Assembly: GCA_964478885.1 (NCBI GenBank)
Contig: CAYZKT010000003.1
Location: 1 to 44,889, forward strand
From: an uncultured Syntrophaceae bacterium
GTDB lineage: Bacteria > Desulfobacterota > Syntrophia > Syntrophales > UBA2192
Length of the DNA stretch: 44,889 nt
Reading direction: 5' to 3'
Made by a program: the position numbers and the translations under genes
The notes under the pieces: generated by a model
The model's input: only the letters and a program-made list of their open reading frames with translations
What the model was told of the DNA's origin: nothing
The model's database searches: none
Part shown: one piece after another, positions 1-44,889 of the stretch
Numbering within the stretch: position 1 is the first letter of the stretch
Layout: every line of letters starts with the position of its first letter

Positions 1-344
1 ACGACGAAGACCGCCGTCTTCCAGCTGTCGAGGACGAACCCGTAGGCGTTGTTGACGTTGATGTTCTCCTTGAAGAGCATCTGGGTGAGCCTGTCGAGCC
101 CGCCCGGCTTGTCCTCGATGATCACGGCGATGACCTCTTTGGTCGTCACCATCATCCCGTCCTTCTTGATCGCCTTGATGGCCTTCTGGGGGTCGTCGAC
201 GATGAGGTTGATGACGCCGAAGGTTGCCGTCGTGGCGATCGTCGTGGCCCGGATGCTCACCTTCTCCTTGCCCAGGATCCGGGTGAGCCGCGCCAGCTGC
301 CCGGGCTTGTTTTCCGCGAACACGGAGATCTGATGCACGATCAT
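1..344 (-). CDS. ACT domain-containing protein (3' end runs off the window)
   Basis: Absent from the ORF track because it is truncated by the window edge. My reverse-strand translation from the ATG at 342-344 gives MIVHQISVFAENKPGQLARLTRILGKEKVSIRATTIATTATFGVINLIVDDPQKAIKAIKKDGMMVTTKEVIAVIIEDKPGGLDRLTQMLFKENINVNNAYGF..., which looks like two ACT-like repeats. It lies directly downstream of the PaaK-type ligase, a common pairing. Confidence 0.6.
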   Translation of the reverse strand, partial: MIVHQISVFAENKPGQLARLTRILGKEKVSIRATTIATTATFGVINLIVDDPQKAIKAIKKDGMMVTTKEVIAVIIEDKPGGLDRLTQMLFKENINVNNAYGFVLDSWKTAVFV

Positions 345-510
345 TTTGCACCTCTCTTTAATCGAAGCGCCTGCCGACAATCACGTCTTCCATCAGGCGT
401 TTCTGGTTCAGGTAACGCGCATCCGGTGCAGTCTACAGTCAACAGCCTACAGTCCTCTCATCCCTTGCCGGAGCCTGAAGCCTGTCGCCTGGAGCCTGCC
501 GCGCAGCGGC

Positions 511-1809
511 TCAGTCTTTCCGGTTGTCGATGACCCGTACCGCCTTGCCTTCCGTCTTCGGCAGGCTTCCCGGCTCGGCGAGTTCGACCTTCGGGGTGAT
601 GAGGATGTCGCCCTTGAGCTCTTCCGTGATCCGGCGCTGGAGCTGCTGCAACTTCAGCAGATCGCCGTCGAAGAATTCCTGCGCCACCTCGACCTTGACG
701 ATCATCTCGTCGTTGAACCCCTTGCGTTCGAGGACGATCTGGAAGTTCGTCCCTACGCCGGGGATCTCCATGAGTTTTTTCTCGATCTGGATCGGGAAGA
801 TGTTGACCCCCTTGAGGATCATCATGTCGTCGGTGCGGCCCTTGAACCGCTCGATGCGGCGGTGCGTCCTGCCGCACTCGCAGGGGCCGGGGATGATCCG
901 CGTCAGGTCCTTCGTGCGGTAGCGGATGATCGGCATCCCCTCGCGCTGAAGCGTCGTCATGACCAGCTCGCCCTCTTCCCCGTCCGGGAGGGGCTTGAGG
1001 GTCTTCGGGTCGAGGATCTCCACGAGGAAGCTGTCCTCCCAGATGTGCAGGCCGTTCTGGCAGGGGCACTCGAAGGCCACCCCGGGGCCGTTCATCTCGG
1101 AGAGGCCGTAGGAGTTGAAGGCCTTCCATCCGTAGAACTCCTCGATCTTTTTCCGGGTCTTTTCCGTGTGAGGCTCCGCCCCCACGAAGGCGATCCGGAC
1201 CTTCGTGTCCTTCCGGGAATCGACCTTGAGCTCCTCGAAAACGCTGGTGAGGTGCAGGGCGTAGCTCGGGATGATGTGGATGACTGTCGTGTCGAAATCC
1301 TTCATGAGCTGGATCTGGCGCTTGCTGTTGCCGGCCCCGGCGGGGATCACCAGGCAGCCGATCCGCTCGGCCCCGTAATGGAACCCCAGGCCCCCGGTGA
1401 ACATGCCGTAGGTCATCATGTTCTGGAAGACATCGGCCTTCCGGACGCCCGTCATGTACATGCAGCGGGCCACCAGGTTCGTCCAGGCGTTCAGGTCGTT
1501 CGCCGTGTGGAAGATGACCGTCGCCCGTCCCGTCGTGCCCGACGAGGAGTGCATGCGGACCAGCTCCTCTTTCGGCACGGCCAGGAACCCGTAAGGCCAG
1601 TTCTCCCGCAGGTCGTCCTTGGTCGTCAGGGGAAGTTTCGGCACGTCTGCCAGGGACTTGAAATCGTCGGGGTTGAACCCCGCTTCCTTGTAGACCCTGC
1701 CGTAGTGAGGGGATTTCGCGGCCTGTTTGAGGGTCGCCTTCAGCCGTTCGACCTGGTTCGCCTCGAGCGTTTCGCGCGGCATGGTCTCGATTTCTTTTTC
1801 CCAGTACAT
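511..1809 (-). CDS. paaK: phenylacetate-CoA ligase family protein (PaaK-like adenylate-forming enzyme)
   Basis: 432 aa. It starts MYWEKEIETMPRETLEANQVERLK and carries an SSGTTG AMP-binding P-loop. Length and overall sequence are typical of the PaaK / coenzyme F390 synthetase family. Confidence 0.85.
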   Translation of the reverse strand: MYWEKEIETMPRETLEANQVERLKATLKQAAKSPHYGRVYKEAGFNPDDFKSLADVPKLPLTTKDDLRENWPYGFLAVPKEELVRMHSSSGTTGRATVIFHTANDLNAWTNLVARCMYMTGVRKADVFQNMMTYGMFTGGLGFHYGAERIGCLVIPAGAGNSKRQIQLMKDFDTTVIHIIPSYALHLTSVFEELKVDSRKDTKVRIAFVGAEPHTEKTRKKIEEFYGWKAFNSYGLSEMNGPGVAFECPCQNGLHIWEDSFLVEILDPKTLKPLPDGEEGELVMTTLQREGMPIIRYRTKDLTRIIPGPCECGRTHRRIERFKGRTDDMMILKGVNIFPIQIEKKLMEIPGVGTNFQIVLERKGFNDEMIVKVEVAQEFFDGDLLKLQQLQRRITEELKGDILITPKVELAEPGSLPKTEGKAVRVIDNRKD

Positions 1810-2014
1810 GGATGCCTTTCCTCCAAGGTGATCGAGCGTTTTTTGTACTCCGCCCCGGGGAATTTATCAAGGCCTATCTCGGCACAGGCGGGGGCTTTTG
1901 AACTTCGCACTTGCACACGTCCCCTGTCGCGGTGTATCCATTTCAATCGGCGGAAGCCACAAGACCGTGTCGCATACGGCGTCATGACGGAATAGACTGA
2001 ACCGGAGGTTCATC

Positions 2015-3181
2015 ATGCAGAATTTTGTTTTCGAGAATCCCACGAAAATCATCTTCGGGCAAGGCTCGATCGCCAAGATCGGCTCCGAAGTCAAGCGGTT
2101 CGGCAGCCGGGTGCTCATGGTTTACGGAATGGGAAGCGTCCGGACAAGCGGCGTTTACGAGCAGGTCCTGAATTCCCTCAAGGAGGCGGGCGTCGACGTC
2201 GTCGAGCTTCCCGGCGTCAAATCCAACCCCCTCCTGTCCAAGGCCAGGGAAGGCATCGAGCTTGCCCGGTCCGGGAAGGTCGACGTGGTTCTCGCCGTGG
2301 GCGGCGGGAGCGTCATCGACACGGCCAAGACCATCGCCGCCGGCGCCAAGGCCGATCACGACCCATGGGAATTCTTCGTCTACACGAAACTCGTCAAGGA
2401 CGCCCTGCCCGTCCTCGTCGTCCTCACGCTCTCGGCCAGCGCCTCGGAGATGAACGCCGCGGCCGTCATCACGAAGGACGAGACATGCCAGAAGTTCAGC
2501 GTGCGCAGCCCCCTGATCCAGCCGAAGACGTCCATCCTCGACCCGGAGGTCCTCTTTACGCTTTCGCCGTCCTACACGGCCTACAGTGCCGTCGACATCA
2601 TCACGCACATGCTCGAGGGATACTTCACCAACACGGAGACGGGCGAGAGCCCCCTGCAGGACCGGATGATCTACGCCTTCATGCGCACGCTCATGGAGGC
2701 CACCGAAAAGTCGCTGGCAAACCCGAAGGACTACGATGCGCGGGCAAATTTCATGTGGTCGGGCACCCTGGCCTTCAACGGCCTGACGACGGCAGGCATG
2801 GGCGTCGTGGGATTCCCCGTGCACATGATCGAGCACTCGCTGTCGGCCCTCTATGACATCGCGCACGGCGCGGGCCTGTCCATCATGCTGCCCGGCTGGA
2901 TGACCTGGTCTGCGGCGAAGAAACCGGCGCGCTTCGCCCGTCTGGCAAGGGAGTTCTTCGACGTGGCCGAGGCGGACGACGCAAAGGCGGCAGCCGCCGG
3001 CATCGCGCAGCTCAAGGCCTGGTTCAGCGCCATCGGGAGCCCCGTTTCGCTCAAGGAGGGAGGCATCCCCGAGGGCGACATCGGGAAGATCGCCGACAAT
3101 GCCGTCGAACTGGCCCGGACGTGGAGGCTCAAGGACTACACGAAAGAGGTCATCGTCGACGTACTGAGCCACTGCCGCTGA
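2015..3181 (+). CDS. iron-containing alcohol dehydrogenase (YqhD/BdhA-like)
   Basis: 388 aa. It has the GGGSVIDTAK dinucleotide/iron-ADH motif and conserved His residues (HMLEGY, HMIEH, AHGAG). GGAGG lies upstream of the ATG. Confidence 0.85.
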   Translation: MQNFVFENPTKIIFGQGSIAKIGSEVKRFGSRVLMVYGMGSVRTSGVYEQVLNSLKEAGVDVVELPGVKSNPLLSKAREGIELARSGKVDVVLAVGGGSVIDTAKTIAAGAKADHDPWEFFVYTKLVKDALPVLVVLTLSASASEMNAAAVITKDETCQKFSVRSPLIQPKTSILDPEVLFTLSPSYTAYSAVDIITHMLEGYFTNTETGESPLQDRMIYAFMRTLMEATEKSLANPKDYDARANFMWSGTLAFNGLTTAGMGVVGFPVHMIEHSLSALYDIAHGAGLSIMLPGWMTWSAAKKPARFARLAREFFDVAEADDAKAAAAGIAQLKAWFSAIGSPVSLKEGGIPEGDIGKIADNAVELARTWRLKDYTKEVIVDVLSHCR

Positions 3182-3184
3182 AGG

Positions 3185-3688
3185 ATGAAAAAGGGGAACA
3201 CCGACAAAGTGAGTGCGGTGGGACAGGCGTCTCGCCTGTCCAATGCACCGAGGAAAAGACACCTGCCGCATTATGAGGAATCCGGTGGTTATTACTTCAT
3301 CACCTTTGCGACGAACAAGAGGAAACCGTTAACCGAATCCGACAAAGAATGCATCTTCAAAGCCTTGCATTATCTAAAAGACAAGAAATACGATCTTCAA
3401 GCTGCCGTTGTGATGGACGATCACGTTCATCTTGTCATCAAACCGTCAGAGCCCCTGGCGAAAATCATGCACAGCATAAAGAGTTTCACAGCTCATGAGA
3501 TAAACAAGGCCACCGGGCTGTCAGGAAGGGTGTGGCAAGATGAGTATTATGACCGGGTCATCAGAAACGATGGAGAATATAGAGAGAAAATGCTCTACAT
3601 CGCAAACAATCCGCTCAAGTCCAAACCGGGGTCAACACATTCAGATTATCCATGGCTGTATGTAAAGGGATGGATCGATGGAGGATGA
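3185..3688 (+). CDS. rayT: REP-associated tyrosine transposase (RayT / IS200-like Y1 HUH transposase)
   Basis: 167 aa with GGYYFITFATNKRKP, the HUH motif DDHVHLVIKP and a catalytic-Tyr region EKMLYIANNPLK. The gene is visibly AT-richer than its flanks. The start is uncertain (ATG 3185, or in-frame GTG at 3209 or 3218). Confidence 0.8.
   Translation: MKKGNTDKVSAVGQASRLSNAPRKRHLPHYEESGGYYFITFATNKRKPLTESDKECIFKALHYLKDKKYDLQAAVVMDDHVHLVIKPSEPLAKIMHSIKSFTAHEINKATGLSGRVWQDEYYDRVIRNDGEYREKMLYIANNPLKSKPGSTHSDYPWLYVKGWIDGG
3221..3241. repeat. REP-like palindrome, copy 1 (GGACAGGCG-TCT-CGCCTGTCC)
   Basis: Perfect 9-bp stem with a 3-nt loop, lying in the 5' end of the rayT ORF. Twenty nt are identical to the reverse complement of the copy at 3686-3706. 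Confidence 0.75.
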
Positions 3689-3706
3689 CAGGCGAGACGC
3701 CTGTCC
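3686..3706. repeat. REP-like palindrome, copy 2 (inverted relative to copy 1)
   Basis: TGACAGGCGAGACGCCTGTCC. It begins at the rayT stop codon and ends 9 nt before the mobA ATG. Its loop AGA is the complement of copy 1's loop TCT. Confidence 0.75.
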
Positions 3707-3714
3707 TACAGTAT

Positions 3715-4302
3715 ATGACGGGAATTATTTTAGCCGGCGGCAGGGCAAGCCGCATGGGCGGCATCAACAAGGCCTTCATCGAGGTGAAGGGCGAGCGCCT
3801 CATCGACCGGACGTTGCGCATCTACCGGACGTTCTTCCGGGAGATCCTCATCTCCACCAACTCCCCGCTGGAGTACCTCGAATTTGACGCCCGGATCGTC
3901 ACCGACATCCACCGGGGCAAGGGCCCCCTGGGGGGCATCCAAGCGGGACTCCTCCACGCAAGCTGCGAGCAGGCATTCGTCTCGGCATGCGACATGCCAT
4001 ACGTAAGCGAGGCATTCATCGCGCACATGATTGCGCAGGCCCCGGGGTATGACCTGGTGGTTCCCGTTTCCGCGAACGGCTTCGAGTCGCTTCACGCGAT
4101 CTATTCTCGCAGGTGTCTCCCCGTCATCGAATCGCAGATCGAGAGGGACGAATTGAAGGTCTCCCTCCTTTTCCGGAAGTTCAAGACCCGCGAGATCCCC
4201 GCCGACGAGATCCGCCGGTTCGACCCCGAAGGGCGGCTCTTTGCCAACCTCAACCGGCCGGAGGACCTCAGATCGATCCCGCAGTCCCGAACACGCCGCT
4301 GA
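3715..4302 (+). CDS. mobA: molybdenum cofactor guanylyltransferase
   Basis: MTGIILAGGRASRMGG...KGPLGG...ACDMPYV are MobA hallmarks. I use the ATG at 3715 rather than the track start at 3652, because 3652 overlaps rayT and the REP copy. Confidence 0.8.
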   Translation: MTGIILAGGRASRMGGINKAFIEVKGERLIDRTLRIYRTFFREILISTNSPLEYLEFDARIVTDIHRGKGPLGGIQAGLLHASCEQAFVSACDMPYVSEAFIAHMIAQAPGYDLVVPVSANGFESLHAIYSRRCLPVIESQIERDELKVSLLFRKFKTREIPADEIRRFDPEGRLFANLNRPEDLRSIPQSRTRR

Positions 4303-4499
4303 TACCCGCGCCGTGCCGCTTCCCCATCCCCTCGGGTGTCCGTCCCACCCCATCACCTCGCGCTTCTTTTTTCCAATTGACAATTACCCGGTTTTTCGAT
4401 ACTTCTGGCGCGATTTTGCGCATTTGACAGAGAGGCGCAGGTCAACGGTTTCCGTCCATTTATATTCCGCGTGATGCATGTCCAAGGAGGGAGGGTTTC

Positions 4500-5798
4500 A
4501 TGACAGAGCAAAAAGTAATGAATCGTTGGTTGGTCGTTATCGGTGCCGTGGCGATACAGCTTTGCCTCGGCGCCATTTATGCGTGGTCCGTGTTCACGCC
4601 GAAGCTTTGCGATCCGGCAGGCGCTTACAAGTTCACCGCCACACAGGCAAACTGGATCTTTTCCATCGGCCTGCTGGTTTTTTCGTTCACTATCATCCTT
4701 TCCGGCAGGATCATGGGCAAGACGGGCCCCCGGAAGCTGGCCGTAGCGAGCGCTCTCGTCCTGGGCGCGGGTTACATGCTGGGAGGCCTTTTTGGAAGTT
4801 CCTTCTTCACGCAGCTTTTCCTCATCGGGATCGTCGGCGGCTTCGGAATAGGCCTGGGATACGCCGTTCCCATCGCCGTGGGCGTCAAGTGGTTCCCCGA
4901 CAAGAAGGGTATGGTAACGGGCCTGGCAGTGGCCGGCTTCGGCTTTGGCGCCATGATCTGGGTCAAGTCCGCCGACACGTGGTTCAACCTGCTCAACACG
5001 CTTAATTTCTTCGGCCTCGGCGGCGTGCAGAGCACGTTTCTGCTCTACGGGTTCCTGTTCTTCCTGCTGGTCTTCCTCGGCAGCTTCGTCATGATCGACC
5101 CCCCCGCGGGATGGCTTCCCGCCGGCTGGACGCCCCCTGCACCCACGGCGGCGGGTGTGTCGGCCATGGGCATGACGAACTTCGAGCCTGGCGAAATGAT
5201 CAAGACCCCTCAGTTCTATCTCCTCTGGCTGACATTCCACTTTTCCGCCATCGCTGGGCTCATGGTCATCGGCAACATCAAGCTCTTCGGAATGGATGCA
5301 CTGAAAGCCGCCGGAGTTTCCTTGGCCGATGCCTCGGCAATTACCGGAACGGCCCTGGCCTTTCTGGCCATCTTCAACGGCCTCGGCCGTGTCGTCTGGG
5401 GAACCGTCTCCGACAAGATCGGCCGAAAGCTCTCGATCATCCTGATGTGCGCTCTCCAGTCCGTGGTCATGTTCTTCTTCTACAAGATGGGAAGCGCCGA
5501 GATGACGCTCATCGCCGGCGCCTGCATCATCGGATTCAACTTCGGCGGAAACTTTGCGCTGTTCCCCGCTGCCACGGCGGACTATTTCGGCAACAAGAAC
5601 GTGGGGCTCAACTACGGCTACATCTTTGTCTCTTACGGTCTGGCCGGTGTGGTCGGTCCGCAGATCGCGGCCTACTTCAAGGACGCGGCCAAGGGTAACC
5701 CCGATCCCGCCGTCTGGATCACCCCCTTCATGATCGCTGCCGTCAGCTGTCTGGCCGGGGCCATCCTGACGAGCCTGGTGAAGACGCCCCAAAAATAG
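4500..5798 (+). CDS. MFS transporter, oxalate/formate antiporter (OFA) family
   Basis: 432 aa, about 12 predicted TM segments. The N-terminus NRWLVVIGAVAIQLCLGAIYAWSVF is typical of OFA-family MFS proteins. GGAGGGAGGG lies upstream of the ATG. Confidence 0.8.
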   Translation: MTEQKVMNRWLVVIGAVAIQLCLGAIYAWSVFTPKLCDPAGAYKFTATQANWIFSIGLLVFSFTIILSGRIMGKTGPRKLAVASALVLGAGYMLGGLFGSSFFTQLFLIGIVGGFGIGLGYAVPIAVGVKWFPDKKGMVTGLAVAGFGFGAMIWVKSADTWFNLLNTLNFFGLGGVQSTFLLYGFLFFLLVFLGSFVMIDPPAGWLPAGWTPPAPTAAGVSAMGMTNFEPGEMIKTPQFYLLWLTFHFSAIAGLMVIGNIKLFGMDALKAAGVSLADASAITGTALAFLAIFNGLGRVVWGTVSDKIGRKLSIILMCALQSVVMFFFYKMGSAEMTLIAGACIIGFNFGGNFALFPAATADYFGNKNVGLNYGYIFVSYGLAGVVGPQIAAYFKDAAKGNPDPAVWITPFMIAAVSCLAGAILTSLVKTPQK

Positions 5799-5824
5799 CG
5801 GCTCTTGAATTCCTGTAGAAAGAG

Positions 5825-5859
5825 AGAGCGCCGGTTATCCAGGCCGGCGCTCTTTTTTT
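5825..5859 (+). terminator. intrinsic terminator between convergent genes
   Basis: Perfect 10-bp stem AGAGCGCCGG / CCGGCGCTCT with a 9-nt loop, followed by T7. It sits exactly between the MFS stop and the stop of the minus-strand operon. Confidence 0.75.
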
Positions 5860-7018
5860 ACCTTCGGGCAATCGCCCGGAGGATCGGCCCGCCATGGCGG
5901 CCGGCCATGTGCAGCGGTCTGAAGAGGTAATAGAGGGGGGAGAGCGGATCGGGCAGGGCCGAGGGGTTCCACTCGCCGGCGGCCAGCGTCGCCAGGAGCC
6001 TGCCGGCAAAGAGAAGCTGATCCCGCCTGCGATCCTTCGACTTCAGGTAGAAGAGGTACCGTGCCGGGTCCACGTCCGGGTCCACGGGGGTCTTCGCGAT
6101 GACATCCCGGGCCCGCCGCGCCAGGACCCTAACCATGAGGTCCGCCTCGATCCGGTCCGCGATCTCCTTCGGCAGGCAGGCACCCGTCAGGCGCTCGGCC
6201 AGGAGAAGCCCGAGCAGCAGGAGCCTCGTCACGCCGCAGCGCCCGGCAAGGTCGAGCGCCCGCAAAAGATCCGGGGGCGTCGGCGACGCGAGCAGGCCCG
6301 CCACGTCGCAGACCCAGCCCAGCTTGCACCACAGGTGCTTCGAGCCGTGCACGCAGAGCATCACGAGAGTTTCTTCCAGCGGGAGAACCGGATAATCCAT
6401 TCCGGCCCACGCTCGCCTCTCCAGCCTGGACCAGATACCGACCTTCCCGTGGTCGAACCCGAAATACCCGGGCACGACGGCCCATTGAAGCTCGACCTGC
6501 AGCTTCCCGTCGCGGCGTACGAAGGCCGTCTCGTATTCGGTTCGCCGGTGGGCCGCAAGTCGAGGCCCGACAAGCTCGGTTTGTGCCCTGTACCCCTGCA
6601 CATCGAGGACTTTCACGGCCCTGTGCAGCGTTTCCCCGGGGATGAGGATGTCCAGGTCCTTCGACTGCCGATATGCCGGATCACCATACAGCATGACGGA
6701 AAGGGCCGGCCCCTTGAAGGGGTATGCGGGGATGCCGGAAGACTCGAAGGCTTTCAGGATACGGGACAGTTCCGTGGCGAGCAGGAGCGACCGGACCGTG
6801 TTATTCTGATGAAGGCCGCGGAGGCGGTTTGCCGCGGCGCGGGGAACGGCTACGTTGAGAACGCCCGGAAGCGTCCTGCAAACAAGCGGGACCACGTTGT
6901 GCCACTCACAGAGGCCGGGGAAACGGTTCCAGTCGACACACTCCGGCACCGGCACCGTTTCACCCTTTCGGAAGGCGCCCCGGACACAGGTAAGCAGCAA
7001 TTCAGTTTCCGGGCGCAT
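5858..7018 (-). CDS. nucleotidyltransferase family protein (NTP_transf_5-like, the type seen in RiPP/lasso clusters)
   Basis: 386 aa starting MRPETELLLTCVRG...DWNRF..LCEWH.VVPLV, with a central SKDLDILI motif. It is the last gene of the operon and overlaps the upstream GT2 gene by 17 nt. Confidence 0.65.
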   Translation of the reverse strand: MRPETELLLTCVRGAFRKGETVPVPECVDWNRFPGLCEWHNVVPLVCRTLPGVLNVAVPRAAANRLRGLHQNNTVRSLLLATELSRILKAFESSGIPAYPFKGPALSVMLYGDPAYRQSKDLDILIPGETLHRAVKVLDVQGYRAQTELVGPRLAAHRRTEYETAFVRRDGKLQVELQWAVVPGYFGFDHGKVGIWSRLERRAWAGMDYPVLPLEETLVMLCVHGSKHLWCKLGWVCDVAGLLASPTPPDLLRALDLAGRCGVTRLLLLGLLLAERLTGACLPKEIADRIEADLMVRVLARRARDVIAKTPVDPDVDPARYLFYLKSKDRRRDQLLFAGRLLATLAAGEWNPSALPDPLSPLYYLFRPLHMAGRHGGPILRAIARR

Positions 7019-8024
7019 AGGGGAACACCTCCGTCGCCGGATCCCGTCCTGCGACAGCCGTAACGGATCGTACCGACCCGTTCAGAAGGGGCTGGAGCTT
7101 CCGGGCGTAGAGCCGTGGGATGACATGCGCCGGGTGCATCACGGACGCAGCAAGCAACGCCACGATCATCCCGAGCGGGCGCTGTTCGGCATAGTGCAGG
7201 GCCGCCCGCTGGTAGAGGCGTTCGCCCGCCTCCCGTCGGAATACTCGAGCCCGCTCGACGACAGGGAGTCCCTTCTCTCTCTCGACGAAGTCGCCGAGTG
7301 TCGGTTCCGGTAGTCCGTGTACCCTTGCCTCGCCGCAGGCGATTGCCCACCGGTGCAGCATCCTCTGCCGGGCATTCTGCGTCATCGTGAGCGACTCCCC
7401 GTGCAACCGGTAGAGAAGCAGGGGCTCGGAAACCTTGAGCATCAGGTGCCCTTTCTCCACCATGCGGATCCACAGGTCCACATCTTCGGCCGGCGAGAAG
7501 GCCTCCCGGTAGCCCTCCATGGCAAGGACGGTCTGACGATGCATCAGGGTGGAGGAATTGACGAAGTAGATGGGGCGGTTTTCCCGGACAAGCCGGTCAT
7601 ACTCGGCAGGCGTAAACGGGCCTTCCGTTCCCACGAGACCCAGGGGCTTTCCCGCGTGGTTGATGAAACAGGCGAGCGTTCCGACGATCTTCGTCTCCGG
7701 GTTTCGGCGCAGGAAGGCGATTTGCCGCTCGATTTTCTCCGGGAGGAAAACGTCGTCGGCGTCGAGGCGCGCCGCCCAATCGCAGCGGGCTTCCTCGAGG
7801 CCCCGGTTCCCCGCGGCGGCCACACCGCGGTTCTCCTGGCACAGGCAGCGGACGCGGGGGTCCCCGTCTGCGTAACGTCGGATGATCGAGGCCGTCGCAT
7901 CCGTGGAGCCGTCATCGACGAGCAGCAGCTCCAGGTCCCTGTGCGTCTGCGCCAGAACGCTTTCGACGGCCTGAGCCAAATATTTCTCCCCGTTATGAAC
8001 GGGTATGACGACGGACACTTTCAT
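7002..8024 (-). CDS. family 2 glycosyltransferase
   Basis: 340 aa with MKVSVVIPVHNGEKYLAQAVESVLAQTHRDLELLLVDDGSTD and a later LDADD motif, a classic GT2 (GT-A) signature. Confidence 0.85.
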   Translation of the reverse strand: MKVSVVIPVHNGEKYLAQAVESVLAQTHRDLELLLVDDGSTDATASIIRRYADGDPRVRCLCQENRGVAAAGNRGLEEARCDWAARLDADDVFLPEKIERQIAFLRRNPETKIVGTLACFINHAGKPLGLVGTEGPFTPAEYDRLVRENRPIYFVNSSTLMHRQTVLAMEGYREAFSPAEDVDLWIRMVEKGHLMLKVSEPLLLYRLHGESLTMTQNARQRMLHRWAIACGEARVHGLPEPTLGDFVEREKGLPVVERARVFRREAGERLYQRAALHYAEQRPLGMIVALLAASVMHPAHVIPRLYARKLQPLLNGSVRSVTAVAGRDPATEVFPYAPGN

Positions 8025-9906
8025 AGGGGATGATCTTGCCTTTTTTCCCGTCGGGGATCAGCTGGCACTCGGCGAGTTTCCGATAGGTGTCGTTCGTTCG
8101 CAGAAGCTCCGCGTGCGTGCCCTCGGCGACGAGGCGGTTTTCGTTCAACACCAGGATGCGGTCGCAGTCGGCAAACGTCGACAACCGGTGAGCGACGACA
8201 AAGAGCGTCTTGCCGCGGGTCTCGCGGGGGAGCGCCCGGAAGATCGACTTCTCCGTCAGGCCGTCGAGGGCCGCCGAGGGCTCGTCGAGGATGAGGATGT
8301 CAGGGTCCTTCACAAGCGCCCTGGCTATGGCAAGCCGCTGCTTCTGCCCTTCGGATAGATTCACGCCCATCTCGCCCACCTCGCTTCCGTATCCACCGGG
8401 AAGGGTCATGATGAAATCGTGGATGCCTGCAACGCTCGCGGCGCGGATGACCTCTGTCTCAGCGGCGCCGGGGTTGCCATAAAGAAGGTTTTCCAGGACC
8501 GTCCCGGAAAGGAGAATGGGGGCTTGCGCAACGTAGCCGATCCGTTTCCGCAGCGACCGGACGTCGTACTCCGATGCGGGCTTGCCGTCGTAGAAAATCT
8601 GGCCTCCCGTCGGATTGTAGAACCGCAGCAGGAGGCTCAGGAGCGTCGTCTTGCCCACGCCGCTCGGCCCCACGACGGCGATGTGTTCGCCCGGGCTGAC
8701 GCGGAAGGATACCTCGCTGAGCACGGGGTTTTTCGGGTCGTATTCGAAGGAGACGTTTTTGAACTCGACACCTCCTTCGAGCGCTTCGACCCTTTCACCC
8801 TTCTCCTCATGTTCTTCCGGCATCACATCCAGCAGGGCCGTGAGGCGTTCGAGCGATGCCCGGATATTCTGCATCTGCAGCCCCGTCGAGGTGAGTGACT
8901 GGGCCGGGCCGAAGACGCGGCCCAGGTAGGCCTGGAAGGCAAAGAGGGACCCCAGGCTCCAATGCCCCGTGATGACCCAGTAGGCGCCGATTGCGAAAAC
9001 GCAGAAGTTGACGAGGCTCGGCGTCGACGAAAGGGCAAGCCCCGTCACGGCGCCCACGACGGAGCGCTCCGCCGAGACCCGGAAGACCTGCCGCATGCCG
9101 TTCAGGATGCCCGCGACGGACTTCTTCTCGGCGGCGAAGGCCTTGACCAGCGGCATGGCGCTGAGTGTTTCCTGGAAGCCGCTCCTGTAGCGGGCATTCT
9201 CCTCGTTGCCCGCATGGTTCAGGGCATGCATCCGGTCGGAAAAAAACCGCAGGACAATCAGAAAAACCGGCACGGCGACGAGGGCCGCCAGCGCAAGCCT
9301 CCACTCGAGCCAGAACAGGAGGCAAAGCCCGCCGATGAAATACAGGATGTTCGTCAGGATGCCGACGAGGTTTCCCGACAGAAACCAGGTCACGCCTCCG
9401 ATGTCGCCTGTGATGCGCGCCATGAGATAGCCCGTCTGGTTCCGGTCGAAGAAGGACTTGGGAAGGCTGAAGGAGTGCTCCAGAACCGTCCTCTGGATGT
9501 CGAGGGTGACGTCCTGGCTGTAGCGCAGGAAGAACCAGCTCTGGAAAAGACCCATCCCGCGCGAGAAGAGGGCAAGGCCCACCATGACAAGGAGCACCCA
9601 GGGAAGAAGCGAAAGCTGTTTGCCCAGGATGACGTCATCGATGACAAACCGTGAGACAAGCGGCATGGGGAAGGCCATCAGGGCGTTAAGAAAGATAAAG
9701 CCTGCGCCCAGGGCCCCCTTCTTCCAGTGCCGCCGGAAAAACGGCAGGTGCCGGCGCAGGTTCGCTCCGATCCCGGCATAGGACTTCCCCCCCGCAATCC
9801 GGTCCTCCGGCGCCTTCCGCGCAAGCCCGCTTTTTAGATATTCAATCCAGGATTTCATGGCCAGAAAAAGGGGACCGTCCCCATGGATCCAAGATGCCAG
9901 TTTCAT
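7993..9906 (-). CDS. ABC exporter, fused permease/ATP-binding protein (MsbA-like type I exporter)
   Basis: 637 aa with an N-terminal 6-TM domain. It has Walker A GPSGVGKTT, signature LSEGQKQR and Walker B ILILDEP. No C39 peptidase domain is evident. An alternative start is M17 at 9858. Confidence 0.85.
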   Translation of the reverse strand: MKLASWIHGDGPLFLAMKSWIEYLKSGLARKAPEDRIAGGKSYAGIGANLRRHLPFFRRHWKKGALGAGFIFLNALMAFPMPLVSRFVIDDVILGKQLSLLPWVLLVMVGLALFSRGMGLFQSWFFLRYSQDVTLDIQRTVLEHSFSLPKSFFDRNQTGYLMARITGDIGGVTWFLSGNLVGILTNILYFIGGLCLLFWLEWRLALAALVAVPVFLIVLRFFSDRMHALNHAGNEENARYRSGFQETLSAMPLVKAFAAEKKSVAGILNGMRQVFRVSAERSVVGAVTGLALSSTPSLVNFCVFAIGAYWVITGHWSLGSLFAFQAYLGRVFGPAQSLTSTGLQMQNIRASLERLTALLDVMPEEHEEKGERVEALEGGVEFKNVSFEYDPKNPVLSEVSFRVSPGEHIAVVGPSGVGKTTLLSLLLRFYNPTGGQIFYDGKPASEYDVRSLRKRIGYVAQAPILLSGTVLENLLYGNPGAAETEVIRAASVAGIHDFIMTLPGGYGSEVGEMGVNLSEGQKQRLAIARALVKDPDILILDEPSAALDGLTEKSIFRALPRETRGKTLFVVAHRLSTFADCDRILVLNENRLVAEGTHAELLRTNDTYRKLAECQLIPDGKKGKIIPYESVRRHTRS

Positions 9907-9950
9907 GCCCGATGCGAAAGGGGCCTGTCCCCTTTTTCATCATCATGTCA

Positions 9951-10538
9951 TCAAGGCAGGGTTCGCTCATCCACGAAGATCCGAAAGGGCCGCCGGATCG
10001 TCCAGAAGCTGAAGCCTGAGGGGCGCCGCCCGATTATGCGCCTTCCCAGGACAAGCTGCATCTCCCTTGCCCCGTCGCGCTCGAAGGCGATGACTCTCGG
10101 ACGCAGGGGGGGAGGAAGAAGCGCCCGGAAAATCCCGCAACGGGCAAGGCCCCGGTAGCAGGGGGTCAGGATGTAGGACGCCAGATGATCCGCCCTTCGG
10201 GCGGCGCGGATGCAGGCGGCAAGCTGGCGCCCCGCGAGGCCGCCTGCAACGGGCATCAGCTTCCCCCTGCGCTCTACCTCCACGGCGCGGCCGACGAGAT
10301 CCGCCTGCCAGACGATCCAGCTATCCGCGTGCGGGTTCGCGTCCCCCCTCGTCCGGATCCCGTCAGGCCCGGCGGAGATGACACGGTGTACGACGCGCTC
10401 CGTCTGCCACGAAAGGACGAAGATGATCACATCCCCCGGCCTTACTTCTTCGGCACGGCAGGGGATGAAGCGGATCCGGTCCCCCGGCCGGAAAAGGGGC
10501 CGCATGCTGTCGCCGCGGCAGAAGAGTTCACCTTCCAT
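9951..10538 (-). CDS. S24/S26-type serine peptidase-like protein (candidate leader peptidase)
   Basis: 195 aa. The N-terminus MEGELFCRGDSMRPLFRPGDRI carries the GDSM.P nucleophile motif of LexA/signal-peptidase-fold enzymes, followed by VVHRVI. The C-terminal ~90 aa have no family I recognise. The start overlaps the upstream gene by 11 nt. Confidence 0.55.
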   Translation of the reverse strand: MEGELFCRGDSMRPLFRPGDRIRFIPCRAEEVRPGDVIIFVLSWQTERVVHRVISAGPDGIRTRGDANPHADSWIVWQADLVGRAVEVERRGKLMPVAGGLAGRQLAACIRAARRADHLASYILTPCYRGLARCGIFRALLPPPLRPRVIAFERDGAREMQLVLGRRIIGRRPSGFSFWTIRRPFRIFVDERTLP

Positions 10539-11460
10539 GCGCCGTCAACTCCCGTCGACCTCGGATTAGGCCTCTATCCGCTTTTTCCAGAGCAACCTCG
10601 ATCGTCTCCCAGAAGCGCCCCGTGAGGCTCAGACGGAGGATATGGGACGGAACGGAGGCTGCCAATCCGGCGGCATTGGCGAAGATCTCGCCCTTCAGGG
10701 GTAAGGTTTCGAAAGCACGGGACGTCGTCCGCACCGAGTTGAAGATCGTCTCGGCCGCATGGGCGAGGATGACCGTCGCCGCGGCACGGCCCGCAGGCAC
10801 CGCTTCGTCAACGCCGGCCTGGGCAAGGAAAAAGACCGCAGACAGATCGACGCCGCGGTTGATATCCCACGCGTCGCCATCGGATCCGACGCCAACGCGG
10901 CTCCACGTCGGCAGGGGATGTACAGCGAATCCCCCTTCCCGCTTTCGCACGGCCAGTGCGAGATCATCGCCGAGGACCGTCCATTTCCGCGGCAGCCGCA
11001 GGCAGGCCGTGGACTTCCCGACGCCGCTTCTGCCGACGAGCAGCACCCCCCGGCCGTCACGCTCCACGAGTGCGGCGTGGAGCGGAAGACCGCCCCGGCG
11101 CACCGTCGATTCGTACAGGGGCATCAGGGCATGCCTCATCTGCTCCCTGACCCGGCTGGAATTATCGGTCCGGTGAAGCCTGCAGACACTCTCGCGAAGC
11201 GTTTCATGGCGCCAGACTTCGAGATGTGGGAATATACCGACTCGCCAACCGCCCCCGAAGCAGCCGCGCGGCGGCAGCGCACGGCCGCCGTTCCCCGCAG
11301 CCCCACCATGCGGAAATGTCTCGAAGCGGATCATGCAGTCCGGATCGGCCTGCGACGGTGCGAGCGAGAGCAACCGTGCAAACCCGTCGGCCCACTCCAG
11401 GGCCTCTTTGGCGGGGCGTATACCCCAGGATTGACCGTCGGAAAGGCTAAACGAGTACAT
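10528..11460 (-). CDS. HPr-kinase-like P-loop protein, paralogue 1 (ScmC / HprK-related type)
   Basis: It has LLVGRSGVGKSTACLRLPRKWTVLGDDLA, matching the HprK C-terminal P-loop plus DD motif. The start is taken at MYSFSLSDG (ATG 11458-11460), which overlaps the peptide stop as TGATG and gives 310 aa. The track ORF extends to 11478. Confidence 0.7.
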   Translation of the reverse strand: MYSFSLSDGQSWGIRPAKEALEWADGFARLLSLAPSQADPDCMIRFETFPHGGAAGNGGRALPPRGCFGGGWRVGIFPHLEVWRHETLRESVCRLHRTDNSSRVREQMRHALMPLYESTVRRGGLPLHAALVERDGRGVLLVGRSGVGKSTACLRLPRKWTVLGDDLALAVRKREGGFAVHPLPTWSRVGVGSDGDAWDINRGVDLSAVFFLAQAGVDEAVPAGRAAATVILAHAAETIFNSVRTTSRAFETLPLKGEIFANAAGLAASVPSHILRLSLTGRFWETIEVALEKADRGLIRGRRELTAHGR

Positions 11461-11870
11461 CACGCCCCCGCGTTGCAATTTTCCAGATCACCGTAGCCGT
11501 AGACATTCGATCCCCCGTCACAGCAATAATTCCCCGCCCACTCCCCGCTCCAGCACATTCCCGACGTGATGTTTCCATCGCTGCACTGCTCGTAGGCCTG
11601 ACCGCCGGGAACGCAATTGCACCCGCCAACCCATGGGACACCTCCCGTGGACGAGTAATCGGCCCCGGTTTCGCAGCAGGAGTCGCAGCCGCAGGCGGAG
11701 AGTCCGGATCCGCACCATTCCGCCCCGGTGCCCGTCCCGCAACGCGTGGTTTCCTTGCAGCTTCCCAACGCCTGATACGTTCCGTTTCTGCACGAGATGA
11801 ACTCCCCGCACACCTGGGGTCCCTTCATGTCGACGAGAAGAGGGGGTTCGTAGCGAAATCTTGTTTTCAT
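11460..11870 (-). CDS. Cys/Gly-rich precursor-like peptide 1 (136 aa, 16 Cys)
   Basis: MKTRFRYEPPLLVDMKG... leader is shared with the two paralogues. The ATG forms an ATGA overlap with the stop of the upstream kinase-like gene (11867-11870). It fills the gap between same-strand genes. Confidence 0.7.
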   Translation of the reverse strand: MKTRFRYEPPLLVDMKGPQVCGEFISCRNGTYQALGSCKETTRCGTGTGAEWCGSGLSACGCDSCCETGADYSSTGGVPWVGGCNCVPGGQAYEQCSDGNITSGMCWSGEWAGNYCCDGGSNVYGYGDLENCNAGA

Positions 11871-12799
11871 TGAAATCCTGTTCTTCTCTTATCAAGGAGC
11901 CAGTCCCCTTCTTCCAGCGCTTCCTCGATCCTCTCCCAGAACAGGCCCGTGAGACTCAGGCGAAGGCGGTACGCGGGGATCGCCAAGGCTGCCGCCGCCG
12001 CGTTGTGGTAGAGGGCCTTTTTCACGCTTGCATCTTCCCCGTTCGGGAACCCGAAATCGATCGACCGGAACACCTCGAGCGCCGACCCGGCCATGGAAAT
12101 TGCCGCAGCGCTCTTTTTCAGATGCCGGCATTCGTCCCCGGGCGATTGCGCCAGGAAAAACACGGCGACAAGGGGAACCGACGCCTCCGACCGGCACCTT
12201 CCCGACTCGAAGCCTTTCCGAATGGTACTCCACGTCGGGAGCGGATGGGCCCGGTAGTTTCCATACCCGTCGCGCACCACCAGGCAGAGATCGTCACCCA
12301 GCACCCGCCAGGAATGCGGAAGCCTGCGACAGGCGGTGGATTTTCCCTCGCCGCTCCGGCCCGCCAGGATCACGCCCGATCCGCCGATCTCGATCAGGGC
12401 CCCGTGAAGGGGCAAACCCCCGCGCCTCAGGGTCTCCAGATAAACGGGCATCAGCGCGCGGCGCATCTGGCGGCTGCGTCCAGGCTCGTCCACATCGGGA
12501 ATCACTTTGCAGAGGACCTCCCGGATCTCCGGGTGCTCGAAGAGCGCCTGGTCCGGGTACTCGCGTATTCTCCAGTCCCCGGCTGTCGGGGCCTTTGCGT
12601 AACGGCACAGTACAGGCTCGAAGAACTCGCCGGGCTTGCGTGACATGAGCTCGACATGGACATGCCGACTTGCCCGGCCTTGGCCCGGCAGCAGGCCCAT
12701 GGCCGACGCAAATTCCGCCAGCCAGCCTTCGGTTGGCCCATCAGCCTCGAAGGCCCAGACGGCATCATGAGTGAAAGGCATATGAAACCTCAAAGGCAT
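11867..12799 (-). CDS. HPr-kinase-like P-loop protein, paralogue 2
   Basis: It has ILAGRSGEGKSTACRRLPHSWRVLGDDLC. The track ORF runs to a GTG at 12922, but the first 41 codons are rich in A/T-ending codons, unlike the rest. The ATG at 12799 (MPLRFHMPF...) gives 310 aa, the same length as paralogue 1. Confidence 0.65.
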   Translation of the reverse strand: MPLRFHMPFTHDAVWAFEADGPTEGWLAEFASAMGLLPGQGRASRHVHVELMSRKPGEFFEPVLCRYAKAPTAGDWRIREYPDQALFEHPEIREVLCKVIPDVDEPGRSRQMRRALMPVYLETLRRGGLPLHGALIEIGGSGVILAGRSGEGKSTACRRLPHSWRVLGDDLCLVVRDGYGNYRAHPLPTWSTIRKGFESGRCRSEASVPLVAVFFLAQSPGDECRHLKKSAAAISMAGSALEVFRSIDFGFPNGEDASVKKALYHNAAAAALAIPAYRLRLSLTGLFWERIEEALEEGDWLLDKRRTGFQ

Positions 12800-12912
12800 G
12801 ATTTTTTCATCCCCCGACACGGCCTTTGCGACCTTCTCCCCAAAGCGGCCTCCCGGTCTGTGTCCACTGTAAGAAGGAAAAGGCATCCGGCCGGCAATAC
12901 TGACAGCGAATA

Positions 12913-13263
12913 TCAAAAACACTGAGTTCCTCCGGTTTCACACAGATACGAGGCGCGAGTGCCGGCCTCGCAACGGTATCCGGCCGAAGACCCGCCACTG
13001 CACCAGCACATGACCTGGATGCCTCCCTCGACGACGTCGCCGCTGTAGCAACAGGAGTAGGTGCACCCCGAGGGGTGGCAGGCGTTGGTGCCGTTCGTGC
13101 AGCCGTTTGCCTCGGTGCCATTTCCACAGGCGGCACTGACAACGCAGCTTCCCTCCGTGCAGTTCTCCACGTTGTATCCACCGTTGCACGAGGTATACCC
13201 AAGGGCGGAATGGTCGCGCATGTCGACCAGGACCGGTTTTTCATATCGCACATGCTTGTTCAT
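12913..13263 (-). CDS. Cys/Gly-rich precursor-like peptide 2 (116 aa, 14 Cys)
   Basis: MNKHVRYEKPVLVDMRDHSALGYTSC... has the shared leader and the shared SCC / CxC pattern. AGGA lies about 9 nt upstream of the ATG. Confidence 0.7.
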   Translation of the reverse strand: MNKHVRYEKPVLVDMRDHSALGYTSCNGGYNVENCTEGSCVVSAACGNGTEANGCTNGTNACHPSGCTYSCCYSGDVVEGGIQVMCWCSGGSSAGYRCEAGTRASYLCETGGTQCF

Positions 13264-13376
13264 TTCGATGATCCTGCCGTGTGGGTTCTCTAGTTCTTTG
13301 CCACCCTTTCAGCACACGGGTCCAGCCATGAGGGGCTACAGATTCCGGATCAGCAAGCACAACCTGGCAACGCCGT

Positions 13377-14321
13377 TTAAACCCATCCGCATGCTCTCTC
13401 CTCGTGCCGTCTCCCTTCATGCCGGCCGGGAAACCCATCGCCGCCCAATACCGCCTCGATCTTTTCCCAGAACCGGCCCGTGAGGCTCACGCGGAGCAGG
13501 TAGGCAGGCACGGCCAGCGAGAAGTCGGCGGCATTCTCGAAGACCTGCGTCCCGATATCCGGTTCCTTTCCCACCAGCTTGAACGGCCCCACGGACCAGA
13601 AGACCTCCATGGCCGAGCGGCGGCAGGCCACGGCGGCTTCGCCCTTACCCACCGGCACCGCCACATCTTCGTTTGACTGCTCGAGGAAGAAGATCGCCTC
13701 CAAGGGCACCGCTCGAATGACGTCCCACGAACCCTGCTGTCCGGCGCGAAGGGCGCTCCAGGTCGGAAAAGCGTGCGCACAGTACTTCCCTGTTGCATCG
13801 CGGACCACGAGGGCCAGATCATCGGCAAGGCCCCTCCACGGGGACTGGAGACGCCTGACGCATGTCGACTTGCCGATGCCGCCGCGGCCGGCCAGGAGAA
13901 TCCCTCTGCCGTCTCGCTCCACGAATGCGGCGTGGACGGGAAAGCCGCCCTTCCCGAGGATCTTCAGGTAAAGGGGCAGAAGAGCATGGCGCATGTCTTC
14001 GATTTCTTTCCCTTCGCTTCCCTTCGGTGGCAGTAGGCACACGATGTCCAGCCCTGCCGGTTCGTTTTCGATCACGGCGCCCGGAATCCGGCGGAAATCC
14101 CACAGCGGCCCTTCCCGGGTCGGGATACCCGACACCCCGGGAGTCCTCTTCATGCGGGCCGAGCGATGGAACGTGACGGTCTCTGCGGGGCAGTTGCAGG
14201 AAATGGGAGGAAGGCCCAGGATGAATGCATACTGAGAAAGCCATTCTTCCGTCCCAGTCGTCGATCGCAGAAACCATCGTGTACCGTCGACAAGTCGAAG
14301 TTCGTACATCCCTTTATCCAT
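13377..14321 (-). CDS. HPr-kinase-like P-loop protein, paralogue 3
   Basis: It has LLAGRGGIGKSTCVRRLQSPWRGLADDLA. The C-terminal motif RVSLTGRFWEKIEAVL is shared with paralogues 1 and 2. An alternative start at M5 (14309, MYELRLVDG) would also give 310 aa. Confidence 0.7.
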   Translation of the reverse strand: MDKGMYELRLVDGTRWFLRSTTGTEEWLSQYAFILGLPPISCNCPAETVTFHRSARMKRTPGVSGIPTREGPLWDFRRIPGAVIENEPAGLDIVCLLPPKGSEGKEIEDMRHALLPLYLKILGKGGFPVHAAFVERDGRGILLAGRGGIGKSTCVRRLQSPWRGLADDLALVVRDATGKYCAHAFPTWSALRAGQQGSWDVIRAVPLEAIFFLEQSNEDVAVPVGKGEAAVACRRSAMEVFWSVGPFKLVGKEPDIGTQVFENAADFSLAVPAYLLRVSLTGRFWEKIEAVLGGDGFPGRHEGRRHEERACGWV

Positions 14322-14351
14322 TCAAATCCATCGAAGTGCCACATGCGCACG

Positions 14352-14741
14352 TCACGCACAAGCGCCGTTGCAGTCCTCCAGGGCCATCGATCCATCGATG
14401 CAGACAGCCGACACCCGGCCGCCCGTGTAGCAGATATACGCTGCATTCGCCCCCGAAATGCACTGGCAACCAGACACGGTACCCCTCCCGCTCCCGTAAA
14501 ACCCCACCATCTGTCCATCCGCGCAGCACGTGTAGCAGTTTGAACTGGTTGAGCAGGCCCCGATTCCGTTTTCACAACCCCCCGTATATTGGCCATCCTG
14601 GCAGAAGCTGGTCGGAATGCAGGAACCGAGGGAGCACTCGAAATTGCACGAGCCGCCGTCGCAGGTACCCGAGTAGCCCAAGGCGCTGCCCGTGTTCATG
14701 TCGAAGAGAAGCGGGGGTTCGTACCTGAATCGTCCGGTCAT
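14352..14741 (-). CDS. Cys/Gly-rich precursor-like peptide 3 (129 aa, 16 Cys)
   Basis: MTGRFRYEPPLLFDMNTGSALGYSGTC... is the first of the three peptide genes and lies 59 nt downstream of the second rSAM/SPASM gene. Confidence 0.7.
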   Translation of the reverse strand: MTGRFRYEPPLLFDMNTGSALGYSGTCDGGSCNFECSLGSCIPTSFCQDGQYTGGCENGIGACSTSSNCYTCCADGQMVGFYGSGRGTVSGCQCISGANAAYICYTGGRVSAVCIDGSMALEDCNGACA

Positions 14742-14800
14742 GTCCTGTCATCCTACTCGGTCTGCCGTGAACGCACCTGTTATGCCGTTTTCGATCTTTC

Positions 14801-15997
14801 TCATCCTCGCGCCGCAGAGGCCCCAACCGGAGGTGCCTGATCAGCTTGCTGGCGGGCACCCTGCAGCCTCGTCCCCGGGAAGAGCCCCTCACGCCTGGCC
14901 TCCTCGCAGAACCAATAGGGCGCCCAGAGGCTGCGGCTGCGGTAGTAGTTCTGGGCAACGCAGCTCCCCAAACAGATCCCTTTCATGAGGCAGTCCCCGC
15001 AGATCCCTTCCAGCTTCCCGGGCATCCCTTCACGGATTTCACGCAGGACGGGGTTGTCTTTCCACACCCCGGAAAGGTCATCCTTCGCTGCATGGCCGAA
15101 GACCAGCTCGGGGACAGACTCGCCGATCCCGCAGAGGGCGTAGGACCCGTCGGCCAGGACACCCAGGATGCCGATAATTCCGCAGACGCCGCAGCCCGAC
15201 CCATCGCGGCCGTACATTCGGCCCAGAGACCGGAAGGCGGCGGGGTGGGAATAGAAGAGTCGAAGCTTCGTCGCACGGGAAAGTCTGCCCTCGACGTCCT
15301 CGCCCAGCTCAACCAGTTCCCTGACGGAAAGTGTCTCGCCGGCCTGGTGCATCTTCACGCCCCGCGCCGTGGGCTGGACGATGTTGAACTTGACCGACGA
15401 GGCACCCTCGCTTTCGGCAAGGCGCACGAGCGCCTCGATCTGGCCCACGTTCCGGCGCATCAGGGTCATGATCACCTGGGGCCGTATGCCCGCCGCGACG
15501 AGGTTCCGGATCCCCTGCAACGCGGCCTCGAAGCAGCCGTGGACGCCCCGGACCCACTCGTGCGTCTCTGCGTCGGCCCCGTCGAGGCTCACGGAAATGT
15601 GATAGATCCCGGAGCGGGCGAGGTCCCTTGCCAGTTCAGGCGTGCAGAGAACCCCGTTGGTCTCCGTGCTGAACCGGATCTTTTCGTCCCGGAGGATCGC
15701 GAGGATGTCCCCGATACGGGGATGCATGAGCGGCTCGCCGCCCGTGAGCTTCACGGACGAGAGGCCGAGAGGTCCTGCCTGTTGCAGGATGCGCCGAAAC
15801 AGGTCCGGATCGATGGCCCGGTACTGTCGCTTTGCCGTCTGGTGGGGCGGCTCGATCCAGCAGTGCCGGCACCGCAGGTTGCATCCCTCGGTAAGATAGA
15901 AATAGAGCGTACTGAGAGGTGGAACAGCACCGCCTGCAGCCTTGGCCGAAGCGTCGCCCTTGAAGACGGACCATGTCTTTCCGGAACTGACCATCAT
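14801..15997 (-). CDS. radical SAM/SPASM domain protein (PqqE-like peptide maturase)
   Basis: 398 aa. It has the CNLRCRHC CxxxCxxC cluster, GGEPLMH, and a C-terminal Cys-rich SPASM region (CGVCG...LCG...CGDCLMKGICLGSC). The start forms an ATGA overlap with the upstream gene. Confidence 0.85.
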   Translation of the reverse strand: MMVSSGKTWSVFKGDASAKAAGGAVPPLSTLYFYLTEGCNLRCRHCWIEPPHQTAKRQYRAIDPDLFRRILQQAGPLGLSSVKLTGGEPLMHPRIGDILAILRDEKIRFSTETNGVLCTPELARDLARSGIYHISVSLDGADAETHEWVRGVHGCFEAALQGIRNLVAAGIRPQVIMTLMRRNVGQIEALVRLAESEGASSVKFNIVQPTARGVKMHQAGETLSVRELVELGEDVEGRLSRATKLRLFYSHPAAFRSLGRMYGRDGSGCGVCGIIGILGVLADGSYALCGIGESVPELVFGHAAKDDLSGVWKDNPVLREIREGMPGKLEGICGDCLMKGICLGSCVAQNYYRSRSLWAPYWFCEEARREGLFPGTRLQGARQQADQAPPVGASAARG

Positions 15998-17676
15998 AAC
16001 CCTCCCCGACCGGCCGCCCTCGGGCGAGATGCCCGCGGTTCGAGCCTGACCAGATAAACGTTCTTTTGCTTGCAGGATTTGCGGCAGCAGGACTTCGCAC
16101 GCGGTGGTGGCATAAAGGCAGGCGGTGACTGCCCGTCATAGGGATTGCCTCCCCCGATGCTCAACGGATTGGTCGTCCACACGTAGATCCCGTCGATGCC
16201 CCGTTCGCGAAGACGCCTGATCAGCCTCTCTCGTTCCCCGGGGTTCCCGGAAACGAGGAAAACCCGGTCGAAGAAGAGAGGGCCCGCATGCTCCATGCTC
16301 CCGGCCTCACTGAACAGGATCACATCCCCCGCCGAGGTGTGCTGTTTGAGAAACTCGATTCGCCGGGCATTGTAGTCCTTGTACATCCAGAGATCGGTGC
16401 GCGCGTCCTGAAAGCTGTTCAACAGGGCCACGCCGCCGAAGAAAAGGAGCACCACGTACATCCCTCGGGAGTCGAAGATCCGCCGGTGATCCGCTCCCAG
16501 CAGAAGGACCACGAAGGGGACGAGCGGCAGCCAGACGGCAAGGACGCGGCTGACGACGGGCCTATGGATCACGGCGCCGCAGAGAACGCCGAGGATCACC
16601 GTGCAGACCAGGATCGGCTCGAGAGTCTCTTCCCGCCTCATCAAGCGGTCCATCCGTCCCGGGAAGCCGTAGAAACCGAACAGGACGGCAGGAAAGAACG
16701 CCATGAGATGGGACACGGTGATCCGTGCGGCCGAGAGCAGAACGGCGGCAAACATCAGCAGGACGGGCAGGACGGTCATGACGGCCCGCCCGACCGGGGT
16801 AACGTCACTGCCTCGCGACGCCGCAAGAAGGACGAGGGACAGGACCATGCTTCCGGCAAACAGGGCGAAGCGGATCCCCGAGAGCCCGTAGAAGGGCAGC
16901 ATCAACTTCAGGTAGGACCCGGGAAACCCTCCGTGAAAAATCGCATCGTGCAGCACGATAGTGGCAAGCGCCAGCGCGGCCCCCGCCGCATAAGCGGCCA
17001 ATTCCCTCCATCGCTTCTGCAGGGCGAGAACGGTTCCCGCAGAAAGGAGATAGGAGAAGGCCGCGAACAGGAAGTCCAGGCTGGCAAGGACGGAGACCCC
17101 GGCCAGGAAGGACGACCCGGCAAGATCGGCCCGGCCCTCGGTTCCCGCCTTGAAGTAACGGACGAGCAGGAAGAGCCCCATGACGATCAACAGGAGGGCA
17201 AGGGATTGCCCGGTGAATCTGAACGCGAGGAGAAGGACGGGTGAGCCGCCCAGGAAGAGTGCAAGGAGGAGATAATGAAGAACGCCCCGCGGCATCATCC
17301 GGTCCAGGGTCACGCCGAGGGACAGCGCGGCGAGAAATACGAACAGGACCGGCGTGAAATCGACGCTCCGCTCGCCGAATACGGGGTGGAACAAGCTCGC
17401 GACGAAGGGAAACAGCGGGGGGGGGACGGCGTAGAGCCTGTCGCCGCGGGACTCGAAGAGGTCCCGCGGTCCCGCGAGATCTTTCGGCTCGAAGCCGAAG
17501 CGGAAAGCCGGCGCATCGATCGCAAGTGCCCCGTTCAGGGAGAAGTTCTTCATCTGGACGTAATGGACGCCCTCGAGGTTGGTTTGCAGGCCGGGGGGCG
17601 CGAGGAAAAAGCACAGGCCCGCAAGCGCCGCGAGGACGGCAACAAGGAAGATCGTTTCCCCGGGGTTTCTCGTCAT
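15994..17676 (-). CDS. polytopic integral membrane protein with C-terminal soluble domain (possibly GT-C/ArnT-like)
   Basis: 560 aa from the ATG at 17674-17676 (MTRNPGETIFLVAVLAALAGL...). The longer track ORF to 17826 would overlap the upstream rSAM gene by 134 nt. It has at least 10 hydrophobic segments. The first-loop motif EGVHYVQMKNFSLNG resembles the first periplasmic loop of GT-C enzymes. The fold assignment is tentative. Confidence 0.5.
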   Translation of the reverse strand: MTRNPGETIFLVAVLAALAGLCFFLAPPGLQTNLEGVHYVQMKNFSLNGALAIDAPAFRFGFEPKDLAGPRDLFESRGDRLYAVPPPLFPFVASLFHPVFGERSVDFTPVLFVFLAALSLGVTLDRMMPRGVLHYLLLALFLGGSPVLLLAFRFTGQSLALLLIVMGLFLLVRYFKAGTEGRADLAGSSFLAGVSVLASLDFLFAAFSYLLSAGTVLALQKRWRELAAYAAGAALALATIVLHDAIFHGGFPGSYLKLMLPFYGLSGIRFALFAGSMVLSLVLLAASRGSDVTPVGRAVMTVLPVLLMFAAVLLSAARITVSHLMAFFPAVLFGFYGFPGRMDRLMRREETLEPILVCTVILGVLCGAVIHRPVVSRVLAVWLPLVPFVVLLLGADHRRIFDSRGMYVVLLFFGGVALLNSFQDARTDLWMYKDYNARRIEFLKQHTSAGDVILFSEAGSMEHAGPLFFDRVFLVSGNPGERERLIRRLRERGIDGIYVWTTNPLSIGGGNPYDGQSPPAFMPPPRAKSCCRKSCKQKNVYLVRLEPRASRPRAAGRGGL

Positions 17677-17692
17677 TCCATTCCTCTTCGGC

Positions 17693-18805
17693 TCAACCCA
17701 GCAGGGCCCGGTCCGGAAGCCTGCCCCCCTCGGCGAGGAACTTCCGCAGGCAGGCGTCGGGGCTCGGGTGGTTGACCTCGCCCGTAAGCGTGTAGGAGAG
17801 CCCCGGGCAGTTGCCGGTACAGGCATTCACGTAAGGGCACCCCTCGCAGAAGGAAAAGTTCGTCAGGGGGATCTCCTGCCTTCGCCTGAGGGTGCTGAGC
17901 GCTTCGTGGTCTCTCCATACCATCCCGAGGTCGTCGCGGTTGATGCGGCCGAGTTCGATGTGGGACAGCATCGTGCAGGGTGTGATGACGCCGTCGGCCC
18001 GCACGGCGAGGCCCGACCGGTAACAGCCGCACCCCGTCAGATAGCCCCGTTTCGGGGCCGTCAGCTCTTTTTTCCCGAGCCGGGCTTCCTCCATGTCGAG
18101 CCAGCCCCGCGCCTCGGCCAGCGGCCCCGCCATGGCCTGGATCCGGCCGTTGTATTTCCTAGTCAGGCGAAGGAGCGTCTCCATGGCTATCATCCGCTCA
18201 TCCGTGGTGAGCTGCACCATTTCGGCGTTTTTCCTGCACAGGCCCATGGCCCCTGCGGAATTGGTCCCGAAGGAGGGAAGGCCGATGTCTTCCAGCAGGA
18301 ACCGGGCGACGGCGTCGAGGTCGTGGACGTTCTTGCGGTGGATCGTGACGCGCACCGCCGCGTGAATGCCATGCCGACGAAGGGTCATGAGACCCTCGAT
18401 CGCCTTCGCGAAGCTCCCCCTGCCCCGCATGGCGTCGTGGCTTGAGGGCATGGAGCCGTCGATGGAGACCTGGACGTAGTTGCAACGTTTTGTCGAGACG
18501 AGAAAAGCCGCCATGTCGTCGTCGATCAGCGTCCCGTTGCTGAGGACGGCAAAGCGCATCCGGTTGCGGACGATGCCGTCGACGATCTCCTTCAGGTCCT
18601 CCCGGATGAAGGGCTCGCCCCCCGCCAGCGTCACCTCCGTGACGGCGCAACGGTTCAGTTCCTCGAAAAAGCGCAGCCACTCTTCGGCCGGCAGATCTTT
18701 ACCCGCATCGCCGGGGCTCTCGAAATGATAGCAGTATCGGCACCGCAGGTTGCAGCGGTTCGTGATATCGATGTCGACCTTCTTCGGAGTCCGCATGAGT
18801 TTCAT
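17693..18805 (-). CDS. radical SAM/SPASM domain protein (PqqE-like peptide maturase)
   Basis: 370 aa. It has the CNLRCRYC cluster, GGEPFIRED, and SPASM cysteines (GCGC...PC...CEGCPYVNACTGNCPG). Confidence 0.85.
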   Translation of the reverse strand: MKLMRTPKKVDIDITNRCNLRCRYCYHFESPGDAGKDLPAEEWLRFFEELNRCAVTEVTLAGGEPFIREDLKEIVDGIVRNRMRFAVLSNGTLIDDDMAAFLVSTKRCNYVQVSIDGSMPSSHDAMRGRGSFAKAIEGLMTLRRHGIHAAVRVTIHRKNVHDLDAVARFLLEDIGLPSFGTNSAGAMGLCRKNAEMVQLTTDERMIAMETLLRLTRKYNGRIQAMAGPLAEARGWLDMEEARLGKKELTAPKRGYLTGCGCYRSGLAVRADGVITPCTMLSHIELGRINRDDLGMVWRDHEALSTLRRRQEIPLTNFSFCEGCPYVNACTGNCPGLSYTLTGEVNHPSPDACLRKFLAEGGRLPDRALLG

Positions 18806-18809
18806 TCGT

Positions 18810-19121
18810 TCAGCCTCGATCCCGAGTATCCACTCCTCGTCCCTGATCTAATTCATATCCCACCAGCCCCTGCGCCTCCAGCGCCGCGATGAACTGGCGG
18901 GCGTGCGCGCCGGCGTCCTCGGGCACGTCGTCGGCCTCCTCGCGGAGCCTTCCGACGATGGAATCCGCATCGTGTTTCCCGTCGAGGAGCTTCCAGATGA
19001 AAACCCCCGTGGGGTTGAGTCCGAAGGCGTTTCCCGTGTCGGGGTCGAAGAGGATCGCCCAGTCGTCGAATTCCTCGCGAAGGACGATCAGGGGGTTGGC
19101 AATGGGATTTTTGACATCCAC
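18810..19121 (-). CDS. PqqD family peptide chaperone (RRE-type)
   Basis: I start it at GTG 19119-19121 (VDVKNPIANPLIVLREEFDDWAILFDPDTGNAFGLNPTGVFIWKLLDG...), preceded by AAGGAA at 7-nt spacing, giving 103 aa. The W.L.DG and I...L motifs are typical of PqqD-like RiPP recognition elements. The track ORF upstream of this start has non-coding-like composition. Confidence 0.7.
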   Translation of the reverse strand: MDVKNPIANPLIVLREEFDDWAILFDPDTGNAFGLNPTGVFIWKLLDGKHDADSIVGRLREEADDVPEDAGAHARQFIAALEAQGLVGYELDQGRGVDTRDRG

Positions 19122-19359
19122 GGCGCGTTCCTTTCGTTTAACCGGTGACGGGTAATTTGACGCTCCACCGCGCGGGCGCTCCTCCCGGGCGGCTGAAAAC
19201 AACCTCATTTCCAGCAAATACACCTGAAGTGCCGGATATTTTTGCAAGAAGCATACCGCGTGGAATCGTCAGGCAATTTCGTGCTTTAGGGTTGAACTTC
19301 CCCGGGAAAAAAGGTATGAATTTGGCGTTCATCGCAGCAGGGTCAAAAGGGGTGATGCG

Positions 19360-20646
19360 GTGGAGAAATTCGACGTCATCGTCGTGGGGGCAGGACTGGC
19401 CGGGCTGGCGGCGGCATGGACGCTGGCCGGCGAGGGCGTCGAGGTCGTCGTCCTCGACCGGGGCGACTACCCCGGCTCCAAGAATGTCTCCGGCGGCCGC
19501 CTCTACCTGAACCCCGTCCGCGACCTCTTCCCCGGCCTCTGGGACGAGGCCCCCCTGGAGCGGGCCATCGTTCGCGAGGGGGCCACCCTCATGGCCCGCA
19601 ACCGCTCCTTCACCTTCCACTACACCGGCAGCGAGCTGCGAATCGACAAGCCCCAGAGCTACAGCATCCTCCGCTCGAAATTCGACCGCTGGTTCTCCGA
19701 GCGGGTCGAGGAGCGCGGCGGGATGATCCTCGTCAAGACTCTCGTGACGGACCTCCTCCGCGAAAAAGGCAGGGTCTGCGGCGTCGTCGCCGGGGGGGAC
19801 GAGCTGCGGGCCGACGCGGTCATCGCCTGCGACGGGGTCCTGTCTCTCATCCCGGAGAAAGCCGGCCTGCGCGCCCCGGGGCGCCCGCACGACTATGCCG
19901 TCGGCATCAAGGAAGTGATCCGCCTCGAGCGCCCCGTGATCAACGACCGCTTCGGCGTGGCGGACGGCGAGGGGACGGCGCACCTCTACGCGGGAGACAT
20001 CACGAAGGGCCTCTTCGGCGGCGGCTTTCTCTACACCAACGGGGAGAGCCTGAGCCTGGGGTTGGTCCTCTCCATCGAGGACATGGCGAGGGAGGAAGCG
20101 GCGGGCGATGCGCCCGCGCTCTTCGAGGCCTTCAAGGCACGGCCCGAGATCGAGCCCCTCATCCGGGGAGGGCAGACGGTGGAATACGGCGCCCACGTAA
20201 TTCCCGAGGGCGGTTACCGGTCACTTTCCCGCCTCTGCGGCGACGGGATTCTCGTGGCGGGAGATTCGGCAGGCTTCGCCCTGAACCTCGGCTTCACCGT
20301 CCGCGGCATGGAATACGCCCTGGCCACGGGGTACCACGCTGCGAAGGCCGTCATCGAGGCAAAGAAGGCGGGCAGGTACGATGCCGCGGCGCTGGCCGGC
20401 TACCAGAACTCGCTGGAGGAAAGCTTCGTTTTGCAGGATTTCAAGACCTTCAAGGATACCCCCCGCGTGCTGTCGAACCCGCACCTGTTCGGCCACTACC
20501 CGGAGCTCATCGGGAATCTCCTGCGCGATCTCTACACCGTCCCCGCAGGGCCCAAGTCGCCCGTCTTCACGACGCTGCGCAAGCACCTGACGCTCAGCGA
20601 GCTCTGGACCATGCTCCTGGACGCAAAGGAGGTCACGAAGATATGA
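19360..20646 (+). CDS. fixC: FAD-dependent oxidoreductase FixC (ETF-quinone oxidoreductase-like)
   Basis: 428 aa, GTG start. It has the FDVIVVGAGLAGLAAA dinucleotide fold, and fixX follows in an ATGA overlap. Confidence 0.8.
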   Translation: MEKFDVIVVGAGLAGLAAAWTLAGEGVEVVVLDRGDYPGSKNVSGGRLYLNPVRDLFPGLWDEAPLERAIVREGATLMARNRSFTFHYTGSELRIDKPQSYSILRSKFDRWFSERVEERGGMILVKTLVTDLLREKGRVCGVVAGGDELRADAVIACDGVLSLIPEKAGLRAPGRPHDYAVGIKEVIRLERPVINDRFGVADGEGTAHLYAGDITKGLFGGGFLYTNGESLSLGLVLSIEDMAREEAAGDAPALFEAFKARPEIEPLIRGGQTVEYGAHVIPEGGYRSLSRLCGDGILVAGDSAGFALNLGFTVRGMEYALATGYHAAKAVIEAKKAGRYDAAALAGYQNSLEESFVLQDFKTFKDTPRVLSNPHLFGHYPELIGNLLRDLYTVPAGPKSPVFTTLRKHLTLSELWTMLLDAKEVTKI

Positions 20647-20918
20647 GCGACCTCAAGGCAAAGCTGGGCCTCAACGTCTTCAAGCCACTCCCCGCCCCGC
20701 ACATCCGGATCCGACAGGGCATGGAGCGCGACCCGCGGCTGAAGGCGGCCGTGAGGGCCTGCCCTGCGGGACTTTACGCGGAAGGCGCCGACGGGGTGTT
20801 CACCCTGACCATCGACGGCTGCCTCGAGTGCGGGACCTGCCGCATCGCCTGCGGCACCGGGGTGCTCGAGTGGGGCTACCCGGAGGGCGGCGCGGGCGTA
20901 CAGTTCCGCTTCGGATAG
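20643..20918 (+). CDS. fixX: ferredoxin-like protein FixX
   Basis: 91 aa (MSDLKAKLGLNVF...CPAGLY...CLECGTCRIAC...). It is embedded in a longer off-frame track ORF. The ATG at 20643 overlaps the fixC stop. Confidence 0.75.
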   Translation: MSDLKAKLGLNVFKPLPAPHIRIRQGMERDPRLKAAVRACPAGLYAEGADGVFTLTIDGCLECGTCRIACGTGVLEWGYPEGGAGVQFRFG

Positions 20919-20926
20919 AACAACCC

Positions 20927-21048
20927 GGGTACAGGGTTCAGGGTTCAAGGCAAAAGCAGTGGCTCGTGGTTAGTGGCCAGTGCGATGAAATGGTCACCGC
21001 TCATCAATCACGAACCACCAGTCACTAGTCACGAATCACTAATCACTG
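20927..21048. repeat. intergenic tandem-repeat-armed hairpin (fixX/acd gap)
   Basis: It has (CAGGGTT)x2 at 20931-20948, then a G-rich arm CAGTGGCTCGTGGTTAGTGGCCAGTG opposed by CACCAGTCACTAGTCACGAATCACTAATCACTG. The terminal CAGTG/CACTG pair perfectly. Confidence 0.6.
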
Positions 21049-21069
21049 TTTTGCACGAAGGAGGGGCAC

Positions 21070-22209
21070 ATGAATTTCAAGTTGACCGAGGAACAGGACC
21101 TGATCCGCAAAAACATTCGGGAATTCTGCGTGAAGAACGTCGAGCCCATCGCGGCGGAGATCGACGAGAAGGAAGCGCACCCGGCCGATCTCTTCAAGAA
21201 GCTCGGAGAGGGCGGCTGGATGGGCATCCCCATCCCCGCGCAGTACGGCGGCTCGGGATCGGACTACCTGACCCACGCCATCGTCGTGGAGGAGCTCTCG
21301 CGCTCGTGCTCCTCGACGGGGTTCACCGTGTCGATCCACGTGGGGATTGCCTGCATGCTGATCAACATCTTCGGCACGGAGGAACAGAAGAAGAAGTACC
21401 TCGTGCCGCTCGCGACGGGTCAGCACCTGGGCGCCTTCGTCCTCACCGAGCCCGGGGCCGGAACGGACGTCATGGCCGCCACGACGACGGCGGCCAAGGA
21501 CGGCGATTTCTACGTCCTCAACGGCACGAAGACCTTCATCTCCAACGGGCCCATCGGGGACACCTACCTCGTCTTTTGCTGGACCGACAAGGCGGCGGGC
21601 CGCAAGGGCATGAGCTCCTTCATCATCCCGAAGGGAACGCCGGGATTGAAGCCGGGCGAGCACTTCCACAAGATGGGCCTTCGCTCCTCGCAGACCTCGG
21701 AGGTCGTGTTCAAGGACTGCCGCGTGCCCGCGGCAAACCTGCTGGGCGCCGAGGGCGCGGGCATGGTCAACGCCGGGACGGCCTTCGACCACGGACGCGT
21801 GGGCATCGCCGCGCAGGGCGTGGGCATCCTTCAGGCGGCCCTCGACGAGTCCATCCGGTACGCCAAGCAGCGCGTCCAGATGGGAAGCCCCATCGCGCGC
21901 CACCAGGCCATCTCGTGGATGATCGCCGACATGGCGACGGATCTGCAGGCCGCCCGTTTCCTCACCTACTGCGCCGCCTGGCTGAAGGACAACAAGCTGC
22001 CCTTCACCAAGGAGGCCTCGATGGCGAAGCTCTTCGCCGCCGAGAAGGCCATGCACCACACGACCAAGGCCGTGCAGATCCACGGCGGTTACGGCTACAT
22101 CAAGGGAGCCAAGGTGGAGCGTCTCATGCGCGACGCCAAGATCCTCGAGATCTACGAGGGCACCTCGGAGGCCCAGCGAATGGTCATCTCGGGCATGGTT
22201 TTGCGGTAA
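21070..22209 (+). CDS. acyl-CoA dehydrogenase (short/medium-chain, butyryl-CoA DH-like)
   Basis: 379 aa. It starts MNFKLTEEQDLIRKNIREF and ends EIYEGTSEAQRMVISG. It is a typical ACAD with the catalytic Glu in the YEGT context. Confidence 0.85.
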   Translation: MNFKLTEEQDLIRKNIREFCVKNVEPIAAEIDEKEAHPADLFKKLGEGGWMGIPIPAQYGGSGSDYLTHAIVVEELSRSCSSTGFTVSIHVGIACMLINIFGTEEQKKKYLVPLATGQHLGAFVLTEPGAGTDVMAATTTAAKDGDFYVLNGTKTFISNGPIGDTYLVFCWTDKAAGRKGMSSFIIPKGTPGLKPGEHFHKMGLRSSQTSEVVFKDCRVPAANLLGAEGAGMVNAGTAFDHGRVGIAAQGVGILQAALDESIRYAKQRVQMGSPIARHQAISWMIADMATDLQAARFLTYCAAWLKDNKLPFTKEASMAKLFAAEKAMHHTTKAVQIHGGYGYIKGAKVERLMRDAKILEIYEGTSEAQRMVISGMVLR

Positions 22210-22212
22210 ACA

Positions 22213-22284
22213 CAGGGTCTCGGGTATCGGGTCTAGGGTGAATCCAAAATCTTCTTCCTTCCCCATACCCGAACCCCTATACCC
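22213..22284. repeat. intergenic tandem-repeat-armed hairpin (acd/etfB gap)
   Basis: The 5' arm is CAGGGTCTCGGGTATCGGGTCTAGGGTG (7-nt period). The 3' arm is CCCCATACCCGAACCCCTATACCC. Confidence 0.65.
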
Positions 22285-22302
22285 ATTTTTCGGAGGCATG
22301 AA

Positions 22303-23073
22303 ATGCCGAACGTGGTGGCCTGTTTCAAATGGGTCGTAGACGAGGCCTACATCCGCCGGGGGGCCGGCGGCGCCCTGGACTTCTCGGCGGTGGACTACAA
22401 GATCGGGGAGTACGACCGCAACGCCATCGAGGAGGCCGTGCGCCTGCGCGATGCCGGCGGCGGGGGCAGCGTCATCGGCGTGACCGTCGGCACTCCCGAG
22501 TCCGCAAAAGGCGTGAAGGATGCCCTGTCGCGCGGGATGGATATGGCCTTCTTTGCCGCCGACCCGTCCTTCAAGGACCTGGAGCCTTCTCATACGGCGG
22601 CGATCCTCGCCGAGATGATCCGCACGCGCATCCCGCAGTTCGACCTTGTCACCTGCGGGGAGGGATCGAGCGATCTCTACGCCCAGCAGGTGGGGCCGCG
22701 GCTTGCGGAGCTGCTCGGCATTCCCTGCGTCTGTTTCGTCCAGAAGCTCTCTCTCGATGGCGGAAAGCTCAGGGCCGAAAGGCGCGTCGAGGACGGCATT
22801 GAGGTCGTCGAGGCGCCGCTGCCGGCGCTGGTCACGGTGCTGCCCGACATCAACACGCCCCGGATCCCGGGCGTGAAGGACACGCTGATGGCCGGGAAAA
22901 AGCCTGTGACCGCCGTCAAGAAGGACGAGCTTACCGGAAAGGTCGAAGAGGTGCTGAAGACAACGGCCATGACGGCATCGAGCATGGAGCGGACGGGGGA
23001 AAAGCTCGCGGCCGACGCCGCCGGCATCGCCCGTTTCGTCGATTCGCTGCGCAAGAGCGGCGTGATCAAGTGA
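22303..23073 (+). CDS. etfB: electron transfer flavoprotein subunit beta
   Basis: 256 aa starting MPNVVACFKWVVDEAYIRR. It belongs to the EtfB/FixA family and sits directly upstream of etfA. Confidence 0.85.
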   Translation: MPNVVACFKWVVDEAYIRRGAGGALDFSAVDYKIGEYDRNAIEEAVRLRDAGGGGSVIGVTVGTPESAKGVKDALSRGMDMAFFAADPSFKDLEPSHTAAILAEMIRTRIPQFDLVTCGEGSSDLYAQQVGPRLAELLGIPCVCFVQKLSLDGGKLRAERRVEDGIEVVEAPLPALVTVLPDINTPRIPGVKDTLMAGKKPVTAVKKDELTGKVEEVLKTTAMTASSMERTGEKLAADAAGIARFVDSLRKSGVIK

Positions 23074-23083
23074 GAGGAAGGAC

Positions 23084-24031
23084 ATGGCGGGTATCTGGAT
23101 CGTAGCGGAAACCAGGGAACAGGCCTTCGAGCTGCTGGGCGCGGGCCGATTGCCGGCGGCGGACATGGGGGCGGCATTGACGGCGGTCGTCTCAAAGGGG
23201 CCGGCAGTGCCGGAGGAATGCATCGCCCGCGGCGCCGACGAGGTCCTTTTGCTTGCTGAACTCGTGCCGGGGGAGCCCTTCGGGGCGCACCTGCCCGTCC
23301 TCGAGCAGGAGGCCCGGGCCTCATCGCCCGCCCTGATCCTCTTCAGCGCGACGGCAAGGGGAAAGGAGCTGGCCGCCCGCCTGGCCGCACGGCTCGGTGC
23401 GGGGCTATGCAGCGCCTGCACGGCGATTTCCTTCGACAAGGCCTCTAACGCCGTTGTCATGGAGCGGATCGCCTACGGCGGCGCCGCCACCCAGAAACTC
23501 GCCTCCTCCGCCGGGCCGGTCCTGGTCACGGTGCCGCCCCGGAGCTTCGAACCGGCAACCGTTCTCGACAGCAGGCAGGGCAGGACCCGGGAACTGCCCG
23601 CACCGCCGCCTTCGGCCCTGAAGATCGTCGAGCGCAAGCCCAAGGAGAAAGTGGCGAAGGACATCACCGAGGCCCGGGTCATCGTCTGCGCCGGCCGCGG
23701 GTTCGACAAGAAGGAGGACCTCGCCCTTGCCCGGCAACTCGCCGACGCGCTGGGCGGGGAGCTCGGCGCCACTCGGCCGCTCACCGAGGAGGTTCACTGG
23801 CTGCCCGAGGATCTCTGCATCGGGCTTTCCGGCGTGCAGGTCAAGCCGGAGCTCTACGTCGGCCTCGGCGTCTCGGGCCAGGTCCAGCACATGACGGGCG
23901 TGCGCGGCGCGAAGGTGGTCTGCGCCGTCAACCGAGACGAGAATGCGCCGATCTTCGCGCTTGCCGATTTCGGAGTCGTGGGCGATCTCTACGAGGTAGT
24001 GCCGAAGATCATCGAGGAGCTGAATAAGTAA
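23084..24031 (+). CDS. etfA: electron transfer flavoprotein subunit alpha
   Basis: 315 aa with the C-terminal FAD-binding signature LYVGLGVSGQVQHMTG...VCAVNRDENAPIF. Confidence 0.85.
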   Translation: MAGIWIVAETREQAFELLGAGRLPAADMGAALTAVVSKGPAVPEECIARGADEVLLLAELVPGEPFGAHLPVLEQEARASSPALILFSATARGKELAARLAARLGAGLCSACTAISFDKASNAVVMERIAYGGAATQKLASSAGPVLVTVPPRSFEPATVLDSRQGRTRELPAPPPSALKIVERKPKEKVAKDITEARVIVCAGRGFDKKEDLALARQLADALGGELGATRPLTEEVHWLPEDLCIGLSGVQVKPELYVGLGVSGQVQHMTGVRGAKVVCAVNRDENAPIFALADFGVVGDLYEVVPKIIEELNK

Positions 24032-24059
24032 GCCCCCTGCCGTGACGAGCAAGGACCCT

Positions 24060-24084
24060 CGCCCGCCCGGGCGGGGGTTTTTTT
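24060..24084 (+). terminator. intrinsic terminator after etfA
   Basis: CCCGC-CCGG-GCGGG hairpin followed by GG and T7. Confidence 0.6.
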
Positions 24085-24177
24085 ACGGGCGCTCCGAGAT
24101 TTCGGTTGTCATTCACGTGGCGATTTAGTATGCATGCCCGGACACGACAAACGCCCTGCGGAGGATCAAGGCCGTTC

Positions 24178-25197
24178 ATGAACGACGTCAAGGAGATTCT
24201 TCAGGTCATCTGCCGCAACGAGGAGGTTGCCCGGAAGTTCTTCGAGATCGAAACGAGCATCCTCTCCATCCACAATTTCCGGGATCTCTTCGAAAAGCTC
24301 CTCACCGAGATCCACGACAAGTTCAGCGTCCCCCGCGTCTGGATCGCCATGACGGAGGACAACGACGTCTGGCGTCTTCTCGACCGCATGACGACCGGAG
24401 GCACCTTCGGGGATCGGCTCCGGGTCGTCGACGCGAAGGCCTTCGGCGAGATCGTCACGAACGGCTCGTCGCCCGTTCTGGCCAACGAGGGAATGGAGCG
24501 CTTTGCGAGCCTCCTGCCGGAGGGGACCCGCTACGCGCTGGGCTCGATTGCCGTCGTACCCCTCACCTACGAAGGGACGGCCATCGGAAGCTTGAACCTG
24601 GGGGATGAATCCCCCGAGCGCTACACACCCGGGATGGAAGTGAGCCTGCTGCGGCAGCTGGCCGTGAAGGTGTCCATCTGCCTGGCCAACGTGATGGCCC
24701 ACGAGAGGCTTGCCATGCTGGCCTTCCGGGACCCCCTGACGGACCTGCTGAACCGGCGCGTGATGGAGCAGGTCCTTCGCAGGGAATTCGACCGGGCCCG
24801 ACGCTACGGGACGGAGCTTGCCGTCGTCTTTCTCGACATCGACCAGTTCAAGGGGATCAACGACCGCTACGGGCACGACACGGGCGACGAGGTGCTCAAG
24901 TGGGTGGGCAACCGTCTTCTGGCCATGAGCCGCCAGAGCGACGTGGTCGCCCGGTTTGCCGGCGACGAGTTCGTCGTCGTCCTGCCGAACACGGGCACCG
25001 ACAGGGCGTACCGCTTCGTCGACCGGCTGCAGACCTTTTTCCTTTCCACACACCTCGCCCACGACGGCAGGGTGATCCCCGTTTCGGTCAGCTGCGGAAT
25101 CGCCACAATGGCCGACGCCGGCATGGCCGACCCCGTCGCCCTGCTGAAGAAGGCCGACGAGCGGCTGTATCAGAGCAAGAACTCGAAAAAGGAATAA
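24178..25197 (+). CDS. diguanylate cyclase (GGDEF domain, AGDEF variant) with N-terminal GAF/DUF484-like sensor region
   Basis: 339 aa from the ATG at 24178; the track start at 24106 is a TTG. The GGDEF domain contains RFAGDEFVVVL, with an RQSD I-site exactly 5 residues upstream. Confidence 0.75.
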   Translation: MNDVKEILQVICRNEEVARKFFEIETSILSIHNFRDLFEKLLTEIHDKFSVPRVWIAMTEDNDVWRLLDRMTTGGTFGDRLRVVDAKAFGEIVTNGSSPVLANEGMERFASLLPEGTRYALGSIAVVPLTYEGTAIGSLNLGDESPERYTPGMEVSLLRQLAVKVSICLANVMAHERLAMLAFRDPLTDLLNRRVMEQVLRREFDRARRYGTELAVVFLDIDQFKGINDRYGHDTGDEVLKWVGNRLLAMSRQSDVVARFAGDEFVVVLPNTGTDRAYRFVDRLQTFFLSTHLAHDGRVIPVSVSCGIATMADAGMADPVALLKKADERLYQSKNSKKE

Positions 25198-25233
25198 AAA
25201 ATCCCCCTCTGCCCCACGTGATAGGTCCACTGC

Positions 25234-25322
25234 GTCAATGCGAAGGAGCGAAGCGACTGAAGCAATCTCGCATTGTCGCAAACGGTGAGATTGCCGCGCT
25301 CCCTTCGGTCGCTCGCAATGAC
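25234..25322. repeat. intergenic imperfect palindrome between convergent GGDEF and cam genes
   Basis: The outer stem is GTCAATGCGA / TCGCAATGAC (1 mismatch). The inner stem GCAATCTC / GAGATTGC is perfect. A purine-rich arm GAAGGAGCGAAGCGAC faces GCGCTCCCTTCGGTCGCTCGC. Confidence 0.65.
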
Positions 25323-25364
25323 GAGTGGCACAGCCTCGGAAGCAGAGGGAGATTGGCCTTTAGC

Positions 25365-25976
25365 CTATTTCTGCGCCCCGTACCCCTTCGCCAGCGACGT
25401 GTTGACGTGGACGACACCCTTGTTGAGGCTCTTCAGGGGGTAGTCGTCGGTGATCGCGGGCAGCTTGTCCGCCTGGGCCTGGTCCTTCAGGACGGTGCCG
25501 GCCGGCACGTAGCGCCCATCGGGAACGGAGACGCCCATGAGGATGCAGCCCGGCTCGACGACGCATCCCTTGCCGACCCTCGCTCGGAAGACGAGCACCT
25601 GCATCCCCACGAAGCTGTCGTCGAGCACATAGGCCGGCCCGTGGATCTGGACCTGGTGGGCCAGCGACACGCGGTTGCCCACGTAGACGGCGTATTTATT
25701 CCCGCCGACCTCCACCTGATTCTTCTCCAGAGGTTTGCCGTGTTCCTCCGTCTCGAGGGCGTGGATCACGACGCCGTCCTGGACGTTGGAATCGTCGCCC
25801 ACGTGGAGGGGCTGGCCCTCGTCGCCGCGGACGGCCGCGAAGGGCGCCACGAACACGTTGCGGCCGATGATGACGTTTCCGATGACGAGCCCCAGCGGGT
25901 GCACGTACGCCGTGGGGTCGATCACGGGGTCACATACCTTCGAACTGAAATCGGTCTTCACGTTTTTTCCTATCAT
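25365..25976 (-). CDS. cam: gamma-class carbonic anhydrase, Cam type (left-handed beta-helix)
   Basis: 203 aa. It shows long colinear similarity, from memory, to Methanosarcina thermophila Cam. Shared features include VSLAHQVQIHGP (Zn His ligands), IPDGRYVPAG, ADKLP..TDDY and the C-terminal V.VN..LA.GY. No signal peptide. Confidence 0.75.
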   Translation of the reverse strand: MIGKNVKTDFSSKVCDPVIDPTAYVHPLGLVIGNVIIGRNVFVAPFAAVRGDEGQPLHVGDDSNVQDGVVIHALETEEHGKPLEKNQVEVGGNKYAVYVGNRVSLAHQVQIHGPAYVLDDSFVGMQVLVFRARVGKGCVVEPGCILMGVSVPDGRYVPAGTVLKDQAQADKLPAITDDYPLKSLNKGVVHVNTSLAKGYGAQK

Positions 25977-25993
25977 CTCTCTCCTCCCGCAAA

Positions 25994-26056
25994 CTGGTCT
26001 ATCTGGTCTATTTCGTCTGTTTCGTCTTTTTCGTCTGTCTGGCTTAGTCCGTCCGT
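25994..26056. repeat. seven tandem 9-nt units in the cam leader
   Basis: The in-phase units are CTGGTCTAT, CTGGTCTAT, TTCGTCTGT, TTCGTCTTT, TTCGTCTGT, CTGGCTTAG, TCCGTCCGT. They lie 18-80 nt upstream of the cam start codon. Confidence 0.7.
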
Positions 26057-26060
26057 TGGA

Positions 26061-26231
26061 AGGGTATCGGGTCTTGGGGCTCGGGTATCAGAAGATGAAG
26101 AGGGGTATCGGGTCCAGGGTATAGGGTATTGGGAAGGAAGAAGATTGCTTTATAGACAAAATCCTATTCCACCCCGATACCCTATACCCGAAACCCTAGT
26201 CCCTAGAATATTGACCCTATACCCGAGACCC
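26061..26231. repeat. large tandem-repeat-armed hairpin (cam/coaE gap), 3' arm runs into the coaE stop
   Basis: The 5' arm is GGGTATC-type heptamers (26062-26133), including GGGGTATCGGGTCCAGGGTATAGGGTATTGGG. The 3' arm is CCCCGATACCCTATACCCGAAACCCTAGTCCCTAG...CCCTATACCCGAGACCC. Confidence 0.7.
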
Positions 26232-26843
26232 TCTTTTTGCGCGTTCGCGCAAAAGCAGCTCCTCCCAGACCTCGCCGACGCGCTGTTCGAGCTGCTGCAT
26301 CGAACCGTCGTTGCGGATCACCACGTCGGTGCGCTTGAGTTTCTCGTCGATGGGCATCTGGGCCTCGAGCCTCGCCACGGCCTCGTCCCGGGTCATCCGG
26401 TTGCGCCTCATGACCCGCGCGATCTGCACTTCCCGGGGCGCATAGACAAGCAGGACCACGTCGAAGAGGCCCTGCATCCCCACCTCGAAAAGCAGCGGGA
26501 TATCGGACAGGACGATCGCCCGCTCGTCCTCCCGCCCGATCCGGTCGCGCTCCCGCTGCGCCTCCTCGAGCACCGCCGGATGTACGATGCCCTCCAGCGC
26601 CCTGCGCCGCTCCTCGCTGCCGAAGACGAGGGCCCCGAGCTTCTTGCGGTCGAGCCGTCCCGTCTCATCGAGGATCTCTCGCCCGAAGGCCTCGACGATG
26701 CGTTGCCAGACCGGCCGGCCCGGCTCCTGAAGGGCGTGGACAAGGGCATCGTGATCGATGACCCGCGCGCCCCTTCTCACGAGCATCCGGACCACCGTCG
26801 ATTTGCCCGTCGCGATCCCCCCTGTCAGCCCCACGTTCAGCAT
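26217..26843 (-). CDS. coaE: dephospho-CoA kinase
   Basis: MLNVGLTGGIATGKSTV... followed by HPAV. The start is taken at the ATG 26841-26843. The last codons (GSRV-stop) are encoded by a copy of the GGGTCTCGGGTATAG repeat motif. Confidence 0.8.
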   Translation of the reverse strand: MLNVGLTGGIATGKSTVVRMLVRRGARVIDHDALVHALQEPGRPVWQRIVEAFGREILDETGRLDRKKLGALVFGSEERRRALEGIVHPAVLEEAQRERDRIGREDERAIVLSDIPLLFEVGMQGLFDVVLLVYAPREVQIARVMRRNRMTRDEAVARLEAQMPIDEKLKRTDVVIRNDGSMQQLEQRVGEVWEELLLRERAKRGSRV

Positions 26844-26920
26844 CGGCACGCTTCTACCACAAGGCCCCCGTTCCGGCAACGAAAAACCCTAGGGCCCGGC
26901 CGCCCGGGGCGGATCTGACT

Positions 26921-26960
26921 CTTTTCTTCCCGATACCCGATGCCCTGGACCCGATACCCG
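26921..26960. repeat. solo C-rich arm of the GGGTATC family (inverted copy of 26102-26140)
   Basis: Its reverse complement CGGGTATCGGGTCCAGGGCATCGGGTATCGGGAAGAAAAG matches 26102-26140 at about 34 of 39 positions. The two copies bracket coaE. Confidence 0.65.
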
Positions 26961-27026
26961 GCTGCGAAGCAGGTTGGCAGGTCTTTTGCAATGCATCTCC
27001 GGGTACTGCTGCAGCCGGACAAGTCA

Positions 27027-27740
27027 ATGATTAATGTCAAGAATCTCCGCAAAACCTATGGCGACGTCGTCGCCGTCGACGATATCTCCTTCGAGGCGAA
27101 GAAGGGCGATATCCTGGGGTTCATCGGCCCCAACGGCGCCGGCAAGACGACGACCCTGCGCATCCTGTCGTGTTTCATCGAGCCCGACAGCGGGACGGCC
27201 AGCGTCGGGGGCTTCGACATCCGGACCCAGCCGGTCCAGGTGCGCCGCGTGCTGGGGTATGTCTCGGAAAAGTGCCCTTTCTACGGCGAGATGACCCCGC
27301 GGTGGTTCCTGAAGTTCGTCTGCGATGTCCGGGGCATCAACGGCACCCGATTCAAGTCCGAGATCGACCGGGTCGCCGCCATCAGCTCGTTGCAGAGCGT
27401 CATGGACCGCCGGATCGAGACCCTCTCGAAAGGGTTCCAGCGTCGCCTGGGCCTGGCCCAATCGCTGCTGGGGGACCCGCCCGTGCTCATCCTCGACGAG
27501 CCCATGTCGGGCCTCGACCCGAACCAGAAACAGGAGATCGTCGAGCTGATCCGCTTCATGGCCGCCGACAAGTGCTTCATTCTCTCCACCCACGTGATGG
27601 AGGAGCTGGAGACGATCTGCAACCGGGCCATCCTGATCAGCAGGGGGAAAATCGTGGCGGACTCCACGCCGCAAGACTTCAAGGAGAAGGGCCAGGGAAA
27701 GATCGACGCCTTCTTCCGCAGAGTGACCAACGGGGCCTGA
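27027..27740 (+). CDS. ABC transporter ATP-binding protein (GldA-like)
   Basis: MINVKNLRKTYGDVVAV...GPNGAGKTTT, LSKGFQRR, ILDEP. The start is taken at the ATG at 27027; the upstream part of the track ORF reads through a repeat arm. Confidence 0.8.
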   Translation: MINVKNLRKTYGDVVAVDDISFEAKKGDILGFIGPNGAGKTTTLRILSCFIEPDSGTASVGGFDIRTQPVQVRRVLGYVSEKCPFYGEMTPRWFLKFVCDVRGINGTRFKSEIDRVAAISSLQSVMDRRIETLSKGFQRRLGLAQSLLGDPPVLILDEPMSGLDPNQKQEIVELIRFMAADKCFILSTHVMEELETICNRAILISRGKIVADSTPQDFKEKGQGKIDAFFRRVTNGA

Positions 27741-27741
27741 C

Positions 27742-28476
27742 ATGCAGACCATCCGAGCGATCCTCAAACGGGAATTCCGCAGCTACTTCACGACCTCCAT
27801 GGGGTACGTGATCCTCGTCGTGTTCCTCGTCCTGACGGGGTTCCTCACGATCAAGGGCCGCTTCTTCGAGATGCGGCAGGCCGACCTGCGGGTCTTCTTC
27901 GACAACCTGCCCCTGCTGTACATCTTCTTCGTCCCCGCCGCCGGGATGCGCCTCTGGGCCGAGGAGCGCAAGGCGGGCACCATCGAGTTCCTCTTCACCC
28001 AGCCCGTGACGGTCACCCAGGCCGTGATCGGCAAGTTCCTGGCCGCGTGGCTTTTCCTGGTTGTCGCCCTGCTGTTCACGGCGCCCCTCGTGATCGCCGT
28101 CGCCTGGCTCGGCAGCCCCGACCCCTACGTGATCGCGACGGGCTACCTGGGCGCTCTCCTGATGGGCGGCGCCTACCTGGCGGTGAGCATTTTCTGCTCG
28201 GCCCTCACCCGCAGCCAGATCGTGAGCTTCGTGCTCTCGATCGGACTGATCGGCCTGATGGCCTACACCGACTCGCCGGCCGTCCTCACCTGGCTTGCCG
28301 GCATCGTGCCCCCGTACCTGATCGAGGCCATGGCCAACATGAGCTTCGCCGGACACTTCGAGTCCATGCTGCGCGGCGTGATCGAATTCCGCGACCTTTC
28401 ATTCTATGCCGTTCTCATTGCAGGGCTGATCGCCATCACCTGCCTCGTCGTCGACAACCGAAGGGAGTCATGCTGA
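27742..28476 (+). CDS. ABC-2 type transporter permease (GldF-like)
   Basis: 244 aa, 6 TM segments, starting MQTIRAILKREFRSYFTT. It starts 2 nt after the ATPase stop. Confidence 0.75.
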   Translation: MQTIRAILKREFRSYFTTSMGYVILVVFLVLTGFLTIKGRFFEMRQADLRVFFDNLPLLYIFFVPAAGMRLWAEERKAGTIEFLFTQPVTVTQAVIGKFLAAWLFLVVALLFTAPLVIAVAWLGSPDPYVIATGYLGALLMGGAYLAVSIFCSALTRSQIVSFVLSIGLIGLMAYTDSPAVLTWLAGIVPPYLIEAMANMSFAGHFESMLRGVIEFRDLSFYAVLIAGLIAITCLVVDNRRESC

Positions 28477-30323
28477 AGAAAAATGCCAAGGTCCTTGCGG
28501 CCCTCATCCTGATCGCGCTGATCACCTTCTCGTCCATCACGCTGCTCGCGAAGGCGGGCCGGGCGCTGAAGCTCGACGTCACGGAGGACCGCATCTACTC
28601 GCTCTCCGACGAGACAAAGAAGATCATGGCGGGGCTTACACACCCGGTGCGCCTCAAGCTCTTCTACTCCCGCACGGAGGCCCTGAAGGGATTCGACTCG
28701 CTGAGGGCCTACAGCAACTATTTCTTCTACATCCGAGATCTGCTGCGGGAGTACGCATCGCACTCCCGTGGGAAGATCTCCCTCGAGATCATAGACCCCC
28801 GGCGCGATTCCCGGGAGGAGCGCGAGGCCCTTCAGTACGGCCTGCGGCCGATCCCCACGGCGGGCGACGACCGGTTCTACTTCGGGCTCGTCCTGGCGAC
28901 CGAGTTCGGACAGGAGAAGGCCATCCCGCTGCTTTCGCCGGAGCGGCAGCAGCTGGCCGAATACGACATCACCGAGATGATCCACAGCGCCACCTCCCGG
29001 ACGAAGAAAAAGATCGGGTTCCTTTCCACGGTCAACCTCGGCACCGCCGCCTATCCCGCCGAAACGGCTCGGGCGATGGGTCTTGCGGATAACGCCCCGA
29101 AGGTGCCGTCGGCCCTGGAGTCGCTGAAGCCGCACTACGACGTGACGATGCTGCACCCCGACGCCGATCTCCGGAAGCTCCACGCCGTGCTCGTCGTCCA
29201 TCCCCGCAACCTTCCCGAGCAGACGATCGCGGCCCTGGACCGTTACGTCACGGGCGGCGGGAAGCTCGTCGTCTTCCAGGACCCCGCCTTCATGGCAGAC
29301 TCCTCCGCCTCGGCTGCGGGCAGCGCCTTCACGCCCGGGCAGAATGCGTCGAACCTCAACCGCCTGCTTGCCGCCTGGGGCTGCGAGATGGCGACCGATC
29401 GGCTCGCCGCCGACCCGGGGGCCGCTGTCCGCGCAACGGCAGGGCCCGCCACCCTGATGACGCTCACGGGCCAGGCCATCCGCAACGAAGAGGGGCTCAA
29501 CACCGGCGTGACCCAGGTCCGGGTCTTCAACGCCGGCGCGCTGCAGATCACGCCGATCCCGGGAATCGCGGCCGCCGTCCTTCTGCGGACCGCGGAGACG
29601 GGCGTCACCGTGCGCGCCGAGAACCCGCAGCAACGGGTCTCCGAAGGAAAGGAAATCGTCACCCTGGGGGTCCGGCTCACGGGCAGCTTCCCAAGTGCCC
29701 TCGCGGGCGAGACGGCCCCGGAGGCGCCCAACGCGGGCGCACCGCCCCCCCCGGCGGCAGGTGGCAAGCCCGCCCCGGTCGTGGTCGTCTTTTCCGACGT
29801 GGACATGCTGACGGGCGCCATGGCGACGGCGGCGCCGGCAGGCGGCAACGCCGATCTGCTCCTCTCCACGATGGAAGGTCTCACGGGCTCGGTTTCGCTC
29901 GCCGGCATCAAGGCCCGCGGCAGGGTCATCCGGCCTTTCAGCGCCGTGGAACGAATGGAAGAGAGTTACGAAGACGCGACGGCACACGCGATCGCCTCCC
30001 TGGAGTCCGAGATCGCCGCGGGGGAAAGGGATTTAAGCACCCTCGCCCGGAAGAGCCAGGAAGGCGAAGAATCCCTTCTGAAAGAGGAGATCCTGCGCAG
30101 CCGCAAGATGACCGAGGCGAAGGTCGCGCGCGCGAAGGAGGAACTGGCCGCCCTGCAGCACAAGAAACGCGCCATGGTGGAGAGTCTCTTCACGAAGTGG
30201 AAAGTTTTCATCCTGCTGGGGGGACCGGCCCTGGTGCTGCTCATCCCGGCAGTGGTTGTCGTCGGCCGCCTGTTCGGCCGGGTCGACCTGTCAAAGAGGA
30301 AGCTATGGACACGAGGCATCTGA
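28470..30323 (+). CDS. GldG-like ABC-transporter auxiliary protein
   Basis: 617 aa from the ATG at 28470 (MLKKNAKVLAALILIALITF...LDVTEDRIYSLSDETK). It has N- and C-terminal TM anchors and overlaps the permease stop by 7 nt. Confidence 0.65.
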   Translation: MLKKNAKVLAALILIALITFSSITLLAKAGRALKLDVTEDRIYSLSDETKKIMAGLTHPVRLKLFYSRTEALKGFDSLRAYSNYFFYIRDLLREYASHSRGKISLEIIDPRRDSREEREALQYGLRPIPTAGDDRFYFGLVLATEFGQEKAIPLLSPERQQLAEYDITEMIHSATSRTKKKIGFLSTVNLGTAAYPAETARAMGLADNAPKVPSALESLKPHYDVTMLHPDADLRKLHAVLVVHPRNLPEQTIAALDRYVTGGGKLVVFQDPAFMADSSASAAGSAFTPGQNASNLNRLLAAWGCEMATDRLAADPGAAVRATAGPATLMTLTGQAIRNEEGLNTGVTQVRVFNAGALQITPIPGIAAAVLLRTAETGVTVRAENPQQRVSEGKEIVTLGVRLTGSFPSALAGETAPEAPNAGAPPPPAAGGKPAPVVVVFSDVDMLTGAMATAAPAGGNADLLLSTMEGLTGSVSLAGIKARGRVIRPFSAVERMEESYEDATAHAIASLESEIAAGERDLSTLARKSQEGEESLLKEEILRSRKMTEAKVARAKEELAALQHKKRAMVESLFTKWKVFILLGGPALVLLIPAVVVVGRLFGRVDLSKRKLWTRGI

Positions 30324-31327
30324 TCCTGCTCGGCGCTGTCGCCGCCGTCCTCACCGGGGCCGTGGTCCTGGTCGGGATCCTTGAGGATCGCCAGGAGGTG
30401 ACCCTCAAGGAGGGGAGCTACATCCTCCAGGGGTTCAACCCGGAGAAGGTCTACGGGATCTACATCAAGCAGGGCGACGAAGCGCTCACCTTCAAACGCC
30501 GGGAAGAGCGGTTCATCCTCACGGGCAAGTACGACTACCCCGTCTCCAACGAACAGATCAACCGGATTGTGAAGGCCGTCGCCGATATCCGTTGCGCCGA
30601 GCGGGTGACCGCCGACGAGCGCAACCACGGGGCGCTGGGTGTTGCAGGCGAGAAAGGCGGCCTGGTGGTCCGCTTCTTCGGCGAATCGGGCCAGAAGATG
30701 ACGGGGATCATTATCGGCAGGGACCGGCCCGGGTTCCCGGGGTTCTACGTCCGGATGGAAGACGAGAAGCAGGTCTACCTGAGCACGGACGCGCTGCCGA
30801 AGGTAAGCACGAAAACCGTGGACTACATCCGCCGCGACCTGCCGCCGGGCCGCAAGAGCGATTACATCCGGATCACCTGCCAACACGGTTCGGAGGCCTT
30901 CTCCCTTGACCTGCGCGAGGGCAGGCCCGTGGTGGAGGATATCCCCCAAAAGCAGCAGCAGGACGATCGCGCCGTCACGGAGGTTCTGAAAACCCTCCAG
31001 CAGTTCCCCGTCCGCAACCTGTACCGCAAAGACGACCAGCCGGCTCTCATCTGGCCTGCGCGATTGGATTTCCACAGAAAGGACGGGACCGTCTATCGGG
31101 TCGAACTTGCGGAGAAGGACGGGCGGCACTTCGCCCGCGCCGAGGCGGTGGCGGACGTCTCCGAGGCAACGGGCAGTGCGACAGGCGGGGGCAAGGCAAA
31201 GGATGCCTCGCAGCCGACCCTCGACACCGTGGGAACCTTTAACCGGGATCACGATAACTGGGTCTACGAGATCGACCCCTCGTGGATGCGCGTGGCCCGG
31301 ATGAAGCAGGCGGACCTTCTGGAGTAA
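30305..31327 (+). CDS. DUF4340-like protein (usual partner of GldG-like proteins)
   Basis: 340 aa from the ATG at 30305 (MDTRHLILLGAVAAVLTGAVVLV...). It has a single N-terminal anchor and overlaps the upstream stop. Confidence 0.55.
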   Translation: MDTRHLILLGAVAAVLTGAVVLVGILEDRQEVTLKEGSYILQGFNPEKVYGIYIKQGDEALTFKRREERFILTGKYDYPVSNEQINRIVKAVADIRCAERVTADERNHGALGVAGEKGGLVVRFFGESGQKMTGIIIGRDRPGFPGFYVRMEDEKQVYLSTDALPKVSTKTVDYIRRDLPPGRKSDYIRITCQHGSEAFSLDLREGRPVVEDIPQKQQQDDRAVTEVLKTLQQFPVRNLYRKDDQPALIWPARLDFHRKDGTVYRVELAEKDGRHFARAEAVADVSEATGSATGGGKAKDASQPTLDTVGTFNRDHDNWVYEIDPSWMRVARMKQADLLE

Positions 31328-31345
31328 TCCGCACAGCGGATTCCT

Positions 31346-31437
31346 GGAAGTTAGGAAGTTATGAAGATAGGAAGTTAGGAAAAACCAGGCTATCGTCTTT
31401 CTTTTCCCTGTTCCGCTCCTCCGCTCTTCCTCACTTC
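31346..31437. repeat. intergenic tandem-repeat-armed hairpin (8-nt period GGAAGTTA)
   Basis: The 5' arm is GGAAGTTA GGAAGTTA TGAAGATA GGAAGTTA GG. The 3' arm is the pyrimidine-rich CTTTCTTTTCCCTGTTCCGCTCCTCCGCTCTTCCTCACTTC. A separate 7-bp hairpin AATCCGC-ACA-GCGGATT precedes it at 31326-31342. Confidence 0.55.
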
Positions 31438-32173
31438 AGGGCCTCCTGTCCTTCCCTGTCGGAAACGTCAACTCCCCCCCGTAATACCCGATGACGCTCA
31501 CGATCGGGGCCAGCGACAGAAGCATCGCGATGTAGACCCAGTGGCCGGCGCCCGCCTCGTCCATCACGCCGGGCACGCAGAACCGCCAGACAAAGGCTGG
31601 CGCAGCGATCGCCAGGAGGACCCAGGAGAGCCGCATCTTGACGGTGACGTGCGCCATGGGCCTGGCCATGTAGTTGAGCCACCAGGTGAACCAGCCCGTG
31701 AGCATGGCCGGCGGCATGAAGAGGATCCCGCCCGCCAGGCAGTGGAAGGCCGTCACCTCGAGGGACTTCACCCCCGTCACCATGTAGAGGATGTCGAAGA
31801 ACGTGGCCGAATACAGGAACACGATGGGGAAGTGGACCACCATCGGGTGCGGGTGGCGCCGCAGGAAGGGAACCCTTACGAGCAGGCCTGCGAGCCAGCC
31901 CGGCATGTCACGCTCCCCGCCCGCCTCTTTCTTCAGCGTGCCCGCCCGTGCAACTTTCTCCAGCACCTCCCTGCCGTGGGGGGCCGCGGCGATATCCGCG
32001 GAGAGGTCGCCGCCGGCGCGGTGGCGCTTCATGTGCAGGCCGCCCTTCCAGAGTTTGCTTGCGCTCACGTTGTAGACGACGCCGTCGACGGCCACGCAGG
32101 CCCGTTGCCCGTCGCTTCCGTCGCACCTGGCGAGCGCCTCCGCGTCGTATTCCTTTCCGTCCGGTCCGGCCAA
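31436..32173 (-). CDS. cytochrome b5-like heme/steroid-binding domain fused to a DUF2231-type 4-TM membrane domain
   Basis: The N-terminus has DGSDGQRACVAVDGVVYNVSASKLWKGGLHMKRHRAGGDL...APHGREVLE (COG4892-like). The C-terminal half is hydrophobic. It lies 18 nt downstream of cydB. Confidence 0.6.
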   Translation of the reverse strand: MAGPDGKEYDAEALARCDGSDGQRACVAVDGVVYNVSASKLWKGGLHMKRHRAGGDLSADIAAAPHGREVLEKVARAGTLKKEAGGERDMPGWLAGLLVRVPFLRRHPHPMVVHFPIVFLYSATFFDILYMVTGVKSLEVTAFHCLAGGILFMPPAMLTGWFTWWLNYMARPMAHVTVKMRLSWVLLAIAAPAFVWRFCVPGVMDEAGAGHWVYIAMLLSLAPIVSVIGYYGGELTFPTGKDRRP

Positions 32174-32191
32174 GGGGCTCCCTCCTCGGGA

Positions 32192-33205
32192 TCAGTGCTC
32201 CGGCTTGTCCTCCTGTCCCGCCTTGCCGCGAAACACGAGGTACTGCCATGCATTGTAGGCCAGCATCACGGGCAGCAGCACGGCGCTCACGAAAAACAGA
32301 AACCACAGCGAGCGCGGCGGGGCAGCCGCATCGAAGATGGACAGGCCGGGCGGGACGGCCATGGGGTACAGGGCCGCAGCGATCCCGACCACGAGGGTCA
32401 GGAAGAGGAGTACGCTCCACTGGAAGGGCTTGCCCTGCTCCGCCCTCTTGAGGCTTCGCAGCAGCATGGCGAACTCGAAGAGAAAGATGGGCAGGGTGAG
32501 GTAGATGTAGTGGCCTTGCCTCATCGTGAGCAGGGAGTAGCGGCCCTCGCGCTGCAGCAGGGTCATCCACAGCAGGATCACGGCAAGGCCGGCCAGGACG
32601 GCCCATGCGGCCATGGCGGCCGTCTTCATGGCGCGCTCCCGGAGTTCCCCGTCCGTTTTCATGGCCAGGTACGTCGTGCCGAGCAGGACGAAGCCTGCCG
32701 CCCCCCCCGCGGCGACAAGGGCCGAGAAGGGGTTGAACCAGTCGCCGAAGCCGCCGGAGAACTGCCGCTCGACGACGGGCATGCCGCTCAACAGCCCCCC
32801 CAGGGTGAACCCCTGGGCAAGGGTTGCGACGAGGCTCCCCAGCCCGAAGGCGAGGCCCCAGCGGGTGCGGTTCGGCGATTCGTGGTAGAACTCGATCGCC
32901 ACACCCCGGAAGGCAAGCCCGGCCAGCATGAGCATGACGGGGACGTAGAGGGCCGACATGGCAACGCCGTAGACGACGGGAAAGGCGCCGAAGAGAAGGC
33001 CGCCGAGGATGACGAGCCAGGTCTGGCTCGCGTGCCAGGTGGAGGCGATCGAGTGGATCATGAGGCCCCGCTCTTCCTCCCGGCGGGCCGCAAGCGAGAA
33101 GATCCCCACCCCCAGGTTGTAGCCGTCGGTGGCCATGTAGAAGAACAGGATCAGCCCCAGGGACAGGAAGAAGTAGTCGGGCAGGTAGGTCTGAAGGGTA
33201 TCCAT
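32192..33205 (-). CDS. cydB: cytochrome d ubiquinol oxidase subunit II
   Basis: MDTLQTYLPDYFFLSLGLILFFYMATDGYNLGVG is a typical CydB N-terminus. I use the ATG at 33203-33205 (GGAGG 6-7 nt upstream) rather than the track start, which overlaps cydA. Confidence 0.85.
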   Translation of the reverse strand: MDTLQTYLPDYFFLSLGLILFFYMATDGYNLGVGIFSLAARREEERGLMIHSIASTWHASQTWLVILGGLLFGAFPVVYGVAMSALYVPVMLMLAGLAFRGVAIEFYHESPNRTRWGLAFGLGSLVATLAQGFTLGGLLSGMPVVERQFSGGFGDWFNPFSALVAAGGAAGFVLLGTTYLAMKTDGELRERAMKTAAMAAWAVLAGLAVILLWMTLLQREGRYSLLTMRQGHYIYLTLPIFLFEFAMLLRSLKRAEQGKPFQWSVLLFLTLVVGIAAALYPMAVPPGLSIFDAAAPPRSLWFLFFVSAVLLPVMLAYNAWQYLVFRGKAGQEDKPEH

Positions 33206-33218
33206 GGGCATCCTCCTC

Positions 33219-34592
33219 TCAGTCCGCCGATCGGGCCTGCGGGGGCTTCGGGATCGAGTCGTCGGGACCCTGCGCCAGTACGCGCCCTGCCAGGCCGACA
33301 AACGCCGCCGTGAGCAGGCCGGCAATCACGAGATACCCCGTCAGGGATGCGGCAACGGTCCCCGCCGGGAGCGCGGTGGCAGCCTCGCTTGTCCTCACGA
33401 GGCCGTAGACGAGCCAGGGCTGTCGGCCCACCTCCCGGGTAATCCAGCCGCCTTCCACAGCGGCCCAGGCCAGCGGGCCCGCCGCCACCCAGGCATAGAG
33501 AAGCCACTTCTCGCCGGGAAGCCGGTCGGCCGCAAGCGCCCCCTTCTTCCAGCGCCACCCCGTCCAGAGTGCAAGGCCCAGGAAGGCGAAGCCGGCAAAA
33601 ACCATCACCCGGAAGGGGTAGAAGGTCATTAGGATGGGGGGGTGCAGTTCCTTCGGGAAGTCCTTGAGCCCCTTCACCTCGCCCGTCGGCGAGTGGGTCA
33701 GCAGGAGGCTCAGCACGTAGGGGACCTCCACGGCCCAGTGATTTCTCTGGTTCGCCTCGTCGGGCCAGGCCGCGATGATCCAGGCGGCCCCCTGCCCCGC
33801 AGGGTTCGTCTCCCAGTGCGCCTCCATGGCGGCGAGTTTCGTCGGCTGCAGGTTCGCCACCTCGCGGCCGTTCTCGTCCCCGACCCAGACCTGCAGGGGC
33901 GCGATCACGAGGGCGGCGATCAGGGCCACCTGGAAGGATCGGGCGAAGAACGCCGTGTGGCGGCCCTTCAGGACGTACCAGGCGCTGACCCCGCCGACGA
34001 CGAGCAGGCTCGTCTGGAGGCAGGCGAGATACATGTGGGCCGTGCTGATCACCATGTCGGGGTTGAAGATCGCCTCCCGGAAGCTCGTGAGGATGATCCG
34101 GCCGCCGTCGACGACGACCCCGGCGGGGGACTGCATCCAGGAGTTGGCCACCATGATCCAGAACACCGAGAGGGAGGAGCCGAGGACGACCATGCAGGTG
34201 GAGAAGAAATGGAGCTTCGGGGGCACCCGGTTCCAGCCGAAGATCATGACGCCCAGGAACCCCGCCTCGAGCATGAACGCCGCCAGGGTCTCCGTGCCGA
34301 GGATTTCGCCGAAGAAGGCGCTCTTCGCCGCGAAGGGCGCCCAGTTGTTGCCGAAGGCGAACTCGAGGGGAAGCCCCGTGACGACGCCGACGCCGAAGTT
34401 CAGCAGCAGCAGCCGGCTCCAGAAGCGCGCGTGGCCGTAGTAGACGGGGTCCTTCGTCCTGAGCCACAGCCCTTCCATCACGGCGATAAAGAGCGCAACC
34501 CCGACGGTCAGCACCGAGAAGGAGATGTGGACCATGGCCATGGCGGCAAACTGGAGGCGGGAAAGCATCACGGAATCGAAGAGCGTGTCCAT
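33219..34592 (-). CDS. cydA: cytochrome bd ubiquinol oxidase subunit I
   Basis: 457 aa with MLSRLQFAAMAMVHISF...GLPLEFAFGNNW. Confidence 0.9.
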   Translation of the reverse strand: MDTLFDSVMLSRLQFAAMAMVHISFSVLTVGVALFIAVMEGLWLRTKDPVYYGHARFWSRLLLLNFGVGVVTGLPLEFAFGNNWAPFAAKSAFFGEILGTETLAAFMLEAGFLGVMIFGWNRVPPKLHFFSTCMVVLGSSLSVFWIMVANSWMQSPAGVVVDGGRIILTSFREAIFNPDMVISTAHMYLACLQTSLLVVGGVSAWYVLKGRHTAFFARSFQVALIAALVIAPLQVWVGDENGREVANLQPTKLAAMEAHWETNPAGQGAAWIIAAWPDEANQRNHWAVEVPYVLSLLLTHSPTGEVKGLKDFPKELHPPILMTFYPFRVMVFAGFAFLGLALWTGWRWKKGALAADRLPGEKWLLYAWVAAGPLAWAAVEGGWITREVGRQPWLVYGLVRTSEAATALPAGTVAASLTGYLVIAGLLTAAFVGLAGRVLAQGPDDSIPKPPQARSAD

Positions 34593-34637
34593 CGCATCTC
34601 ACCCCTCATGGAAATCCCGGTCCGGGACCGGGAAACG

Positions 34638-34746
34638 GATAGAAGTTGTGAAGCTGGGAAGTTACGAAGTTCGGATAGGGTGTGATCACCCGTGAATCTC
34701 GGCCTCTCCAAGCTTCCCAATTTCTCAACTTCGAAGCTTCCGTAAT
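34638..34746. repeat. intergenic tandem-repeat-armed hairpin upstream of cydA
   Basis: The 5' arm is GGATAGAAGTTGTGAAGCTGGGAAGTTACGAAGTTCGGATAGG. The apex is GGGTG-TGAT-CACCC. The 3' arm is CTCTCCAAGCTTCCCAATTTCTCAACTTCGAAGCTTCCGTAAT. In the best register about 18 of 23 positions pair. Confidence 0.65.
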
Positions 34747-34793
34747 GCAAGAGGCGTTCTACCTGCGCGGTACGTCGGACAGATGCCCAACGG

Positions 34794-35063
34794 TCACCGG
34801 ATGCGGGTCACCATCAGTGTCGCCGTGTCGAACCCCTCCACGGCAAGAAGACGGACCTCGTAAACCGCCCCGTCGGCGCTCTCGAACTGAACGAATTCGC
34901 CGAGATTGAGTCGCTCCACCTCGAGGTTCCTGGCTCCCACGGTACCGATGCGTAGGTGGACGAAGCTGTGGGCTACACTCACGAGGCTCACGAGCAGGGA
35001 CCCCTTGGCGGCAACCGCCGTGGAGTACTGCTTTGCCGTCATCGTTTCACTCGGGTAGGTCAT
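34794..35063 (-). CDS. hypothetical 89-aa protein upstream of cydAB
   Basis: The ATG at 35061-35063 has GGAGAA 7 nt upstream (MTYPSETMTAKQYSTAVAAKGSLLV...). I recognise no family. Its codon usage looks like neighbouring genes. Confidence 0.4.
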   Translation of the reverse strand: MTYPSETMTAKQYSTAVAAKGSLLVSLVSVAHSFVHLRIGTVGARNLEVERLNLGEFVQFESADGAVYEVRLLAVEGFDTATLMVTRIR

Positions 35064-35307
35064 GTGTCGTTCTCCGTGGTCTGTCTCGGATCGGTCAGTG
35101 TCAGGTGCAGAAAAAAAGGGGCCTCGGACCCCCGTCAAATCTTTGGCTTGCCCCGTGAAAAGGGTTCCCGCAAGGCGCGCAGGGTCATTTTAGCAAATCA
35201 CCGCCCGATTGCCAGTTTTTTTTGCGCGGGGCCAGGCGGGTGCTCCGCACACAAAACGCAATGATAATCAATGGGTTGACGCGAAACAAAAAACCTTTGC
35301 CGGACTC

Positions 35308-35336
35308 TTGCTTTTCCCCCGGGAGGACGTTATATT
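35308..35336 (+). promoter_or_regulatory. sigma70-like promoter (TTGCTT-17 nt-TATATT)
   Basis: The -35 element is at 35308-35313 and the -10 at 35331-35336, with exact 17-nt spacing. It lies in an otherwise gene-free 490-nt gap. Confidence 0.4.
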
Positions 35337-35342
35337 AAGTGC

Positions 35343-35603
35343 ACAAGTGATACATCGGTTTCGGTATCGCTACCCCTATTCACGCTCACACAACACTTCT
35401 CGCACTGACCGAACGAATCTCGCCCCAGCCCTACCGAAGCCAGCAGGCATCCGGCCTCCCCCTCCTTGGCTGTTTGCCTCCTAGGGGCTTTTCCCTCCTC
35501 CTTTGGCCCCTTGAACGACGGTAGGGCAGGGCCTGAATCAGCCCGCCCGGGCACAGCTGGCAACTGGGCACAAAAAAAGCAGGGCACTTCGCCCTGCTTT
35601 TTT
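35343..35603 (+). ncRNA. candidate ~260-nt small RNA (promoter-to-terminator unit, no convincing ORF)
   Basis: It is bounded by the promoter above and a strong terminator at 35572-35603. It contains three CCUCC-type anti-Shine-Dalgarno-like tracts (CCTCCCCCTCC, GCCTCCTAGG, CCCTCCTCC). I recognise no known RNA family. Confidence 0.25.
35572..35603. terminator. bidirectional intrinsic terminator
   Basis: A7 - GCAGGGC ACTTC GCCCTGC - T6. It can serve the minus-strand PilZ gene (stop at 35627) and any plus-strand transcript from 35343. Confidence 0.8.
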
Positions 35604-35626
35604 CATATGGGAAGGAGGATTGGGTG

Positions 35627-35998
35627 TCAGTTCATCGCTTCGCGGAACGGGGTGATCAGGTACCCCGTGTCGAAGCCGATGGCCATCCCGGCCGGACCGG
35701 ACCGGATCACCGTCCCGTTGACCTTGATGAGCCCTCTCGTGTTGTCGCTGGGGGTGTTGACATTGCGGACCGGCAGGAGGATGTCGAGCTTGACCTTGGT
35801 GCCAGCGACGAGTGCCGTCTTGGTGGGGAAGTAAGCTCCCCCCGCACAGATGTCCTTCGTCAGAAGTTCGAGGATGGAGGCCGTGTCCGGCGAAGACAAC
35901 ACCTCGATCTTGGCGGGAACCTGGAGATCGAACCGCTCGAGCCGTCTTCGCTCGTAGACCAGATCGTAGCTGTCGGCCACACGGGTTATCTTCCTCAT
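35627..35998 (-). CDS. PilZ domain-containing protein (c-di-GMP receptor)
   Basis: 123 aa with an RRRLER (RxxxR) motif followed by DICAGGAYF (D.S..G-type motif). Confidence 0.75.
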   Translation of the reverse strand: MRKITRVADSYDLVYERRRLERFDLQVPAKIEVLSSPDTASILELLTKDICAGGAYFPTKTALVAGTKVKLDILLPVRNVNTPSDNTRGLIKVNGTVIRSGPAGMAIGFDTGYLITPFREAMN

Positions 35999-36217
35999 CG
36001 CTTCGTTTTCCTTTCCTTTCCCTCGTCAGCCGCGCCTGCGGCAGGAAAAAGGGGACAACCCCGCTGAACAGAAGGTCAAACTGAATCGTATTTTATTCAG
36101 AATTCGTGCCAACTCAGGAAGGGTTCAGGGGGCCGGTTTCGGGGTACAGGGCGAAAAAGGGGGACTCTGTCGCGTGCCGCGCCGACCGGAATCGCCCGGA
36201 CTATCCGCGTCGGGCAT

Positions 36218-36245
36218 AAAAAAAGGACCGGGGGCTCCCCGGTCC
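36218..36245 (-). terminator. intrinsic terminator after the histidine kinase gene
   Basis: On the minus strand it reads GGACCGGGG-AGC-CCCCGGTCC followed by T7, 27 nt after the stop. Confidence 0.8.
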
Positions 36246-36271
36246 TCGATTGCCGGTGTCTGCAGGCGCGC

Positions 36272-37795
<1,524 letters not shown>

Positions 37796-38003
37796 GCCGG
37801 CTTACCGTCCTTTTGCTCTCGTGGGCCCTGCGACCGGGCAGCCCGACTGGCAACCATCAGGGTTTGGACACAATTTCCCCTGCCTTTTGCAGCTCCTTTG
37901 CAAGGAATCTGCCGGATTTCCTCTTTTTACCCATTTATTTAAAGGGGATAGACATTTTCTTCGGAAAAATTCGTTCACACTCTGTCGCCTTTTCCCGAAA
38001 TTT

Positions 38004-39653
38004 TCAACAAAAATTTAGCAAGAACGGCGCGTGATTGGACGTGAAAAACGGCGGGTGACGTCTCACGATGGGCGCAATGGCGGGATGCCGCCGGAACCTG
38101 CGGTCCAGGAAGTCCCGCACCTCCCTGCGCCCCCAGCCGGACGGGTGCTCGAAATCGGCGTACAGCGAAAGATCCCCCTCGTAGAAGGGGCGCATCTTCA
38201 GGCGGCCCGCCTCCACCGAGCCGACCGGCAGGTTGAAGACGGCCAGGTTGAGGTAGTCGATCAGGCCGGCGTGGCTCTCCGTAAACGCAAGGGTCCGCTC
38301 GGCCGCATCGGCATCCTCGGCCGGCGTCCCGAAGAGAAGGTAGACGTAGGTCCCTATGCCCGCCTCCTTCAGGGCCCGCAGGGCCCGCGAGGCCTCGTCG
38401 ACGCGGATCCCCTTCTCGAGGGCGTCGAGCACCCCCTGGTCGCCCGACTCGAGGCCGAGTTTCAACATGACACACCCCGAGGCCCTCAGGGCCCGGCAGA
38501 AATCCCCGTCGCCCAGCCGGGGGCTCACCCGGGTGAACCCATACCAGGGCGCGCCAGGCGGCCGGCGGGCCAGCAGCTCGAGGAGCCGCGGGCTCATGGT
38601 GCTGTCGAGGAAGTGGATGAGGGCGGGCCGCACGTCCGCGACGAGCGCGCCGAGGTCCGACAGCACCTGTTCCTCCGGGACGGGCCGGAAGATGTGCCCC
38701 TCGGCACGCTCGGGGCAGAAGGTGCAGCGGCGCCAGTGACAGCCCGACGAGGCGCTGTACGGCAAAACCGGCCCGGGCGAGAGGTAATCGCCCGCCGGGA
38801 GCCCGCTGTATTCGGGGCGGGCGAAACGCACCCCGCCGGTCTCGACCCCGGCAAGACCGAGGAGAAAGCCCTCCCCAGGGCCCGAAACGCAGTGATCGAC
38901 GAGTCCCTCGAAGGGGTTGCGGCCGCCCGTTCGCCCGAGCCACGACGTGACGAGCCCTCCTCCCAGCACGGTCGTAATCCCGGGGAAGCGGTCCCGGACG
39001 AAGCCCAGCAGCGCGAAGGCGCCGAGGGCCTGGCTCAGGTAGTTCAGGGAGAGGCCGACGGCGCCGGGGGCGGTTTCCTCGACGAGCGCTTCGATCCGGC
39101 CGGCAAGCCCGGGCAGGAATGCGTTGGACCCGTATTCCCGGGCGGCCCGGAGAAGGTCCTCCGACCGGAGAGGCGAGAGCCGGGGGTCCTGGTAATCGGC
39201 CAGCGCGAGCGAGACGCCGGCCTCGCGGCCCCGCCGCGCGAGCAGGCGGTTGACGTCGTTGACGCAGCGCCGGTACCGGTCCGTATTGCCGTAGAGTGTC
39301 GGGGCCCGGAGCGCCGCGAGATGATCCGGCAGTCTTCGGCATGCCCGCGCCGTCCAGGTGTCAAATTTCCGGCCGGCCGGCTCGGCCGCTTCCGCCAGGA
39401 GCCGCAGCTGCCCTTCCAGGTTCGCGTCCAGGACGGTGCAGCCGATCCCGTGTTCCTTCAAACAGCCGGCCAGCCGCGCGATGCCGCCCGGCGGCTCGCA
39501 GGCCTTGGCGACGGGGGGGTGGATGAGAAGGACGTGTTTGATGGTTCGGCTCCATGCGTCGGCCGGATTGTTTTCCGGGTCTATTGCCTTTGATGGATGC
39601 TCGTCCGAGGGGTTCGGATTCAGGGTATCGGGACTGAAACAGCTTTTGTTCAT
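38004..39653 (-). CDS. radical SAM protein with B12-binding-like N-terminal domain
   Basis: The N-terminal region has VLLIHPP...LAGCLKEHGIGCTVLD. The cluster motif is SGCHWRRCTFCPE, which has Cx4Cx2C spacing. The start is uncertain: ATG at 39653 or 39665, both inside the loop of an intergenic-type hairpin repeat. The track start at 39767 reads through the repeat. Confidence 0.7.
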   Translation of the reverse strand: MNKSCFSPDTLNPNPSDEHPSKAIDPENNPADAWSRTIKHVLLIHPPVAKACEPPGGIARLAGCLKEHGIGCTVLDANLEGQLRLLAEAAEPAGRKFDTWTARACRRLPDHLAALRAPTLYGNTDRYRRCVNDVNRLLARRGREAGVSLALADYQDPRLSPLRSEDLLRAAREYGSNAFLPGLAGRIEALVEETAPGAVGLSLNYLSQALGAFALLGFVRDRFPGITTVLGGGLVTSWLGRTGGRNPFEGLVDHCVSGPGEGFLLGLAGVETGGVRFARPEYSGLPAGDYLSPGPVLPYSASSGCHWRRCTFCPERAEGHIFRPVPEEQVLSDLGALVADVRPALIHFLDSTMSPRLLELLARRPPGAPWYGFTRVSPRLGDGDFCRALRASGCVMLKLGLESGDQGVLDALEKGIRVDEASRALRALKEAGIGTYVYLLFGTPAEDADAAERTLAFTESHAGLIDYLNLAVFNLPVGSVEAGRLKMRPFYEGDLSLYADFEHPSGWGRREVRDFLDRRFRRHPAIAPIVRRHPPFFTSNHAPFLLNFC

Positions 39654-39705
39654 AAAAATCTTCATTCCATCCGACCCTGTCCCCTGAACCCTGAACCCTG
39701 TCCCC
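39609..39705. repeat. tandem-repeat-armed hairpin overlapping the 5' end of the radical SAM gene
   Basis: The 5' arm is GGGGTTCGGATTCAGGGTATCGGGACTG. The 3' arm is CCGACCCTGTCCCCTGAACCCTGAACCCTGTCCCC. The segment 39684-39701 is the reverse complement (17/18) of 20931-20948. Confidence 0.65.
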
Positions 39706-39790
39706 AGTCTTTTATCCCGACAAAATATCGTTTGACAAGGCAGTTTTCGTGTGTAGATTATTTTCAATTGAAATTCTCGGAGGAATCTTG

Positions 39791-40111
39791 ATGTTCGAAA
39801 TCACCCCCAAAGCGGAAGAGATGATGCTCGCGTTCTTCAAGGAGCGCGACGACAAGCCTCTCGTGCGGATATTCCTCAACGAGGGCGGCTGAGCCGGGCC
39901 CTCCCTGGGCATGGCTCTGGACGAGTCAAACGAAAACGACGAGATTTTCACCCGGAACGGTCTCACCTTTATGATCGAAAAGGCGCTCTACGAGGACGTC
40001 AAGCCGATCAAGGTGGATTTCATCGAGACGCCCAGCGGGTCGGGCTATTCCATCGAGTCCCGGCTTAAGAAGGCGGACGGCTGCGGCAGCTGCAGCGGTT
40101 CTTGCGGCTGA
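39791..40111 (+). CDS. HesB/IscA-like selenoprotein (in-frame UGA = Sec at codon 34)
   Basis: ATG 39791 ... FLNEGG-TGA(39890-39892)-AGPSLGMALDESNENDE... continues in the same frame as track ORF 39911-40111. The TGA sits exactly where HesB/IscA proteins carry the conserved Cys of the GG-C-.G motif. The C-terminus is DGCGSCSGSCG. Confidence 0.7.
39891..39917 (+). promoter_or_regulatory. SECIS-like hairpin starting within or just after the UGA
   Basis: GA-GCC-G-G-GCCC / loop UCCCU / GGGC-A-U-GGC-UC gives about 11 pairs with one mismatch and one G-U. The position fits a bacterial SECIS, but I cannot verify the loop consensus by eye. Confidence 0.35.
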
Positions 40112-40139
40112 TCGGCAGGGACATCGGCGAAAACCGGAA

Positions 40140-40164
40140 AGGGGGGCTTCGGCTCCCCTTTTTT
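40140..40164 (+). terminator. intrinsic terminator after the HesB-like gene
   Basis: AGGGGGGC-TTCG-GCTCCCCT (8 bp, UUCG tetraloop) followed by T6. It abuts the stop of the convergent ABC-F gene. Confidence 0.75.
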
Positions 40165-42140
40165 CATCCCTCCTCTTCCTCCCGATCGATGGCGTCGATC
40201 CGCCCCTGCAGATCTGTCCAGCGCAGATAGAGGCCGTCGAGCGCCGGTGCGATCTCCCGGTACTCGACACCGATCCCCTTCGCCCGGTTGCCGTCCCCGT
40301 AGGTCGCGGGGTCGGCCAGGAGGGCTTCCAGCTCGGCCTTTCGCTTTTCCTTGCGGTCGATTGCCTCAAGCAGCGCCTCCAAGTCTTCCCTCAGCGGCTT
40401 CACCCTGCGGTAGCGCTCCTGCCTGCGCTCGGCTTCATCCCGCTTGCGCTCGCGCTCCTGCTGCAGGCGGCTTTTGCCGTTCGGGTCCGCATCCCCCCGG
40501 GTCTCGCCGCCCGGCCCCTGCCCTTCGCGCTCGTGCCAGATCCGCAGGTAGTCGTCGACGGAGCCCGGGTAGAGGACCAACCCCCCGTCGCGCGCCACGA
40601 GCACCTTCGTGACGAGGCCCGCGAGGAAATCCCGGTCGTGCGAGACGATCGCGAAGCTCCCGTCGAAGGCCCGCAGGGCCTCCTTCAGGACCTCCTTGGA
40701 GCGCATGTCGAGGTGGTTGGTCGGCTCGTCGAGGATCAGGAAGTTGGCCGGCACGAGGAGCATCCTCGCCAGCGCAAGCCGGCTCTTCTCGCCGCCCGAG
40801 AGCACGGAGACACGCTTGAAGACGTCGTCGTCGGAAAAGAGGAAATGACCCAGGAGGGTCCGGAGGTTCCCCCCGGCCCCGAAGGGCGCCACCTCCTCGA
40901 TGGACTCCAAGACGGTCTTGGCCGGGTCGAGCGCGTCGGCCTGGTTCTGGGCGTAGTAGGAAACGGCGACCTGGTGCCCCTCGACGCGGCGGCCGGCCTG
41001 GAAGGATTCGATGCCCGCCAGCATCCGGGCCAGCGTGGACTTGCCGGCGCCGTTGACGCCGAGCACTGCGATACGGTCCCCCCGTTCGACGGTGAGCGAC
41101 ACCCCCTCGAAGACGGCGACATCCCCGTATCGCTTGTCGACGTCGTCGAGCTGAAGCACGATCCTGCCCGGCCGGGGCGGCGGGGGGAACCGGAAGGCGA
41201 TCTCCTGCTCGTCGGTCTCGAGTTCGATGAGGTCGATCTTCTCGAGCTGCTTGACGCGGCTCTGAACCTGCCGGGCCTTCGTGCTCTTGGCGCGGAAGCG
41301 CTCGACGAAGCGCTCCGTCTCGCGGATCCTCTTCTGCTGGTTCTCGAAGGCCGCCTCGAGAAGGGTTCGGCGCGCCTCCTTCTCGCGCAGGTAACCCGAG
41401 TAATCGCAGGCGTACTCCGTCGCCCGGCCCCGGGAAATCTCGACGGTGCGCCCCACGAGATTGTCCAGGAACCGCCGGTCGTGGGACACGAGCAGAAGCG
41501 CCCCCGCGTAGGCCTTGAGGTAGCTCTCGAGCCACTCAAGGGATTCGATGTCGAGGTGGTTCGTGGGCTCGTCGAGAAGCAGCACCGAGGGCTCGCGCAG
41601 CAGAAGCCTCGCCAGCTCGATCCGCATCTGCCAGCCGCTGCTGAACTCGCCCGAGGGACGCTCGAGGTCCCGCTCCCGGAACCCCAGCCCGAAGAGGATC
41701 TCCTTGGCCCTGGCCTCGATGCGCCACCCCTCGCAGTCCTCGATGCGATGCTGGACCCGCCCCATCTCGGCGAGAAGGCCTTCGATCTCCGGGCCCGTCT
41801 CCCCGGCGGCGGTTCTCGACCGGATCTCCGCGGATATTTCGTCGAACCGCAGATGGAGCCGCTGGACGTCCTCGAAGGCCCTCAGGGTCTCCTCCAGGAG
41901 CGACCGGCCCGAGTGCCCGACGAGTTCCTGGGACAGGTAGCCGACCGTGGTGAACCGCGACCGGTGGAGAATGCCCGCGTCGGCCTCCACCTCCCCCGTG
42001 ATGATCTTCATCAGCGTCGACTTGCCCGTCCCGTTGGAGCCGACGACGGCGATCCGGTCGCGCTCGCCGATGAACAGGGAGAGCCCTTCGAAGAGCACTT
42101 TGGGGCCGTACTGTTTGGAGATGTTGTTTAATGAAAGCAT
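40164..42140 (-). CDS. ABC-F family ATPase (Uup/YheS-like, two ABC domains, C-terminal coiled coil)
   Basis: 658 aa with two Walker A sites (GSNGTGKST, GVNGAGKST), two LSGG signature motifs, no TM domain and a charged C-terminal tail. Confidence 0.85.
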   Translation of the reverse strand: MLSLNNISKQYGPKVLFEGLSLFIGERDRIAVVGSNGTGKSTLMKIITGEVEADAGILHRSRFTTVGYLSQELVGHSGRSLLEETLRAFEDVQRLHLRFDEISAEIRSRTAAGETGPEIEGLLAEMGRVQHRIEDCEGWRIEARAKEILFGLGFRERDLERPSGEFSSGWQMRIELARLLLREPSVLLLDEPTNHLDIESLEWLESYLKAYAGALLLVSHDRRFLDNLVGRTVEISRGRATEYACDYSGYLREKEARRTLLEAAFENQQKRIRETERFVERFRAKSTKARQVQSRVKQLEKIDLIELETDEQEIAFRFPPPPRPGRIVLQLDDVDKRYGDVAVFEGVSLTVERGDRIAVLGVNGAGKSTLARMLAGIESFQAGRRVEGHQVAVSYYAQNQADALDPAKTVLESIEEVAPFGAGGNLRTLLGHFLFSDDDVFKRVSVLSGGEKSRLALARMLLVPANFLILDEPTNHLDMRSKEVLKEALRAFDGSFAIVSHDRDFLAGLVTKVLVARDGGLVLYPGSVDDYLRIWHEREGQGPGGETRGDADPNGKSRLQQERERKRDEAERRQERYRRVKPLREDLEALLEAIDRKEKRKAELEALLADPATYGDGNRAKGIGVEYREIAPALDGLYLRWTDLQGRIDAIDREEEEG

Positions 42141-42159
42141 GGCTAATGGCAGAGGACTT

Positions 42160-42242
42160 AGGACAAACGGCGAAGGGCCAAGAAAAAGGGGGTGCCCTTT
42201 CCTCTTTCAAGCCTCATGCCTTTTGCCTTTCGCCTTTCGCCC
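42160..42242. repeat. intergenic purine-arm/pyrimidine-arm hairpin (ABC-F / cNMP gap)
   Basis: The 5' arm is ACGGCGAAGGGCCAAGAAAAAGGGGG. The 3' arm is CCCTTTCCTCTTTCAAGCCTCATGCCTTTTGCCTTTCGCCTTTCGCCC, which includes CCTTTCGCx2. Confidence 0.5.
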
Positions 42243-42311
42243 TGATTGCAAACGAAAGGCGAGAACAACCGTCCTCGCCTTGTAATCCAAATCGATTTCG
42301 TTTGCAATCAG
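42242..42311. repeat. nested perfect inverted repeats immediately 3' of the cNMP-binding gene
   Basis: The outer stem is 16-bp perfect: CTGATTGCAAACGAAA (42242-42257) with TTTCGTTTGCAATCAG (42296-42311). The inner stem is 6-bp: GGCGAG / CTCGCC. Confidence 0.8.
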
Positions 42312-42313
42312 AC

Positions 42314-42811
42314 TCAGGCGTATTCCGTGTTGCCCGTCAGGGTCGCCAGGGCCCTCTCGCCGATGAGCAGCACCCGCGTGTGGTTGAGCCGCTGGGCAAG
42401 AAGCCGCGTGAGCCCCTTCATGATCTCGAACCCCATCCCGCAATCTTCCTCCATGAGGGCTTTCAGCCTGCCGCCGTCGAAGACGATCATTTTGGTCGGC
42501 TCGGCGATCAGCGCGCTCAGCGTGTGGAGGTTGGGCTCGACGAAGGCGGACCAGCCGAAGGCCTCCCGGCGGGTCACGACGTCGATGATGACCTGCATCG
42601 GGGGCCGGGTGGGCCCCATGTCGCTCTTCATTTCCAGAAAGACTTTTCCCTGCTCGACCAGGTAGAGGTGGGTCGACGGGTCGCCTTCCTTGTAGAGAAG
42701 GGTCCCGGTCGGAAAGGATTCGTCCTTTGCAATCGCAACGAGCCTGTCGATCTGCGCGTCGCTCAATCCCTGGAACACATTGCACTCTCTCAAAAACGCT
42801 GCCGATGCCAT
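42314..42811 (-). CDS. cyclic nucleotide-binding domain protein
   Basis: 165 aa with FLRECNVFQGLSDAQIDRLVAIAKDESFPTGTLLYKEGDPSTHLYLVEQGKV. It is a stand-alone cNMP-binding beta-barrel with no HTH. Confidence 0.75.
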   Translation of the reverse strand: MASAAFLRECNVFQGLSDAQIDRLVAIAKDESFPTGTLLYKEGDPSTHLYLVEQGKVFLEMKSDMGPTRPPMQVIIDVVTRREAFGWSAFVEPNLHTLSALIAEPTKMIVFDGGRLKALMEEDCGMGFEIMKGLTRLLAQRLNHTRVLLIGERALATLTGNTEYA

Positions 42812-42934
42812 GGGACCTCACCTCCTTGATAGAATGAGCGGATGAACAGGAATCATCGTGAAGACGGCTGTTGCCGTTTCTATATCAGCCTTTGCGTTTC
42901 AATTCTATCGGAAAATTCCGGGCGCGCCGCGCAC

Positions 42935-42962
42935 AAAAAAAGCGGCACCGCGCGGGCGCCGC
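42935..42962 (-). terminator. intrinsic terminator after the csp gene
   Basis: On the minus strand there is a GCGGC...GCCGC GC-rich hairpin followed by T7 (an A7 run at 42935-41 on the plus strand). Confidence 0.65.
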
Positions 42963-42984
42963 TTCTCCCAGGGTCTTCTCGCGT

Positions 42985-43185
42985 TCAGATTGTTTCCACG
43001 TTCTTTGCCTTCGGGCCCCTGTCGGTCGTCTCGACCTCGAACTGGACCCGCTGCCCCTCCTGCAAGCTCTTGAACCCGGCTGCCTTGATGGCCGTATAAT
43101 GGACGAAGAGATCGCCGCCCCCGTCCTGCTGAATGAAGCCGAATCCTTTCTTCTCGTTGAACCACTTGACGATTCCCTGCGCCAT
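42985..43185 (-). CDS. cspA: cold-shock protein (CspA family)
   Basis: 66 aa ([33 protein letters not shown]...) with RNP1 and RNP2 motifs. GGAGGGA lies upstream of the ATG at 43185. Confidence 0.9.
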
Positions 43186-43321
43186 CGTGTTCCCTCCTGT
43201 GAAAAATTCTCGATGGCCGGGAGCAGACACTCTGACAGAAAAACCGGGAACCGTCCGACAGACCCTGGATCAGCGGCCCCTGGCCCCTCCAGAATGGTCC
43301 CCCCCTTAGACCACAGGGCGA

Positions 43322-43351
43322 ACCATAGCGCCACCCCGCAACGGCTGTCAA
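43322..43351 (-). promoter_or_regulatory. possible sigma70 promoter of csp (TTGACA-18 nt-TATGGT) giving a ~130-nt leader
   Basis: Read on the minus strand, the -35 is at 43346-43351 and the -10 at 43322-43327. Long 5' UTRs are typical of csp genes. Confidence 0.3.
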
Positions 43352-43432
43352 GGACATTTTGAGACGCGGCCGGGCGTCCGGAAGCCTGCCGCCGTTGCAG
43401 GGTCCCCGTGTTTGTGCCATACTCCGCCCATC

Positions 43433-44431
43433 ATGGTTTCCCTGCGGATGACAGAACAGGGCCTTGCCTGCGAGGCCGGGCGCTTTCACATCGACCCCCG
43501 GGGCGCCGTCGAGCGAGCCGTCATCACGCACGCGCACGCCGACCACACCGCCCGCGGGTGCGGGGAGTATCTGGCCTCGAGGAAGGGGGCCCACGTCCTG
43601 CGGACACGGCTGGGGAACGATGCCCGGATCCGGCTCGTGGAATACGGGGAGCCCGTCGACCTCGACGGGGTCCGCCTCTCGCTGCATCCGGCGGGGCACA
43701 TCCTGGGGTCGGCCCAGGTCCGGATCGAGCACCGGGGGCACGTCGCCGTGTTCAGCGGCGACTACAAGCTCCAGCCCGACTCCACCTGCGCCCCCTTCGA
43801 GCCCCTTCGCTGTCACTGTTTCATCACGGAGTCCACCTTCGGCCTTCCCGTCTACCGCTGGGACGAACCGTCGCGGGTGTTCGCCGACATCCGCGCCTGG
43901 TGGCGGTCCAACCAGGAGGCGGGCCGCGCCAGCGTGATCTTTGCCTACGCTCTCGGGAAGGCCCAACGGATCCTCATGAGCCTCGACCCCGAGCAGGGCC
44001 CCATCCTCACCCATGCCGCCGTGGAGGAGATGAACCGCCGCTACCGGATGAGCGGGGTGGGGCTGCCGAAAACGATTCCCGTGGAAGCGGCCGGAAAGAA
44101 AGCCGACTTCAACCGGGCGATCGTCCTCGCGCCGCCCTCGGCGCGTCACACGACCTGGATGAGATCCCTGGGCGCCTGCTCCACCGCGCTGGCCTCGGGC
44201 TGGATGCGACTGCGCGGGGCGAAACGGCGCCGCTGCGTCGACCGGGGGTTTGTGCTCTCCGACCACGCGGACTGGCCCGGCCTGATGGAGGCCGTCGCCG
44301 CCACGGGCGCCGGCGAGGTCGTCGTCACCCACGGCTACGTCGGCTCCGTCGTCCGCATGCTCCGGGAGAAGGGCCTCGACGCGCAGCCGCTCGAGGCCGG
44401 GTTCGCCGCCGACGAAACGACGGAAGATTAG
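43433..44431 (+). CDS. ligase-associated DNA damage response exonuclease (MBL-fold / beta-CASP)
   Basis: It has GLACEAGRFHIDPRGAVERAVITHAHADH (HxHxDH). It is followed by the ATP-dependent ligase gene. The start is uncertain (TTG 43412, ATG 43433 or ATG 43448). Confidence 0.7.
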   Translation: MVSLRMTEQGLACEAGRFHIDPRGAVERAVITHAHADHTARGCGEYLASRKGAHVLRTRLGNDARIRLVEYGEPVDLDGVRLSLHPAGHILGSAQVRIEHRGHVAVFSGDYKLQPDSTCAPFEPLRCHCFITESTFGLPVYRWDEPSRVFADIRAWWRSNQEAGRASVIFAYALGKAQRILMSLDPEQGPILTHAAVEEMNRRYRMSGVGLPKTIPVEAAGKKADFNRAIVLAPPSARHTTWMRSLGACSTALASGWMRLRGAKRRRCVDRGFVLSDHADWPGLMEAVAATGAGEVVVTHGYVGSVVRMLREKGLDAQPLEAGFAADETTED

Positions 44432-44536
44432 GGAAGAATGGAATACTGGAATATTGGAGTAATGGAATAATGGGTAAAAGAAATAAATCCCATTCCGTGC
44501 CCTCTCATTCCATCATTTCAATACTCCATTACTCCA
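44431..44536. repeat. intergenic tandem-repeat-armed hairpin (8-nt period GGAATAnT)
   Basis: The 5' arm is GGAATACT GGAATATT GGAGTAAT GGAATAAT GGG. The 3' arm is CCCATTCC...CATTCCATCATTTCAATACTCCATTACTCC. It is AT-rich relative to its flanks. Confidence 0.65.
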
Positions 44537-44543
44537 TGTTGTT

Positions 44544-44889
44544 ATGAAACACTTCACCCATCTGTGCTTCGAACTTGACGAGACGACGAAGGCCTCACGA
44601 AAGGTCGAGGCGCTGCAGCGCTACTTTGCGGACGCTCCGCCGGGCGATGCCGCCTGGGCGCTGCACCTCCTCTGCGGCGAGAAGACGGGACGCGCCGTCG
44701 CACCGGCCGCACTGAGACAGTGGGCCTGCTCGGCGGCAGGCATCCCGGAGTGGCTCTTCGAGGAATGCCGGGAGGCGGTGGGCGATTCGGCCGAGACGAT
44801 CGCCCTCGTCGTTCCGGGGGCGGGCGGCCCGAGTCCGCGGGGCCTCCGGGAACTCGTGGAGGAGAGGCTCCTGCCCATGCAGGATGCCG
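44544..44889 (+). CDS. ATP-dependent DNA ligase, ligase-associated damage-response type (5' part only)
   Basis: My translation from the ATG at 44544 gives MKHFTHLCFELDETTKASRKVEALQRYFADAPPGDAAWALHLLCGEKTGR...IPEWLFEECREAVGDSAETIALVV. This N-terminal pattern is typical of this ligase family. It runs off the window. Confidence 0.65.
   Translation, partial: MKHFTHLCFELDETTKASRKVEALQRYFADAPPGDAAWALHLLCGEKTGRAVAPAALRQWACSAAGIPEWLFEECREAVGDSAETIALVVPGAGGPSPRGLRELVEERLLPMQDA

Follow-up and report, generated by a model that had tools for sequence, protein, structure and literature searches.

The operon and its borders

The window analysed here is a stretch of 44,889 nucleotides, and its minus strand carries, at 5858-19121, 14 co-directional genes in one tight block of about 13 kb, as read from the list of open reading frames (ORFs) and the sequence. 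The widest intergenic gap inside the block is 113 nt. An earlier note on this DNA had described 14 genes on one strand with almost no intergenic DNA; this layout was reproduced, and every overlap that it listed (two of ATGA, one of TGATG, and those of 11, 32 and 17 nt) is present in the sequence. From upstream to downstream, the features are:

19122-19359, no strand: 238-bp spacer separating the divergent ScmD and fixC genes; by position, the putative operon promoter region
18810-19121, minus strand: ScmD, GTG start; gap of 4 nt to ScmE
17693-18805, minus strand: ScmE; gap of 16 nt to the membrane-protein gene
15994-17676, minus strand: 560-aa membrane protein; overlap of 4 nt with ScmF (ATGA at 15994-15997)
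14801-15997, minus strand: ScmF, its ATG overlapping the membrane-protein stop codon; gap of 59 nt to peptide 3
14352-14741, minus strand: peptide 3, 129 aa, 16 Cys, leader RFRYEPPLLFDM, read as a divergent long-type ScmA; gap of 30 nt to ScmC3
13377-14321, minus strand: ScmC3; gap of 113 nt to peptide 2
12913-13263, minus strand: peptide 2, 116 aa, 14 Cys, leader VRYEKPVLVDM, read as a long-type ScmA; gap of 113 nt to ScmC2
11867-12799, minus strand: ScmC2, ATG at 12799, the ORF reaching up to a GTG at 12922; overlap of 4 nt with peptide 1 (ATGA at 11867-11870)
11460-11870, minus strand: peptide 1, 136 aa, 16 Cys, leader RFRYEPPLLVDM, read as a long-type ScmA; overlap of 1 nt with ScmC1 (TGATG at 11458-11462)
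10528-11460, minus strand: ScmC1; overlap of 11 nt with the S26 peptidase
9951-10538, minus strand: S26 peptidase; gap of 44 nt to the ABC exporter
7993-9906, minus strand: ABC exporter; overlap of 32 nt with GT2
7002-8024, minus strand: GT2; overlap of 17 nt with NTP_transf_5
5858-7018, minus strand: NTP_transf_5 protein, final gene of the operon

In HMM scans, the neighbour past the operon end is a convergent MFS lactate-type transporter (plus strand, 4500-5798), and the neighbour upstream of ScmD is a divergent FixC (plus strand, 19360-20646). A scan of 19122-19359 for the sigma-70 consensus gave no match.

Identity and spread of the cassette

Four gene types of the operon score above curated NCBIfam cut-offs for the SynChlorMet (SCM) cassette, namely ScmD, ScmE, ScmF and ScmC, the last in three paralogues. 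The SCM cassette dates from computational work of over ten years ago; it is an uncharacterised bacterial system defined in databases, with a predicted role in cross-linking, decorating and exporting small Cys-rich peptides. Our literature search for the SCM system found no paper describing the system or a product, in keeping with the earlier note, which knew of no characterised product for the full combination. That note had likened the core to the SynChlorMet cassette, correctly for all four models, and had proposed a RiPP maturation operon with a PqqD-like recognition element and two SPASM radical SAM enzymes, a reading that is upheld. Its family labels, those of the peptidase, exporter, GT2 and NTP_transf_5 included, were each recovered by HMM scans. 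Sequence comparison found the catalytic motifs intact in all enzymes of the operon.

ScmD is a PqqD-family RiPP recognition element, or peptide chaperone (TIGR04248, 125.7 bits against a cut-off of 100; PF05402, E 1.1e-17), and natural ScmD-precursor fusion proteins occur (P0018, P0392). ScmE is a radical SAM/SPASM protein (TIGR04250, 600.9 bits against 400) with a conserved CxxxCxxC motif (C18/C22/C25) and SPASM cysteines C277, C320, C323, C329 and C333. Among solved sequences, SkfB, which forms thioethers, is the closest (2e-18); next come PqqE and chain 5wgg, which was deposited under the title 'Radical SAM domain protein' and which we take to be CteB. ScmF is a second radical SAM/SPASM protein (TIGR04251, 597.5 bits against 400), with conserved C39/C43/C46 and SPASM cysteines.

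The full block recurs in three independent MAG contigs (L001, L002 and L004) with amino-acid identities of 53-96%; about 15 further loci of other phyla show the core gene order. Since the same gene order is found in independent contigs, chance alignment of ORFs does not account for the block; the neighbourhood comparison proposed by the earlier note finds it kept as a unit across related loci. That note had also called the enzyme combination unusual. This does not hold for the S26B peptidase and the ABC exporter, which are regular companions of the cassette in several phyla, nor often for NTP_transf_5. It does hold for the GT-C membrane protein, GT2, the long precursors and the multiplied ScmA-ScmC modules, which by sequence comparison are confined to a Syntrophales-like clade.

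Precursor peptides

Peptides 1-3 matched no Pfam or NCBIfam model. An HMM was trained on 22 short precursors from other phyla, none from the clade of the window. Among 361 small ORFs of the window it matched exactly these three (E 1.8e-12 to 8e-7; peptide 1, 6.2e-7; peptide 2, 1.8e-12; peptide 3, 8.3e-7), the runner-up ORF reaching 0.03. The peptides share an N-terminal leader of about 20-25 residues with the motif R-Y-E-x-P-x-L-x-D-M, and this YExPxLxDM resembles the YxxPxL motifs of PqqA and lasso peptides. The core consists of the C-x-x-G repeat typical of the cassette, which in short precursors recurs about every 10 residues. In the window peptides, CxxG units are enriched 2.6-3.3-fold over shuffled sequences (10 against 3.4 in peptide 1, 8 against 2.5 in peptide 2 and 8 against 3.0 in peptide 3). 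In the short precursors, Gly stands at +3 of Cys in 92% of 50 Cys sites and Ala or Pro at +6 in about 60%, with a Cys-to-Cys spacing of 10-11; in the long precursors, Gly occupies +3 in 57% of 242 Cys sites.

The cassette already has an assigned precursor family, NCBIfam TIGR04252 'SCM_precur_ScmA', contrary to the belief of the earlier note that it had none. The short relatives align with this ScmA end to end (E 1.3e-6, below cut-off). The model is narrow and misses the window peptides; we read these three Cys-rich proteins of 116-136 aa as ScmA precursors that have diverged and grown larger. About 18 of the 21 loci with a clear ScmC have a peptide carrying the leader motif, placed directly ahead of ScmC or next to the S26 gene; the search at L015 found no precursor. 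A precursor-profile search of 1.84 billion representatives returned 382 clusters, mostly of 60-140-aa peptides. Nearer relatives include a peptide 3 orthologue in the same position in L004 (81%), a peptide 2 orthologue in L001 (96%) and peptide 1 orthologues in L001, L002 and L003 (52-77%). A scan of peptide 3 for an N-x-S/T sequon found none.

ScmC paralogues

All three ScmC proteins match TIGR04249 (cut-off 125): ScmC3, the partner of peptide 3, with 234.3 bits; ScmC2, the partner of peptide 2, with 217 bits, the model beginning at residue 48 of the long ORF; and ScmC1, the partner of peptide 1, with 207.6 bits. PF27840 'ScmC' is annotated on homologues. In ScmC3, the P-loop (GRGGIGKST) and the LADD motif align with the P-loop and ADD motif of HPrK/P, the latter containing the catalytic Asp of HPrK/P. 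In 30 ScmC sequences, G145, G150, K151, T153, D167 and D168 are invariant. The AF2 model of ScmC3 (pLDDT 83.4) has its best Foldseek matches in PEPCK. On sequence and model, ScmC is thus assigned to the PEPCK/HPrK superfamily of P-loop proteins, with the catalytic Asp motif intact. The earlier label 'HPr-kinase-like' holds at the P-loop and Asp motif only. The HprK-related kinase/HPr-rel-A families that the earlier note also named are rejected for ScmC, including membership of the lasso kinase family (27-30 bits against a cut-off of 200), and HPr-rel-A likewise for ScmD (28.6 against 35).

The paralogues share 38-39% identity with each other, and the leaders of their partner peptides are nearly identical. 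In L001 the ScmC2 orthologue (84%) adjoins the peptide 2 orthologue, and in L001-L003 the ScmC1 orthologues (58-67%) follow those of peptide 1. Across L001-L004, the best matches of peptide and downstream ScmC agree on a window pair in six of seven modules. Strict one-to-one pairing is not general, since L005 and L011 each hold a single ScmC for four precursors.

Glycosyltransferases, peptidase, exporter and NTP_transf_5

The AF2 model of the 560-aa polytopic membrane protein (pLDDT 79.7) supports a GT-C glycosyltransferase fold: its top Foldseek matches are all GT-C enzymes (STT3/OST, ArnT, DPY19, ALG12/ALG9, PglB, Pmt4 and AftD; E 6e-6 to 1e-3). It matches NF047440 weakly (63 bits), one homologue carries PF13231, and its homologues always lie within SCM cassettes. 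GT2 matches PF00535 (E 3.2e-35). Within the mapped loci its presence is limited to L001, L002, L004 and L005, the four that also encode the GT-C protein; it is also found in L030 and L031. Like the GT-C protein, it is confined to cassettes. Among solved sequences it comes closest to chondroitin synthase and GalT1 and matches ArnC more weakly; being more like polysaccharide-type GT-A enzymes than polyprenyl-phosphate sugar synthases, it is linked to the GT-C protein through co-occurrence only.

The peptidase is of the S26B, archaeal/ER-type signal-peptidase-like kind (TIGR02228, 52.6 bits against 51.85). Across 15 homologues from cassettes, Ser11 (GDSMRP), His51-Arg52 and Asp66/Asp72 are conserved to 90% or more. 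The sequence shows no hydrophobic span, the protein is predicted to be soluble, and its gene adjoins ScmC in 14 loci. It is the candidate leader peptidase. The ABC exporter, a fused permease and ATPase (PF00664 and PF00005), showed no C39 peptidase domain in the domain scan, and every match to NCBIfam peptide/lipid exporter models was below cut-off. The NTP_transf_5 protein, of nucleotidyltransferase fold (PF14907, E 2.7e-53), conserves K102-G103, D121xD123 and D238 in 11 cassette homologues, and tblastn matched it in about 11 loci, nine of them above 60 bits.

A proposed pathway

We consider it probable that the operon is a clade-specific, enlarged SCM cassette, a RiPP-type route to cross-linked, decorated and exported Cys-rich peptides. 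ScmD would bind the common leader and hand each precursor to ScmE and ScmF, which would cross-link every C-x-x-G unit, most likely through a thioether that joins the periodic Cys to a carbon close by, with Gly +3 or Ala/Pro +6 as candidate acceptors. Each ScmC, translationally coupled to its own precursor, would phosphorylate core Ser/Thr with ATP, and NTP_transf_5 would elaborate the phosphate, for instance by adding a hexose, in parallel to PsmK and PsmN in the pathway of pseudomycoidin, a lasso peptide. The soluble S26B peptidase would cut off the leader, a step assigned to it because the ABC exporter lacks a peptidase domain, and the transporter would export the product. In the Syntrophales-like clade, GT2 and the GT-C enzyme may attach a sugar, the latter working at the outer face of the membrane with a lipid-linked donor.

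We infer the chemistry (cross-link type, phosphorylation, hexose, leader cleavage site and GT-C topology) by analogy. Streptosactin has sactionine rings of four residues (PMC9389541), and the kinase PsmK and NTP-transferase PsmN yield phospho-Ser and a hexose (PMC6993621). ScmC is distant from the lasso kinases, so the analogy with PsmK draws on the shared superfamily and on co-occurrence with NTP_transf_5. Points that weigh against the proposed pathway are the missing sequon in peptide 3, the empty precursor search at L015, the two loci in which one ScmC serves four precursors, and the resemblance of GT2 to polysaccharide-type enzymes. Lasso peptides are modified at a C-terminal Ser, whereas SCM precursors have no conserved C-terminal Ser.

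Alternative explanations

That last difference would suit a role for ScmC as a chaperone or scaffold driven by ATP and specific to its precursor, or as a self-protection factor, rather than a tailoring kinase; it would keep each long, Cys-rich core reduced and modification-competent for the radical SAM enzymes, with NTP_transf_5 and the glycosyltransferases independent of it. The coupling of one ScmC paralogue to each precursor paralogue (ATGA, TGATG) and the co-inheritance of peptide-ScmC modules fit as well, and near-identical leaders beside divergent ScmC paralogues would point to core-specific binding. We nevertheless think this unlikely: invariant P-loop Lys/Thr and Asp-Asp are expected of a phosphotransferase, ScmC and NTP_transf_5 co-occur as PsmK and PsmN do, and one ScmC serves four precursors in both L005 and L011.

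Export itself is at issue if the operon makes a cofactor or small molecule, as with PQQ or mycofactocin: the PqqD/PqqE-like proteins would process the peptide, and the peptidase would excise each C-x-x-G unit of about 10 residues, releasing a small thio-compound or a redox cofactor in many copies, with ScmC activating an intermediate. The PqqD plus PqqE-like architecture and PqqA-like leader, cores of two to eight near-identical short units reminiscent of multi-core precursors, and NirJ (heme d1) and AhbD (heme b) radical SAM families among the next-best HMM matches lend this some appeal. Yet a dedicated ABC exporter is kept in 16 loci, the repeat borders show no conserved cleavage motif (positions -1 to -4 vary), the irregular Cys spacing of the long-type cores, with CC and CxC, fits identical excised units poorly, and the PQQ, mycofactocin and heme models all fall far below cut-off; we regard it as decidedly unlikely. 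The same CC and CxC pairs, with 14-16 Cys in 116-136 aa and a core large by RiPP standards, recall metallothionein-like or secreted Cys-knot proteins, end products with disulfides or metal sites, the radical SAM enzymes acting elsewhere than on Cys (epimerisation or C-C links, given the many reaction types among SPASM enzymes). This seems very improbable indeed, as the precursors begin with a leader, not a signal peptide, and Syntrophales-type anaerobes have a reducing cytoplasm; moreover, the periodic Cys and its Gly +3 are the sole near-invariant core positions across phyla, and the short relatives carry two to six Cys at a strict 10-11-residue spacing, unlike a disulfide-knot pattern.

Operon organisation and genomic context

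The operon comprises 14 genes, all on the minus strand between positions 5858 and 19121, with spacers of at most 113 nt. A convergent MFS transporter gene and a divergent fixC gene mark its two ends:

4500-5798, plus strand, MFS transporter gene (convergent boundary)
5858-7018, minus strand, NTP_transf_5 protein
7002-8024, minus strand, GT2 protein
7993-9906, minus strand, ABC exporter
9951-10538, minus strand, S26 peptidase
11460-11870, minus strand, Cys-rich peptide 1, paired with ScmC1
12913-13263, minus strand, Cys-rich peptide 2, paired with ScmC2
14352-14741, minus strand, Cys-rich peptide 3, paired with ScmC3
15994-17676, minus strand, 560-aa membrane protein (predicted GT-C protein)
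19360-20646, plus strand, fixC (divergent boundary)

The gene overlaps that an earlier note had read from the sequence are all exact when checked against the ORF list and the sequence: ATGA at 15994-15997 and 11867-11870, TGATG at 11458-11462, and overlaps of 11 nt (ScmC1/S26), 32 nt (ABC/GT2) and 17 nt (GT2/NTP_transf_5). For ScmD, the start codon is most likely the GTG at 19121. For ScmC2 it is most likely the ATG at 12799, since the longer ORF is matched by the ScmC model only from residue 48 onwards. A promoter and terminator scan of the window gave counts not above those of shuffled sequence and found nothing in the ScmD-fixC spacer; no Rfam families or tRNAs were found in the window.

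The fixC product is FAD-dependent ETF-quinone oxidoreductase-like (NF007450, 390 bits, under the cut-off of 466), and the gene is followed on the same strand by a small ORF (the two together at 19360-20918) that, by resemblance, may be a ferredoxin-like fixX. In L030, a comparison locus on ENA contig_84660, the counterpart of this ORF matches PF05187 (Fer4_ETF_QO) and the neighbours recur, with fixC/fixX/ETF on one side of the cassette and MFS on the other. About 19 kb away from the operon, between ABC-F-type and other genes, the window encodes another radical SAM protein, of 587 aa (38004-39767, minus strand; PF04055, 4.2e-11); no link between it and the cassette was seen.

Membership in the SynChlorMet cassette

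Curated NCBIfam models identify the operon as a true SynChlorMet (SCM) cassette for ScmC (P-loop protein), ScmD (PqqD-type RRE) and ScmE and ScmF (radical SAM/SPASM enzymes). This identity had been suggested in the earlier note, and it is borne out by scores that exceed the cut-offs of all four models.

Scores of the cassette proteins against their NCBIfam models
ScmC1: TIGR04249, 207.6 bits (cut-off 125)
ScmC2: TIGR04249, 217.0 bits (cut-off 125)
ScmC3: TIGR04249, 234.3 bits (cut-off 125)
ScmD: TIGR04248, 125.7 bits (cut-off 100)
ScmE: TIGR04250, 600.9 bits (cut-off 400), whole model length covered
ScmF: TIGR04251, 597.5 bits (cut-off 400)

The two radical SAM proteins score far under the NCBIfam cut-offs of every other radical SAM family, among them WgkB, GeoRSP, NirJ, AhbD, PapB, AlbA, PqqE and MftC, and likewise StsB (NF045574). 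The sacti- and ranthipeptide maturase models are not reached (PapB NF047865, 95.7 against 340 bits; AlbA NF012164, 83 against 850), nor are those of the PQQ pathway (PqqE TIGR02109, 89.9 and 82.8 for the two enzymes against 381; PqqD TIGR03859, 22.6 for ScmD against 46) or of the HPr-rel-A PqqD partner (TIGR04353, 28.6 for ScmD against 35). The solved sequence closest to ScmE is that of SkfB, and the catalytic motifs of the enzymes are intact, judging from conservation among cassette homologues.

Conservation of the gene order

Comparison loci came from a genome scan with the ScmC alignment, which gave 28 loci, all in MAGs, and were then mapped by tblastn with the window proteins. Conservation of the gene neighbourhood, which the earlier note had named as a check on its operon, was found in these maps across several phyla. 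The recurring order is ScmD - ScmE - (GT-C) - ScmF - small ORF - ScmC - S26 - ABC - (GT2) - NTP_transf_5, and it or close variants of it occur in MAGs labelled Syntrophales, Desulfobacteraceae, Thermodesulfobacteriota, Nitrospirae and Omnitrophota; rearranged or partial cassettes are found in those labelled Aminicenantes, Lentisphaerota and Verrucomicrobia. The S26 peptidase regularly accompanies the cassette (14 loci), as does the ABC exporter (16 loci); NTP_transf_5 is matched by tblastn in about 11 loci, with more than 60 bits in 9 of these. Among the tblastn-mapped loci, the GT-C protein, GT2 and long precursors are confined to five Syntrophales-like loci (L001-L005), of which L001, from Syntrophaceae bacterium UBA5744, is the closest relative of the window.

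Of two further loci, L030 shows merged or split gene calls, such as a 689-aa 'ScmC + Radical_SAM' product, that look like the result of frameshifted assembly; in the other, L031, a Y1 transposase gene (11693-12352) interrupts the cassette.

The precursor peptides

The three Cys-rich peptides of the window are paralogues of 116-136 aa with 36-41% identity, 14-16 Cys each and a common N-terminus, R-[FV]-R-Y-E-x-P-x-L-x-D-M. They have no match in Pfam or NCBIfam, and no match to the ScmA precursor model TIGR04252 (cut-off 35 bits) even at E<=10. Elsewhere, about 18 of the 21 loci that have a clear ScmC carry a small ORF either immediately upstream of that gene or next to the S26 gene. Its leader is the same as in the window peptides, K-[YW]-x-[KP]-P-x-[LI], and its core consists of 2-8 repeats of roughly 10 residues. 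In the short precursors, Gly stands at +3 from Cys in 92% of 50 sites and Ala or Pro at +6 in about 60%, and the Cys-to-Cys spacing is 10-11. Peptides 1, 2 and 3 hold 10, 8 and 8 CxxG motifs, compared with 3.4, 2.5 and 3.0 in shuffles, and their C-terminal thirds retain the 10-residue spacing.

An HMM built from 22 short precursors, all from outside the Syntrophales clade, was searched against the 361 small ORFs of the window and recovered the three peptides and nothing else (E 1.8e-12, 6.2e-7 and 8.3e-7; next ORF 0.03). The short relatives align end to end with TIGR04252, named 'SCM_precur_ScmA' (28.6 bits, E 1.3e-6, under the 35-bit cut-off). A precursor family has therefore already been assigned to the SCM cassette in NCBIfam, which overturns the earlier belief that the cassette had none. 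Because the independent HMM, leader, repeat and gene position agree, peptides 1-3 are best called enlarged, divergent ScmA-type precursors that the narrow TIGR04252 model misses.

When 1.84 billion representatives were searched exhaustively by HMMER with the precursor profile (E<=1e-3), a wider family of 382 clusters at 50% identity emerged, most of them of 60-140 residues with leader and repeats; a word-indexed search with the same profile recovered just 23. No named proteins were found among the clusters checked. P0252 (1062 aa) and other long top-scoring database proteins were rejected as relatives: they consist of dozens of perfect 10-residue FSCHAGTEFA tandem repeats and are probably low-complexity or assembly artefacts.

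Some database proteins tie the precursor peptides to the SCM cassette through gene fusion. In P0018 (231 aa) and P0392 (216 aa), an ScmD-type PqqD domain is naturally fused to an ScmA-type precursor with the leader YEPPKL / YEAPKL and a CxxG core, and P0324 (182 aa) is an S26-precursor fusion or read-through. The contig of P0018 carries two such fusion genes, the second encoding a 235-aa PqqD protein, beside an RND efflux system and without a full cassette. A Lentisphaerota-like subgroup has the precursor gene immediately after that of the S26 peptidase (L017, 7037-7246; L018, 11948-12157).

Precursor-ScmC modules and the nature of ScmC

Every precursor gene in the window is followed by its own ScmC gene, with overlapping stop and start codons in two cases. 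In L001-L004, the best tblastn matches of peptide and downstream ScmC indicate the same window pair in six of seven modules, and the precursor-ScmC pairs have therefore been inherited together. The window leaders are nearly identical and the ScmC paralogues only 38-39% identical, which suggests that ScmD may read the leader and ScmC the core. Pairing of one peptide with one ScmC is not universal, since L005 (10885-12484 and 18490-18918) and L011 (7761-9011) each have four precursors, in tandem or dispersed, and one ScmC; the peptides of L005 contain 19-21 Cys with many CC pairs. A third radical SAM gene, ScmF-like and 56% identical to ScmF, follows the second precursor-ScmC pair in L004 (12256-13329) and L003 (1303-2355), so that some relatives have precursor-ScmC-radical SAM triplet modules.

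ScmC belongs to the HPrK/P superfamily of PEPCK-like P-loop proteins, and not to the PF07475 family, which it matches at 17.8-24.9 bits, under the gathering score of 33.3. The HPrK/P catalytic domain has a PEPCK-like P-loop fold. The ScmC profile aligns to the HPr kinase/phosphorylase structures 1knx and 1jb1 only across the P-loop and the (A/G)DD motif (1knx, E 1.7e-5), and the Walker A GxxGxGKS/T and (A/G)DD residues are invariant in 30 family members. The top Foldseek matches of an AF2 model (pLDDT 83.4) are PEPCK, with both domains covered (E 1e-8, TMq about 0.5). Alignment, invariance and model together therefore identify ScmC as a phosphotransferase-like protein of the PEPCK/HPrK superfamily. 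The kinship with HPr-rel-A and lasso kinases suggested earlier for these proteins did not hold, as ScmC scores 27.6-30.5 bits against a cut-off of 200 for TIGR04352, and over the P-loop stretch only. ScmC homologues carry the precomputed annotation PF27840 'ScmC'; our own Pfam scan, which did not include this family, gave only the sub-threshold Hpr_kinase_C match.

The predicted GT-C protein and other accessory enzymes

The 560-aa membrane protein scores 63 bits against NF047440 (cut-off 200), with no match in Pfam or among PDB sequences. In Foldseek searches with an AF2 model built from 26 homologues (pLDDT 79.7), all 13 matches at E<=1e-3 belong to GT-C glycosyltransferases (STT3, ArnT, DPY19, ALG12/9, PglB, Pmt4 and AftD), as do most of the first 19, with probability 1.0 to STT3, ArnT, DPY19, ALG12 and PglB but TM-scores of only 0.4-0.5. 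Among the acidic residues of the first loop, E35 is invariant and D66 nearly so. The predicted fold thus matches GT-C glycosyltransferases, and sequence-level family membership is absent. The 108 database relatives, none of them named, all come from Syntrophales-like sources, and at every locus inspected (L001, L002, L004, L005, L030 and L031) they sit in SCM cassettes with GT2 and NTP_transf_5. The window protein resembles PglB/STT3, PMT, DPY19 and ArnT in predicted fold and in the invariant first-loop acidic residue; it differs from them in its place within a RiPP-type operon as well as in lacking a family match. To our knowledge, no GT-C enzyme has been assigned to RiPP tailoring.

GT2 matches PF00535 (3.2e-35). 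It was rejected as a clear polyprenyl-phosphate sugar synthase, its closest solved relatives being polysaccharide-type GT-A enzymes. The NTP_transf_5 protein matches PF14907 (2.7e-53; 181.6 bits, gathering score 31.2) and conserves K102-G103 and D121xD123 of the nucleotidyltransferase G[GS]...DxD motif; it has no match among PDB sequences, and a literature search on PF14907 gave only a phosphonate paper. The S26 peptidase is of the archaeal/ER-type S26B (TIGR02228, 52.6 bits, barely over the cut-off of 51.85), with S11 (the Ser nucleophile of an SM motif), H51 and D66/D72 conserved among cassette homologues, and is atypical for signal peptidase I in having no membrane anchor in its sequence. 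The ABC exporter has no peptidase domain.

Proposed maturation and relation to known RiPP systems

ScmD would bind the YxxPxL-type leader of the precursor, a motif that resembles both the start of PqqA and the leader motif of lasso peptides. ScmE and ScmF would cross-link the periodic core units. By analogy, the most economical reading of the cross-link is a Cys thioether, because Cys and Gly at +3 are the only near-invariant core positions, because the closest solved relative of ScmE, SkfB, forms thioethers, and because streptosactin has four-residue sactionine rings (PMC9389541). ScmC would phosphorylate the core and NTP_transf_5 would then elaborate the phosphate, by analogy with pseudomycoidin, where the HprK-family PsmK phosphorylates the C-terminal Ser of the precursor and the uncharacterised NTP-transferase PsmN, with its DxD motif, is needed for +162-Da hexose additions on the phosphate (PMC6993621). 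The soluble S26B peptidase would cut off the leader, a role proposed because the ABC exporter lacks a C39 domain, and in this clade GT2 and the GT-C enzyme would add further sugar. The weak points of the scheme are that ScmC is remote from the lasso kinases, that the conserved C-terminal Ser is absent and that GT2 is like polysaccharide-type GT-A enzymes. In its fullest form, which we offer tentatively and consider unlikely, the operon would specify an undescribed RiPP class: mini-proteins of about 95-115 residues, with many radical SAM thioether rings at periodic C-x-x-G units, each phosphorylated by a dedicated PEPCK-like kinase and then glycosylated twice, on phosphate via NTP_transf_5 and extracellularly by the GT-C enzyme, the first such recruit to RiPP tailoring.

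By curated models, the operon is not a lasso, PQQ, mycofactocin or sacti-/ranthipeptide cluster, although it shares features with each. With the phosphorylated or glycosylated lasso peptides paeninodin (PadeK) and pseudomycoidin (PsmK and PsmN) it has in common an HPr-kinase-superfamily P-loop protein, an uncharacterised DxD NTP-transferase-fold protein, an ABC exporter, a PqqD-type RRE and a YxxPxL-type leader. However, Pfam and NCBIfam searches found no asparagine-synthetase-like cyclase or transglutaminase-like protease among the 14 proteins, so that the operon is without the lasso cyclase and B-type protease, as it is without the conserved C-terminal Ser, and its core chemistry would be carried out by radical SAM enzymes. 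Phosphorylation followed by elimination, as in lanthipeptides, was rejected, with no lyase or cyclase in the operon. In PQQ and mycofactocin clusters (PqqA/D/E; MftA/B/C), too, a PqqE-like SPASM enzyme is accompanied by a discrete chaperone of the PqqD family, and the SCM leader resembles the start of PqqA, W-x-K-P-x-F-x-D-L; the core here is a Cys repeat rather than Glu/Tyr or Val-Tyr, the operon also encodes an exporter and glycosyltransferases, and model scores far under cut-offs argue against a PQQ, mycofactocin or heme d1 pathway. Sacti- and ranthipeptides (AlbA, SkfB, CteB, PapB/freyrasin and GggB/streptosactin) share SPASM radical SAM enzymes and Cys-rich, often repetitive cores, such as the repeated CxxxD units of freyrasin, and the 4-residue Cys-to-acceptor rings of streptosactin fit the C-x-x-G spacing. 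The operon differs from them in having two radical SAM enzymes, a discrete RRE, a kinase-like partner, an S26 peptidase and a core of up to about 110 residues, with a thioether that is putative.

The SCM cassette (TIGR04252, 04249, 04248, 04250 and 04251) is matched in the leader, the CxxG repeat and the Cys-rich precursor directly upstream of ScmC. The operon departs from it in having three precursor-ScmC modules instead of one, precursors of 116-136 aa with 14-16 Cys that escape the ScmA model, and the addition of GT2 and of the GT-C protein, which lies between ScmE and ScmF. The operon is therefore not near-unprecedented, as the earlier note had implied, and is a good, directly testable target for RiPP discovery. 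The cassette is present in TIGRFAMs/NCBIfam as named but uncharacterised proteins, and a literature search found no published product or paper on it. New here are the three precursor-ScmC modules, the cores of about 95-115 residues and the clade-specific pair of GT-C protein and GT2, together with a broader definition of both the precursor family and the repeat.

The window and its relatives provide a precursor family far wider than the ScmA model, a leader motif for the RRE and, in C-x-x-G-x-x-A/P-x-x-x, a repeat unit that narrows down the likely modification sites, along with a conserved accessory set of S26B leader peptidase, ABC exporter and NTP_transf_5. The system is thereby open to direct tests by co-expression and mass spectrometry. 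The window cores rank among the largest proposed for a RiPP, the duplicated precursor-kinase modules amount to a natural specificity experiment, and an enzyme of predicted GT-C fold is placed inside a RiPP-type operon. The bacteria that carry the operon are uncultured anaerobes of Syntrophales-like affiliation, and little is known of their secondary metabolism.

A sister system in Acidobacteriota

A distant sister system occurs in Acidobacteriota MAGs (L022 and L024-L027), consisting of one SPASM radical SAM enzyme, a P-loop protein like ScmC but shortened, and an S26-like gene. Its small precursor (...AAYQPPEVVRVSLRPEEAVLGHCKTFSSTGPAAASCRTFFCKTFGS, at about 9330-9520 in L024-L026) follows a leader logic similar to that of the SCM cassette and has a different, non-repetitive core.

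Follow-up and report, generated by a model that had tools for sequence, protein, structure and literature searches.

A SynChlorMet-type cassette with three peptide-ScmC pairs

The analyzed stretch of DNA (44,889 nt; hereafter, the window) contains the core of a SynChlorMet (SCM) radical-SAM RiPP cassette, which runs along the minus strand from ~19100 to 5858 (Table 1). Family membership was decided by the cut-offs of curated NCBIfam models, with Pfam matches considered beside them. Within the cassette, three homologous genes for Cys-rich peptides of 116-136 aa are each followed by a gene for a 310-aa P-loop protein, and all three P-loop proteins score above the cut-off of the model for the SynChlorMet cassette protein ScmC. 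Because these proteins belong to the ScmC family and each lies behind its own Cys-rich precursor, the locus is a genuine, enlarged form of a known but uncharacterised kind of cluster. The first-pass annotation had described a peptide gene followed by its own ~310-aa paralogue, three times over, and had named ScmC as one possible identity; genes, coordinates, homology and model scores agree with it, as do the protein lengths. Its range, 10528-14321, holds the three ScmC genes and ends just before the third peptide gene.

Table 1. Features of the SCM cassette in the window
Feature	Position	Strand	Evidence and remarks
ScmD, PqqD-type leader-peptide chaperone (RRE)	18810..19100	-	TIGR04248 123.8 bits (cut-off 100); Pfam PqqD 9e-18
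ScmE, radical SAM/SPASM enzyme	17693..18805	-	TIGR04250 600.9 bits (cut-off 400)
"M", polytopic membrane protein	15994..17826	-	likely start Met50, ~17679
ScmF, radical SAM/SPASM enzyme	14801..15997	-	TIGR04251 597.5 bits (cut-off 400)
Precursor peptide 3, 129 aa, 16 Cys	14352..14741	-	leader MTGRFRYEPPLLFDM...SALG
ScmC3, 310 aa from M5	13377..14309 (ORF to 14321)	-	TIGR04249 234 bits (cut-off 125)
Precursor peptide 2, 116 aa, 14 Cys	12913..13263	-	
ScmC2, 310 aa from M42	11867..12799 (ORF to 12922)	-	TIGR04249 217 bits (cut-off 125)
Precursor peptide 1, 136 aa, 16 Cys	11460..11870	-	
ScmC1, 310 aa from M7	10528..11460 (ORF to 11478)	-	TIGR04249 208 bits (cut-off 125)
S24/S26 signal-peptidase-like protein, GDSM motif	9951..10538	-	TIGR02228 52.6 bits (cut-off 51.85); presumed leader peptidase
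Two terminator-like hairpins between peptidase and ABC genes	9864..9938	-	GGGGACnGTCCCC then T-run
ABC exporter, permease and ATPase domains fused	7993..9906	-	ABC_membrane + ABC_tran
GT2-family glycosyltransferase	7002..8024	-	NCBIfam glycosyltransferase matches
NTP_transf_5 (PF14907) nucleotidyltransferase-like protein	5858..7018	-	Pfam E = 2.7e-53; last cassette gene

The ScmD reading frame reaches 19247 and its start is uncertain; the second-best match of the protein is the lasso PqqD chaperone (NF033530). In Pfam, ScmF matches Radical_SAM together with a sub-threshold SPASM domain (20.4 bits; gathering score, 21.5). The membrane protein M has no Pfam match and is faintly similar to putative glycosyltransferases (NF047440, 62 bits, under the cut-off of 200); its homologues lie between ScmE and ScmF in L001-L006, L009, L011, L021 and L028, exclusively within the subclade with long peptides, in which the position of the GT2 gene is also conserved. 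The ABC exporter carries no peptidase domain, and its true start is probably near 9855. Terminator-like hairpins gave 4 matches, against 0.18 expected. The start of peptide 1 and the stop of ScmC2 share 4 nt, the stop codon of peptide 1 and the ScmC1 ATG have one base in common, and public gene callers likewise give ScmC3 310 aa (P0001).

Judged by their sequences, the peptide genes are real. The peptides match one another in composition-corrected BLASTP searches (E = 2e-10 to 6e-20), have eleven invariant Cys columns, and are built of a ~22-aa leader, which has a YxxPxL motif and a small-x-Gly end, and a 95-115-aa core containing 14-16 Cys. Where the peptide genes differ from their orthologues, the changes fall mostly at the third codon position; between peptide 3 and its orthologue in L001 they number 15, 15 and 39 at positions 1, 2 and 3. 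Public assemblies annotate genes for peptides 1 and 3, leaving peptide 3 without a name, and no model or name for the precursor family was found in NCBIfam, Pfam or public annotation. To our knowledge, the description of the SCM family identifies no precursor. A literature search found no paper or experimental work on the SCM cassette, and the ScmC family itself, defined in databases, is unstudied.

Fold and conserved residues of ScmC

The three paralogues are 38-47% identical in BLASTP comparisons (E = 1e-58 to 2e-62) and carry a Walker A and acidic motif (GRSGVGKSTACLRL...LGDDL, GRSGEGKSTACRRL...LGDDL and GRGGIGKSTCVRRL...LADDL). They also share a C-terminal motif, R-[LV]-SLTG-[RL]-FWE.IE..L; the motifs given in the first-pass annotation are thus all present, except that the first position of the latter is always R and does not alternate with V. 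A ScmC profile matches HprK/P (1jb1, E = 2e-5), its closest solved relative by sequence profile, and the profile alignment places H126, the P-loop (G146-K147-S148-T149 in ScmC3) and D163/D164 on His140, Lys161 and Asp178/179 of 1jb1. An AF2 model of ScmC3 (pLDDT 87.5, pTM 0.86) has PEPCK and HprK/P as its top Foldseek matches, and we confidently predict an HprK/PEPCK-fold P-loop domain. Across 113 ScmC sequences, H and K are present in 113, D163 in 112 and D164 in 103, with Glu in the other 10, in agreement with the HprK-type P-loop and intact motifs proposed earlier. The first Gly of Walker A is not conserved family-wide, and the HprK similarity is limited to ~77 residues around the P-loop (20-27 bits against a cut-off of 240; in Pfam, 18-25 against 33.3). 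By analogy with the HprK-like kinases of lasso peptides, we infer that ScmC is an ATP-dependent peptide kinase.

ScmC could instead be an NTP-binding partner or chaperone that holds the long Cys-rich precursor for ScmE and ScmF, or passes it to the translationally coupled S26 peptidase, in a roughly one-to-one ratio, resembling the ATP-dependent leader-removal step of lasso biosynthesis. The peptidase gene overlaps the 3' end of ScmC1 by 11 nt, and no two neighbouring genes are better conserved among the loci than ScmC and the peptidase; AF2 and Foldseek give the N-domain no recognisable enzymatic role, and a stoichiometric function would account for a gene dosage that tracks the peptide. However, the near-invariant tetrad is the phosphoryl-transfer tetrad of HprK/P and the lasso kinases, including both Asp, which mere nucleotide binding would not need. 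Four related cassettes that lack radical SAM enzymes (L038, L040, L044 and L059) offer nothing to scaffold for: there the order is peptide-ScmD-(NTP_transf_5)-ScmC-(peptidase)-ABC, with variations, and beside ScmC (265-284 bits) there is just one other candidate for a modifying enzyme. Strict stoichiometry is also disfavoured by loci with many peptides per ScmC, described below, and we consider a partner role unlikely.

Gene order and copy number in related loci

We compared the cassette with 79 related loci, the window's own set apart, in which the canonical order is D-E-(M)-F-peptide-ScmC-peptidase-ABC. The peptide gene lies directly upstream for 60/93 full-length ScmC genes; a peptidase homologue immediately follows ScmC in most loci, and the ABC exporter is conserved after it. 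NTP_transf_5 homologues occur within 10 kb of ScmC in 38/79 loci, as in the window. Tandem ScmC copies, mostly with an upstream peptide for each copy, were found in nine further loci (L001, L003, L004, L005, L009, L012, L028, L029 and L034). Paired peptide-ScmC duplication recurs in the Syntrophales-type subclade and, given also the lanthipeptide precedent discussed below, calling it uncommon was an overstatement. The idea of one dedicated enzyme per peptide is no rule of the family. Several divergent peptides per ScmC occur in L013, L011, L004, L057 and L074, with one ScmC within 10 kb for ~7 peptides in L013 and for 3 long peptides in L011, and orphan peptides without an adjacent ScmC also occur. 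Peptides that share a ScmC do not resemble each other more closely (median identity 0.32-0.38) than peptides with a ScmC of their own (0.34).

Inheritance of the pairs

The three ScmC subfamilies are mutually 37-39% identical, and each has an orthologue clade of its own: 13 orthologue clusters at 51-61% identity for ScmC1 (including L009_8521, L006 and L021), 17 at 55-84% for ScmC2, and 17 at 57-71% for ScmC3. On the peptide side, peptide 1 has an orthologue in L009 (core 75% identical), the core of peptide 2 is 100% identical to that of another peptide of this locus (Syntrophaceae UBA5744), and peptide 3 has an orthologue in L001, with 84% identity in the core, and another in L002. Nearest-neighbour modules agree between peptide and ScmC in 13/23 cases, including every close pair, and same-locus paralogues are never nearest neighbours. 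Since each paralogue has its own orthologue clade and is co-inherited with its peptide, the duplication dates far back, and peptide and ScmC move together as a unit, bearing out the earlier view that each peptide gene was duplicated along with the gene behind it. Such co-retention over a long time suggests that each ScmC may prefer the adjoining peptide, although linkage alone would predict co-divergence of neighbouring genes.

The sets of modules differ by genome: types 3, 2 and 1 in the window, 2, 1 and X in L009, and 3 and Z in L001. Toxin-immunity pairs typically show mixed module combinations, and a gene directly downstream of each peptide and co-inherited with it could, in the manner of bacteriocin-immunity gene pairs, keep its peptide harmless in the producer, for example by phosphorylation. 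Yet ScmC is a universal and highly conserved core part of the cassette, even beside a single short peptide, and the orphan peptides have no adjoining ScmC; we regard a toxin-plus-protector module as highly improbable. We know of no bioactivity for any SCM product.

Divergence of the N-domain and specificity

As the first-pass annotation noted, the N-terminal halves of the paralogues are far less similar (16-23% identity) than their C-terminal halves (48-51%). Its reading of this divergence as a sign of cognate peptide recognition did not hold. The N-domain changes 1.5-3 times faster than the C-domain between orthologues too (73% versus 91% identity between ScmC2 and its orthologue L009_7263), and 87/98 of its columns vary even inside one module type. 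Type-specific columns number 4/98 in the N-domain versus 20/185 in the catalytic half, where they lie near the P-loop, beside the DD motif, and at 195-197 and 221-241. Nor does the N-domain correlate better with peptide distance than the C-domain (Mantel correlation 0.43 versus 0.48). The N-domain diverges simply because it is under weak constraint.

The scarcity of type-specific N-domain columns also fits kinases or other enzymes that are not peptide-specific, the repeat being a unit moved by segmental duplication or recombination and any ScmC serving any precursor through the leader and ScmD. The leader is conserved among the window's three peptides, the cassette has a single ScmD, other genomes retain several divergent peptides per ScmC, and the lasso kinases that have been characterised discriminate little with regard to the remainder of the peptide (PMC8498205). 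Against this, the three subfamilies have stayed separate down to the identities given above, with 13-17 orthologue clusters each; a subfamily always accompanies the matching peptide type where similarity allows judging; the catalytic half has its twenty type-specific columns; and redundancy should have led to the decay of copies. We think interchangeable enzymes rather unlikely.

Proposed pathway

We favour, with a probability of roughly 0.55 for the whole, a cassette in which ScmC is a kinase of linear precursors, one ScmC per neighbouring peptide, and in which the three pairs are ancient, separately inherited modules on shared maturation and export machinery. The three homologous precursors would be made and all bound by the single ScmD through their common leader, and ScmE and ScmF would introduce putative cross-links. 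Each ScmC would use ATP to phosphorylate Ser, Thr or Tyr of its linear precursor, as HprK-like kinases do in lasso peptide biosynthesis, and the NTP_transf_5 protein may then decorate the phosphate. The S26-type peptidase would remove the leader at a predicted cleavage site, and the ABC transporter would export the product.

Comparison with known systems

The closest match is the SCM cassette itself: all four family models (TIGR04249, TIGR04248, TIGR04250 and TIGR04251) are above cut-off, in the order D-E-F-(peptide)-C. Unlike the typical cassette, the window carries ScmC in triplicate, with a separate long Cys-rich precursor for every copy, and adds the membrane protein between ScmE and ScmF, the GT2 and the NTP_transf_5 protein.

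The second comparison is with the HprK-like kinases of lasso clusters (PadeK, ThcoK, SyanK, BsfK and PsmK), which share the HprK-type P-loop and the His-Lys-Asp-Asp tetrad, a likeness judged by motif; in these kinases the tetrad is essential (PMC9266682). Both kinds of cluster have a PqqD-type RRE, a frequent NTP_transf_5 partner and similar leaders, Y-E-x-P-x-L in SCM and YxxPxL in lasso peptides (PMC10368454). BsfK phosphorylates core Ser3 on co-expression with the RRE protein BsfB1, and the pairing of ScmC with NTP_transf_5 parallels pseudomycoidin, where the kinase PsmK is accompanied by the nucleotidyltransferase PsmN. In contrast to lasso clusters, the cassette lacks the lasso cyclase (C) and B2 protease; maturation would instead fall to the radical SAM/SPASM enzymes ScmE and ScmF and to the S26-type peptidase. 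The window's precursors are 5-10 times longer than lasso precursors, and none has the C-terminal Ser that is the site of most lasso kinases. The match of ScmC to the related NCBIfam model HprK_rel_A spans only ~47 residues and scores 30 bits (cut-off 200).

With HprK/P (1jb1, 1kkl, 1ko7), ScmC shares the equivalents of His140, Lys161/Ser162 and Asp178/179, and the predicted fold matches with a TM-score of 0.45-0.50 when the catalytic domain of HprK is used for normalisation. It differs in its N-domain and genomic context, its presumed substrate is not HPr, and after the DD motif it has a family-invariant H-x-x-P-T-W-S in place of the HprK signature loop.

Finally, two-component lanthipeptides (haloduracin, lacticin 3147) pair LanA1 with LanM1 and LanA2 with LanM2, and thus resemble the window in having divergent precursors, each with its own paralogous enzyme, and shared export and processing. 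The enzyme family and chemistry are, however, unrelated; the paired SCM enzyme is an accessory P-loop protein while the radical SAM enzymes are shared, and the SCM modules occur in varying combinations rather than as a fixed pair.

Three peptide–ScmC gene pairs

The first-pass annotation described a peptide gene followed directly by a paralogue of about 310 aa, three times over, and both the open reading frames and the similarity searches bear this out. The ORFs downstream of peptides 3, 2 and 1 encode 314, 351 and 316 aa, respectively. Starting at M5, M42 and M7 brings every protein to exactly 310 aa, the length that public gene callers also report for ScmC3 (database representative P0001). 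The three large proteins match one another in BLASTP with E-values of 1e-58 to 2e-62 and carry all of the motifs first quoted for them. The peptides, compared under composition correction, match at E = 2e-10 to 6e-20 and share 11 invariant Cys columns and an N-terminal R-Y-E-x-P-x-L-x-D-M. The peptide ORFs behave like coding sequence, since their differences from orthologues are concentrated at third codon positions; peptide 3 and its counterpart in L001, a related locus, differ at 15, 15 and 39 first, second and third positions.

Genes of the modules are separated by gaps of 42–113 nt or overlap by 1, 4 or 11 nt, and promoter-like and terminator-like sites between modules are no more frequent than in shuffled sequence. 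Because of this tight packing and lack of excess sites, the peptide–ScmC genes most likely form one operon.

Features of the window and of related loci discussed in the text
Feature	Source	Coordinates	Strand	Remark
Peptide 3 ORF	window	14352-14741	-	129 aa
ScmC3	window	13377-14309	-	310 aa
Peptide 2 ORF	window	12913-13263	-	116 aa
ScmC2	window	11867-12799	-	310 aa
Peptide 1 ORF	window	11460-11870	-	136 aa
ScmC1	window	10528-11460	-	310 aa
SCM cassette	window	~19100 to 5858		
FixC/ETF gene set	window	19360-24031	+	divergent from cassette
Membrane protein	window	15994-17826	-	
GT2	window	7002-8024	-	
NTP_transf_5	window	5858-7018	-	
Palindrome GAAAAGGGGACnGTCCCCTTTTC	window	9864-9885		copy one
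Palindrome GAAAAGGGGACnGTCCCCTTTTC	window	9917-9938		copy two
Downstream protein	window	3730-4383	-	217 aa
Downstream protein	window	1982-3271	-	429 aa
Cassette, no radical SAM enzyme	L038	9056-14773		
Cassette, no radical SAM enzyme	L040	9466-12763		
Cassette, no radical SAM enzyme	L044	9045-14591		
Cassette, no radical SAM enzyme	L059	8114-13282		
PqqD–precursor fusion	L007	7854-8477		
PqqD–precursor fusion	L008	7610-8317		
Short precursor	L024	9622-9834		
Short precursor	L031	2759-2920		
Short precursor	L016	9657-9848		
Short precursor	L046	9615-9806		

Membership of a SynChlorMet cassette

In the HMM search proposed at the outset, the ScmC equivalog model TIGR04249 (cut-off 125 bits) was matched by ScmC1, ScmC2 and ScmC3 at 207.6, 217.0 and 234.3 bits over model positions 1–292, and the only Pfam match was a sub-threshold one to Hpr_kinase_C. 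The precomputed family listed for ScmC proteins is PF27840. Upstream, on the same strand and within 9 kb, lie genes for the PqqD homologue ScmD (TIGR04248, 123.8 bits against a cut-off of 100) and the radical SAM/SPASM proteins ScmE (TIGR04250, 600.9 against 400) and ScmF (TIGR04251, 597.5 against 400), with a polytopic membrane protein gene between the latter two. Downstream of ScmC1 follow a gene resembling S24/S26 signal peptidases, which overlaps it by 11 nt, and then genes for an ABC exporter, a GT2 glycosyltransferase-family protein and an NTP_transf_5 protein. By profile match and gene context, the three paralogues are established as ScmC family members within a SynChlorMet (SCM) cassette.

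The cassette is bordered at one end by an MFS gene and at the other by a divergently transcribed FixC/ETF set, which encodes a FixC/ETF-QO-like flavoprotein, a FixX-like ferredoxin and the beta and alpha subunits of ETF and is followed by a gene for a GGDEF diguanylate cyclase. Proteins of 217 and 429 aa, neither of them with a Pfam or NCBIfam match, are conserved downstream neighbors of the cassette in 7–8 related loci (L003, L005, L006, L009, L021, L062 and L065); they may belong to the SCM system. Between the peptidase and ABC genes lie two copies of the palindrome GAAAAGGGGACnGTCCCCTTTTC, and the start of the ABC gene should accordingly be placed near 9855 rather than 9906. In other genomes this palindrome occurs directly 3' of ScmC, at the ends of many ScmC genes, where ORF callers run through it and append the common false tail "...EKGDSPLF" to many ScmC proteins. 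The palindrome resembles an intrinsic terminator or a REP-like hairpin.

An HprK-like fold and active site

A profile built from 113 ScmC sequences, mostly 35–45% identical, found its closest solved relative in HprK/P (1jb1, E = 2e-5). The alignment places H126, G146-K147-S148 and D163-D164 of ScmC on His140, Gly160-Lys161-Ser162 and Asp178-Asp179 of HprK, with just one single-residue gap from the His to the Asp-Asp stretch. It stops soon past the DD motif, in the region of the HprK signature loop, where ScmC carries an invariant HPxPTWS. AlphaFold2, given the same alignment, returned a two-domain model (pLDDT 87.5, pTM 0.86) of low confidence only at residues 50–90 and in the tail, and a Foldseek search of the PDB with this model retrieved PEP carboxykinases and HprK/P at probability 1.00, with TM-scores of 0.45–0.50 on the HprK domain.

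Conservation follows the same register. H126, K147 and T149 are found in 113 of 113 sequences and D163 in 112; D164 occurs in 103, the remaining 10 carrying Glu. The motifs peculiar to ScmC, namely H179-x-x-P-T-W-S, FFLxQ and SLxGRFWE, are invariant or at least 90% conserved. ScmC1, ScmC2 and ScmC3 all have H126, K147, D163 and D164, and the full series H...GKST...DD...HPxPTWS...FFLxQ...SLxGRFWE is complete in each. The first-pass annotation had asked whether the P-loop might be degenerate or the family unrelated. With the tetrad kept and an HprK/PEPCK fold predicted, the P-loop reads as intact and the family as related to HprK, so neither is the case.

ScmC thus shares with HprK/P a PEPCK-like nucleotide-binding fold and the register of the catalytic His, Lys/Ser and Asp-Asp, but differs from it in family-level scores. 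Because these lie far under the cut-offs of the HprK models (TIGR00679, 20–27 bits against 240; PF07475, 18–25 against 33.3; about 45 residues aligned), the ScmC proteins are not HprK/P proper. Some representatives are much longer than usual, P0204 (600 aa) and P0194 (494 aa) among them; since the ScmC domain of P0204 spans only residues 355–597, fusions to other domains exist.

A candidate precursor directly upstream of ScmC

Scans with back-translated motifs, taking one genome per species, yielded 79 related loci, which were annotated with HMMs built in this analysis. They come from Syntrophales, other Desulfobacterota, Chlorobiaceae, anammox bacteria, several candidate phyla, Methanothrix, Methanocella and Methanomicrobiales. 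At E ≤ 1e-30, the ScmC family comprises 972 representatives (50%-identity clusters) among 1.84 billion, spread across Syntrophales, Desulfobacterota, Chlorobi, anammox bacteria and methanogens.

The canonical gene order in the related loci is ScmD, ScmE, (membrane protein), ScmF, p, ScmC, S26-type peptidase and ABC exporter, where p encodes a small peptide whose leader reads [KR]-Y-E-x-P-x-L and whose core is rich in Cys, Gly, Ser and Thr. The leaders of peptides 1–3 in the window, RYEPPLL, RYEKPVL and RYEPPLL, show the same motif as peptides of dozens of loci. Because a peptide of this kind immediately precedes 60 of the 93 full-length ScmC genes, the precursor of the SCM cassette can be assigned, on positional grounds, to the gene directly 5' of ScmC. 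Several of the other ScmC genes sit at the edge of a contig, or their locus has its peptides at another position. The peptide family has neither a name nor a model in NCBIfam, Pfam or public annotation. Short SCM precursors, such as those of L024, L031, L016 and L046, consist of 3–5 repeats of roughly C-x-x-G-[TSN]-[SGN]-[AP]-x(2-4), with the regularly recurring Ser or Thr of the repeats as a candidate target of radical SAM cross-linking or of phosphorylation.

Tandem ScmC genes occur in nine further loci. Five of these have two to four copies, each with its own peptide in front (L001, L004, L005, L009 and L028); in L029 and L034 the peptide-bearing copies are set apart by a peptidase gene, and in L003 and L012, with two copies each, an upstream peptide was found for some copies only. 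The window is one of a recurrent tandem-ScmC type concentrated in a Syntrophales-like subclade, whose further traits are the membrane protein, GT2 and long precursors with 12–17 Cys. The membrane protein of this long-peptide subclade is polytopic, about 560–610 aa long and weakly similar to putative glycosyltransferases of the LA_3751 type. That the subclade adds this protein, GT2 and NTP_transf_5 hints that its products are glycosylated or nucleotidylated besides being cross-linked.

Inheritance of peptide–ScmC pairs

Identity among the three window paralogues is 16–23% in the N-terminal domain, 48–51% in the catalytic C-terminal domain and 32–40% in the peptide cores. Far closer relatives are found in other genomes: the C-domain of module 3 is 73–74% identical to those of L001 and L002 and its peptide core 84% and 64%, respectively, the C-domain and core of module 2 are 91% and 100% identical to L009, and the C-domain of module 1 is 69–73% identical to L009, L006 and L021. 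In the protein database, each window paralogue has its own clade of 13–17 clusters at 51–84% identity, with cross-type identity of at most 43%. For 13 of the subclade's 23 modules, against about one expected by chance, the closest ScmC and the closest peptide belong to one and the same partner module, and these 13 take in every pair that has a close relative. Module types are also variously combined: the window holds 3, 2 and 1, L009 holds 2, 1 and X, L005 Y and X, L001 3 and Z, and L002 only 3 (X, Y and Z being types from other loci).

A recent tandem duplication was rejected, since the DNA repeats between modules are conserved coding motifs only, at 60–78% identity, and paralogues of the same locus are never mutual nearest neighbors in the 23 modules. 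Because of the separate clades, the agreement between partners and the varied combinations, the duplication is judged ancient, the peptide–ScmC pair is the unit of inheritance and exchange, and the modules are independent plug-ins to shared machinery rather than an obligate set of three.

Specificity of ScmC for its own peptide

Whether each ScmC is dedicated to its own peptide, as first proposed, receives mixed evidence. In favor, the three subfamilies have long been kept, and each peptide type and its matching ScmC type are present or absent together. Furthermore, 20 columns are conserved within types and differ between them, all in the catalytic half, located by the P-loop (140, 143, 150), by the DD motif (162, 166, 168), at 195–197 and at 221–241. 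Against dedication, co-divergence would already be expected from linkage alone, and in some loci many divergent peptides occur with one ScmC, about seven in L013 and three long ones in L011. In L013, from Candidatus Subterrananammoxibius, the roughly seven precursor-like genes share one 20-kb stretch with two additional ScmE-like genes and just one ScmC, a peptide-to-ScmC ratio far from that of the window. Orphan peptides occur in L004, L057 and L074; several of these MAGs carry multiple SCM loci, so a ScmC from another part of the genome may serve them. The idea that the number of ScmC genes tracks the number of distinct peptide types was rejected, median peptide identity being 0.32–0.38 with a shared ScmC and 0.34 with an own ScmC. 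The lasso kinases characterized so far show little regard for the peptide beyond the target Ser (PMC8498205).

The related proposal, in which the divergent N-domain would recognize the cognate peptide, found no support. Orthologues, too, differ in the N-domain, which evolves 1.5–3 times as fast as the C-domain. Of the 98 N-domain columns, 87 are variable even inside a type and only 4 are type-specific, and peptide distance correlates no better with the N-domain (Mantel 0.43) than with the C-domain (0.48).

Cassettes without radical SAM enzymes

Four SCM-like cassettes, in L038, L040, L044 and L059, contain no radical SAM enzyme. Their ScmC proteins are bona fide (265–284 bits) and are accompanied by a peptide, ScmD and NTP_transf_5, and variously by the S26 peptidase and ABC exporter, in varying order. 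The peptides keep the YExPxL leader, with cores rich in Pro, Asp and Glu rather than Cys (e.g. ...LLDETAKGYSPEPDPP...). Judged by gene content, ScmC is here one of just two candidate modifying enzymes. All four cassettes lie directly 3' of large repeat proteins, three with a matching Por-secretion tail. In L007 and L008, a single ORF joins a PqqD (ScmD) domain, leader and Cys-rich core (…KFTYERPMLVDLSG…), with no radical SAM gene within 10 kb; an opposite-strand HDOD-domain gene lies between this fusion and the ScmC and peptidase genes.

Discussion

The triplicated arrangement is real and mostly well described by the first-pass annotation, and the ScmC family itself is already catalogued. The central proposal of that annotation, a dedicated enzyme for every peptide with recognition through the N-domain, is borne out only in part. 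The principle of one enzyme per precursor is not new either, given the precedent of two-component lanthipeptides, in which each precursor has its own paralogous enzyme. The SCM cassette has so far been catalogued only in silico: literature searches on the cassette, on ScmC and on HprK with radical SAM/SPASM returned no paper and no experimental work, and as far as the searched literature shows the family is unstudied. Relative to the database definition, our analysis adds a precursor assignment, an architecture of multiple modules with modular inheritance, the ability of ScmC cassettes to exist without radical SAM enzymes, and the tie to the kinase, RRE and nucleotidyltransferase toolkit of lasso peptides. 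The results pin the precursor to the gene 5' of ScmC and show that ScmC retains the catalytic tetrad of proven peptide kinases. The three-module window is a natural test bed for enzyme–substrate specificity in RiPP biosynthesis. If specificity holds, peptide–ScmC pairs would be useful as engineering parts; if it fails, the system would show co-evolution mimicked by linkage alone.

HprK-like kinases of lasso clusters phosphorylate the linear precursor, mostly at the C-terminal Ser, and at core Ser3 in the case of BsfK; their clusters encode a PqqD-type RRE, the BsfK assay included the RRE partner BsfB1, and the nucleotidyltransferase PsmN, frequent in such clusters, adds a hexose to the phosphate (PMC9266682, PMC8498205, PMC10368454). 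The window peptides lack a C-terminal Ser, their last residues being A, F and A, and carry Ser or Thr 2–4 residues past the putative cleavage Gly. Lasso clusters have a B2 protease and a C cyclase, whereas the SCM cassette has neither, every gene being assigned to another family, and the B1-like PqqD is the only component shared with the lasso B/C set. Because of this absence, ScmC falls outside the lasso-kinase group by context; the nearest proxy for these kinases, TIGR04352 (HprK_rel_A), matches only about 47 residues of ScmC at 28–30 bits.

The two systems nevertheless have much in common: the His-Lys-Asp-Asp tetrad, which lasso kinases require (PMC9266682) and whose residues each occur in 103–113 of 113 ScmC sequences, a PqqD protein, with the lasso chaperone as the second-best family match of ScmD, the YxxPxL leader motif of lasso precursors (PMC10368454), and NTP_transf_5, found in the window and in 38 of the 79 related loci. 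Because of this shared toolkit, and because ScmC is one of two candidate modifiers where radical SAM enzymes are absent, we infer by analogy that ScmC is an ATP-dependent peptide kinase. ScmC would phosphorylate the leader-bearing precursor, ScmE and ScmF would introduce cross-links into Cys-rich cores, and the leader would be cut off by the S26-type peptidase, plausibly behind the conserved small-x-Gly near residue 22 (SALG, VCG), as judged by the -3/-1 rule of signal peptidases. A broader reading, to which we give about one chance in four, is that ScmC-type kinases, a PqqD chaperone, an S26 peptidase and often NTP_transf_5 define a widespread, unstudied class of ribosomal peptides, phosphorylated and possibly phosphoglycosylated, that is found among anaerobic bacteria and archaea and to which radical SAM cross-linking would be an add-on; in the Syntrophales-type subclade, each Cys-rich core of about 100 residues would have its own core-specific kinase, the pairs being mix-and-match modules exchanged between cassettes. 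Among known systems, the HprK-like kinases of lasso peptide clusters are the closest functional analogues of ScmC.

Follow-up and report, generated by a model that had tools for sequence, protein, structure and literature searches.

Three probable long-form precursors of a SynChlorMet cassette, each paired with an HprK-like ScmC gene

RiPPs are peptides of ribosomal origin that are modified after translation. One protein-sized substrate (~80-110 aa) with a leader is QhpC, which forms the gamma subunit of quinohemoprotein amine dehydrogenase and has QhpD, QhpE and QhpF as partners; a radical SAM (rSAM)/SPASM enzyme cross-links it through several Cys thioethers, and protease processing and an ABC transporter follow. 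To our knowledge, the Qhp system has neither kinase-like nor NTP-transferase genes and no repeat architecture. Sactipeptides, ranthipeptides and SCIFF peptides are periodic Cys-rich substrates with SPASM-domain rSAM maturases and leader recognition that depends on a RiPP recognition element (RRE). The SynChlorMet (Scm) cassette, covered by the NCBIfam models TIGR04248-TIGR04252, is a known peptide-modifying cassette that has never been studied, and our literature search found no published paper on it. Its precursor model is TIGR04252 (SCM_precur_ScmA), and the common short form of its precursors measures about 60-77 aa in total, with 3-7 Cys.

Linear polyphosphorylated peptides (LPP) of Bacillota are made by clusters of LppA, K, B, S, D and N (Popov et al., Nat Commun 2026, PMC13381572). 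Each cluster encodes one to three precursors of 35-200 aa with YxxPx[L/V] in the leader; the kinase polyphosphorylates Ser3 of the core, and the RRE presents the cleavage site to the peptidase (PMC13381572). For the phosphorylated lasso peptides paeninodin and pseudomycoidin, an HprK-like kinase acts on the precursor; the system also uses an associated nucleotidyltransferase, and a PqqD-like RRE reads the YxxP leader (PMC8498205).

Judged from sequence, the window, a 44,889-nucleotide stretch of contig CAYZKT010000003.1 from an uncultured Syntrophaceae bacterium, contains a complete Scm cassette: ScmD, ScmE, ScmF and three ScmC copies all pass their NCBIfam cut-offs (Table 1). The original prediction, that three paralogous Cys/Gly-rich ORFs (P1, P2 and P3) are precursor-type genes of an Scm-like cassette, is thus borne out as to their setting. 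We consider it likely that the three are translated long-form ScmA-family precursors, matured by the pathway proposed below. The unusually long precursors can now be named, each with a kinase-like partner, and the chemistry of the cluster is therefore open to direct testing.

Table 1. Genes of the Scm cluster, in the order in which the minus strand is read.
Feature	Position	Strand	Basis and remarks
ScmD, discrete PqqD-like RRE	18810-19103	-	TIGR04248 126 bits (cut-off 100); Pfam PqqD 2.7e-17
ScmE, rSAM/SPASM enzyme, no fused RRE	17693-18805	-	TIGR04250 600.9 bits (cut-off 400)
Polytopic membrane protein	15994-17676	-	About 10 hydrophobic segments; ORF extends to 17826, probable start Met51
ScmF, second rSAM/SPASM enzyme	14801-15997	-	TIGR04251 597.5 bits (cut-off 400)
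P3, long-form ScmA-like precursor	14352-14741	-	129 aa, 16 Cys, 8 C-x-x-G units
ScmC-3, HprK-like P-loop protein, paired with P3	13377-14321	-	TIGR04249 234.3 bits (cut-off 125)
P2, long-form ScmA-like precursor	12913-13263	-	116 aa, 14 Cys
ScmC-2, paired with P2	11867-12799	-	TIGR04249 217 bits
P1, long-form ScmA-like precursor	11460-11870	-	136 aa, 16 Cys
ScmC-1, paired with P1	10528-11460	-	TIGR04249 207.6 bits
Archaeal/ER-type signal-peptidase-I-like protein	9951-10538	-	TIGR02228 52.6 bits (cut-off 51.85)
MsbA-like ABC exporter, no peptidase domain	7993-9906	-	MsbA-type and bacteriocin-export ABC families, E 1e-114 and below
Family-2 glycosyltransferase (GT2)	7002-8024	-	Pfam Glycos_transf_2 3.2e-35
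NTP_transf_5 nucleotidyltransferase, uncharacterised, last cluster gene	5858-7018	-	Pfam PF14907 2.7e-53

The three ORFs lie on the minus strand where the original prediction had put them, with the N-termini it quoted, and its cysteine counts are unchanged on recount. Aligned, they are 41% identical with 32 invariant columns, and the common block R-Y-E-x-P-x-L-x-D-M, the central CC doublet (C72-C73) and the later CxC (C92, C94) singled out earlier are conserved in all three; the invariant residues include R6, Y7, E8, P10, L12, D14, M15 and G22. The first ~22 residues bear a [Y/W]xxPx[L/V/I/F/A] motif, and none of the three sequences shows a hydrophobic signal segment at the N-terminus, which agrees with the predicted lack of a signal peptide. 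Their resemblance is far above chance, because a profile of the three retrieved 22 homologue clusters at 90% identity (E down to 3.5e-45) from 5.8 billion proteins, and a 23-member profile retrieved 55 representative clusters from 1.84 billion.

Against their orthologues the precursors show dN/dS of 0.20-0.33, as low in the core as in the leader. P3 is 81% identical to its orthologue in locus L006 (dN/dS 0.20) and P1 78% identical to that in locus L012 (dN/dS 0.32), while the P2 core is 100% identical to its L012 counterpart, all changes being synonymous. GC3 (0.72-0.74; P3, 0.74) is like that of adjoining genes. AGGA ribosome-binding sites occur at the precursor ORFs, 5' of the ATG of P3 and 8 nt 5' of that of P2, and P1 overlaps its neighbours at both ends, its start with the ScmC-2 stop (ATGA) and its stop with the probable ScmC-1 start (TGATG). 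Because of the 22 homologue clusters, the low dN/dS, the AGGA sites and the stop/start overlaps, P1, P2 and P3 are real, conserved coding genes. Purifying selection thus acts on the leader, and on the core as well.

Beyond residue ~22, each precursor consists of C-x-x-G-x-x-A units of ~10 residues, in an array rich in Cys, Gly, Ser and Thr. The 23 homologues agree, fully or almost, in 11-12 Cys and several Gly spread over the whole core, so that of the predicted conserved leader with hypervariable cores the leader stands, while the cores, although diverged, keep a continuous framework. Long-form cores hold 8-10 repeated Cys units. The modal Cys spacing is 10; three positions after Cys, Gly is found in 88% of cases in the short form and 59% in the long form, and Ala is favoured at +6. 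P1-P3 give no match to TIGR04252 even at E<=10, whereas short peptides 5' of ScmC do, with up to 28.6 bits. In hhalign, the long family and the short ScmA-like family match with 97.7% probability (E 1.7e-12). By sequence, then, P1-P3 are a long-form variant of the known ScmA-type precursor, with inferred chemistry. They had been proposed as a missing substrate, yet NCBIfam already has a precursor model, which these ORFs just escape. Their great length did hold up against the short form. The suggestion of mini-proteins did not: AlphaFold2 gave no confident fold for the precursor (mean pLDDT 38.6), a result that neither demonstrates a folded domain nor rules one out.

Compared with SynChlorMet loci of the common type, the window shares the precursor gene directly 5' of ScmC, the Y-E-K/P-P-x-L leader and the C-x-x-G repeats. 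It differs in its longer precursors with more Cys (116-136 aa and 14-16 Cys), in having three divergent precursor-ScmC modules instead of one, and in the polytopic membrane protein (13/17 long-form loci, 0/24 short-form loci) and GT2 (13/17 and 1/24) that its subtype adds.

P1, P2 and P3 each lie directly upstream of their own ScmC. In 69 related loci, an ORF with the leader motif and a Cys/Gly-rich core precedes 64 of 80 ScmC genes, as against 4 of 310 other cassette genes, and all homologues in metagenome contigs sit directly upstream of a PF27840:ScmC gene. Same-leader homologues adjoin ScmC and rSAM/SPASM genes in many phyla; hosts of Scm loci include Syntrophales, other Desulfobacterota, Brocadiaceae, KSB1, Omnitrophota, Chlorobiaceae and methanogens. 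All three precursor-ScmC pairs of the window recur elsewhere as the same orthologous pair. Among themselves the window ScmC paralogues share 38% identity, against 63-85% with orthologues elsewhere, so the paralogues are old and a recent local triplication is ruled out. Distances among peptides and among ScmC proteins are correlated (Mantel r 0.69, not reached in any of 2000 permutations), which is no proof of physical specificity, since linkage alone predicts co-divergence of neighbours. The ScmC starts probably lie at the ATG at 12799 for ScmC-2, whose 351-aa ORF extends to 12922 with the TIGR04249 alignment starting at residue 48, and at the ATG at 11460 for ScmC-1, although that ORF extends to 11478. 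The pairing, the kinase-like ScmC and the LPP parallel (PMC13381572) go beyond the original prediction.

The ScmC profile matches HprK/P (1jb1, E 3.9e-5) over the His, GxSGxGKS and DD residues; ScmC-3 aligns with HprK/P at the His, P-loop and DD residues, and among 48 sequences H130, G150, K151, T153 and D167 are invariant. The AlphaFold2 model of ScmC-3 (pLDDT 85, pTM 0.84) retrieves the PEPCK fold in Foldseek. Since the relationship to HprK in NCBIfam is distant and confined to the P-loop region (E 1e-5 to 1e-7), we infer kinase activity from motifs and fold; kinase-like ScmC would probably supply the second chemistry of the cassette. About 20 of 23 long forms have a candidate acceptor Ser/Thr; short forms do not conserve it. 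In many long forms this residue is Thr, which LppK did not accept (PMC13381572).

As for the remaining genes, the next-best matches of ScmD are lasso-peptide PqqD chaperones, and its sequence matches the lasso RRE TbiB1 (PDB 5v1u, E 5.6e-4). The CxxxCxxC motif of ScmE falls at residues 18-25 and therefore leaves no space for an N-terminal RRE; sub-threshold matches of ScmE include the PapB, StsB, AlbA and SkfB models. The signal-peptidase-like protein, with a homologue in 54/69 loci, aligns to SEC11C (7p2q) through DSMRP (Ser11), VVHRVI (His51) and RGDANPHAD, matching Ser, His and Asp, and is probably the leader peptidase. It starts 10 residues before the catalytic Ser and therefore lacks an N-terminal helix as in LppS, where that helix contacts the RRE (PMC13381572). 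The polytopic membrane protein, for which neither Pfam nor PDB gave a sequence match, has a weak NCBIfam match to the LA_3751/LA_3752 family of putative glycosyltransferases (62 bits, cut-off 200) and is possibly a GT-C-like glycosyltransferase. The ABC exporter occurs in 43/69 loci and NTP_transf_5 in 32/69; beyond the latter, a convergent MFS transporter gene follows on the plus strand.

In the pathway we propose, ScmD would bind the Y-E-x-P-x-L leader, as do lasso and LPP recognition elements, and hand the precursor to ScmE and ScmF, both of which lack a recognition domain of their own. These would cross-link each peptide internally at its repeated Cys units, most likely through thioethers, although sequence does not reveal which link an rSAM enzyme makes. 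The cognate ScmC, with its HprK/PEPCK-type P-loop fold and retained His, Walker A and DD residues, would place a phosphate on a hydroxyl-bearing residue of the precursor it is paired with; the Ser/Thr that immediately precedes the first conserved Cys is the candidate site. The soluble signal-peptidase-like enzyme would then remove the leader, with predicted cleavage after invariant Gly22 in an A/V-x-G context, and the ABC pump would carry the product out. NTP_transf_5 may decorate it further, as may GT2 and the polytopic membrane protein in the long-form subtype.

The Scm accessory genes match the gene set of the experimentally studied LPP, and the precursors are likewise long and up to three per cluster. 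Gly22, a conserved small residue, lies 15 residues after the motif Tyr, the spacing, as read against the quoted motif, of the LPP cleavage residue T-1, where LppA is cut. Unlike LPP clusters, which have no rSAM enzymes and in whose description (PMC13381572) none are mentioned, the Scm cassette adds two of them, and in the window every precursor is paired with a separate kinase-like gene. Scm precursors lack the remainder of the LPP leader motif, HQxIxFETxxS, LPP cores are not Cys-repeat arrays, and LPP is reported only in Bacillota, whereas Scm loci are taxonomically broader. Phosphorylated lasso peptides have the HprK-like gene, nucleotidyltransferase, PqqD-like RRE and YxxP leader in common with Scm; the Scm cluster, however, has rSAM enzymes instead of a lasso cyclase or B2 protease, and its precursors lack the conserved C-terminal Ser. 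Relative to sactipeptides, ranthipeptides and SCIFF, Scm, whose thioethers are predicted, has two maturases without fused RRE plus a discrete one, cores 2-5 times longer, a kinase-like enzyme per precursor and a signal-peptidase-type leader peptidase. QhpC, also among the closest known parallels, differs in that it ends up as an enzyme subunit.

ScmC might be something other than a Ser/Thr kinase that leaves its phosphate in place. As a substrate-specific, ATP-dependent activator, it would phosphorylate residues for elimination to dehydro-residues that Cys attacks, giving lanthionine-like links; as a dedicated chaperone or recognition subunit, it would pass every long core on to the two rSAM enzymes. 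One-to-one pairing and co-divergence suit recognition, the cores are rich in Ser/Thr and Cys alike, and the putative acceptor is not kept in short forms. While the HprK similarity is limited to the nucleotide-binding core and the overall fold match is PEPCK, not a protein kinase, the catalytic His and DD pair of HprK/P are invariant too, beyond the P-loop. No conserved lyase or cyclase partner accompanies ScmC in the 69 loci, the same gene set yields stable (poly)phosphoserine in LPP and paeninodin-type clusters (PMC13381572, PMC8498205), and NTP_transf_5, which acts on phosphate in pseudomycoidin, is retained in the window cluster. We regard a non-kinase ScmC as rather unlikely.

It is very unlikely, in our judgement, that the ORFs are small secreted or metal-binding Cys-rich proteins, metallothionein-like or disulfide-rich, that merely share the operon while the true Scm substrate is elsewhere or non-peptide. 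A conserved Cys framework through a ~100-aa core does resemble such domains, and core dN/dS is no higher than that of the leader. Yet the ORFs have an RRE-type YxxPxL leader in place of a signal peptide, their specific position 5' of ScmC is conserved across phyla, and the short 60-aa peptides homologous to them cannot be folded domains; AlphaFold2 gave the ORFs no confident fold. Moreover, no other candidate peptide accompanies the discrete RRE of the cluster, and the peptide profile gives only three hits in the window. That the peptides serve as sacrificial scaffolds from which a small diffusible cofactor or metabolite is made, as PqqA does for PQQ or MftA for mycofactocin, seems highly improbable. 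Although ScmD and ScmE are PqqD- and PqqE-like and the weaker matches include mycofactocin and PQQ maturases, 8-10 repeated Cys units on a conserved framework would be needless for a single excised residue pair. Precursors matured whole fit better with the conserved dedicated leader peptidase and bacteriocin/MsbA-type exporter, and with the several divergent precursor types per genome, each with its own ScmC.

The three Cys-rich precursor ORFs P1, P2 and P3 lie exactly where the original prediction had placed them on the minus strand of the window. In alignment the three peptides share 41% identity with 32 invariant columns, and R6, Y7, E8, P10, L12, D14, M15 and G22 are the same in all of them. 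The CC doublet and the later CxC, which had been claimed as conserved, are both invariant as well. An AGGA motif precedes the ATG of each ORF by a few nucleotides, and the GC3 values of 0.72-0.74 are comparable to those of the flanking genes. In addition, the start of P1 overlaps the stop of the preceding gene for ScmC, the HprK-like protein of the SynChlorMet (Scm) cassette (ATGA), and at TGATG the stop of P1 runs into the probable start of the following ScmC gene, the layout expected for translational coupling. NCBIfam and Pfam scans of P1-P3 gave nothing significant, and we took the sole Pfam match, LDLRAD1_C (E 0.06), as chance. Rfam and tRNA scans of the window returned no matches.

Coordinates of the precursor ORFs and surrounding features in the window
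Feature	Position	Strand	Remark
P3	14352-14741	-	129 aa, 16 Cys
P2	12913-13263	-	116 aa, 14 Cys
P1	11460-11870	-	136 aa, 16 Cys
Operon holding P1-P3	5858-19103	-	
Polytopic membrane protein	15994-17676	-	~560 aa, between ScmE and ScmF
Family-2 glycosyltransferase (GT2)	7002-8024	-	after ABC exporter
195-aa signal-peptidase-I-like protein	9951-10538	-	proposed leader peptidase
ETF-QO-like flavoprotein and FixX-like ferredoxin genes	19360-20918	+	divergent, next to ScmD
IS200-like Y1 transposase ORF	3185-3688	+	just outside the cluster
MobA-like NTP-transferase gene	3652-4302	+	start overlapped by the transposase ORF

Two other explanations of these ORFs were weighed against real, long-maintained genes. 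Spurious reading frames of high-GC DNA are at odds with conservation, dN/dS and the ribosome-binding sites, and antisense ORFs in the same 62% G+C region have no comparable support. The relatives anticipated by the original prediction were indeed retrieved: a three-peptide profile run against 5.8 billion proteins found 22 clusters at 90% identity with E-values down to 3.5e-45, all of them unannotated or “hypothetical” and none with a Pfam domain. A 23-sequence profile matched 55 clusters among 1.84 billion representative proteins; the long tandem-repeat proteins P0056, P0062, P0063 and P0073 among these matches are compositional or periodic artefacts, not relatives. Measured against orthologues from related metagenome-assembled genomes (MAGs), dN/dS is 0.20-0.33 in leader and core alike, so the purifying selection that the prediction called for is present. 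The P2 core matches its orthologue at L012, a related locus in another genome, in every residue (100% protein identity), all nucleotide differences being synonymous (core dS 0.07). A recent local triplication, the scenario that could have undone the prediction, does not agree with the observed identities, since the paralogues are 36-41% identical and the orthologues 63-96%. Loci of uncultured Syntrophaceae and Syntrophobacterales genomes share 81-91% nucleotide identity with the window. The first six leader residues of P2 differ from those of its L012 orthologue (L012:6805-7152), MNKHVR versus VNERTK, and the start codon of the latter may be mis-set.

P1-P3 belong to one minus-strand operon, flanked on one side by a convergent MFS gene and on the other by a divergent ETF-QO gene. 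Its genes run in the order ScmD, ScmE, polytopic membrane protein, ScmF, P3-ScmC, P2-ScmC and P1-ScmC, followed by accessory genes that include, in this order, an MsbA-like ABC exporter, GT2 and NTP_transf_5 (PF14907). The PqqD-like ScmD scores 126 bits against TIGR04248 (cut-off 100), the radical SAM/SPASM proteins ScmE and ScmF score 600.9 bits against TIGR04250 and 597.5 bits against TIGR04251 (cut-off 400 for both), and the three ScmC copies reach 207.6, 217.0 and 234.3 bits against TIGR04249 (cut-off 125). These assignments, together with the bounds of the operon, demonstrate a complete SynChlorMet cassette.

The three ORFs had been put forward as the missing substrate of this cassette. 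The precursor is not missing as such, since NCBIfam already models it as TIGR04252, “SynChlorMet cassette protein ScmA” (49 positions, cut-off 35 bits); the class that is unmodelled and unannotated is the window type. P1, P2 and P3 gave no match to TIGR04252 even at E ≤ 10, and thus do not reach 35 bits. Short peptides upstream of ScmC also stay below the cut-off, at 15.8-28.6 bits, and 11 of 56 peptides matched the model at E ≤ 0.1. The window ORFs nonetheless have the traits of ScmA, being small ORFs directly upstream of ScmC with a Y-E-K-P-x-L-type leader followed by C-x-x-G repeats. A profile-profile alignment between the long family and 20 short forms reached 97.7% probability (E 1.7e-12) over the leader and the first repeats, which identifies the window ORFs as divergent long-form ScmA homologues. 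The locus is therefore a member of the SynChlorMet cassette, matching four of the five defining models and showing profile-level homology to the fifth, the precursor. The short forms are likewise “hypothetical” in all sources covered by a protein search with their profile, none of which names them ScmA.

Precursor lengths are bimodal, with short forms of ~60-77 aa carrying 3-7 Cys and long forms of ~115-138 aa carrying 11-17 Cys, and gene content follows this division. The polytopic membrane protein is found at 13 of 17 long-form loci and at 0 of 24 short-form loci (Fisher p 1.4e-7), and GT2 at 13/17 and 1/24 (Fisher p 1.6e-6), p-values that overstate independence, as loci of each form are phylogenetically clustered. 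Two or more precursor-ScmC modules occur at 11 of the 17 long-form loci and at none of the 24 short-form ones. The single family hint for the membrane protein is a weak NCBIfam match to an LA_3751-family putative glycosyltransferase; a PDB sequence search with it found no match. The distribution of the two genes suggests that the long-form subtype has an additional glycosylation step of its own, which may be extracytoplasmic.

We then turned to the pairing of precursor and ScmC. The homologues on five metagenome contigs all sit immediately upstream of a PF27840:ScmC gene, often with a 4-nt overlap, and the same contigs carry radical SAM/SPASM, PqqD, S24-like peptidase, ABC and GT2 genes. Scanning 185,579 species genomes with a ScmC alignment yielded 64 loci, hosted by Syntrophales, other Desulfobacterota, Aminicenantes, Brocadiaceae, KSB1, Omnitrophota, WOR-3, Chlorobiaceae and Methanogenium. 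A long-family ORF ends within 350 nt upstream on the same strand for 64 of 107 ScmC matches, and most of the remainder have a shorter upstream ORF with the same leader motif. Under a uniform rule (leader motif plus Cys/Gly-rich tail in the ORF upstream of an intact gene), a precursor-type ORF precedes 64 of 80 intact ScmC genes, compared with only 4 of 310 other cassette genes.

Peptide distances co-vary with ScmC distances (Mantel r 0.69, a value reached by 0 of 2000 permutations), a co-divergence that linkage alone could produce. The modules share ScmD, ScmE and ScmF but persistently keep one ScmC per precursor (1:1), which suggests that the ScmC proteins are substrate-specific. Each of the three window pairs recurs as the same orthologous pair in another genome and the window ScmC paralogues share just 38% identity among themselves, indicating that the modules are old. 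The 1:1 rule has exceptions, in that same-leader ScmA-like ORFs also occur within Scm loci away from the position directly upstream of ScmC; such orphan precursors lie at L021:4921-5119 and L021:10996-11257 (Aminicenantes MAG) and at L025:11921-12272 (Deltaproteobacteria MAG). Truncated or frame-shifted ScmA-like and ScmC fragments at L009:12099-12474, L034:6270-7840 and L033:1353-1520 are apparently decaying modules beside intact ones. Long-form precursors fall into at least eight clearly distinguishable types, each paired with a ScmC of its own, and the combination varies between related genomes (L012:6763-9984, L006:9569-11323, L004:4172-8711, L009:8066-11359). L012 has the P1 and P2 types in common with the window and another type in place of P3, and L006 has the P3 type plus one absent from the window; these differing combinations look like module shuffling.

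The cores had been described as hypervariable, a description at odds with the 11-12 Cys and several Gly that are invariant or nearly so across the family. At position +3 after a core Cys, Gly is found in 88% of cases in the short forms and in 59% in the long forms; Ala is preferred at +6, and the Cys-Cys spacing has its mode at 10. With 8-10 C-x-x-G units per window peptide, this periodicity defines the core as an array of ~10-residue C-x-x-G-x-x-A units, to which the long forms add the CC doublet and the CxC. The proposal of a mini-protein found no support either: AlphaFold2 on P3, with a shallow 23-sequence alignment, gave a pLDDT of 38.6 and no confident fold. N-glycosylation sequons, numbering 0, 3 and 2 per peptide, were too inconsistent to be retained as a feature. 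On the leader side, R-Y-E-P-P-L-L-V fits [Y/W]xxPx[L/V/I/F/A], the leader motif bound by RiPP recognition elements (RREs) of this kind (PMC13381572). In ~20 of 23 long forms, as read from the alignment, the residue just ahead of the first conserved Cys is Ser or Thr. Gly22 is invariant and sits in an A/V-x-G context, which is typical of signal-peptidase sites. Counted from the motif Tyr, T-1 of LppA falls at the position of this Gly22.

The enzymes were examined in the same way. The predicted ScmC model (pLDDT 85, pTM 0.84) has a PEPCK/HprK-type fold, and the ScmC profile aligns with HprK/P 1jb1 (E 3.9e-5) across the catalytic His, the Walker A GxSGxGKS/T and the DD. Residues H130, G150, K151, T153 and D167 are invariant and D168 nearly so among 48 sequences, and all are kept in the three window copies; ScmC thus has the Walker A, upstream His and downstream DD of the HPr kinase/phosphorylase superfamily. 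Its scores, far below the HprK family cut-offs, mark it as a distant relative and not an HprK. ScmE and ScmF start almost directly with CxxxCxxC without a fused recognition domain, and must therefore rely on the discrete ScmD. The best matches of ScmD after TIGR04248 are lasso-peptide PqqD chaperones, and it also matches the lasso RRE TbiB1; its top PDB matches, designed “Cake” beta-propeller repeats, were ignored as summed weak repeats. The 195-aa peptidase scores 52.6 bits against TIGR02228 (cut-off 51.85), and its DSMRP, VVHRVI and RGDANPHAD boxes align with the Ser, His and Asp of SEC11C, in keeping with an ER/archaeal-type SPase I. Its start lies only 10 residues before the catalytic Ser, leaving no room for a membrane anchor. 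A C-terminal extension of ~110 aa in this protein has no family match.

The accessory genes closely recall the linear polyphosphorylated peptide (LPP) systems of Bacillota, dissected in a 2026 study, whose accessory set acts on 35-200-aa precursors with a YxxP leader (PMC13381572). There the kinase adds multiple phosphates to core Ser3, the RRE brings the cleavage site to the peptidase, and unphosphorylated precursor is cleaved poorly (PMC13381572). All five types of the LPP core set (SpI-like peptidase, discrete RRE, HprK-like kinase, NTP transferase and MsbA-like exporter; PMC13381572) are present in the window operon, the text of that paper giving no PF14907 identity for LppN. In lasso systems, HprK homologues phosphorylate the precursor and a nucleotidyltransferase adds a hexose to the phosphate (PMC8498205). 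In contrast to the LPP leader consensus YxxPxVLxHQxIxFETxxS, the window leaders (RYEPPLLVDMKGPQVCGEF and similar) keep the YxxPx[L/V] part only. Moreover, LPPs are linear, with core-Ser polyphosphorylation primary and no other class-defining enzyme, whereas two radical SAM/SPASM maturases are integral to the window operon; the phyla differ as well. By analogy, the Scm locus would work like the LPP family, but it is not a member. With sactipeptide and ranthipeptide systems it shares the enzyme class and the periodic Cys; what sets it apart from them is the size of its substrates, the use of two maturases that lack a fused RRE, and the kinase-like enzyme that accompanies each precursor. Neither ScmE nor ScmF reaches the cut-off of the PapB, StsB, AlbA or SkfB model.

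From the observed gene content, motifs and folds, together with the LPP and lasso parallels, we infer the chemistry of each step of a pathway. ScmD would bind the leader, ScmE and ScmF would cross-link the Cys repeats, with thioethers most likely, and each cognate ScmC would phosphorylate its own precursor. The leader would be cut after Gly22 and the ABC pump would export the product, which may be decorated by NTP_transf_5 and, in the long-form subtype, also by GT2 and the membrane protein. Some caveats apply. The putative acceptor Ser/Thr is not conserved in short forms and is often Thr in long forms, and LppK rejected Thr as acceptor (PMC13381572). LppS contacts its RRE through an N-terminal helix (PMC13381572), and the 195-aa peptidase has no helix of that kind. 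We tentatively propose, as a possibility that we regard as somewhat doubtful, that long-form Scm products form a new hybrid RiPP class: ~95-115-residue peptides bearing many cross-links made by two radical SAM/SPASM enzymes at C-x-x-G repeats, (poly)phosphorylated by a per-precursor kinase, possibly glycosylated and exported, with precursor-kinase modules being exchanged among related Syntrophales genomes in the manner of bacteriocin or toxin cassettes.

Annotations of the SynChlorMet cassette exist in hundreds of anaerobe genomes, among them those of syntrophs, sulfate reducers, anammox bacteria and methanogens, and in the literature collection searched we found no paper on the cassette, on Scm genes or on combinations of radical SAM and HprK. 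Our analysis newly identifies a substrate for essentially every ScmC gene, including the long-form class missed by current models and annotations, shows that it occurs as one-to-one precursor-ScmC modules, and ties the accessory genes to an experimentally dissected LPP system. The scheme predicts that ScmD binds the YExPxL leader, that cleavage falls after Gly22, that a +80 Da shift depends on ScmC and that ScmE/ScmF cause −2 Da per cross-link. Confirmation would make this the first RiPP to unite HprK-type phosphorylation with radical SAM cross-links, and to do so on substrates of unusual size. The interest for the RiPP field is that an orphan, widely annotated cassette becomes a testable system.

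Around the operon, the ETF-QO/FixX-like genes keep their synteny with the cluster at 12 of 69 loci, L006 and L019 among them, and probably represent lineage synteny outside the cassette. On the other side, the Y1 transposase ORF was recognised by Pfam Y1_Tnp (2.2e-11).
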